Counted from the stretch's first letter, positions 1 to 64,000 are shown. The stretch: 64,000 nucleotides of DNA from Oculina patagonica (GCF_052425735.1 NC_135759.1:992001-1056000); one strand, 5' to 3'. Numbers and translations are program-made. Notes: generated by a model from the letters alone, not told the origin.

Positions 1-1966
1 CACTGATGACAGCCGACAGACAGAAGTGGGACAAGGTTGAGGGCGTGTCCAGAGAACCTACAACAGACGGAATCGTAACACCGAGATAACATCTGTCTGC
101 TAACAGAATTTTCTATTTTTTTTTCACATTCAAAACGGAAATAGTATAAAGGCGACAGAATTGCGCTCTAATTATCATTGTAAAAAGCATCAGTATTTTG
201 TATTCTTTTCATTGTCGCTAAGTAAAAGATCACTGTTGGTAGAAATTGACTCTGAAAATAATTACATCTGGTTTAGAAAAGTGTCAATCAATTGAAGTAC
301 CAATTTTTATTAGGCTTGTATTCGGAATGTAAGAGACATGTTTTGTATTTATATTTTGTATGCATCTCCTAGCATTGTAAGACTGAAATGTACGTACATA
401 GGATACCAAAGCTTGAGAGTACTTTCAGCTTGGAAAATGTTATATCTTGCAATGGAGATCAGACTGCTTTTAGAAGCCAACAACACTAATAAAGCGTTCT
501 TAGTATTTTGGGGATATGTACAGATAAGACTATGTATTTTATGTTTCTTACAATAAACATGAAACTCACTATTTGGGGTTGGTGTATATACTCCTTAAAA
601 ATTCGTTAATTATATTCGTGATCTCTTTTACCTTGATTGCTTACTCCAACATTTTCCTTTTTGTTTAAAAGAAAATGATCTAGAGGTTATTTATTAAAGC
701 TCAAGAAATATTTGTTTGTTTGTAGCCGTTAGTCCATTACAATAGAGTGAGACATTTTTTGTAAAAATATTTTAGAAAAATGCGTTAAAAAATATTTGTG
801 CTAATTTAAAACATTGCGCTATGGAAAAACGAACAAACAAAAAAGAAACAAAACAAACAAGAACTTTCTGTGTCAGTAACACCTCTTGCAGATAATACAT
901 TATTTGGTTGCAAAACAACTTCATGTTATTGCTAAACATACAAAAGAAACATCTCCACAGGCGAGCAGAACACGAACAAAGATATTCGACTTTCAAAAGT
1001 TATGACATTGACTAATATGGGAACGCCAAGCTCAAGGTAATCCGTAGCGAATTGAATTACATGTGTCATTTTCATATATAGTTCATTGAGTTGAAAAGCT
1101 TTTTAAACCTATTCATTCTGCCCATTTAATTATGTATGGCGGTCCAAACTTATTACAAAACGCCTTTGTCCTTATTCACATGATATTTTTTTAAGGAGGA
1201 AAAAAGATTTTTAGATTTTTCTCAAAGAGTTCATTTCTGCAATGTAAATGGAAAATATTTTGGAGTTGATTAAAACTTCCGAACAATATTTTGTTAATGT
1301 TGGAGAATACCAAAGGTGGATATAAACTTTTTCAAAGCGGCGTAATCAGAATGGTTAGGGCAGAATTTGGTTGAACATTTTCTCAACATTAAATTCCCAT
1401 CTGCAATTTGTTTGTCGGTTCGTTTGTTTTTCATTGATGGACTACCACGACAGTTGGCAGTGATCCCAGTGTTTTGTTTGGGACATGTTTATTTCTAACA
1501 TCCAATGCCTGCAGGGACATATTCCACTTTTCACATATGCCGGAAGATAAATTACGTTTGTTTACTTTTACTTCTTATGATTCGGCACTAATTGAAATTA
1601 ACTTTTGGAAAGTAAGTTTTCGTTAAAGAAAAAAAACTTCTCTTTGCTTAGTACAATTACCCATGTAGGTAAAGTATTAAGAAAAAGTGAATATCGAATA
1701 GATCGAATATGATCATAAGTAACTTTACTCGTGTTTGAATTCTCGCTTTTATTTGTAGGGATTAGGTGTTCCTTAATTACGAACTTCAGATGATCTTCTA
1801 ATAACATATCACATCTTTCTTTTCTCCCAGCATCAATTATTTACGCGACTTTGCTGAAAGGACTTTAAGAGCGACGTGTACGGTTTACTTTAAGTCAACT
1901 TACGGGAATTTAATTTGCCACCTCTTTTCTATCAATATCAAGGAAGAACCTGACTTATCTAAAAAT

Positions 1967-4900
1967 ATGGCTTTTACGCTCTCACGAAATAAGGTTCAAA
2001 ACTTAGACGGAACAAACGAAGGGCGCCAACCTGCACGTGAAAGCCTCGGTTCCTTCTTAGAAGCCACTTCCTTACACGGAGCTCGATTTCTGCCAACTGG
2101 GTACGTTATCAGAAGAGTTATTTGGACTCTGGCTCTCGTCTCGTGTTTTGGTTTGTGCATCCATCAAGTTTACGACACGGTTAAAGCTTTTTATGAGCGA
2201 CCTTTCAACACGAAAATAACCACGAAGACAGCGAACGACACCACGGTTATTCCATTTCCTGCAGTGACACTTTGTAATTTCAATTTTGTGAACAAACGAA
2301 AGTTGAAGAAATGTTTTTAAAAGCGTCAACTTTAGCAACGAAGAAATTGATCAGAAACTTAAAACTATGGAAAAGATGATAGCGGGTTCAAAAGATGTCT
2401 TGAGTAACGAATCGCAACAACGCAATCCTGAATTGTTTATCCAAAATTACGGTGGAGTCTCAGAAAACGATAATGTTATTAACACAGTTTATTCCCCGTA
2501 TGGAAGATATGCTGCTTCCAAGTTCGATATTTCAATCTTGCTTTATTAACGGAAGAGCTTGTGGATTCAAGGACTTTACCCCGGTGGCAAATTCAATTTA
2601 TGGTCTGTGCCACACATTCAATTCGGGACGTGATGGACGTCCCTTGATAAATGCCACACTAGCCGGCCAGGCGACGGGCTTGAAGCTGTTGTTAAACATC
2701 GAGAGAGATAGTTATCTGGACAATCCATTAACACCATTCGTTGGTATTGCAGTCCTGGTGCACGATCAGCATACCTTTCCTCTTCATGCAACCGGATAGT
2801 TTTGCCGTTCAGCCTGGTCATCATACTCTCTGCTCGATAAAAAGGAAAAAGGTATGAAGATGATGCCTGCCTCATGTTGTACTGTGCACTTATTTAATTT
2901 AAAAAAAAAAATAAATTAAAAAATGCCATTAATTAAGATGCACAATTCAAACGTTCGAGCCTTGATATTCCCTTCATGTATGCGATGACACGCTAAATCC
3001 GATACACACGTGCGCCTAGCCACTTCATAAATACCGGACATGACCACTGAGCACTTTCCATGGAGGAATTTTAATAATTCCGGGTGATGTTCTCTTTATA
3101 ATGTCAACCCTGTGAATGCGACCGCTTCGGCTTGTTGGCTTACCGCGGCAACTGCTAAATCTCGCAAACGCCCCAGTAAACCTGTAAATTTCAGGAGTAG
3201 CGGTAGGCAAGGAGACACGATTGCATTGCAGGCTGTATATGAAGTCATATTAACTTAATAGTTCAATGTCCAACGGCTTTTTATCAAATGATTGACTTTT
3301 CTTTCACAGATAATGAATTTGCCACTACCATATTCAACAAACTGCTCTAACGAAAACCTGTTCATGTTTCGTAACACTGGATACAAGTACTCCAAGCCGG
3401 CCTGTTTGACGGAATGTCTGAGCGAGTATGTTATCAGAAAATGCGGTTGTCGCCCTGTAGAATATCCCGGTAAGACAATGACCTCCTTAAGAAGCTTCGT
3501 TATAATGTATTAAGCCATTTTTACGATGTGCAATATACATGTACCTTGAAATGGAAGGAAATTTCAAATAGTTAAAAAAAATAAAAAAAACGCCTAAGAG
3601 GTGATTAAACAAGCCGATTAAAGGAAAAAACATGGCTAAAATTGGAAATGGTAGAGACATTACGAACGGCGGACTTGAGAACTGTAGGCCATTTTTTTTT
3701 CAAAAGAGCCAAAAAAGTGCTTACGTGATCTCCTTTGTATTTATAACTGTCCTTCGACCCTATGGTGGATTTAAAATCCGATTTACTAGGGAATCTCCGC
3801 ACCGATCTAGATGACTGGAAGGACTAAACTAAACTAGATGATCTCATGTCTCAACTAAGGGAGACTAACTAATGAAGAGGTAATTTTGCGAAATGGTACT
3901 AAGTGCATGTTTCAGTACGTCGATATATGCAACGTGAAAGTAACGACGTACCTCATCACGGCGTATCTGATTTGGATAGCATGTCGTGGACGATAATCTA
4001 TGCATGCGCTAACACAACTTCATAAATTGTTCCTTAGATCAAACGATTCCACTTTGCGCCCCCAAAGACCTCATACTTTGTGTGGTTCCTGAAACTGGTA
4101 AGTGCAATTTTGCAATTTAGAAAAGAAATAAACCTCGAGTGAGTGCTTTTAGAGCAGGAAATCAAGAGAAGTCATTGGATGAACCACAGTAGCGAAAACT
4201 AGATCAAATGATGGTCGTTCGGTCGGTTGGTTGGTCAATCGGCCGATCGTTCTGCCAGTCTATCCGTTCGTTCGTTGGTCTGTCTGTCTTTCTGTCTGTT
4301 TGTCTGTCGGTCTGCCTGTTTGTCTGTCTATCTGTCTGTCTGTCTGTCAGTCTGTCTGACTGTCTGTCTGCCAGGTGGTCAGTCAGTTAGTAGGTCCGTC
4401 TTCACACCCATCCATCCGTCAGTCGGTCCAGCAGTTGGTCGGTCAGCAGTCAATGAGTCAGTCGTCGGGGTCGATTGATTGATCGGTCAGTCGTATAGAA
4501 GAAAATACATTCACTGATTTCTTCATTCCAATTCAGAATTCATCATCTTAGCTGTCAGTTATTTTTGCAATACATCGTCTTATTTATTTACTCTGTCCTG
4601 TTTCAGAATTGTATTAAATCGTCTCATTTATTTATTTACTTATTCCTCTCTGTTTAGAAATATTTGCTACATCAAAAGAGAAGGACGCCTGTAAGAAGAA
4701 CTGTCAACAGCCTTGCGAGCACACGGAGTACGAAACGTCTTTGTCTAACGCCGGCCTACAAAGGGATGTTTTCATCAAGAAACTAAGTTCATCTCCCAAC
4801 GTTACTGTTGATTTTCCATTTTACAAAAACTTCATGAATATGTCATATTCTGAGAAGAAGGAGTACATAGAGTAAGTCAGTTAAAAAACCCCTGAAGGAT

Positions 4901-5656
4901 TGGGAAGCTTGGTTAAACGATAGTAAAGCGATGTGTCTTTTTATCGTGCTCGAGATCTGATGGTGTAGATACATATTAGTATCCTAGCAGTGTTTTCTTT
5001 TTTTTCTTCCGACAGTGACAACATCGTTTCCTTGGACGTTTATTTTGGAGATCTTAGCTATGATGAGATTGAGCAAACTCCAGTGTTTGAAACATGGACC
5101 TTGATATGTAAGTGACTTTGGCAAGGCCATTTGAGAGAATTCGAAATATTCTGCAGACTCTAGCGACAGAAAAAAATGGAGGAGAAACAGGAAAAAAATG
5201 ACATAATAAAATTAACAATCGAACGAATGAGAATAAAAAAATGAAAGGTAAAGAAGAAGAGTTGTTTCATAACCGAGCCTGAAATGAAGGAAGGAAAGAA
5301 TCAACCAGAAACTGATTAGAAATGTATAAAAAGTCTTGTACATGTAATAACGGCAGAGAAGAAGGTGAATCAAAGACATTATTACTGAGCTTTTGTTGAA
5401 AATTCAAGCGATTGCAAAGAAGGTATAAAAACAATTATTAAGGCTCCAACATGATTTGTATCTACATAATGGAAATAAATAAACAGCTGACTGGATGAAT
5501 CGATGAATGAAAGAACAATCAACCAACTCTGTTATTTTTCTTTCAGCAAATTTGGGTGGAAATTTTGGCCTCTTTCTCGGCATGAGTATTCTCACAGTTC
5601 TAGAATTCATCGACTTCGCCTTTAGAAGAATTTGGTTTATCGTCTGGAAACATTAA
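1967..5656 (+). pseudogene. DEG/ENaC (ASIC-like) channel copy 1, most divergent paralog, with three frameshifts in exon 1
   Basis: Exons 1967-2851, 3310-3469, 4038-4097, 4658-4871, 5016-5107, 5547-5656, all GT-AG. Motifs TSLHGARF, FPAVTLCN, GLCHTFN, CGC, CQQPC, SNLGGNFGLFLGMS. Exon 1 is split over three ORFs (frameshifts near 2315, 2495, 2785). These may be assembly indels. Confidence 0.85.
4210..4495. repeat. Degenerate (TCTG/TCGG)n tetranucleotide microsatellite in intron 3 of copy 1
   Basis: Runs of tctgtctgtctg, gtcggtcgg and tcagtcag. Confidence 0.9.
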
Positions 5657-5730
5657 GACAAAGAAGAATAAGGAGACTTCGCCTTTGCTTCATCTTCTGG
5701 AAACAGTAAGACAAAGAAGAATGAGGAGAC
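5612..5730 (+). repeat. Imperfect tandem duplication of the C-terminal/stop-codon region of copy 1
   Basis: GACTTCGCCTTT...TCTGGAAACA(T/G)TAAGACAAAGAAGAAT(A/G)AGGAGAC starts at 5612 and again at 5675. Confidence 0.8.
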
Positions 5731-6959
5731 CATGTACCAGAACAAGCAATCATTGAAGTATAACAGTGTTATGGCGATCGCCCGAGCTCGGTCCCTGAAA
5801 CAGTCCGCCGTATTTTTTGCGCTCCCAAATCCATTAAAGCACACAGTTGGTCTCACGCTTGCATCATTCACATGGAACTCATGTTGCATGAGCAGAATTA
5901 TCTTAGATATGAGATAGCAGAGTCTAAATCCTGTTATAATATACTGTGACCGTAGTGCTGACCGCTTTAAGAATACTTAGAATCTGAGAATGTAATGTAG
6001 TAAACGCACCAGCAATAACACTTTGTCGTACGGTGAAACTAATTTATTCTTAACGACACGAATTCAAACTTGACACAATTACCGGTGGTTTCTAGGACAT
6101 AAATAAGAAAATATATTACACTTCAGACTGAAAACGGCAGAGATGACGGAATACAACAAAGGAAATACGTACAAACGAAAGAAACGACATTTACCTGACG
6201 ATAAGGATAGTTTACGTGAACTTGCATTGAACGTGAACTTAAACTTGAACTAGTAGAACGTTGAAACAAATATACATAAAGAGCGCGAAAACTTATCATA
6301 TATGTACATATCCGCGGTGGGCTGGGCCGAGTTCACGGCCGTAAGGGATTGTTTCTAACATGTAATTTATTTGTTTGTTTGTTTGTTTGTTTACCATGGT
6401 GAAGCGGAGAGGCGAGAAAAAAAAGCAGAGAATCATTAATTAGAGAGTTTTGTCTCAAAGTAGTACAAAGTTTTCTGATCTAACATTAAAATAAAAGTAT
6501 AAAAAATGATACTGTGGTTTTACATTCCATAATTATAACTTTTAAATATCTTAACTCTGCTTTCAATAGACTTCAAGATGTTAAGCTATGCATCGTTAAA
6601 AGGAGGGATGGCTGTAATATTTATGCTTTAGGTTTGTGTCCTATCAACGCTTTGTGTTTCTACTGAAAGAGAATTGTAACTGATACATGCATGTTTTTTG
6701 CTCAGATACAATCACCACGGACGAAACAATGAGACAAGCGGACGTGAGACTCCTTGTGGTCAACACTTCAAAACAAATGAAAACAACAAAGAGAAACTCA
6801 ACTTTTAATAAATTGGAAATAACTGAATATGTTATCAAATATTAATGATGTGAAACGATGCATCTGCCAGAGGGAGTAGTCGATTAGATCCTTAACATAT
6901 CCTTTTTTCTCTTAAAATAATGAGTTGACATGGAGTTGTACAGAACTACTCTTCTCTGT

Positions 6960-7053
6960 TCAGTCTTCTTCAGGACGTAGAATGCCTGGTGGCACAAAGG
7001 GCTTCCGTCAGGGTTCTCCACTTTTGCCGGTCCTCTGCCTGTTGTCTCACTGT
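6960..7053 (-). mobile_element. 3' fragment of an RTE-like non-LTR retrotransposon
   Basis: Minus strand reads TVRQQAEDRQKWRTLTEALCATRH..EED*, resembling the C-terminal A.DR..WR....ALC motif of RTE-clade ORFs (recognised from memory). Confidence 0.5.
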
Positions 7054-8859
7054 ACAGAACCATTAGAATAATAAAAATAAAAACCCTGCCATGATCAAGA
7101 TTTAAATGTGGCTCAAGTGAAGAGTTGAAAATTACTTTTAAAAGACCCAATGAGAGCAAAACAATCTCCATACAAATAATAGCAATATAATAAAGTCTAC
7201 AGAGGTAATGACTATAACTATAAGACAGTGGGTGAATTATTATGTAGCTTTGTTTATTTATAACAGTTTCCATAGAGACAATAGTAAAAATAAAGGAGCC
7301 TAGTTTTTTAAAATGATATAATTAAATTTCAAATCCCTTAAAAATCTCATAGACAGGATGATATTTTGTTAAAAAAAAATATCTCAAATACAATAGTAAA
7401 CTGGTAAGCTACCAACACTAATTTTTAAGAAAATACCCGTGGGTAAGAACATATGGGATTTACTCATGAAAACATTGCGCCTTAACAGACTTCAATAAAA
7501 GCCGAATTTGCATTTCGGTATCGGCAGGAAAACAAAAGCTACAAAGCTAAACTGATTAAAATGACTCAATTCCTTATTTTAAAATAGACGTTTCGCAGAC
7601 GTCCTAATGTCCTCGATGAAATTTAATTAAAAGAGAAGTGCATTAAATAATTAAGCCTTTTCTGTATAAAGAAAATTTATTACGTTCCTGTGACATGATT
7701 TACATAACAGTAGTCTATTATAAACAACACGTCTGATGCCGGGGTCTGATGATTTCCTACCTTTATCAAAACACGGTTAAAAATGAATTAGTTCTTGAAG
7801 GCAGAACGTCGCCGTGGATAGAAGGGCTTCCCGGTATTAAAAAATTTACTCTCAGCCAAGCACGATTCTCGCCTTCTTTAAAATCCGGTTAAAAAGCAGA
7901 GCGATCCAGTGATGGATTTCAAAAAGCAAAGTGTTGGGATAACTGACCCGTACGAACTCCATCGAAGTAGCGAAGACAACAAAGATAAAAAATCAAGCGC
8001 CGACCATCGTGAAATGGAAGAATTAAAATCCTTCGCACAAGAAACAACACTACATGGGGCTCGGTATTTGTTCGCTGACAACTTCTTCAGAAGACTGTTG
8101 TGGACTTTAGCAGTTGCATCGTGCCTCGGTTATTGCACTTTTCAAGTTTACTCTTGTGTGATTGCATTTAATAAGCGGCCTTTCAACACGAAAATAACAA
8201 CTAACATCAGTACAGATGGCAGCGAGCTTACATTCCCTGCTGTAACTCTGTGCAATCTCAATTCCTTCAGCACTCGCAGATTCAGACAAAAATCTTCATT
8301 TAACAAATCATCAATCGAGAGAAAACTTATAGACATGACCCTTTTGTCAATGGGATCGAAAGAGATATTAAGCGAAGAGTTCAGAAAACGCAATCCAGGA
8401 CTTTTTCGTCGCCCAAATACGACCAACAACAGACAGATGAGCCGAGGCTTTTTCAGTCATCAAATAAACGAAATGATTTTACCAAGTAGCTCTCAGTTCC
8501 AATCTTGCTCCATCAATGGAATGCACTGTGACGCAAGTAACTTTACTAGCTTCCTAAGCCCCATGTTTGGAAAGTGCTACACGTTTAATTCTGCAGAAGG
8601 TGACAAATCATTGCTTCATGCCACATTGGCCGGCCAAAACAGTGGTTTGAAGCTTCGACTTAGTATCGAACGGGACAGCCATTTGCCAAATACAATAAAC
8701 CCCTTTGTAGGGCTTGCAATTTTGATACACGATCAAAAGACATTCCCTATTGCGGAAGAGTTTGGCATTAAAATTCAACCAGGCGTCTCGACCCTTTGTG
8801 CCATAAAAAGAAGAAAGGTGAGTGCAGAAAATTATGTATTATAAATAATCCATTTGCCA

Positions 8860-9089
8860 GCAAATCAACCAATCTACCAGTAAGAAAGCCACTCAATGAG
8901 TCAGCCACCCCAGTCGGCCGGCCAGCCAGCTAGAAAGAAAGACAGACAGACAGACAGACAAACTGACGGACGGACAGACAGACAGCCATCCAGCTAGCCT
9001 ACTTCTAGCCTACTAGCCAACCAGCCAGCCAGCTATAGCTAGCCATGCCACCAAAAAGCCAGCCAGCTATTAGCTAGCCATGCCACCAC

Positions 9090-9130
<41 letters not shown>

Positions 9131-9268
9131 TATTAGCTAGCGATGCCACCAAAAAGCCAGCCAGCTATTAGCTAGCCATGCCACCACCCACCCAGCCAGC
9201 CAGCTATTAGCTAGCCATGCCACCACCCAACCAGCCAGCCAGCTATAGGTAGCTATGCCACCACCAGA
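8860..9268. repeat. (CCAG/GACA)n microsatellite plus ~41-bp minisatellite in intron 1 of copy 2
   Basis: Repeated unit GCCAGCCAGCTATTAGCTAGCCATGCCACCA at 9020-9265. Similar CCAT/CCAG/GGCA tracts occupy intron 1 of most copies. Confidence 0.9.
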
Positions 9269-9950
9269 ATAATTTCGCTTTAGAATGTAACTCTGTTTTA
9301 TAAATATCATATCATTTTCTTGCAGATAATTAACCTGGAACATCCGTATGCGACCAACTGCACAAAAAGATCCCTTGATGTGTTCAACAGCCACTCTTAC
9401 ACGTCCTATACTAAAGAAGCTTGTCTGGTGAAATGTCGCAATGATTACACTATCAAAACCTGCGGCTGTACTCCACCTGAATTTAAAGGTATAAAACAGT
9501 TTTCCCTAACAAGGCTGCATTGCTCACCCAACTAATGATTTCAAGACCTTACAAGGGTTTACCTCGCTGTTAAAAGTTTGTTTTGGAGCTATTTTTTCCT
9601 GCTCCGTATTGTTTAGAGGTCCTTTGTTGTCTTGGTCGTTCTTTGTTTTAGATCACTGGTGAGTTTCACAGGTTTTTACACCGAGGATGAGCCCCTCACA
9701 AAGTTATATTGGGATGTCATGTTTAGCATTTAACTCCCAAAGTTAAACATCGAAGTCGGATACTTAAATAACATGGCCCCTTTTTTCAAAAGAAAAAAAT
9801 CATCCCTTTCTTTGGAGAATTGTACGTATATTCAACCAAAAATCAGTGATTGTACAGTACATGGACGATTCTAATACATCATGCTCCCAAATTTTTTTTT
9901 ACTCCTAGGAGTGGAATGCTATAAAAAACCATAGTATAATAATAATAATT

Positions 9951-10350
9951 AACAATTATTGGATGAGGTTGAGCATGATAGCGATAATTATCAAGGCCAA
10001 AGTTTCTGTTATCTGCCGAAGCCGAAGGCTGAGGCGGATAACAGAAACTGAGGCCTTGATAATTATCGCTATCATGCGAAAACCGAATCCAATAATTGTT
10101 TTATTATGCACATTCCTGAGCTGCACTTGTAAAGACAAGAGCGAACACAAACTTTATTGTTTATATACTTTTATAAGCTTACAACCTTTCGTCCCTTCTG
10201 CATGCATAAAACTATTGTCTGTAGGTATGACGTCACTTCTACATATGTAAAATCTAATGTCTGTAGGTATGACGTAAGAGAAACAGCAAGCAAGAATTAG
10301 CTGCGTGCTTATAGCCAATCAAAATCAAGCTGGTGACACCAATGTATAAT
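9951..10350. mobile_element. Non-autonomous palindromic element (150-bp terminal hairpin) inserted in an (AAT)n tract
   Basis: 9951-10100 is a near-perfect inverted repeat (AACAATTATTGGAT...ATCCAATAATTGTT). The element ends in CAATGTATAAT. A related copy lies at 59897-60439. Confidence 0.7.
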
Positions 10351-11378
10351 AATAATGTTTAATAGACACTCATTGCAGTATAACTGAATTACAGAGTAAA
10401 AAACAAGCTAAGGTATAAATATGAACTATTATAAACAAGCTAGTTCGAGATTAATAGCGAAAAGTGACGAAGTCCTGAGAACGCTTCGTTCTGCAAGACT
10501 TGACGGTGCTACGACTTGTGCCGGATCTTAAGTCGTAGTTATGTACAATCTCCTCACATCGAGGCAAAAGAAAATGAAGAGGGCTATTTACATCCTGAAG
10601 TTTACAGACATACTGCCGGCAAAGATCGATGTTGGCGCCGTTCCCTCAATGAAGTGAGGCCGAGCAGCCGTAATGCCTCCTTGTAGTCGAGGGAAGGACA
10701 AATAATAAACATGGCTCTCTTCTGGACTCTCTCGATATTATTATCCAAAAAGTCAGGAATGTTCTGCCAGACAGGGGCGGCATATTCTAAAATAGGACGC
10801 ACTATTGTAACAAATACTTTGGCTAATGCTACCGGCGTGGCACCACATTGCTTTAGTATCCTTAGGGAAAAGAGTCTTTTGTTCGCTTTTTTTTAAAACA
10901 ATATAGTCTATGTGGTAGTCCCATTTTAAGTCGCTGCTGATGTAAACCCCAAGGAGTTTGTATTTTAAGGTTTGTTCAATTACGTTATTTCCAAGTATAA
11001 TAGGATTAATTACGAAATTATGGTTACTCATAAAAATTGATCAACATTTCGTTGCATTTAGAAGGATTAAGCTTCATCATGTCCTCGTTTGAAAATTCAA
11101 AAATATCGTTGGCAGCAAAGTTAAGCAAGCTTACACTATTTCTAGGGATGATTTCTAAGGCTGTTGTGTCATCGACAAACCTAATTCTAAGGTTCCAATA
11201 GTCATAATAGAGAATAGAATTACTCCCAACTTGGTGCCTTAGGGGATACTTCCCTTAGGGGTCTTCCAATCAGACACAGTGCTCCCGATTCTCACAGCCT
11301 GGGTTCGATTGCTTAGGAAGGCCTTAATCCAATTCACCAAAACGGGGTGCACGTCCAATTTCTCTAATTCCTTTCTAG
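10351..11378 (-). mobile_element. 5'-truncated, degenerate CR1/L2-type LINE reverse-transcriptase fragment in intron 2 of copy 2
   Basis: Minus-strand peptides WIKAFLSNRTQAVRIG, GSIP*GTKLG, RFVDDTT, KLLGVYISSDLKW, RPILEYAAPVW, IERVQKRA, with stops and frameshifts. The 3' end runs into an (ATT)n tail. Absent from the other copies. Confidence 0.9.
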
Positions 11379-11439
11379 TAGCAGGAAGGTGCTCCAGAAT
11401 TAAGATCATACCTTAAACAAGCAATGTGGATGTAACTTT

Positions 11440-11620
11440 TGAGCCTTTACTTGGAAACCAAACGTGACTGTTCGATCGCTATTGAGCATGTCTTTCATGC
11501 ATGTAGTATATTGTACAGTGGACGAAACCTTAGTGCGTGACTATCCAAATATTAAAGCTACTGAGCAGCACTTTCATTTGGTAATGCTTATTATGCTGCA
11601 CATGGTGGTTCTTACTTTAC
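11440..11620. repeat. Degenerate ~95-bp satellite-like unit in intron 2, inherited by copies 2-7
   Basis: GTGGACGAAACCTTAGTGCGTGACTAT...AAAGCTACTGAGCAGCACTTTCAT...GGTGGTTCTTACTT. Homologs near 17350-17570, 24370-24530, 32555-32710, 38570-38720 and 46430-46580. Resembles a common coral interspersed repeat (from memory). Confidence 0.55.
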
Positions 11621-14065
11621 TCAAAATAAAACTGAAGCTAAATGACGGTGCCCCCTTTTGACGAAGTTACTATGACAATTATTCCCGTGCAGTCTAGGGC
11701 TAATATCACGGGATGAAAAAGTTAGACTTTTTCCTTATTTTTTTAGTAGCTAGAAGTAACCACTGTTTTGTTATCCTTTTTCTAGTCGACGCTTCAGTTC
11801 CAATCTGTGCAGCGAACGACACAGTTCTCTGTGTTTACCGATCACATGGTATGTCAATCTTTTCTTTGATAAAACGTGAAGGAGAAGGCATGCAGGTAAA
11901 GCCAAAGCAAAGCGACCACATCCAACCAGTCACAACCAAAGAAATCCATGAACCATTCAGACAATTAGCAGCCTGCGTGCAGTCGTCTCCTTCCATTCTC
12001 GTATTTTGATCGGCCTGTTGAAGCAGAAACAATAAAAATGATGCGAAAAAGATATCAAAAAGGTGTTAACACAATCAAACACTTTGTAAATTCAAGTGCC
12101 ACCGTTTGATTTAGGGCATTTTACTGGCATACCCTCTCAGTCTGACTAATCACTTTTTTCATCTTCAACTTTCCTCACGTGCATATCCCTGTACCCTTGA
12201 ACTAAAATGATATGTATTCTTTTTATGGTCACTTTCCCAAAGCGAAATATAAAATAATTTATCTTTGCAGAAGAGTTTGGCACCTCTAGCAAGAGAAATG
12301 ATTGCGAGAAGGACTGTCCTGAGCCCTGCGAGCAGGTGGAATACAAGACTTCCTTCTCTTACAGTGGACTGGAGAGGGAAGCTCTTTATTGAACATCACA
12401 TGTCTTTGCTTAACGGCAGTGAAATGATATCAGACGATAGAGCAATTTACGAGCCTCTAATGAACATGACGAGAGCTGAGAGGGAGAAATACATAGAGTA
12501 GGTGTTCTTTTGTTGCTTTGATTTGACTACGTTCTAATAATTGACGTGTTCTTCCCCAGATAAAGCAGTCCGGGCGAAAGCTTTGCCTAGGTAGTCATTT
12601 TGCGTTCTTGGGCAAGAATGGTTATTCGCACAATGTAAAAATGCCCAAGTGTAAAATGATACTACAAGAAACTATTATAGCAACCTTAAAAAAAAAAAAT
12701 AGAGATAGCCCGAATTGAAGGTGTGTAGCCGATGCTACGAAAACTGGACTTAGTGCCGGCTAGCTCAGCCATTATGCACCAAAGAGGTTTTACTGTTAAT
12801 ATATTATATTAATGCTTGCAAGGCTACGGGGTCTTTGATGAGTAACGTAGGACATACGTTAGAAACTAAGGTTCAGCTACAAACATATAATTCTGGATCC
12901 ATGTTGTATTTTTACGCAGTGACAACATTGTTTCCTTGGACATCTATTTTGAAGATCTTAGCTACGACATCATTGAGCAGACTCCTTTGTATGAGATCTG
13001 GGCACTAATTGGTTAGTACTACAATTATTGGTTCCCTTTTTGTTTGGTCAAGGGCAGCAATGGAGCAAAGCTCTTCTGTAACCATGTACAATTTACTTTG
13101 ATCATAACTCATGTAATTCTACATTGTCTTTATTGTCATTGTCATTGTCATTATTGTATGACCTTGTCGTTGCAAGCGTTGTTTGGCATTTTTTTAGCAC
13201 ATATTTTTTTTACCTGCTATATGTACAGAAAGAAACCTCAAATAATAGTTTTTTACTAAAGGGGTAGAACCATACAGAGAAAATATTGAAGGATGGCTCA
13301 GATTGTGTGACGATAGGTTAAATAAGTCTTGGACGCGTGTTTGTGTGTACTTCAGTGACAGCTCAGCAAATATTTCCGAAGACGCAGCTTAAAAGCTTTT
13401 GACGTGTTGAGCAGATACGTTGCAGGACGGGGAAATAACTCGGTTAAGCTTTGAGTATCTCATTTGATTGTTTTTATTCACTTTTTGTATAGTGTGCATA
13501 TTTTGGAACTAATTTCTATTTTTTTCCACCAGGAAATCTGGGAGGAACTTTTGGTCTTTTCCTTGGAATAAGTCTTCTGACTGTTCTTGAGTTCCTGGAC
13601 TTTATCGCGGGAAGAATATCTCACCTGTTTCATAAGAACCAGAAAGCAAGAACCGTTAATGTAGAGAACTAAATATCTCAGAGTCAATTGGGATATGTTA
13701 TTGATCATATCATAGCAAAATTTGTGCACAAGAGAATATACACTACAGCCTCATGTATTTGGCAGAAACAAGTTTTTTAACTATATTATTGGTTTTCACG
13801 TAACGTCTTCAGAACTCCAAAATCCAGTATCGCAAGACCTCGGAATTTGTCCTTCACTGGTTATAAGACGTCCATATTTAGTTCGTGTTGATGGGTTAGC
13901 TCGATAGCGTCCGCCGTTTTTAAGATAGAGCATTCTAAATTTCGGAGTTTCACTTCAAACGACATCAAAGATGGCCGCCAGAAGGCTCTAGAGGTTGAAT
14001 TTATTTTTTTTTTTGCGTCGTGACGGGTGCGTGACACTGAACACCTTGAAAACCTTGGTTTTTCT

Positions 14066-14175
14066 AAACCACCTTGAAAAACTTGACGATGTGATATGTG
14101 ACTCACTGAATACTGCGTGACACTGAAACCACCTTGAAAAACTTGACGATGTGATATGTGACTCACTGAATACTG
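14066..14175. repeat. 60-bp-period tandem repeat
   Basis: AAACCACCTTGAAAAACTTGACGATGTGATATGTGACTCACTGAATACTG is identical at 14066 and 14126, with a partial third unit upstream. Confidence 0.9.
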
Positions 14176-15587
14176 TCGAATTAAAATCAGCTAAGTCTAG
14201 TTACTCTCATTCGATAGTTAGTCTCTTCGGACTAATTCCTAGTGTCTTGTAAGACTTTACCCCTGGAAAATGGAGGAGCCTTTTCGGAGTAAAATGCGCG
14301 TAATTTGGTACCACTTACGATTTTTAAATTTCAAAAGTAAATATTATGGTTTCTAGGCCCATGGTAATTAGAAATATAAACTCTGTTTTAAAGTTGTTTT
14401 AAGGGAGCCCGGCTTGAATTTAGTGATGAAGCTTTGCTTTATCTTTAATTTTGTTCCTGGCGGCTTGATCCAAGAGTTTCAGGTTAGTTGAGTCAAAATC
14501 AGCTCGAAACAATTACAACCGATGTTCATTTTTGTCGGGCACGAGAATGTTAAATTTGTCGTTTACCTTTCAAAGGAAACACAGAAAAAAGCAAACATTT
14601 GATAAAGTGGAAAAACAACATGTCATCAAGTCTTAATGATCTGAGCAAGTACACATGTCGGTGGAAATAATTGGACGTTTTTAAATTTAGAGTTGCCAGG
14701 GAGCCATACGGAAGCGTTGGAATTATATACTTAAAACTATTGCAAAATGTCCTTGGAAAAGCCCGCCACCGTGGCGAGTTAAGGCCCTTGGGAATAGTTG
14801 TTTTTTAAAAATTCTAATGCAACAAAAGACAATCTTCTATTAAATAAAAATGATAAAACATAAAATAAAACACTGCTAATGATTTAAGTAGAGTGTGTGG
14901 CTTCAACTTATCTTTTTAATGCATGCGAAGTTTTATTGTTCCTCGACATAAGGCTGTCCAAAGTGACATTTCTTTACAATTAAGGGAGTATATTTTCTGT
15001 GAACTATCTAACCAAATCCTGTACGAATCTCATAAATAGAACTATATTTAAAGACTTAATGCCTAAGTGCAAAAGAAGAAAAGATCCTTAGGTGAGAATT
15101 ATACAAACATAGTGTAATTTCGTCGTGTTGCATATATTATACAGAGCTAGTTTCAATTTAAATAAAAGAAGAAAGCATCCACGCTTTTAAGGGCGATGAC
15201 AAGGATATTTAATTGTTCATGAATCTGCATTTCTGTAATATCAGAAGGTAAACAAAAACTATCAAGCCGATCATAAGGACTTTAATTTTGTTTTTAATAA
15301 AACCTACTTACATTTCTACAATTTATTACTTTCAAGACTTAAACTGCCCCAAGATAAGATTCCTCGATGATTTCAAAAAACGAAAACGGGCGAGTTATTT
15401 GGCATTCTATAAAATAGCAATTTTATTACGTTCCTTTAAAATCATTTCCATAAAAGGAGATCTTTATATAAAAAAAAACATCTGGTAATCTACAATTAGT
15501 CAGTTATTGAAGACAGCGCCCGCATCGCTAAGGATTAAAAGATTTACCAACTTAAAAACCTTTCTGAAAACCGAAAAAAAATGAGGA

Positions 15588-18500
15588 ATGTTCTTGCCGA
15601 CTTTAAATCCAAGAAAGAAATTACAAGGTGAACAACAGCAAAGTATTGGGATGAATTATCTCAACATACAAGACCCAAGAAACAAGGACATCAAACATAA
15701 AGAATCAAACAGCGACCACGGTGCAATGGACGAATTAAGATTCTTCACACAGGAAACAACTTTACACGGTGTAAGGTTTTTGTTCGCTGGCAGCTTTTTC
15801 AGAAGACTTTTTTGGACGCTTGCAGTTGTAGCGTGCCTTGGTTACTGCAGTTATCAAGTTAGCATCTGTGTGTTTGCATTTAATGAGCGGCCCTTCAACA
15901 CGAAAATAACAACTCATATCAATGCAGATGGTAGCGAGCTTCCTTTCCCTTCTGTAACACTGTGCAATCTCAATTCCTTCAACGCTCGAAGATACAGGCA
16001 ATTCTTTTCAACAACTTCCAACAGAGAGACAATCGAAAAAAAACTCGAAGACATTTCCCTTTTGACAAAAAGGTCGAAAGAGATATTAAACGAAGCCTTC
16101 AAAAAACGCAATCCAGAGCTTTTCGCTCGACAAAAAACAAACAAACATACACAAAAATATCAAGGGCTATTCAGTCATCAATTACAAGAAATGATTTTAC
16201 CAAGAAGCACGCAGTTCGAATCATGCTCCATCAACGGAATGCGCTGCGACGGAAGCAACTTTACAAGCTTCCGAAGTCCCATGTTTGGAAAGTGCTTCAC
16301 GTTTAATTCTGCAGAAGGCAACAAATCATTGTTATATGCTACGTTGGCCGGTCAAAACAGTGGTTTGAAGATTCGACTGAATATTGAACGGGCAGGCTAC
16401 CTGCCAAATACAATAAACCCATTTGTAGGGCTTGCAATTTTGATACACGATCAAAAGACATTTCCTATTGTGGAAGAGTTTGGCATCAAAATTCAACCAG
16501 GCGTGTCTACCCTTTGTGCCATAAAAAGAAGAAAGGTCAGTGCAGAAAAGTTTGCAGTAGAAATGCCTCCATCCATGCACCCATAATCATTCAAACATGA
16601 ATACATGCATTCCTCCATCCATCCACGAATCCAGGTCAGGCAGGCAGGCAGGCAGGCAGGCAATCAGCCAACCAGTGAAAGAGTCACAGCTTATCAGCAA
16701 GCTAATCACCCCGGCTGAGTCAACAAGCTTACCGGCCATGCCTTTCTTGATCCAACCAGCTCGAACGAGTTTACCAACTATGTTTGACATTGAAGGGTAC
16801 CTGTGTTGTGTTTGTATAAAGGTGCTTTACTTTTTTAAATCGTTTTCTTGCAGATAATTAACCTGGAACATCCGTTTGCGACCAACTGCACAAGAAGATC
16901 CCTTGATGTGTTCAACAGCCACTCTTACACTGCCTATACTAAAGCAGCTTGTCTGTTGAAATGTCGGAATGATTACACTATCAAAACCTGCGGCTGTACT
17001 CCACCTGAATTTAAAGGTATGACTAAATTTAAAGCTTTAGTACATGCCATTTTTCCAAAGAAGTATAAATAAATAAAAGTGGAGATAGTAAAGGTGGATG
17101 CCGTTCTTGAGGACTCGGAAGCGCCTCCCTTGCCCTGAAAAGTTATATGCATTCATCCGAAATCCTTTCATTGAACCATATCTTTCAATACATGATAGAG
17201 TATGATACAATATCCTCCCGAAAGAATACTATCACTCCTAAAGGAATGGTAAATGCTACTGAAGTAGAATAAACTGCTGGGAGTCATTGTCATAGCTTGA
17301 CCTTGAAACTATCTTGTAGTCTCTTGGTGAAACCTTCCCTAATGTAACTATTTAGATAAAACAATTTGAGTAGTCCATGGTCTTCTGTTTAGTGTTCTGT
17401 ACAAGGTGTTTTTAACTCCTAAGTCTGTGGATCAACCGTAGTGTAGGACCATTTCACTGAACGTTATGCGAAAGTATTTTCATTTGGTTTTAATTTATCT
17501 ATACAGTCAACTCTCGCTCCCCTTTTTTTCTGGGTTTGGGGGTATGCTATGCAAGGTGGTTCTTACTTCAAAATCTTCCAGAACTCATCCTGAAGCTATG
17601 TGACAGTACAACATTTAAGAAAAGACACTTTGACAATTATTTTTCTGGCAATCTTAAGCTCTGTTTTTTTCAGGGCTGATCTTACTTGGATTATGTTTGA
17701 TGAAGGTAAGAATTAACCATTGTTTTCACTTGTTTTGTAGCTGACGCTTCAGTTCCTATCTGCGCACCTAATGACACAGTTCTATGTGTTTACCGATCAT
17801 ATGGTATGTCAATCTTTTCTTTCATAAACTGTGGAGTATACACTTGAACCGACGTAAAGCCAGACGAAAGCGACCATTTCTGAGCAATCAACTAAAGGAA
17901 TTAACGTTAGAAATCAATCAGAAATCAGCCAAATGAAGGTCAATTTTTTATTTACTTCCGAGTGGTCAAAACATAGATCACCTTTTCGATAAGTTTTTTA
18001 GTAGCGTTTCACATTTGTTAAGTTTTATCCAATTCAGGCTTTCAGCTGTAGTTTTAAAGCTTCAATAAACTATCCATCTATCTATCTAATGCATGATTTT
18101 TTAAAGGCAATTTTAGAGTGCCTTCGAGTTTAAACACGTATTGGACAATTGTTTTTCCTTTTGAATTTAATGGATGTCTGTTTGATCAGTTTTTCTTGAT
18201 ATGCCTAATCTAATCCAGTATATCTTATCTGTCTCCAGAAGTCACATTTTTCATTCTAACTTTTCGCGTACCACCCTTTCCTTTCGACTAAAATGATATT
18301 TCGCATTTTTGTCATATTCAATTATCCCAAATCTATCTTATCGAATCTTAACTAAATAAAATAACTTGCTATGGCAGAAAAGTTTGGCGCTTCTAGCAAG
18401 AAGAATGAATGCGAGAAGGACTGTCCGGAGCCCTGTGAGCAAGTGGAATACAAGACTTCCTTCTCTTACAGCGGACTACAAAGAGAAGCTCTCATTGAAC

Positions 18501-19896
18501 AACTGATGTCTTTGCTTAACGGCACTGAGGAGTTATCAGCGGATCAAGCGATCTACAAACCTCTTTTGGACATGACGAGAGCTGAGAGGGAGAAATATAT
18601 AGAGTAATTATTATTTGGTTGTTTTCATTTAAATCCGTTCATAATGATTGACGTGTTGGTTCCCAAATTGAGTGGTTGGGTTAGAGGCTTGCTTTGTGTC
18701 AACACTTTGCGTCCTTTGGTTAGAATCTTCACTCTCACAAAGCCGATATTCCCACTGGCGTTCAATGACTCAACCAGGAACCGGAACTATTAGAACAACC
18801 TAACAATCCTTTGAGGGGAATGCGGGCGGGCAGAGGGTAGGACCTGGGATGGTCTATTCTTCCATCTGTAAGACTAGCTGATGCTAGCAGATAATGACTG
18901 GACGCAGCGTTGGTTGGCTTTGCCAATAGCAACCGAAGACGCTTTACTCTTATAGAACCTATGAAACTTGAAAAAGTACAACTTAGTAGTACTTATTTAT
19001 ATATTAATACTTGTTTGGCAATATGGGCATCTTAAGACAAGGTTATACAAACATGTAATTCTGGATCCATAATGCATTTTTCCGCAGTGACAACATTGTT
19101 TCTTTGGACATCTATTTTGAAGATTTAAGTTACGACATCATTGAGCAGACTCCTTTGTATGAGATCTGGGCACTGATTGGTTAGTACTACAATTGTCTGT
19201 TTATCTTTTGAAGTCAAAGGACAGAAATGAAGGAAAGCCCTTACTTATCCAAGCACAGCTTACTTTGGCCATAACTTTCGTAATTCTGCAGGCACCACAT
19301 TGTCATGAAGTCCACTGTCCTTGTTTTTGCAAATGTAGTTGACTACGACGTATTTCTGCCATTTTTTGGCAAACATTAAAAAAGCAGTATCATGGGTATC
19401 ACTTCATAAAGTAAGAAGTCAGAAGAAATATTTACATTAATGGAAACACAAAATAATGGTCTAGCTTTGTTTAAAATGACTTTAACAGTCCACTAAAGTA
19501 ACAAAAGAATTGTAATCATGAGTAATACAGGCATGTGACTTTAAACAAAAATTGAAAACGTCTGAAGTAATTAACACAATACCTCCCCCCTTCCCCCTAA
19601 AAAATTGGGACTGACTGCGAACAATGAAATTGAAAAATTAAGTCTAATGTTTTTTTCAAAAACGGCACAATCTTTGACAAACATAGTTTAATTCTCTGCT
19701 AGTTACTTTTTGAAAGTGTGTGTATTGTTTGAAAAAATCATCTGTCTTTTAAACAGGAAACTTGGGAGGAACTTTTGGTGTTTTCCTCGGAATGAGTCTT
19801 CTCACTTTGCTTGAGTTCTTGGACTTCATCCTTAGAAGAATCTCTCACTTGTTTCATAGGAAACGGAAAACAAAAGCCGTTAATTTAGTGAACTAA
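15588..19896 (+). CDS. DEG/ENaC (ASIC-like, amiloride-sensitive family) channel subunit copy 3, intact, ~543 aa
   Basis: join(15588-16535,16854-17016,17741-17803,18378-18603,19088-19179,19757-19896) = 1632 nt, in frame, GT-AG. TTLHG, TM1, FPSVTLCN, GKCFTFN, 10 thumb Cys, GNLGGTFGVFLGMS. The start could be ATG 15651. Confidence 0.93.
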
Positions 19897-20232
19897 AAAA
19901 AAAAACATATATCGCAGCCTCGTGTATTGTTATTTCTACCTAGACAACATCCTTCTTTGAAGTGACTTGCAACTTGTTAAAAACTGTTTAAATAAAATAA
20001 AAGTTCTCTTTTTTTACTCTAATTCTAGCACTCAGTACAATGTTCACTCCCGCGGCCGGGGAAGAAAAAAGCTTTTCGTGCTTTTTTCGGGGTAAAATGT
20101 GCGAGGTTTGGTACCAAAATTTAAATGTAAATATTGTGGTTTAAGAGTTATAATTAAAAAAACTCTATTTTTAAGTTGTTTCAAGGATGACTTGTTTTTA
20201 TTTAGTGCTTTAGTTTTACTTTCCTTCTTTAA

Positions 20233-20799
20233 CCCTTGTTATGCTAAACCCGGATTTTTTTTTTCGGGATTTGAACGTCAGGAGATTCATTTTTTTGTGA
20301 CATGCAACCAATACAGTTCGAATAGGTCTTTCCACACGACTGTCCATTTTGAACATCGACTGCATTCTGACAGAGCTAGCTGACAAAAACTTGATTAGCT
20401 TTTGGTGCAAAATTGGTGGTAAAATAGGCCAACTTGCCAGTACTTGATCAAGGTCTTCTTTCCAGGGTTTTTCCTTGATAGATATCAAACCTTTTCAGGC
20501 CGGAATAAAGGATATACAGAGAAGATTGTAGCGAGAATAAAAAAGGCAGAGAAAAACGATGAGGAAAGGAGCAAGGAAAAACAATCAGAACAGTTCCGCC
20601 ACGAAGTCCACATTTTGGCTTATGCACATGCGCCAAAAAAAGTTGTAGATTTTTACATAAAATCTTCATCAAAATCTTGTCGTGCAGTGTGAGAAGTGCA
20701 TTTCTAGCAAAGTTAAGCGAAATTTAGCACCGTAGCGCCAGAAAAGCAATTTAAAGGTTAAAAAGACGTGTTTTTTGAGTAATTTCGCCACTTAAAGAG
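20233..20799. mobile_element. TTAA-flanked non-autonomous element (piggyBac-like ends)
   Basis: TTAA|CCCTTG...AAAGAG|TTAA. Paralogous flanks at ~14445, ~27895 and ~42295 have a single TTAA (empty site). Duplicated at 35148-35723. Confidence 0.65.
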
Positions 20800-21930
20800 T
20801 TAATTCCGTTCCTGGAGGCTTGAGCCAACATAGTTTTCACGATGGTTGAGTCAAAATCAGCTCAAAACAATAAGAACTCCTGGTCATTTTTGTCGGACGT
20901 GAGACTGTTTGTCGTCAACCTTTCAAAGGAAATGAAAACAACAGGATAAAGTAAATATTTGATTAACTATAAAATGAAAACAACATGATATCAAATTTTA
21001 ATGATTTGTAGCAGTGCTTATGTCAGAACGTTAATTGGAGGTTTTTAAATTTGGAGTTGCCAGGAAGCTGTACGGAAGCATTGGAATCAATAAAATTATT
21101 TTTTTTTTTCGTGAATGTCTGCCATAATCTTCTTAAAATAATAATAATAAAAAGCAATCAAACCTCGGTAATGTCAACTTGCCATCATTATGCGTGCTAA
21201 GTTGTATTGTTTCTCAGCGTGCAGTATTAGTTTTAAATGTGACAATCCTTTGCAAATGAAAGAGTCTAGTTTTTTTTTTAAGATGATTTAATTAAATTTC
21301 AAATCTTGAAAGAATTTTGTAAAATGAATGATATTAAAAAGCTAAATGTTTCAAATGTAACAGCGAGCTGAAAAACTGAAAAAGGTCGTTAGGTGCAGGA
21401 TGGTATTATATTTCTCGTTTTTTATAATTATTTGAAGCAAGTTTTGAATAAAAGAAGCATACAAACAGGACTTCAACGTTAATGACAAGGGTATATTAAA
21501 AACTGTTCATGAATTTGCATTTCTATATCAATGGTAAACAAAAGTAAAACAGCTACACTGATCTAAACGACTTTATTTTTGGGAAAAAAGGGGGGTTTTC
21601 TATAGATTTCATCACTTTCAAGACTAAAAATTCCCTAAGATCAAATTCTCAATGAATTTCAATAAACGAAAACGGAGAAGTAATTTGACAATTTCTAAAA
21701 TAAGCAGTTTTATTACGTTACTTTAAGATCATTACCATAACTGAAGATCTTTGTATAAAAGTCATCTGGTAATCTATAGTCAGCCAGTTTATTAAAGACG
21801 GCGCCCGTGTCGCCATAAAAGATCTACCAATTTAAAAACGTTTCTAGAAATCAAAAAAATCACGCAAAGTTCTCGCCTACTTTTAAATCCAAGAAAAAAA
21901 ATTCAAGGTGAATAACAGCACAGTGTTGGG

Positions 21931-24900
21931 ATGGATGATCTCAAAATACACGAGTCAAGAAACAAGGACATCAAACATAAAGAATCAAACGCCGACCATG
22001 TTGAAATGGAAGAAGTGAAGTCCTTCGCTCAGGAAACAACTCTACACGGTGCCAGGTTTTTGTTCGCTGACAACTTTTTTAGAAGAGTGGTTTGGACTTT
22101 TGCAGTTGTGGCGTGCCTCGGTTACTGCGGCTATCAAGTTAGCATCTGTGTGACTGCATTTAATGAGCGGCCCTTCAACACAAAAATAGCGTCTCACATC
22201 AGTACGGATGGAAGCGAGCTTCCGTTCCCTGCAGTAACATTGTGCAATCTCAATGCCTTCAACGCTCGAAGATACAGGCGATTATTTTCGGATCCTTCTA
22301 ACAGAGAGACAATCGAAAAGAAACTTGAAGACATTCAGTCTCTTTTCTCAAAAAGGTCTAAAGAGTTATTAAACGAAGACTTCCAAAAACGCAATCCAGA
22401 GCTGTTTGCTCGCCTAAAAGAGACCAACGATTTAAACAAATACCAAGGGCTGCTGAGTCATCAGTTAGAAGAAATGTTTTTACCAAGTAGCTCACAGTTC
22501 GAATCATGCTCCATCAATGGAAAGCACTGCGACGCAAATAACTTTACCAGCTACCTAAGCCCGATGTTTGGAAAGTGCTTCACGTTTAATTCTGCAGAAG
22601 GCAACAATTCACCGTTATTTGCTACATTGGCCGGTCAAAACAGTGGTTTGAAGATTCGACTGAATATTGAAAGGGATGGCTATATGCCAAATACTGTAAT
22701 CCCCTTTGTGGGGCTTGCAATTCTGATACACGATCAAAAAACATTTCCTATCGTGGAAGAGTTTGGCATCAAAATTCAACCAGGTGTGTCTACCCTTTGT
22801 GCCATAAAAAGAAGAAAGGTAAGTGCAGAAAAGGTTTTATAATGCGTGCATCCATATGTTAATTCATGCATANNNNNNNNNNNNNNNNNNNNNNNNNNNN
22901 NNNNNNNNNNNNNNNNNNNNNNNNNNNNNNNNNNNNNNNNNNNNNNNNNNNNNNNNNNNNNNNNNNNNNNNNNNNNNNNNNNNNNNNNNNNNNNNNNNNN
23001 NNNNNNNNNNNNNNNNNNNNNNNNNNNNNNNNNNNNNNNNNNNNNNNNNNNNNAGCCAGCAGGCAGTCAGCCAAGCAGCCAAAAAGATTCACAGCTTACC
23101 AGCAAGCCAGTCGTTGAGTCAGCCAGTTTGCTGGCCATATGTTTATCCACACACCTCACCAGCGAGTCTACCAGCAATGCTTGACAAAGGTACTTGGGTT
23201 GTTTGTATAAAGCTGCTTTACTGTTATCAAATCATTTTCTTGCAGATAATTAACTTGGAACATCCGTATGCGACCAACTGCACAAGAAGATCCCTTGATG
23301 TGTTCAATAGTGACTCTTACACGGCCTATACTAAAGCAGCTTGTCTGTTGAAATGTCGGAATGATTACACTATCAAAACCTGCGGCTGTACTCCACCTAA
23401 ATTTAAAGGTGTGACTTTGATTAAAGTCAAGGAAAGTGTAGTATTTGTTTCACACTGAGTCAAACGTTGAGGCAATGTGTAGCAGACATCCAAATACCAT
23501 GACGCGTTCTTTTCTCGGAAAGAAACCCCCGACTTTCCCTTAAACGCAAATAGCCATAATTTGTTAATTGTACACTATTTTAAAACGCATGGTAGCTTTT
23601 TGGTGCAATATGTTCCCAAACGAATCCCGGCAACACTCCTTAAAAAATTGCAGGGGGGGGGGGGGGGGGGAGGGGGGAAGAAAGTAGGCACTTTTCTTTG
23701 AAGACATAGCAGTGCCTGGAACGGTGCGAGTCTATATTAGTCAAGCCGTTGCTAAGAAAGACGTCAAACCAAAGTTTTGTTTTCTCAGAAAGATTTAAAT
23801 ATCAATGACTGCGTGCGTGTGAAATGCGAATAGTGACGGTGTTTGCGTTTGATGTTTTACGCCGCTGAGATGTTTTTGGCATTTTCAGCCAGATTTCTCA
23901 CCTAATGTCTCACGTCACTGAGAATGTTTTGGCGGCGTGGAATAACAAGCGAAAAAATTTGTCACGGTTGAAATTTAACAACCAAAAAATGGGAAATAAT
24001 TTCAGAACCATTGAAGTTATTTTTAACTAGAATACAGTGTAACTACCAAGTTTTACTTTTTCCGGACTGGTCACCGTTATCACTGTTTGTTGTTTTGAAG
24101 TCCGGCAGAAGGAGCAATCAAAATGCAAATAGCTGTTGCGTTTTGTGCACGGACAAGACCAAATTATGCAAACTAAACAATGAACTTTGTCAAGCTATTC
24201 ACTACGTCCTTAGCAACCATTCGATAGCTACTGCGCAGTCTCGGTTGCCCGGCACCGCTATGACCATATGAGTCGCTTAACAAAGGAAGTATCTTCCTCC
24301 CCCCTCCCCCCTGAAAAATTGTATAGGCTCATGGATAGGAAAAAACATTCTGGAAGTGAGACTCATAGCATGAGTAACCATTTAGATGAAAGTTACTGAG
24401 TAGTTCTTTCATGTCTTTTTGTTTATTTTGCTGTACAAGTTGATTTTAACTTTTCGTCTGTGGATATACAAACTCTGGTGTAGGAGCATTGTATAAAAAG
24501 ATATAGGGCAAGGTGGTTCTCAGTTCAAAATCTCGAAATCATCTTGAAGCATAATGGTCTTTTTGACAATTGTTGGTGTAGCATTCCTGAACTATGAATT
24601 TAAGCGGGGCTGATGGCACTTGATTGAAAATGGAGATTGTGTCTTTATATAATGTTCAATGGAAGCTAGAATTGACCATTATTTTCACTTTTCATGATAG
24701 GCGACGGTTCAGTTCCCATCTGTGCACCGAATGACACAGTTCTCTGTGTTTACCGATCCTATGGTATGTCAATCTATTCTTTAATAAACTGCGACAGGTT
24801 AAAACCGACGCAACGCTCAATTAATGAAAGCGACCATTACTGACCAATCAGAACTAAAGTAATTAATGTTATGAACCTAAAAGATATTACCCAATATGTA

Positions 24901-26505
24901 ATGAGTTTCCATATTACTTAGGTTTCTGATTGGTTAGAAAACATGCCACGATATTTGAACAATTATTGGCATTTTTTTTCCTTTTAAATTTGAACGAGTC
25001 ATATTTTCATTTTCAACTTTTGCTTACAAACCTCACCCTTTAACTAAAATATTTTTTTTTACCATATTCAATTCTCCCAAGTCTATTTTATCGAATCTTA
25101 GCTATACAAAATGGTTAACACTTGCAGAAGAGTTTGGCACCTCTAGCAAGAAGAAAGAATGCGAAAAGAACTGTCCGGAGCCCTGTGAGCAGGTGGAATA
25201 CAAGACTTCCTTCTCTTACAGTGGACTGCAGAGGGAAGCTTTTATTGAACATCTTCTGTCTTTTCTTAACGGCACTGAGAAATTACCAGTCGATCGAGCG
25301 AACTACAAACCTCTTTTGAAAATGACGAGAGCTGAGAGGGAGAAATTCATAGAGTAAGTGTTATTTGGTTTTTGAGTTGTCCCCGCTCAAAATCAGGTAG
25401 CAGCGGCCAGTCCCTTAGGATGGGATGCTAGCCGATCCTGACGGACTAGCCGTTGCTATCTGATCAACTGAAATCACTGTTGCATAGATGTGCGAGGTTT
25501 TACTGTTACTTTCTCTTTAATGTTTTACCGAATAAAAACAGAACCTATGAAATATGAAAAAAACAACTATAGTTGACTTTGTTTATATGCTAATGCTTGT
25601 TAGACTACCGACTTAGGACATGGTTTACAAACATGTAATTCTAGATCCTTGCTGTATTTTTCCGCAGTGACAACATTGTTTCCTTGGACATCTATTTTGA
25701 AGATCTAAGCTACGACATCATTGAACAGACTCCTTTGTATGAGATCTGGGCACTTATTGGTTAGTACTACTGTTTAATTTGCTCATCGTTTTTATGTGAA
25801 AGGGCAAAATGAAAGGTTACTCTTGTAACCGGCTGTCTTAACATTGTTGCGAAGTCCTATTGCCTTGTTGGTAAAAGCATCTTTTGTTAAATTTTGAGCA
25901 CATATTTTATCCATAGTTGATTTCTTGCTTGAAAGAAACTTTAAATAATAATAATTGACTTAATATACACAAACGGATTACAAATGACTAATAAGAAAAC
26001 GATGCATGGTACAAAAAGTCATGCATGGTACATTTTTGGAAAAGGTTGACCTAAAATTTTAATATTATTGTTTGCAGTCTGTCAAAGTTGTTTAGGGGAG
26101 AGGGGTAGCGTTAATGTCTTGTCTTCTTCAACACCGGCTGCCAAGTTAGTGGCTCGACGGGGTTATTTCCGTTAAGCAACCGCTCAACAGGAAATGTTAG
26201 TAGAGCTGATTTTTGCCAGGTGTACGAAAAAAACGTGTCCAAGAAACGTAAAACTTTTAGATGAGCTGTCTAAGTCATCTTTATCTTGTTTATATTTTCC
26301 ATGCACTTTAGTCATTTATCACTATATATTTAAAGTTAAAACTATTTTTTTCTCTTTTCTATCAGGAAACTTGGGAGGAACTTTTGGTCTTTTCCTGGGA
26401 ATGAGTCTACTGACTGTTCTTGAGTTCCTGGACTTTATTTTCGGAAGAATCTCTCAAATGTTTCATAAGAACCGCAAAGCAAGAACTGTTAATGCGGAGA
26501 ACTGA
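21931..26505 (+). CDS. DEG/ENaC channel subunit copy 4, intact, ~523 aa
   Basis: join(21931-22818,23246-23408,24701-24763,25128-25353,25668-25759,26366-26505) = 1572 nt in frame, all family motifs present. Confidence 0.93.
23651..24313. mobile_element. hAT-type non-autonomous transposon with G-rich TIRs in intron 2 of copy 4
   Basis: 8-bp TSD AAAAATTG at 23643-23650 and 24314-24321. Termini CAGGGGGG...GAGGGGGGAAGA / TCTTCCTCCCCCCTCCCCCCTG. Empty site in copy 6 (~38505, CCTTGAAAAATTGTATA). Confidence 0.85.
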
Positions 26506-27153
26506 GTATCTCAGAGTGTATTGAAATATGTTATTGCTCATACCAGAAACTCATAAGAGGTTGAAACATGTAAAACGCGTTCCAGCGTCTGAATATTCAT
26601 TTTTGCTAAGTATCATATTTGAAAACATGAAGAGTTTGTATGCGTTTTGATACACAATACAACATTTTCGGTCTCGCAGAAAGCTACTTAGCTTGCATTC
26701 CGAAATAAACGACATAAATTTCTCACAGAAACTAAAGAAGTTCATTAAGTGTTTCCAAGTGAAGTTCTCCAGGCTCTGGAAGGGGGGGGGGGAAATTAAA
26801 TTTTGATTTGTTAATTTTTTTCTCCTGCAACGAATGTGGAAACGCTTTGTACGATGCGAATCATAGAGAGTTACTCATGTTGTAACCCTCATTGGTTTCT
26901 GTTTATACGCCGAGCACACTTTATGCACAGAATGATATATATATTTCAGCCTCATGTATTTGGCCATTGCTTAAAACAAGTTGTGTATGTCTAACTAGAT
27001 TGCATCCTATCTTTAAAAAATTGGCGACGAGATGTGATTTGCCAATTATTGAATGCTGTTAAAACAAAATAAACTTGTTATACTGATTACACCTATACAA
27101 TGTCCCGAGTCCTCGGAGGAGGAAGATGGATATATAATATTTCAGTGTTTTAA

Positions 27154-27521
27154 AGGGACACTGTCACCAGTTTCCCTTAAAAAAACTCAAGAGACTAAAG
27201 ACATATGGAATCCACGAAAAGAAGTCCAATTTTTGTTAAAAATCACCATAAAGTACAAGAAGCGATAAACAAGTGATATTATTGTGATGCCATCAGGAAC
27301 TTTAGATCTCAACGTTATTGGCTTTATTTTTCAAGTTTCGTCTTTTTGGACTGAAAAACAAAAAGACATAAAAATTATTATGGTCCCCTTCTTCCTTCAA
27401 CACCAATTTATTTTATGTCTCCATCGTGCTTTACTAGGTGCATTTCATGTAGGAGATGACCTATTCCCCAATTTTAGTACTTTTTACCGAAAAGCATTAA
27501 AATCCCTGTGACAGTGACCCT
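27154..27521. mobile_element. TTAA-flanked MITE (Kolobok-like AG termini)
   Basis: TTAA|AGGGACACTGTCAC...GTGACAGTGACCCT|TTAA. Paralog at 41536-41900. Confidence 0.8.
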
Positions 27522-27574
27522 TTAACAAGGTTAAATCATCCGCCTTTTAAAAATAACTACAAATAATTATAAGC

Positions 27575-27720
27575 TATTTAAAGAAGAAGTTGCTTTCCAG
27601 GAATGCCGTGCCTTTACTTATTTAGTCGACCTTTAAATTGTCAAAGGGACTCTGCTTGTCTTACGAAGGCAGGAAGACTGTTCCATAAGATTGCGCTACT
27701 ATAGGTAATACAATAGTTGT
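27575..27720 (-). mobile_element. Short CR1/L2-type LINE 3' relic
   Basis: Minus strand YSSAILWNSLPAFVRQAESL (LWN.LP C-terminal LINE motif). A duplicate lies at ~41980-42120. Confidence 0.55.
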
Positions 27721-28766
27721 GCGCGGACGATTGTTGTGCCTTTACAGGGCAAAGTGTACGTGATTTGGTGCCACTAGTAGGATATTCAGTTTCAAATGTA
27801 AATATTGTGGTTTTAGAGTCCATTATATTCAAATTACATGAACTCTTTTTAACGTCGTTTCAAGAATGCCTGGATTTTATTAAATGCTTTAGTTTTAATT
27901 TCGTTCCTGAAGGCTTGATCAAATGGTTTTCAGGTTAGTTAAGACAAAAATGAGCCCAAACCAATGACAAGGATGTGATATTTGTTTCCAGTGCATATGT
28001 CAAAAGGATTAACTGTATGATATTAAATTTGGATCAAGTTGCCAGGGAGCTCTACTGAAGCATTGGAATTAAAAAAAAGGAAAGGGAAGCTTGGGGACCG
28101 GCCTGCGACGATCACGATTTAAATGTGGCTCGTGCGAAGAGTTGTTTTCTTTTTTCTTTTTAAAAGAAAAAAAAATATTCTCATAAACATTAATAGTAAA
28201 ATAATAAAACACAATAGTAAAACATAATGAAGCATCGCTCGTGACTTGAGTAAAGTGGGCGGCATGACTTCAGCTTGACATTATTATTATGCACGCACAG
28301 GTTTATTGCTTTTCAATGTTAGATATTGTGAAATGAAGAAGTACGTCCTCGCCAAAATGATTAAATTAATTATTAAATCCGATAAAAAAAATGATATTAA
28401 ATGCTTTAAATGCAACAACGGACTGGAAAACTAAAAAAAAAGATCATCAAGTGAGAATATTACAAATACGGTGTTGGCTCTCGATCTCCGTGTTGAAAAT
28501 ATTGTCTTCAGCCAAAGTACACAAACAGGCTTTTAACGGTAATGCACAGGAAATTATAAAACTTGTTCACCGGTATTTGCATTTCTATATCAGAAAGTAA
28601 ACAAAAGCAATTAAGCAACACTTTCTACATTTTATTACTTTCAAGACAAAAAATAACCCTAAGATTATGAATTTCATTGAACGAAAACGCACGAGCAATT
28701 TTACCACTTTTTAATACAAGCAATTGTATGACGTTACCATAACAACATTACCATAAAGGAGATCAC

Positions 28767-28800
28767 TATAAACGAGACATCTGGTAATTTACAATCAGTT
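28767..28800 (+). promoter_or_regulatory. Candidate TATA + Inr core promoter, conserved upstream of copies 3-7
   Basis: TATAAA at 28767 lies 30 nt before the A of TCAGTT (28797), with CATCTG between. Same arrangement at 15465-15505, 21754-21790 and 36703-36742. TATA is degenerate (TAAAAA) in copy 7 (~43204). Confidence 0.55.
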
Positions 28801-29858
28801 ATCGAAGACAGCGCCCGTGTCGCCATGGATTAAAAGGTCTACCAATTCTAAACGCTTTTGGAAATCACAAAATCAAGCAACGCTCTCGCCTTCTTTAACA
28901 TGCAAGAAAATAGATTGCAAGGAGAACAACAGCAAAGTGCTGGGGGAAATGATCCAAACGTACTCGACCCAAGAACCAGTGGAATCAAAGATAAAGAATC
29001 AGATTCCGACAACTTGGCAATGGAAGGAATAAGATCCTTCGCACAAGACACAACTCTTAATGGGGCTAGGTTTTTGTTCGCTGACAGCTTTTTCAGAAGA
29101 GTGTTTTGGACTCTGGCAATGGTCGCCTGCCTCGGTTACTGCAGTTATCAAGTTTACAACTGTGTGATTGCATTTAAAAAGCGGCCCTTTAACACGAAAA
29201 TAACATCTCACATCAATACAGATGGAAGCGACCTTCCCTTCCCTGCTGTAACACTGTGCAATCTCAATGCCTTCAACGCTCGAAGATACAGGCGATTATT
29301 CTCGAGACCTTCCAACAGAGAGAGAATAGAAAAGAAACTTGAAGACATTCAGTCTCTTTTCTCAAAAAGGTCTAAAGAGATATTAAACGAAGACTTCAAA
29401 AAACGCAATCCAGAGCTTTTTGCTCGCCTAAAAACGGCAAAACATTTAAACAAATACCAAGGGATGCTAAGCCATCAATTAAAAGAAATGATTTTACCAA
29501 GTAGCTCGCAGTTCGAATCATGCTCCATCAATGGAAAGCCCTGCGACGCAAATAACTTTACCAGCTACCTAAGCCCGATGTTTGGAAAGTGCTTCACGTT
29601 TAATTCTGCAGAAGGCGACAATTCACCGTTATTTGCTACGTTGGCGGGTCAAAACAGTGGTTTGAAGATTCGACTGAATATTGAAAGGGATGGCTATATG
29701 CCAAATACTGTAATCCCCTTTGCAGGGCTCGCAATTCTGATACACGATCAAAAAACATTTCCTATCGTGGAAGAGTTTGGCATCAAAATTCAACCAGGTG
29801 TGTCTACACTTTGTGCCATAAAAAGAAGAAAGGTGAGTACAGAAAAGGTTTGATAATA

Positions 29859-30781
29859 CAGTGAATACGCGTGAATAAGAACCTAACATTTTTGGAAACA
29901 GGTTCTTATTTTCTAAAATTGATTTTAAAAGTTTACTTTTGGGAAATAAGTTTGGACAAATCATTACTGTTCATATTAAAAATAAATAAAGGTTAAAAGC
30001 TGTTGAAAATGTTTTCAACAACAACACTTCATTTTTGCTGCAGAACGGTAGTTGGATTCCGATTTTAGTTCTTTCATCAAACCAGTGGACAGGGATTATC
30101 GTCTCCGAACCTCTTGGGTTTTCAAACTCATAAATAACTTCATTTACAAATTTAGCAGGATATCCAGATTTGATGAATGATTGTTTGGTGACTTTAACTT
30201 CTTCGTTCCAATTTGTGGCTATTCGTTTTGCACGGTGTGAGGCTCCTAGAATGCTTAACGAAATGGAAAGTAAAGTTTCAAAAAAGCACATACACCAAAT
30301 GGAATTTTAACTTCTTTATCATTTGTCAAACTCGCAAGATTGAATCAATTTTCAAGCTGAAAGACAAAAACATTCATCCGTCGCACGTCATTTAGAAAGG
30401 CCCATGTATTTGTGGACAAACATCTATGCATTTGGCGAAACAGCTCGCAACCTGGAGGTTCGTGTCAACGAGCATTCAGATGTTAATGGCAGTCGAAGCC
30501 AGCTAAACACATTAAGAATCACCCAAATCACAAGTTTTCGTTTGACGTTCTATCCACCGCTTATTCATGAATGAATAGGAGAATAAAAGAAGCGTTTGTT
30601 ACAAGAATAGGCTGAATACCACTAAAAGTTCTTTTAGGATCAATGTAAATTTTCTTTAGAAAATAAGAACCTATTAAGAACCTAAATTGCCTAAATTTGT
30701 GTTAACTACCATTCATTCATATATAAGAACCTCTTAACGCTAACCTGGAAAAATTAGGTTCTTACTCGCGGGTTCTCACTG
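29859..30781. mobile_element. Tc1/mariner-pogo-type MITE (TA TSD) in intron 1 of copy 5, containing a nested Penelope-like fragment
   Basis: TA|CAGTGAATACGCGTGAATAAGAACCT ... AGGTTCTTACTCGCGGGTTCTCACTG|TA. Empty site GATAATACATG in copy 6 (~37797). The same insertion starts at 44301 in copy 7. Confidence 0.85.
29990..30600. mobile_element. Penelope-like element fragments (RT C-terminus on -, GIY-YIG on +)
   Basis: Minus: SHRAKRIATNWNEE...SGYPAKFV...IQLPFC. Plus: QTRKIESIFKLKDKNIHPSHVI*KG.CICGQ...GETARNLEVRVNEH. Confidence 0.8.
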
Positions 30782-30865
30782 TACATGTATGCATCATGCA
30801 TCCATGCATCCATGCACCCATGCCTGCCTGCATGCATGCGTGCATGCATGCATCCATCTATCCAT

Positions 30866-31281
30866 CGAGAAAGACATTTTTTCAAGAAAGATTGGCAGTT
30901 TGGTATATAATCTTAGCACTTTAGGAAGGAACCTAGCCTTACCTGTAGTTAAAACAGACTACTACCGAAAACGTTTCACTTATACTGGAGTCAAGATCTG
31001 GAATGCATTGCCAGACGATCTGAAATACGAAAAATCCATGAAAGTTTTTAAAAAGAAACTAGAATCTTTCAATCTCCCTGTCGATCTTTAGAATAGTTTG
31101 TAAAAACGTTTGATCCTTTTTTGTTCATAGACATTTATATAGATAATTGTATATTGTAATCTAGTCACTTTTTAATTTAATTAATATATTAATTGACTGC
31201 TTTTGTGAAAAACAAAAGTGCAATTATTTGTAATTTTTGAACAAAGCTACCGTCGTTAAATAAAGTTTTCTATCTATCTAT
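30866..31281 (+). mobile_element. CR1/L2-type LINE 3' end with (CTAT)n tail inserted in the intron-1 microsatellite of copy 5
   Basis: YNL...LALPVVKTDYYRKRFTYTGVKIWNALP...FKKKL, then a 3' UTR ending AAATAAAGTTTTCTATCTATCTAT. Confidence 0.8.
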
Positions 31282-32084
31282 CCATCCATCCATCCATCCA
31301 TCATCCATCCATCCATCCATCTATCCATCCATTCATCCATCCATCTTGCCTGCCGGCCACCAAGCCGGCAAGCCGGGCAGGCAAGTAGGTAGGCGGACTG
31401 GCAGACAGGCAGCCAACCAGCCTGAAAAATCCACAGCCCACCAGCAGGCCAGTCATTGAGTCAGCCAGCTAGCCGGCCATATACAGCTATAATTCCAGAA
31501 AGGTTGTCGGTATAAAGCACAAAAGTGCACGCGACAAAACCGAAAGGTGGTCTGGGTATTCTGTGAAATTTTGCATATTGGCCTAGAGGAAACGAACAAG
31601 TTGGTATTTTTGCAGGTGGAGACTTTGTCTTTCCTTTCAGGAGGAATTTTTTTGTAGCTTTATTATTAGTATTTAGCACGTGCGGTAACCTTTCTCGAAT
31701 AAGCTGTATGTCACATGATTAAAGATGTTGATCAACGCAGCTCGCCAGCGAGTCTACCAGCCACGCTTGACAAAGGTACTTGGGTTGTTTGAATAAAAAT
31801 GCTTTACTGTTATCAAATCACTTTCTTGCAGATAATTAACCTGGAACATCCCTATGCGACCAAATGCACGAGAAGATCCCTTGATGTGTTTAACAGCGAC
31901 TCTTATAGTGCCTATACTAAAGCAGCTTGTCTGTTGAAATGTCGGAATGATTACACTATCAAAACTTGCGGCTGTACTCCACCTAAATTTAAAGGTATGG
32001 CTTCGATTAAAAGCTAGTCCAATGCCATTTAGGAAACTGCAAAAGTAAAGTGGACGTCGTTCTTTAAGACTTAGGAATGTCTGT

Positions 32085-32434
32085 TAAGATGTAATATTTA
32101 TCCTTCACATCGAGTCAAACGTCCAGGCAATTTGTAGTCAGACAATCAAATACCATGGCCCGCTTTTCCCGAAATCCCCTCTCTTGCCCTGAAATGTAAA
32201 ACGCATTCTTGAAACCAGAATTCTCAAATTGTACTTTGTACTTTGAATTCTCAGTATCGTAAGATGTAATATTTATCCTTCACATCGAGTCAAACGTCCA
32301 GGCAATTTGTAGTCAGACAATCAAATACCATGGCTCGCTTTTCCCGAAATCCCCTCTCTTGCCCTGAAATGTGAAACGCATTCTTGAAACCAGAATTCTC
32401 AAATTGTACTTTGTACTTTGAATTCTCAGTATCG
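32085..32434. repeat. Recent 175-bp tandem duplication in intron 2 of copy 5
   Basis: Units start at 32085 and 32260, with only 2 mismatches seen. Single-copy in the paralogous intron of copy 7. Confidence 0.92.
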
Positions 32435-35147
32435 TACAATACATGGTAGTTTTAGACGCAATATGCCCCCCAAAAAATTATCCCGGCAACGCTCCTAGAA
32501 GAATTGTATAAAGTCATGGGTAGGAAAAAACTGCTGGGAGTCGAACTCAAAGATAACTATTTAGATGAAGCTATTGAGTAGCTCTTTCATGTTTTTTGTT
32601 TATCATGCTGTCAAAGTTGATTAACTTTTAATTTTGTGGATAATTCCTAGTGTTGGGCCATTACATTAAAGGTTATAGGCAGATAGGGAAAGGTGGCTCT
32701 TACCTCAAAATCTTGAATTCATCCCAAAGCTCTGTGACAGCGCAACATTTAAGTGGAGTCTTTTTGACAATTATTCTTGTAGCAATCCTGAGCTTTGAAT
32801 TTTAGCATGACCGACTAATGTCACGGGACTGAAGATGTAGATTGTGTCTGTATTATGTTTAATGAAAGCTAGAATTAACCATTGTTTTCTCTTTTTTATA
32901 GCCGACGATTCAGTTCCTATCTGCGCACCGAATGACACAGTTCTCTGTGTTTACCGATCATATGGTATGTCAATCTTTTCTTTCATATACTATGGAGAGT
33001 ACACTTGCGTAGAACCAAACGAAAGCGACCATTTCTGAACAATCAACTAAAGGAAATAATGTTATAAATCAATCAGATATCAGCCAAATGACAATGAGAT
33101 TTCTTTTTACTTCCGAGTGGTCAAAAGATATAGTAGGTTTTCTCTGACCGGATAGAAAACACGCCACGATTTTTAGAGCGCCTTCGAGTTTGAACAAGTA
33201 TTGGGCAATTATTTCTCCTTTTGATGACGGTTTGATCATTTTTTGCTCAATACATGGCATGTCTAATCTAATCACGTATATCTTATCTGTCTCCAAAAGT
33301 CATACTTATCACTCTAACCTTTTCCTTACAGCCCTTTCCTTTCGACTAAAATGATATTTTGCGGGTTTTTTTTCACATTCAGTTCTCCCAGACCTATCTT
33401 ATCAAATCTTAACTATATAAAATAACTTGCTATGGCAGAAAAGTTTGGCGCTTCTAGCAAGAAGAATGAATGCGAGAAGAACTGTCCGGAGCCCTGTGAG
33501 CAGGTGGAATATAAGACTTCCTTCTCTTACAGTGGACTGCAGAGGGAAGTTCTTATTGAACATCTCATGTCTTTCCTTAACGGCACTGAGAAGTTATCAG
33601 TTGATCGAGCGATCTACAAACCTCTTCTGAACATGACGAGAGCTGAGAGGGAGAAATATATAGAGTAAGTGTTATTTGGTTGTTTTGATTTAAATCTGTT
33701 CATAATGATTGACACGTTGGTCCCCAGATTGAGTTGTTGGGTTAGAGGCTTGCTTTGTGTCAACACTTTGCGTTCTTTGGTAAGAATCTTTACGGCTCTC
33801 ACAAAGCCGATATTCCCACTGGCGTTCAATGACTCAACCAGGAACCGGAACTATTAGAACAATCTAACAATTCTTTAAGGGGAATGCGGGCGGGGAAAGG
33901 GTAGGACCTGGGATGGTTCATTCTCCCATCTGAAAGACAAGACGATGCTAGCAAATACCGACGGGATTCATCGTTCGTTAGCTGTGCCATTTCGAACCGA
34001 AGACTCTTTACTTAAATTATGTACTTTCAATGTTTTACAGAACAAAAACAGAACCTATGAAACTTAAAAAAGTACAACTTTAATTGTACTTGTTTGTTTA
34101 TTAATTCTTGTTTGACCATATACACAAGGTTCACAAACATGTGATTCTAGATCCTTGTTGTATTTTTCCGCAGCGACAACATTGTTTCCTTGGACATCTA
34201 TTTTGAAGATCTAAGCTACGACATCATTGAGCAGACTCCTTTGTATGAGATCTGGGCACTGATTGGTAAGTTCTACAATTGTCTGTTCATCTTTTGATGA
34301 CATAGGGCAGAAAAGGAGGAAAGCTCTTTCTTAACTAAGCACAGCTTACTTTGACCATAACGTTTGTAATTCTGCAGGCACCACATTGTTATTATGATGA
34401 AGTCCAGTGTCCTTGTTTTTTGCAAGTGTTCCTTGGCTACGACGTATATCTGGCGTTTTTTTAAGCAAAATAAAGTGCGTCGAAATATATAGACAGCATA
34501 GAAAGCTTTTATTGCTTTTTGGACGCATACGAACAGTGACCTTGACCCAGTTGAGACACTGTCGTGACAGCTGGCATTGAGGATAAGACTGACATCAAGT
34601 AATTAAATACCACACCCTCCCCCTAAACAGTTGGGATAGAGTGCGAACAATAAAATTGGAAAATTAAGTCCAATGTTTTTTTCAAAAACTGCACCATCTA
34701 TTACTTACATCCTTAGAAGAATCTCTCACTTGTTTAATAGGAAACGGAAAACAAAAACCGTTCATTTAGTGAACTAAAGAGTTAACTAAATAAAATATGC
34801 ATTGGTCATACGCAGAGCAAAATAAAAAAAACATATATTGCAGCCTAGTGTATTGTTATTTCTACCTAGACAGCATCCTTCTTTGAAGTGACTTGCAACT
34901 TGTTAAAAACGGTTTAAATAAAATAAAAGTTCCCTTTTTTACTCTAATTCTAGCACTCAGTACAATGTTCACTCCCGCGGCCGGGGAAGAAAAAAGCTTT
35001 TCGTGCTTTTTTCGGGAAAAATGTGCGAGGTTTGGTACCAAAATTTCAATGTAAATATTGTCATTATAATTAAAAAACTCTATTTTTAAGTTGTTTCAAG
35101 GATGCCTTGTTTTTATTTAGTTCTTTAGCTTTGCTTTCCTTCTTTAA

Positions 35148-35723
35148 CCATTATTATGCTAAACCCGAATTTTTCTCGGGATTTGCACGTCAGGAGATTC
35201 ATTTTTTTATGATATGCAACCAATACAGTTCGAATAGGTCTTTCCACACGACTGTCCATTTTGAACATCGACTGCATTCTGACAGAGCTAATTGACAAGA
35301 AAGTGATTAGCTTTTGGTGCAAAATTGGTGGTAAAATAGGCCAATATGCCAGTCCTTGATCAAGGTCTCCTTTCCAGGGTTTTTCCTTGATAAATATCAA
35401 ACCTTTTCAGGCCGGAAGAAAGGATGTACAGAGAAGATTGTAGCGAGAATAAAAAGGCAGAGAAAAACGATGAGGAAAGAAGGAAAGAAGCAAGGAAAAA
35501 CAATCAGAACAGTTCCGCCAACAAGTCCACATTTTGGCTTATGCGCATGCGCCAAAGAAAAATGTTTCACATTTTTACATAAAATCTTCATTAAAATCTT
35601 GCCGTGCAGTGTGAGAAAGTGCATTTCTAGCAAAGTTAAGCGAAATTTAGCACCGTAGCGCCAGAAAAGCAATTTAAAGGTTAAAAAGACGTGTTTTTTT
35701 GAGTAATTTCGCCACTTAAAGAG
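35148..35723. mobile_element. Paralog of the TTAA-flanked element at 20233-20799
   Basis: TTAA|CCATTA...AAAGAG|TTAA, colinear with 20233-20799. Confidence 0.65.
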
Positions 35724-36891
35724 TTAATTCCGTTCCTGGAGGCTTGAGCCAACATAGTTTTCACGTTGGTTGAGTTAAAATCAGCTCAAAACAATGAGAA
35801 CTGCTGGTCATTTTTGTCGGACGTGAGACTGTTTGTCGTCAATCTTTCAAAGGAAATAAAAACAAAAGGGAAAAAGTAAATATTTGATTAACTATAAAAT
35901 GAAAGCAACATGATATTAAATTTTAATGATATGTAGCAGTGCTTATGTCAGAACGGTAATTGGACGTTTTTAAATTTGGAGTTGCCGGGGAGCTGTATGG
36001 AAGCATTGGAATCAATAAAATTATTTTTTTTTCGAGAATGTCTAACATAATCGCAATTTGGAATGCCAAAGTTTTTTTTTAAAAAAATTCTAATGAATAA
36101 TTTTCTCAAAATAATAATAATGAAATACAATCAAACCTCGATAATTTCAACTTGTCATCATTATGCGTGCTAAGATGTATTGTTTCTCAGCATGCAGTAT
36201 TAGTTTTTATTGAAAGAGTCTATTTTTTGAAAATGATTTAATTAAATTTCAAATCCTGAAAGACTTTCGCAAAAAGAATGGTATAAAAAGCTAAACGTCT
36301 CAAATGCAACAGCAAGCAGGAAAACTAAAAAACGTCGTTAGGTACAGCATGGTATTATATTTCTTGTTTTTCATTATTTTCCAGAGCAAGTTTCGAATAA
36401 AAGAAGCATACAAACAGGACTTCAACGTTAATGACAAGGGTATATTAAAAACTGTTCATGAATTTGCATTTCTATATCAAATGGTAAACAAACGTAATAA
36501 AGCTACACTGATCTAAACGACTTTATTTTTGAAAAAGGGGGTTTTCTTTATATTTTATCACTTTCAAGACTAAAAAACCCTAAGATCAAGTTCTCAATGA
36601 ATTTCAATAAACGAAAGCAGAGAAGCAATTTGACAATTTCTGAAATAAGCAATTTTATGACGTTACTTAGAATCGAATCATTTCCATAACTAAAGATTTT
36701 TTTATATAAAAAGACATCTGGTAATCTATAGTCAGTCAGTTTATTAAAGACGGCGCCCGTATCGCCATGGATTAAAAGATCTACCAATTTAATTTTAAAA
36801 CGTTTCTAGAAATCAAAAAAATCACGCAAAGTTCACGCCTACTTTTAAATTTAAGAAAAAATGTCAAGGTGAATAACAGCACAGTGTTGGG

Positions 36892-39800
36892 ATGGATGAT
36901 CTCAAAATACACGAGTCAAGAAACAAGGGCATCAAACATAAAAAATCAAACGCCGACCATGTTGAAATGGAAGAATTGAAGTCCTTCGCTCAGGAAACAA
37001 CTCTACACGGTGCCAGGTTTTTGTTCGCTGACAACTTTTTCAGAAGAGTGGTTTGGGCTTTTGCAGTTGTAGCAAGCCTCGGTTACTGCGGCTATCAAGT
37101 TAGCATCTGTGTGACCGCATTTAATGAACGGCCCTTCAACACAAAAATAACAACAAACATCAGTTCAGATGGTAGCGAGCTTACATTCCCTGCTGTAACA
37201 ATTTGTAATCTCAATGCCTTCAACGCGCGAAGATACAGGCAATTATTTTCGGATCCTTCTAACAGAGGGATAATCGAAAAGAAACTTGAAGACATTTCTC
37301 TTATGTCAAAAAGGTCGAAAGAGATATTAAACGAAGACTTCAAAAAACGCAATCCAGAACTTTTCGCTCGCATAAAAACGACCAAAGAATTAAACAAATA
37401 CCAAGGGATGCTGAGTCATCAGTTAGAAGAAATGATTTTACCAAGTAGCTCGCAGTTCGAATCATGCTCTATCAATGGAAAACACTGCGACGCAAATAAC
37501 TTTACCAGCTACCTAAGCCCTATGTTTGGAAAGTGCTTCACGTTTAATTCTGCAGAAGGCAACAATTCACCGTTATTTGCTACGTTGGCCGGTCAAAACA
37601 GTGGTTTGAAGATTCGACTGAATATTGAAAGGGATGGCTATCTGCCAAATACTCTTATCCCCTTTGCAGGGCTTGCAATTCTGATACACGATCAAAAAAC
37701 ATTTCCTATTGTGGAAGAGTTTGGCATCAAAATTCAACCAGGCGTATCTACCCTTTGTGCAATAAAAAGAAAAAAGGTAAGTGCAGAAAAGGTTTGATAA
37801 TACATGCTTCCATTTAGTCTATCCATGCATTTCCATACATACTTGCATCCATCCATCCATCCATCCAACCAGCAAGACAGCCAGCCAGCAAGCCAGCAAG
37901 GCAGGCAGCAGGCAGGCAGGCAGTGAAGCAGGCAAAAAGATTCAGAGCTTACCAGCAAGCCAGTCTCTAAGTCAGCCAGCTTGCCGGCCACATATATGTT
38001 GATCAACCCAGCTCGCCAGTGAGTCTAGTACCAGCCATGCTTGACAAAGGTACTTGGGTTGTTTGTATATTTGCTTTACTGTTATGAAATCACTTTTTTG
38101 TAGATAATAAACTTGGAACATCCATATGCAACCAACTGCACAAGAAGATCCCTTGATGTGTTCAACAGCGACTCTTACACGGCTTATACTAAAGCAGCTT
38201 GCCTGTTGAAATGTCGGAATGACTACACTATTAAAACCTGCGGCTGTACTCCACCTAAATTTAAAGGTGTGAACTTGATTTAATCGAGGAAAGTGTGATA
38301 TTAATCTTTCACACCGAGTCAAACGTTCAGGCAATTAGTGGTCAGACACTAGAATACCTTGGCCCGCCTTTTCTCGGAAAGAAACCCCTGTCTTGCCTGG
38401 AAAATTAAACGCATTTAGCTATAATTCGTTAATTGTACAGTATTTTAATACGCATGGTAAATTTTGATGCAATATGCTCCCAAAAGAATCCCGGCAAAAC
38501 TCCTTGAAAAATTGTATAAAATCATTGTTAGGAAAAATCTTCTGGAAGTCAGACTCATAGCGTGAGTAACTACTTAGATAAAAGTTATCTTGTAGGTCTT
38601 TCATTTTTATTTTGTTTATTATGGTGTAAAGGTTGGATGTTACTTTAAAGTCTGTGGATAAACCCTAGTATAGGAGTATCGCATTGAGAGATATAGGGCA
38701 AGGTGGTTCTTACTTCGAAATCTCGAAATCATCCTGAAGCTCTACGACAGAGCAACATTTAAGCGAAGTCTTGTAGCAATTCTGAACTTTGAATTTTGCT
38801 TAGGGCTGATGTCACGGGATCGAAGATAAAGATTGGGTTTTTATTTTATGTTTTATGAAAGCTAAAATTAACCATTGTTTTCACTTGTTATAGCCGACGA
38901 CTCAATTCCCATCTGTGCACCGAATGACACAGTGCTCTGTGTTTACCGATCATATGGTATGTCAATCTATTCCTTAATAAACTGTGAAACGTTAAAACCG
39001 ACGCAAAGCTTAATGAAAGCGACCATAACTGAGAAATCATAACTAAAGTAATTAACGTTATGAACCTAAAGGAAATCAGCCAAACGAGAATGACTTTCCG
39101 GATTACTTATACAGCAGGTTTCCCCTGATTGGTTGAAAAACATGCCACGATTTGTGAACAATTATTTCTCCTTTTGAATTTGCAATTGATGGATGTCTGT
39201 TTGATCAGTTTTGCTTAATACATGTCCATGTTTTAAGTCAGTACTCTGAATTGCCCGCTTTTTATTAATTATTAATTTGTCTTCAGACGATTCACATTTT
39301 TCATTTTTAACTTTAACTTACAACCTCGCCTTTTGAACTAAAATAATACTTCCGTTTTTTACTATTCAATTCTCCCAAGTCTAACTTAACGAATCATACA
39401 CTTGCAGAAGAGTTTGGCGCCTCGAGCAAGAAGAATGAATGCGAGAAGGACTGTCCAGAGCCCTGTGAGCAAGTGGAATACAAGACTTCCTTCTCTTATA
39501 GTGGACTGCAGAGGGAAGCTTTTATTGAACCTCTTCTGTCTTTTCTTAACGGCACTGAGAAATTACCAGTTGATAGAGAGATCTATAAACCACTGTTGAA
39601 CATGACGAGAGCTGAGAGGGAGAAATACATAGAGTAAGTGTTTCTTGGTTGTTTTGATTTAACCGAACCCGCTTAAAATCAGGTAGAAGCGACTAGTCCC
39701 TCAGGGTGGAATGCTAAGTCGAACAAGCATTAGCAAATCTACCAAGTCAACTATAGTTGTATTTTCTTGTGTTTCATAGGTTGTTTCTTTGTTCTGTAAA

Positions 39801-40773
39801 TCATTAAAGAGAAAGTAACAGTAAAACCTCTTCCGAGCCTAATAGCACATTACAGCTTGTTCCTCAGGATAGGCTGGTTTACAAACATGTAATTCTAGAT
39901 CCATGTTGTACTTTTCCGCAGCGACAACATTGTTTCCTTGGACATCTACTTTGAAGATCTAAGCTACGACATCATTGAGCAGACTCCTTTGTATGAGATC
40001 TGGGCACTGATTGGTTAGTACTGCAATTGTTTCATTTGTTCATCCTTTTAACATGTCAAAGGGCAGAATGAAAGGTAACTTTTCTAATTGGCTGTATTGT
40101 CCTTATTGCGAAGTCCTTTTGTCTTGTTCGTAAAAGCGTCTTTCCCAGCACATATTTTATCCATGGTTGATTTCAGGCTTAATTTCTTACTTGAAAGAAA
40201 CTTTAAATAATAATAATTGACTTTAAATAGTAATAAATGACTAAAGTGCATGGGAAATATAGACAAGATAAAGATGACTAAGACAGCTCATCGACAGGTT
40301 TTGGACACGTTTTTGCGTGCATTTGGCAAAAATGATCTCTACTAACATTTTAATTAAGCTCTTGTCGTGTTGAGCGAATAGATTGCTTAATGGGGAGATA
40401 TCTCAGTTGAACCACCCTTCTGGCGGCCGGTTTGGAGAAAAAGAAGACAATAACGCTACCCCTCCCCCCTAAGCAACTTTGAATGACTGCGAACAACGGC
40501 ATTTAAAAATCTAGGTCAACCTTTTTCCAAAAATGTACCATGCATGACTTAGACTTTTTGACTATGACTTTTTTATTAGTCACTTTTTGTCCGTTTGTGT
40601 ATATTAGAACTAATTTGTTCTCTTTTCCATCAGGAAACTTGGGAGGAACTTTTGGCCTTTTCCTGGGAATGAGTCTTCTGACTGTTCTCGAGTTCCTGGA
40701 CTTTATCTGCAGGAAGATCTCTCATTTGTGTCATTATAACCGGAAAGCAAGAACCGTTAATGTAGAGAACTGA
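36892..40773 (+). CDS. DEG/ENaC channel subunit copy 6, intact, ~522 aa
   Basis: join(36892-37776,38104-38266,38894-38956,39408-39633,39922-40013,40634-40773) = 1569 nt in frame, all motifs present. Confidence 0.93.
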
Positions 40774-41535
40774 ATATCTCAGAGTTTACTGAAATTGCTC
40801 ATACCAGAAACTCATAAAGTGGTTGAAACGTGTAACGCGTGTTCACAGCGTCTGAATATTCAGTTTTGCTAAGTATCATATTTGGCAACATGAAGAGTTT
40901 GTACGCGAATGCTTTACACACGTTTTGATACACGAAACAACATTTTTGGTCTCGTGGTGGGCAACTTGCATTCCGAAATAAACGACCGACGTAAATTTCT
41001 TACACTGAGAGACTAAAGAAATTCATTTAAGTGTATCCAAGTGAAGTTCTCCAGGCTACTTAACGACGATAAAGCAGGGGAGTTACACCAAATTCAACTT
41101 TATTCAAACAAGTTTGTTCAAAAACAAGATTACGCGCGCCATCGAGCGCGAGCGCTGTAAATTTATTTTTGATTGATTAGTGTTTTCTCCTGATTTTCCA
41201 AATATGGTACTTAATGGAACGAATGTGCAAAAGCGTTGTACAATGCAAATCATAGGTAGTTACACGTTTTAACCCTTATTGGTTTCTGCTCATACGCAGA
41301 GCACACTTTGTGTACAGAAAAAATATATATTTCAGCCTCGTGTATTTGGCCATTGCATAAAACAAGATGTGTTTGTCTAACTACATTGCATACTATCTTG
41401 AAAAAATTGGCGACGCGATGGAATTTGTCAATTATCGAATGCTGTTGAAACAAAATAAACTTATTACACTGATTAGAGCACTCTATAAAATGTCCCTGTC
41501 CTCAGGTGAAGAGGATGGATAATATTTATTGTAAA

Positions 41536-41900
41536 AGGGACACTGTCACCAGTCTCCCTTAAAAATCTCAAGAGCCTAAAGACATATGTAATCTACGAAT
41601 AGAAGTCCAATTTTTGTTAAAAATTACCATGAAAGTACAACAAGCGATAAACAAGTGATATTATTGTGATGCCATCATGAACTTTAAATCTCAACTTAAA
41701 AAAGTCAGGCTTTTTTCAGGTTTCATCCTTTTTGACTAAAAAAACACCTGAAAATTATTATGGCTCCCTTTTTCCTTAAAAAACAATTTACTTTATATCA
41801 AAATTTTGATGTACTAGGTGCATTTCATGTACGAGAAGGCCTATTCACCAATTTTAGTTCTTTTTACCGAAAACATTAAAATCCTTGTGACAGTGTCCCT
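41536..41900. mobile_element. Paralog of the Kolobok-like MITE at 27154-27521
   Basis: AGGGACACTGTCAC...GTGACAGTGTCCCT perfect 14-bp TIR; TTAA flanks decayed. Confidence 0.8.
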
Positions 41901-43342
41901 TTAGCACGGTTAAATTATCAGCTTTTTAAAAAACTACTACACATAATCCTACATTAATATTAAAAATTCTCATTATAAGCTATTTAAAGAAGAAGCTGCT
42001 TTCTACGAATGCCGTGTCTTTACTTGTTTAAATAAACCTTTAGGTTGTCCAAAGGACTCGGCTTGTCTTTCGTTGGAAGGGAGATTCCATAAGATTGCGC
42101 CGCTATAGGTAATAGTTTGTGCGCGGAAGATTTTCGCACCTTTATAGAGCAAAGCGTGCGTGATTTGGTGCCACTTATGGGTTATTCAGTTTCAAATGTA
42201 AATATTGTTGTTTTAGAGTCCATTTTATTTTAATTAAATGCACACTTTTGAAAGTCGTTTTAAGGATCCTTGGTTTTAATTAAGAGCTTTATTTTAATTT
42301 CGTTCCTGAAGGCTAGATCAAATAGTTTGCAGGTTAGTTAAAACAAAGATCAGCCCAAAACAAAGACAAACGAAGTGATATTTGATAAACTGAAAAAAGT
42401 AAGCTTTTAGTGCATATGTCAAAAGGATTAACTGTACGTTTTTAAATTTGGAGTTGCCAGGGAGTCGTACTGAAGCATTGGAATTATAAAAAAAAAGTGA
42501 AAGGGGAAGCTCGGGGAAGACTGCGACGATCACGATTTGAATGATTTGAATGTTGCTCGTGCGAAGAGTTTTTTTTTTTAAAAACAGAGTTCTCATAATT
42601 ATAAACACTGATAGTAAAATAATAAAACACAATAATAAAACATAATGAAGCATCGCTCCTGACTTGAGTAAAGTGGGTGACATGACTTCAACTTGGCATT
42701 ATTATTATTGCACGCACAGGTTTATTGTTTTTCAATATTAGATATTGTGAAATGAAGGAGCTCCTCGTAAAAATGATTTCGTCAAATAAATCCGATGTAA
42801 AAAGATATATGAAATGCCTCAAATGCAACAACGGCCCGGGAAACTAAAAAAACACACACAAAAAGATCATAAGTAAGAATATTACAAACACGGTGTTGTT
42901 TCTATAATCTCGAGCCAAAATACACAAACGCTTTTAACGGTAATGCACAAGAAATTATAAAAATTGTTCACCGGTATTTGCATTTCTATATCTGAAAGTA
43001 AACAAAAGCAATTAAGCTAAACTGTTTTAAACGAATTTATTTTTAAAAACAAGTTTCTTTTCTACATTTTATTAGATTCAAGACAAAAAACTACCCCAAG
43101 ATTATGGGTTTCATTTAACGAAAACGAACGAGAAATTTTACCACTTTTTACTATAAACAATTTTATGACGTTACCATAACATCATTACCATAGAGGAGAT
43201 CACTAAAAACGAGACATCTGGTAATTTACAATCAGTTAGATATCGAAGACAGCGCCCGTGTCGCCGTGGATTGAAAGGTCTACCATTTCTAAAACGTTTT
43301 TGGAAAATCACAAAATCAAGCACCGCTCTCGCCTAATTAATC

Positions 43343-46300
43343 ATGCAAGAAGATAAATTACAGGGTGAACAACAGCAAAGTGCTGGGATGAATGATCCAA
43401 ACGTACACGAACCAAGAACCAAAGGAATCAAAGATAAAGAATCCGATTCCGACCACTTAACAATGCAAGGAATAAGCTCCTTCGCACAGGAAACAACTCT
43501 ACACGGTGCTAAGTTTTTGTTCGCTGACAGCTTTTTCAGAAGACTGTTTTGGACTTTGGCAATGGTCGCGTGCCTCGGTTACTGCAGTTATCAAGTTAGC
43601 ATCTGTGTGATTGCATTTAAAAAGCGGCCCTTTAACACGAAAATAGCATCTCACATCAGTGCTGATGGTAACGAGCTTACCTTCCCTGCTGTAACACTGT
43701 GTAATCTCAATGCCTTCAACGCTCGAAGATACAGGCGATTATTTTCGAGACCTTCTAACATAGAGAAAATCGAAAGGAAGCTTGAAGACATTTCTCTATT
43801 GTCAAGAAGGTCTAAAGAGATTTTAAACGAAGACTTCAAAAAACGCAATCCAGAGCTGTTTGCTCGCCTGAAAACGACCAACGATTTAAACAAATACCAA
43901 GGGCTGCTGAGTCATCAGTTAGAAGAGATGTTTTTACCAAGTAGCTCGCAGTTCGAATCATGCTCCATCAATGGAAAACACTGCGACGCAAATAACTTTA
44001 CCAGCTACCTAAGCTCCATATTTGGAAAGTGCTTCACGTTTAATTCTGCAGAAGGCGACAATTCACTGTTATTTGCTACGTTGGCCGGTCAAAACAGTGG
44101 TTTGAAGATTCGACTGAATATTGAAAGAGATGGCTATCTGCCAAATACTGTAATCCCCTTTGTAGGGCTTGCAATTCTGATACACGATCAAAAAACATTT
44201 CCTATCGTGGAAGAGTTTGGCATCAAAATTCAACCAGGCGTATCTACCCTTTGTGCCATAAAAAGAAGAAAGGTAACGAGTGCAGAAAGCTTTGATAATA
44301 CAGTGAATATGCGCGACTAGGAACCCAACATTTAAGAACCTGTTAGGCTAAAAATGGCAAATAAAATTCCTCTATTTGTTAGAAACTATTAAGCCTTAGA
44401 TTTGGAAAAAAGTTCTTTTTCTTCTAAAACTGATTTAAAATGTTTACTTTGTGAAATAAGTTTGGACAAATCATTACTCTGTATATGAAAATTAAGGTTA
44501 AAAGCTGTTGAAAATATGACCTAACGTTTTCGATCATGATCAATTTGATCATCATCAGAGTGAAAATTTGCATCAAGCTGGGTGTTTTTATAGTTTAGGC
44601 TTTATCCGGTACGTAATGCCAGTTTCCATTGGGAACAAGGTTAGGTCAAATGATTGGACTAAATGTTTGTTAAGTTCAGGATGGAAACGTGCGATGTAAA
44701 CGCTTTTTTTATTCTCCTTTTTATCCATGAATTAGTGGTGGTTAGAACGTCCCACGAGAACTTGTGAATTGAGTGATTTTAAATGTGTTTAGCTGGCTTC
44801 GACTGCCCATTAACATCTGAATGCTCGTTGACACGAACCTCCAGATTGTGTGTGCTGTTTCGCCAATATATGTTTGTCCACAAATACATGTGCCTTTCTA
44901 AATGACGTGAGACGGATGAATGTTTTTGTCTTTTGGTTTGAAATTTGATTTAATCTTGCGCGTTTGCCAAATGATAAAGAAGTTGAAATTCCATTTGGAG
45001 TATGTTTTTAGTTTCTTTATGTATCAGTATATTTTACTTTCCACTTCATTTTTGCTGCAGAATGGTCTGACAGATTCCGATTTTAGTACTTTCATCAAAC
45101 CAATGGACAGGAATTATTGTCTCCACACCTCTTGAGTTTTCAAACTCATAAATATCTTGATTTACAAATTTAGCAGGATATCTAGATTTGATGAACGATT
45201 GTTTGATGACTTTAACTTAACTTCTTCTTTCCAATTAGTGGCTATTCGTTTTGCGAGATGTGAGGCTCCTAGAATGCTAAAATCTACATCTACATTTATT
45301 AAGTTGATAACATCGTTTAAGACATCACATCAACTATAAAAAAAAAGTACAAAATAAAAACAAAATGCCAAATGATAAAAATGAAGCGAAGAGTAAAAGA
45401 TTCATAAAGAAACAGTAAGCACATACATCAAATAGAATTTCAACTTCTTTATCATTTGGCAAACACGCAAGATTGAATCAATTTTTAAACCAAAAGACAA
45501 AAACATTCATCCGTCTCACGTCATTTACAAAGGCACATGTATTTGTGGACAAACATATATTGGCGAAAAAGCACACAACCTGGACTAGGTTCTTGTCAAT
45601 GACCATTCAGATGTTAATGGGGAGTCGGAGGCAGCTAAACACATTAAGAATCACCCAAATCACAAGTTCTCGTGGGACGTTCTAACCACCGCTTATTCAT
45701 GGATGAATAGGAGAATAAAAAAAAGCGTTTTACATCGCAGCCAAGTTACAATCCAGAACTTAACAAACAAGTCCAATCACTTGACCTAACCTTGTTCCCC
45801 ATGGGAACAGGCATTACGTAACGGATTGGGTTGTTTGTATAAGGTTGTTTTACTGTTATCAAATCACTTTCTTGCAGATAATTAACCTGGAACACCCGTA
45901 TGCGACCAACTGCACAAGAAGATCCCTTGATGTGTTCAACAGCCATTCTTACACCGCCTATACGAAAGCAGCTTGTCTGTTGAAATGTCGGAATGACTTC
46001 ACTATCAAAACCTGCGGCTGTACTCCACCTAAATTTAAAGGTATGACTTCGATAAAAAGCTAGTCAATGTCATTTAGGAAAGTGCAAAATAAAAGTGGAC
46101 GCCGTTCTCTAGGACTTAGAAATGTCTGTTAAAATGTAATATTTATCTCTCACAACGAGTCTCATGTCCAGACAATTTGTAGTTATACACCCAAATATCT
46201 TGGCCCTCTTTTCCCGGAAACCCCACTCTTGCCCTGAAATGCGAAATCCAGAATCCTCTAATTGTACAGTATCTTGCAATACATAGTAGTTTATGATGCA

Positions 46301-48607
46301 ATATGGTCTCAAAAGAATTCCTGCAACGCTTCGAGAGGAATTGTTTTAACTCGTGGGTAGGAAAAACCTGCTGGGAGACGAACTCATAGCATGAGTTAGT
46401 CTCTGAATTAAACCTAAATATAACTTTTAATTTTAGATGAAGCTATTAATGAAGTAGTTCTTTTATGTTTTTTTGTTAATTATGCTGTAAAAGTTGGGTT
46501 TAACTTGTAAGTCTGTGGATAATACCTAGTGTTGGACCATTACATTTAAGGTTAAAGGGCAAAGTGGTTCTTTCATCAAAATCTTGAAATCATCCTAAAG
46601 CTCTGCGATAGTGCAACATTTAAGTGAAGTCACTTTGACAATTATTCTTGTAGCAACCCCAAACTTTGAATTTTAGCAGAGCTGATGTCCCGTAATTGAA
46701 GATGTAGCTTGAGTCTTTTTTTATATTATGTTACTAGATGGAAGCTAGAATTGACCATTGTCTTTACTTTTTTATAGCCGACGCTTCAGTTCCGATCTGT
46801 GCGCCGAATGACACAGTTCTCTGTGTTTTCCGATCCTATGGTAAGTCAACCTATTCTTTAATAAAATAAGGGGAGGACGCGTTAAAACGGACACAAATCC
46901 TAATAATAGCAACTATATCTGAACAACTACTGCTGATGAAGAAATTACTATTGTGAACCATAAAGAAATCATCCAAATGATAACGAGTTTACTTTTTACT
47001 TCCAATAGTCGAAAGATATACAGGTTTTCCCTGGCCGGTTAGAAAACACGCCACGATTTTGTAAAGGCCTTCAATTTTAAACAAGTATTGGGCACATATT
47101 TCTCCTTTTGAATTTGATGGATGCTTGATCAGTTCAACATGGCATGTGTAACCTAATGCAGTATATCTTTTCTGTCTCCAGAAGTCACATTTATTATTCT
47201 TACCTCTGCCTTCCAACCCTTTCCTTTTGACTAAAATGATATTTTGCTTTTTTGTTTATTCATATTCCTCACGTTTATCTTATATATAAAATAATTTGCT
47301 ACTGCAGAAGAGTTTGGCACCTCCAGCAAGAGAAAAGAATGCGAGAAGGACTGTCCGGAGCCCTGTGAGCAAGTGGAATACAAGACTTCCTTCTCTTACA
47401 GTGGTCTGCAAAGGGAAGCTTTCATTGAACCTCTTCTGTCTTTTCTCAACGGCACTGAGAAGTTACCAGTTGATCGAGCGATCTATAAACCTCTTTTAAA
47501 CATGACGAGAGCTGAGAGGGAGAAATACATAGAGTAGGTGTTACTTGGCTGTCTTGATTTAACGCCGTTCATAGTGATTAACTTATAGGTCTACAGGTTG
47601 AGAGGTCCGGGTTAGCTAGAGGCTTATACCGTGGTTATTATTTTAGGTTCTTGGGCAAGATGTGTTACTCTCACAGTGCGCATGACTCAAACGGGGACTT
47701 ATTGAAGTAGCGTAACAGTCTTTTGAGGGGGATGCAGGGTTGAGGGGGTGGGGGGGGGGGTGGGGGTAAGACCTGGCATGGACTATTCCCCCATCAGAAG
47801 GGCTATTTGATGCTAGCTGCAGCAGAACAAAAACAGAACCCATGAAACTAGAAAAAGTGCAACTTTACTACTTGTTTTAATATTAATTTTTGTTTGTCCA
47901 TAATTTTGTAAGCATCTTAGGATCTTGGGACAGGGTTTATAATTATACAAACATGTAATTCTGGATTCATGTTGCATTTTTCCGCAGTGACAACATTGTC
48001 TCTTTGGACATCTATTTTGAAGATCTTAGCTATGATATTATTGAGCAGACTCCTTTGTATGAGATCTGGGCACTGATTGGTTAGTATAGTACTGCAATTT
48101 ATATCAAGGAGCAGAAATGAGCAGAAATTTTTCTCACCAAATACAACATGCTGTGATCTATGTATTTCTGTACATTGGTATTATTGTGAAACCCTGCATA
48201 GGACTTGTTGCAAGTTTTGTTTGGTTACCGCGTATTTGCGGCGTTTTGTAGCACAGATATTGTAATCTCGATTAATTTCTTACCTCGTATATAAAGACAA
48301 GCCTCAAAACAATAATTAACTAAGGTGAGAAAACAAGAGGCCAAATTGATGATGATAAAAATTGGGACAGCCCCTGAAATTTGAAAGTTAGGCCCAATTT
48401 TTTTTCAAAATGCGCCATTCATAACTTTGCACGTTTAATTTTCTAATTCTTTTTCTTTTTCCACCAGGAAACTTGGGAGGTACCTTTGGTCTCTTCCTGG
48501 GAATGAGTCTTCTCACTCTTCTTGAGTTCCTGGACTTTATCTCGTGCAGAATTACTTATTTGTTGCTTGGAAAACAAAAACTAACACCCGTTAAAGCGGA
48601 GAACTGA
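43343..48607 (+). CDS. DEG/ENaC channel subunit copy 7, intact, ~537 aa
   Basis: join(43343-44272,45878-46040,46778-46840,47308-47533,47988-48079,48468-48607) = 1614 nt in frame. TM2 GNLGGTFGLFLGMSLLTLLEF. Confidence 0.93.
44301..45825. mobile_element. Left part of the Tc1/pogo MITE plus two oppositely oriented Penelope-like GIY-YIG fragments in intron 1 of copy 7
   Basis: TA|CAGTGAATATGCGCG at 44301. PLE on - (~44490-45280) and on + (~45378-45825: HPSHVIYKGTCICGQTYIGE...AKHIKNHPNHKFSWDVL...PELNKQVQS). Right TIR deleted. Confidence 0.85.
47590..47830 (+). mobile_element. Ancient SINE-like relic in intron 4, homologous in copies 2-8
   Basis: GGTCCGGGTT...GTTCTTGGGCAAGA...ACTCTCACAGTGC...ATGGACTA.TCCC, resembling tRNA-derived SINEs with a TTGGGCAAG core. 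Homologs at ~12550-12790, 18660-18950, 33720-34010 and 55950-56250. Confidence 0.45.
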
Positions 48608-48903
48608 ATATCGTAAATTTAATTCGGATATGTTGTTGCTCATACCCAGAGCAGAATTAGTGCATTGAAGACCATGGCGCTTGCAGTCTTCCATATTTGG
48701 CTATTACATAATGCTGTCATTATCATAACAAAGCTAGAGTGGAAGCAATTGCTGTTTCCCTTGGAGTGTGGAGAATTTGGGATTTTATTATAGATTGTTA
48801 TTCACCTTAAAAGACACTTAAAAAATTCTGGGATTTAAATTGTAGGTTACTGAGAGCCGTTCACTCAAAGTGCGTGCCGTAGTTGTGCTATTACTAAATC
48901 AGT

Positions 48904-49030
48904 AACAATTCGATTATTCGCTCTCGATTTCTAACGTGTGATAGTCAGGATAGTTGATGAGGGCTTCGCCCTCATCAACTATCACACATAGAAGTCGAGA
49001 GCGAATAATCTAATTGTTTTCGTATAAATC
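48904..49030. repeat. ~115-bp palindrome, likely the end of a non-autonomous element
   Basis: AACAATTCGATTATTCGCTCTCGA...GATAGTTGATGAGGGC TTC GCCCTCATCAACTATC...TCGAGAGCGAATAATCTAATTGTT. Confidence 0.85.
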
Positions 49031-49126
49031 TACTAGACGTTCAAAACTTAACAACAAGTCAGGCTCTCGTTCTTATTGAATAATGATATAAATAGGTCAG
49101 GCCACACACGGATAATTGACAACTGC

Positions 49127-49570
49127 ACCACATTGCATTGGATTCTCTGTGCGCGTTTGCATTTCATTCACGATTTATTGAAACCGTTAAAAAAAAGCCA
49201 CGTTTTTTATTGTAAAATGATGATTGAAAGATGTAATGACGTACAAAGGCCCTGGAAGTCAAGTTTTTTTAAAAATTCGAAAACGTTAACGATTAGAAAT
49301 TTCTTTAAAGTTGAACGAGTTGTTCGCAAGAAAGAAACCACATTACATTATTTAGCTTCTGTGTGCGCCTTTGCATTTCATTCACGATTTATTTAAACCG
49401 CCAGTTGCCCTAAATCGAACGAAAAGCCAGGATTTTTATTTTAAAATGACAATTGAAAAATATACTGACTTACAAAGGCCCTTTGGAAGTCAAGTTGTTT
49501 TAAATGTAGGAAACGTGAACGATTAGAAATTTATGAAAAGCTGAACGGGTCGCCCGCAAGGAAAAAAACC
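49127..49570. repeat. Diverged ~210-230-bp tandem repeat (2 units)
   Basis: Units start ACCACATT at 49127 and 49337. Shared blocks TTTGCATTTCATTCACGATTTATT, TACAAAGGCCCT..GGAAGTCAAGTT and AACGATTAGAAATTT. Confidence 0.85.
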
Positions 49571-61876: not shown

Positions 61877-63610
61877 GTAAGTACACAGAAATTATGCTTT
61901 ACTAAGAATCCATCTATCACTCATCCATTCATCCATCCATCCCGCCCTCTCTCCCTCCGTCCGTCTGTCCGACCAGCCAGACAGCCAGCCAGTAACCTAT
62001 CAAAACAACCAGTTATTCGACCAGCCAGCCTCAGCCGGCCAGCCGTAATCCGACAGCCAGCAAGCATACAGCAACTGACTTAAGAGCAAGCCTGCAGCCA
62101 CTCGCTTGCTGCGAGTGGGTGCCTGGCTTATTTTATTCACCTCGCATTTTATTATGATTGAATTTTTAATTTTCAGCAGTCCAGGAGTCAATGGATTTGA
62201 AATTTTCTTTTATTTAAAATTCGTTGCGTAAGAAAATATAAAAATTTATTTCAAACATTACGCCCGCTTTGGCGTAATGGTCGTGAAGCAAATCTTTCAA
62301 AAACGAGAACTTCTGAAGTTATGGAAAGGGCTGAAGTGTTTTGTAATATTTTTGCGCTAACAGGTTCTGAAAACCGATACCTAATATAAAAATCTAATAA
62401 AAGAAGAACCAATCTTCGTAAAAATAATAATGAAATGCAATCAAAACATAGCTTATGACTTATTATTATTTCAGTAGGTGACTTAAACCTGTCACTTTTA
62501 TGCAGTTTTGTTCTCTAAGAATTGTCAGTGTTCAAAACTTGAGGCAACTAGTATTTTTTTGGCTTTTGAAATAATTGTTTTTATTCTCCAAATCCATAAT
62601 AATATTTGAACAAAATTGTCTCGTATTCAACAGCGAAGTGATAAGCCACGGTTTATAATTTTAATACAACGATAAGAAAATTTAATAGAGGACGATGGCG
62701 TTTCTCGTGTTTGAGTTTCGTACATTGTTCAGTCAGATTTATTTTGAATTAAGAAGACATGCAAGAACAGACTTCCAGTAGTAATGACAAACATGATAAA
62801 AAGTGAGTTTACATTTCTATATCAGAAAGGACAACAAAGCTACAAAGCCACGCTGATTGTAAAGACTTCATTTGCAATCTTGACAAGTTTATTTCAATTA
62901 TTTATTCAACTTTGAAGTGAAAGACCTCAAAATAATAAACACCAAGTAGGTATTTCTTTATGTGAAGGTAAATACAGCGATACCCCTATATAAAGAAGTG
63001 TCAAGGGACTGGAAAAATATGTTTACGGGTGCTGGTTAGAAGTGCATGGCTCGTTCTAACGTCGTCGTGGGAAAACGGCCAGCTGAAGAACATCGTTTAT
63101 AATGCTGGGGACATTATTATCATGGGGTTCGTTATGTCAGTTTCAAAAGCTACAGTAATTGTAAAGAACTCATTTCCTATTTAAGCATGTTTGGCAACTA
63201 CCCTGAGGGCTAAGGTGAATTTTAATTAACAATATAACCCTTTCTACTATAAGCAACATCATCATTTAAAAAAAAAGTGACATAAAAAAACATGACATCT
63301 GGTGGTTTCTTACAATCTAAAGACGATTTCAATCAGTCAGCTGATCAAAGGCACCAAGGATATAAAGGTCTACCAATTTTTGACGATATCAAAAAACCTT
63401 CTGAACCGAAAAAGATTCTGGCCCGCTTTATGAAAATGACTCGAATTTAAATTACGTGTTGATTTTAACCAGACAGAAAGTGACCCATACGGACACGATC
63501 CACGGAGCAACTCTAGACTTTTAAAAGACATTGCTGGTTTCGCCATGGCTACCAAGGTCCACTGATTATAAAACGTTTTTGAAAATCAATAATCAAGCAA
63601 GTTCCTCGTC

Positions 63611-64000
63611 ATGAAATCGCATGGTGGCCAAATAATGGCTTTTACACAGAGAAGTGCGATGACCAACGAACCAAACGCACACGATCCAAGAAGCAAAGAC
63701 ATCAAAGATGAAGACTCGAACGCCGACAATGGTGAAATGGAAAAATTTAAGTCTTTCACACAGGACACAACTTTACACGGTGCCAGATTTTTGTTCGCTG
63801 ACAACTGTTTCAGAAGACTGTTATGGACTGTGGCAGTTGTCGCATGCCTCGGTTACTGTGGTTACCAAGTTTGCACATGTGTGAATGAATTTTACAAGCG
63901 GCCCTTCAACACGAAAATAACAACACACATCGGTAAAGAAAGCAGCGAGCTTCTCTTCCCAGCTGTAACACTGTGCAATCTCAATGCCTTCAACGCTCGA
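63611..64000 (+). CDS. DEG/ENaC copy 11, 5' part of exon 1 (runs off window)
   Basis: Open frame MKSHGGQIMAFTQ...FTQDTTLHGARFLFADNCFRRLLWTVAVVACLGYCGYQV...RPFNTKIT...FPAVTLCNLNAFNAR; alternative ATG at 63635. Confidence 0.88.
   Translation, partial: MKSHGGQIMAFTQRSAMTNEPNAHDPRSKDIKDEDSNADNGEMEKFKSFTQDTTLHGARFLFADNCFRRLLWTVAVVACLGYCGYQVCTCVNEFYKRPFNTKITTHIGKESSELLFPAVTLCNLNAFNAR

Follow-up and report, generated by a model that had tools for sequence, protein, structure and literature searches.

A tandem cluster of eleven DEG/ENaC channel gene copies in the stony coral Oculina patagonica

The 64,000-nucleotide stretch of DNA analysed here (the window) belongs to a chromosome-scale contig of 46.5 Mb from the stony coral Oculina patagonica, and its positions 1967-64000 hold 11 DEG/ENaC (Pfam ASC) gene copies, all on the plus strand and arranged head-to-tail. 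The best explanation of the whole is, very probably, a genuine, partly ancestral, recombining tandem DEG/ENaC cluster under purifying selection. Copies in the 64-kb window were counted by tblastn mapping, splice-site transfer, and translation, which bore out the original prediction of 11 same-strand paralogs within 62 kb and matched its tally copy by copy: five intact six-exon genes (c3, c4, c6, c7, and c8), two frameshifted genes (c1 and c2), one copy without TM2 (c5), two exon-1-only copies (c9 and c10), and one gene incomplete in the window (c11). Five of the 11 copies are disabled. The window is self-similar over 67% of its length, introns and spacers included, and every splice site is GT-AG, with junctions conserved among the copies; together with the ASC matches at E-values of 1e-44, this excludes a chance resemblance. 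The cluster grew by duplication of a unit of approximately 7 kb, including introns and intergenic DNA, and its copies decay via frameshift, deletion, and truncation. Gene birth and gene death, as predicted, are both visible, with intact genes standing beside pseudogenes both recent and old. The cluster is thus real but a fairly ordinary tandem array, already annotated in public databases.

The proteins encoded by the intact copies share an N-terminal His-Gly motif, TM1, an FPxVTxCN motif, a large cysteine-rich extracellular domain, and TM2 with GNLGG...G-M-S. All five intact copies carry the motifs LHG, FP(S/A)VT(L/I)CN, and GNLGGTFG(L/V)FLG-M-S, and the extracellular cysteines are invariant or nearly so. 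Exon 1 alone matches Pfam PF00858 (ASC) with E-values of 1.5e-44 to 3.5e-44 (about 152-153 bits against a cut-off of 23.6), a domain carried by all homologs. The best solved structures in phmmer were ASIC2 and ASIC1 (E 5e-49), and FaNaC structures matched more weakly (E 6e-28). The AlphaFold model of c3 (pLDDT 87.8) shows an ASIC-like fold with helices at residues 70-100 and 493-531 and a beta-rich ectodomain, for which Foldseek returned ASIC1a and ASIC2a as top matches (TM 0.74-0.79). Pfam, phmmer, and AlphaFold/Foldseek hence agree with the earlier view that the products are bona fide DEG/ENaC subunits, which would assemble into trimeric cation channels, homomeric or heteromeric, that respond to a stimulus from outside the cell such as protons, Ca2+ removal, or a peptide. 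A member of the coral family also occurs as an uninterrupted 533-aa ORF on a 1856-nt Logan contig (L004), indicating that it is transcribed and spliced in another coral.

The intact copies have six exons each and encode 522-543 residues, with introns varying between copies from 318 to 2297 nt. Four of them translate exactly into a public O. patagonica protein: c3 (15588-19896; exons 15588-16535, 16854-17016, 17741-17803, 18378-18603, 19088-19179, and 19757-19896; 543 aa) into P0004 (ACROYT_G004363), c4 (21931-26505; exons 21931-22818, 23246-23408, 24701-24763, 25128-25353, 25668-25759, and 26366-26505; 523 aa) into P0003 (G004364), c7 (43343-48607; exons 43343-44272, 45878-46040, 46778-46840, 47308-47533, 47988-48079, and 48468-48607; 537 aa) into P0134 (G004367), and c8 (51871-56987; exons 51871-52785, 53105-53267, 54824-54886, 55665-55890, 56320-56411, and 56848-56987; 532 aa) into P0007 (G004368). 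The fifth, c6 (36892-40773; exons 36892-37776, 38104-38266, 38894-38956, 39408-39633, 39922-40013, and 40634-40773; 522 aa), has GT-AG sites and is free of internal stops. Two of the four N gaps in the window are intronic, one at 22873-23053, flanked by the GT donor and AG acceptor of c4 intron 1, and one at 55381-55509 in intron 3 of c8; they leave the coding parts unaffected, since the models across them equal P0003 and P0007 exactly. Just 3' of c8 lies an inverted fragment of exon 4 (57469-57615, minus strand; approximately 115-145 nt; 67-77% identity in tblastn), which corresponds to the 5' part of that exon in the DNA alignment.

Among the disabled copies, c1 (1967-5653) is a pseudogene that belongs to another DEG/ENaC subfamily and has about 50% identity with the array genes. 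Its exon 1 is broken by three frameshifts into four frame segments (1967-2317, 2328-2498, 2500-2796, and 2801-2854), and open exons follow at 3307-3480, 4657-5106 (two exons with a short intron), and 5546-5653. It shares 68.6% identity with the intact ORF heading the cluster on coral contig L001; in Oculina, c1 is a unitary pseudogene of the gene that heads the cluster in other corals. The second copy, c2 (7912-13672), retains six exons with GT-AG sites throughout (7912-8817, 9326-9488, 11786-11848, 12271-12497, 12920-13011, and 13533-13672), and its exon 4 is 227 nt long instead of the expected 226 nt, owing to an extra T near 12386. Its public annotation, P0010 (G004360), stops short at 417 aa, and constraint persists beyond the frameshift (w 0.19-0.31). 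In c5 (28900-34777), exons 1-5 are intact (28900-29832, 31832-31994, 32902-32964, 33439-33664, and 34174-34265), and the exon-6 acceptor and the TM2-coding half have been replaced by unrelated DNA. What remains of exon 6, 75 nt at about 34703-34777, has 96% identity with c3, and no TM2-coding motif was found after exon 5 between 34266 and 36892.

The copies exchange sequence by recombination or gene conversion. In separate trees, exon 1 of c5 groups with c7 (support 100/99) and its exons 2-5 with c3 (87/86), marking c5 as a mosaic, and the nearest neighbour of c2 switches from exon to exon. The birth-and-death proposed for the array is therefore not a pure one of independently evolving copies.

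Same-strand tandem copies are also present on three contigs from other corals (L001, L002, and L003, the last from Desmophyllum pertusum), and a c1-type gene is followed by array-type genes in D. pertusum and on one other coral contig. The cluster is hence old, ancestral to several scleractinians and headed by a c1-type gene. In the tree, c3-c7 form one clade with a single non-Oculina sister, and c2, c8-c10, and c11 fall outside it, in a polytomy with sequences presumed to come from other corals. The burst that gave rise to c3-c7 seems to be confined to the Oculina lineage, with an uncertain timing because gene conversion can mimic a species-specific clade. The lineage specificity suggested earlier thus applies to this burst and not to the cluster itself, whose layout is common to other corals. 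The nearest outgroups are an Actinostola protein and a Nematostella cluster carrying the TM2 string of NeNaC28, which we took from Supplementary Data 1 of Aguilar-Camacho et al. 2023 (PMC9822975). Corals, Actinostola, and NeNaC27/28-like proteins share one hexacoral clade (SH-aLRT 100%), in which the coral family forms a scleractinian radiation of its own with three subfamilies. This family is an expansion, within Scleractinia, of a hexacoral subfamily that has its nearest Nematostella relatives among NeNaC27/28-like proteins. No HyNaC was among the best 150 representatives gathered for the tree, and amphioxus ASIC-like proteins fell outside the hexacoral clade. Membership in the ASIC subfamily was rejected on the basis of the hexacoral-only clade, the G-M-S filter, and the GNLGG motif. 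The public names of these proteins, "acid-sensing ion channel-like", are automatic.

Pairwise dS between the intact copies is 0.22-0.71 and dN/dS is 0.19-0.29, values that identify true paralogs and not haplotypes and show purifying selection on the intact copies. The protein product of exon 5 is invariant in all copies compared, with synonymous differences only. Palm, thumb, wrist, and pore are strongly conserved (pN/pS 0.02-0.25), the N- and C-termini are near 1, and within the extracellular domain the finger region varies most (0.70 at aa 121-150, 0.44 at aa 181-210), so the freest parts are the finger region and the cytoplasmic tails. This distribution, the TM2 pore motif, from which only c3 among the five intact copies deviates, by one residue, and the uniform exon-5 product would suit a redundant amplification, in which gating is alike in all paralogs and the main differences lie in regulation or the cytoplasmic tails; tandem duplicates make up about 30% of coral genes (Noel et al. 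2023, PMC10236652). We regard such an amplification as a credible account that falls somewhat short of probable, as the intact copies diverge by 9-26% in amino-acid sequence, with some concentration in the finger region, and could thus differ in function, and they have been kept under selection for a dS of up to 0.7.

The finger region contributes to ligand sites in other DEG/ENaCs, and its variability here could fit a ligand-sensing, chemoreceptor-like repertoire with diversified binding surfaces and many heterotrimers. Tandem duplication, pseudogenes, and a lineage-specific burst do occur together in the cluster, although its head and several of its lineages are common to other corals, and Hydra HyNaCs form peptide-gated heterotrimers (PMC9822975). 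However, a sliding window over the copies of this array found no 30-codon extracellular window with pN/pS above 1 (maximum 0.70), and hence no chemoreceptor-like diversifying signal, so that the analogy with chemoreceptor clusters drawn in the original prediction found no support. Only 5-6 copies are intact, exchange between them homogenises the repertoire, and the nearest characterised relatives are not peptide-gated channels. We consider this function unlikely.

The last three copies, c9, c10, and c11, could be present or past alternative first exons with their own promoters and shared exons 2-6, an arrangement that is a feature of vertebrate ASIC1a/1b and ASIC2a/2b. The promoter and exon-1 unit is triplicated there with intact GT donors and no exons 2-6 in between, and on coral contig L002 an intact exon-1-only copy and a degenerate exon 1 precede, in that order, one set of exons 2-6. 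Exon 1 of c10 (60961-61876) is still constrained (w 0.22-0.33 against the intact copies), and no exons 2-6 of c10 were found before c11, an interval containing no assembly gap. However, c10 carries a 1-nt insertion near 61294, outside any homopolymer run, and c9 (58424-59307) is thoroughly dead, with two frameshifts, an in-frame stop, and deletions of approximately 35 and 9 nt in its exon 1. By tblastn, exons 2-6 of c9 are absent from the sequenced DNA up to 60957; the gaps at 59341-59490 and 59507-59641 begin 34 nt past the exon-1 donor and could hide the copy's own exons, making its exon-1-only status uncertain. The alternative-first-exon arrangement is therefore a doubtful one. The single-base lesions of c2 and c10, lying in constrained sequence, could be very recent, polymorphic, or assembly errors. 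The array continues at least into c11 (63632-64000), a gene start cut by the window end: residues 1-114 of P0011, a 523-aa protein listed among the window's own proteins, match 63659-64000 at 100%. The expectation that the array runs past the window is confirmed to this extent only.

In the same species, an unplaced contig of 8.4 kb encodes a protein fragment 100% identical to c9; another unplaced contig, of 5.7 kb, carries one more c7-like exon-1 product; with c9 lying beside gaps, these pieces render the true copy number uncertain. An origin of the copies in assembly error, through uncollapsed haplotypes or wrongly joined contigs, is scarcely credible. The four N gaps and the unplaced c9-identical fragment speak for it, but no more than the c9 segment would be affected; the dS values and differing intron lengths, far beyond allelic divergence, led us to reject haplotypes, and the same tandem layout recurs in related corals.

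As for known systems, the closest to this tandem cluster are NeNaC27 and NeNaC28, two Nematostella vectensis DEG/ENaC genes listed by Aguilar-Camacho et al. 2023 (PMC9822975). Like the array, they carry the G-M-S filter and the LIGN(I/L)GG pre-TM2 motif, and they also have several near-identical paralogs on one Nematostella chromosome, but the identity is only about 35%. Neither gene is mentioned in the main text of that paper, which thus gives no functional lead for the coral genes. ASIC1a and ASIC2a resemble the array in the HG and FPAVTxCN motifs, the cysteine pattern, the Gly at the Deg position, and the TM2 LTxLE, yet they are about 25-30% identical and carry a G-A-S filter with GDIGG, whereas the array has G-M-S with GNLGG; proton sensitivity arose outside ASICs too, e.g., in NeNaC2 (PMC9822975), so the coral channels may still respond to acidification. 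HyNaCs, Drosophila ppk, and C. elegans degenerins belong to the same superfamily and show lineage-specific multiplication, but peptide gating and heteromer formation are documented in HyNaCs and hypothetical in the array. The coral tandem clusters of Noel et al. 2023 (PMC10236652) have the same single-strand layout and mixed copy ages as the array; unlike it, they are discussed with stress on immune and disease-resistance families, and the main text makes no mention of amiloride, sodium channels, or ion channels. Cnidarian DEG/ENaC expansions, with 29 genes in Nematostella, 26 in Stylophora, and 21 in Pocillopora (PMC9822975), and pervasive tandem duplication in corals (PMC10236652) are both already published.

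The window, with a GC content of approximately 0.37 and a eukaryotic composition, carries open reading frames of approximately 300 codons that recur about every 7 kb on the plus strand and match the Pfam family PF00858 (ASC, amiloride-sensitive sodium channel) with E-values of approximately 1e-44. Searches with full-length relatives (tblastn) revealed a six-exon gene repeated on the plus strand, in which exon 1 of approximately 300 codons is followed by exons 2-6 of 163, 63, 226, 92, and 140 nt. We set the splice junctions of the third copy (c3; the copies are numbered c1-c11 from 5' to 3') by an exhaustive GT/AG search against its public protein P0004 and used DNA alignments to place the corresponding junctions in the other copies. 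All junctions are GT-AG, the lengths of exons 2-6 are kept between the copies, and the spliced translation of c3 equals P0004 at each residue. Five copies (c3, c4, c6, c7, and c8) are open from ATG to stop and encode 522-543 residues, four of them being identical to public proteins (P0004, P0003, P0134, and P0007 for c3, c4, c7, and c8, respectively). A protein search returned the O. patagonica entries ACROYT_G004360 to G004368, located on one 46.5-Mb contig, together with P0011, the product of c11. The original prediction of at least eleven same-strand paralogs, comprising five intact, two frameshifted, one TM2-less, two exon-1-only, and one incomplete copy, was reproduced exactly by tblastn, splice transfer, and translation.

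The remaining copies are disabled to various degrees or incomplete. The first copy, c1 (from position 1967, plus strand), belongs to a different subfamily with approximately 50% identity and contains three frameshifts in exon 1, its later exons being open. One extra T in exon 4 shifts the frame of c2, for which the public annotation stops at 417 residues. Copy c5 has exons 1-5, and its exon-6 acceptor and the TM2 part encoding GNLGG...GMS are replaced by unrelated DNA; only the final ~75 nt of exon 6 remain, and no TM2-coding motif was found anywhere between c5 and c6. A 175-nt unit is repeated twice with 98% identity in intron 2 of this copy. Exon 1 of c9 is disrupted by two frameshifts and an in-frame stop as well as by deletions, and that of c10 has one inserted base outside any homopolymer run. 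Exons 2-6 were not found after c9 or c10 in the sequenced DNA, with gaps adjoining c9. The last copy, c11, starts at about 63632 on the plus strand and runs off the window end. An inverted exon-4 fragment of ~115-145 nt (57469-57615, minus strand), located ~500 nt downstream of the c8 stop codon, shows 67-77% protein identity to exon 4 of the array. Besides the channel genes and simple repeats, nothing was found in the window: minus-strand open reading frames of 120-136 residues gave no Pfam match, and an Rfam search of the window gave no hit. The intronic repeats of the window (9015-9265, 4278-4370, 31272-31345, and 32085-32436) also include microsatellites of AGCC, GTCT, and ATCC as well as composite repeats, 35-98 nt in length. 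The AGCC-type repeats produce spurious long open reading frames, and they may be the reason why the assembly gaps fall in introns.

Two of these gaps, at 22873-23053 in intron 1 of c4 and at 55381-55509 in intron 3 of c8, are harmless because the gene models spanning them equal the public proteins. The other two (59341-59490 and 59507-59641) start 34 nt past the c9 donor site, so that they may conceal exons 2-6 of c9. A RefSeq protein labeled as partial, XP_078356488.1 (P0048), is 100% identical to exon 1 of c9 and is encoded on an 8.4-kb O. patagonica contig that is unplaced, which points to redundancy or an unsettled assembly beside the two gaps of c9. A 5.7-kb NCBI contig encodes P0001, a 316-residue product of the exon-1 type with an identity of 91% to c7 and 89% to c5. 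Placed inside the c3-c7 clade, P0001 may represent a further unplaced copy of the array.

The possibility that the copies are haplotypes of one gene is ruled out by the synonymous divergence between the intact copies (dS 0.22-0.71, with 74-91% amino-acid identity) and by intron lengths that vary widely from copy to copy, confirming the paralogy in the original prediction. Self-matches cover 67% of the window and extend through introns and spacers, indicating that whole units of ~7 kb were duplicated. The relationships among the copies also shift along the gene. In c5, exon 1 clusters with c7 (support 100/99), exons 2-5 cluster with c3 (87/86), and what is left of exon 6 has 96% identity to c3. 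Copy c2, the most distant in exon 1, shares 96% identity with c3 in exon 2, and its nearest copy in exon 4 is c8. Recombination or gene conversion has therefore acted in addition to birth and death.

Selection was estimated by the Nei-Gojobori method, both pairwise and in sliding windows of 30 codons. The dN/dS ratios between the intact copies are 0.19-0.29. In exon 5, which encodes the strand leading into TM2, the protein is invariant and all differences are synonymous. Palm, thumb, wrist, and pore show pN/pS values of 0.02-0.25, and values of ~1 occur only in the cytoplasmic N- and C-termini. The extracellular maxima of 0.70 (residues 121-150) and 0.44 (residues 181-210) fall in the helical finger region of the model. 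The disabled copies c2, c5, and c10 show dN/dS as low as the intact copies, in c2 also downstream of the frameshift, so that their lesions are recent, polymorphic, or sequencing errors. Copies c1 and c9 are old pseudogenes.

AlphaFold modelled c3 with confidence (pLDDT 87.8, pTM 0.80), and the best Foldseek matches of the model are ASIC1a from human and chicken and ASIC2a from human (TM-scores of 0.74-0.79 by target), followed by FaNaC. Sequence comparison with solved structures ranks ASIC2/ASIC1 first, then ENaC, ASIC5, and FaNaC. All five intact copies contain the His-Gly motif, FPxVTxCN, the conserved cysteines, and Gly at the degenerin position. Membership of the products in the DEG/ENaC superfamily is thus secure, and from what is known of the family they would be expected to assemble into trimeric cation channels that open in response to an extracellular stimulus. 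TM2 reads GNLGGTFG(L/V)FLG-M-S...LLEFLDF in each intact copy, a pore signature encoded in exon 6 (19757-19830 in c3 and the equivalent position in each copy). The pre-TM2 GNLGG and the G-M-S filter differ from GDIGG and G-A-S of the ASICs, and amphioxus ASIC-like proteins are placed elsewhere in the same tree as the coral proteins; membership in the ASIC subfamily, as implied by automatic public names, is therefore not supported. The same G-M-S occurs in the Nematostella channels NeNaC27/28 and in an Actinostola relative, making it a trait of a hexacoral subfamily and not of the array.

A word-indexed homolog search with the full-length protein returned only scleractinians and three stray hits. 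When 1.8 billion representatives were searched exhaustively with HMMER, identity fell from 77% within the family itself directly to 35%, the next full-length matches being the Actinostola protein and a Nematostella cluster, the sequence of which holds an exact match to the NeNaC28 TM2 string in Supplementary Data 1 of Aguilar-Camacho et al. (2023, PMC9822975). The tree unites sea-anemone proteins and a scleractinian clade (99%) in a hexacoral clade (100% SH-aLRT). The scleractinian clade contains three subfamilies, represented by O. patagonica G005002, the c1-like genes, and the family in the window. The published dataset already holds family members, since Stylophorapistillata13259 equals P0069, and 15983 is c1-like. 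NeNaC27 and NeNaC28 are absent from the main text of that study, and expression was studied for only 20 of the 29 NeNaCs (Aguilar-Camacho et al., 2023), so that the nearest model-organism relatives offer no functional lead. The sea-anemone data suggest a parallel recent local expansion of NeNaC27/28-like genes. The NeNaC27/28-like cluster to which P0144 belongs comprises eight sequences at 90%-identity clustering; six, some of them isoforms, lie on one 16.1-Mb chromosome. A Logan contig of 1856 nt contains an uninterrupted 533-residue open reading frame, showing that another coral transcribes and splices a member of the family; no transcript of the Oculina copies was found.

In the tree of exon-1 products, c2-c11 belong to a single clade of 40 sequences with good support, to which a Desmophyllum pertusum protein is sister, and c1 falls into a separate clade with Acropora proteins. 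Copies c3-c7 and P0001 form a group, the sole outside sister of which is P0008 from an ENA contig taken as another coral. Copies c8, c9, and c10 cluster together. The partner of c2 is P0013, and c11 is isolated among sequences taken as other corals. The contig carrying P0008 (L001) also has an intact c1 ortholog (68.6% identity), located 7 kb upstream of a c3-like gene, and the D. pertusum scaffold MU826362.1 (L003) carries a gene of the c1 type and, after it, two of the array type. The cluster together with its c1-type head is hence ancestral to several stony corals. Several same-strand copies also reside on a third contig, ENA ERZ25067868 (L002) from another coral, where an intact exon-1-only copy (P0039), a degenerate frameshifted exon 1, and a single set of exons 2-6 follow each other (10013-19402), a layout recalling c10/c11 and alternative first exons. 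The lineage specificity presumed for the array stands in part: the c3-c7 burst alone appears specific to the Oculina lineage according to the tree, even though gene conversion could exaggerate it, whereas the cluster and its head are old and common to several stony corals.

The original prediction went further in proposing a chemoreceptor-like, ligand-sensing repertoire. That reading exceeds the evidence, because extracellular selection is purifying throughout, the cluster is old, and the copies exchange sequence. We consider it unlikely that scleractinian-specific subunits, co-orthologous to NeNaC27/28 and bearing the unusual G-M-S filter, would combine into several heteromeric channels that are gated by an extracellular cue particular to corals, for example, a neuropeptide, pH, or an ion signal, and that the three promoter-plus-exon-1 units closing the array at its 3' end would be leftovers of an alternative-first-exon diversification of the ligand-facing finger. 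If true, either such a ligand-gated heteromeric system or the alternative-first-exon mechanism would merit more attention.

The O. patagonica array genes are already public, annotated as hypothetical or ASIC-like. What is new is descriptive, namely the exact anatomy of the cluster including unannotated pseudogenes and relics, and also the conserved cluster head, the mosaic copy c5, and the link to NeNaC27/28. As it stands, the cluster raises no new question. It does provide a compact panel of five or six intact paralogs, with dated pseudogenes besides, from a hexacoral DEG/ENaC subfamily that is uncharacterised. The panel is suited to studying how cnidarian channels that belong to neither the HyNaC nor the NeNaC2 group are gated, and the cluster is an instance of a coral ion-channel repertoire shaped by tandem duplication, recombination, and decay. 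DEG/ENaCs "greatly expanded and diversified" in Cnidaria according to a study that stresses lineage-specific diversification and gives gene counts of 29 for Nematostella, 26 for Stylophora, and 21 for Pocillopora (Aguilar-Camacho et al., 2023, PMC9822975), and tandem duplicates account for ~30% of coral genes (Noel et al., 2023, PMC10236652). The Oculina cluster is a further example of both generalisations, the lineage-specific diversification of cnidarian DEG/ENaCs and the pervasive tandem duplication in corals.
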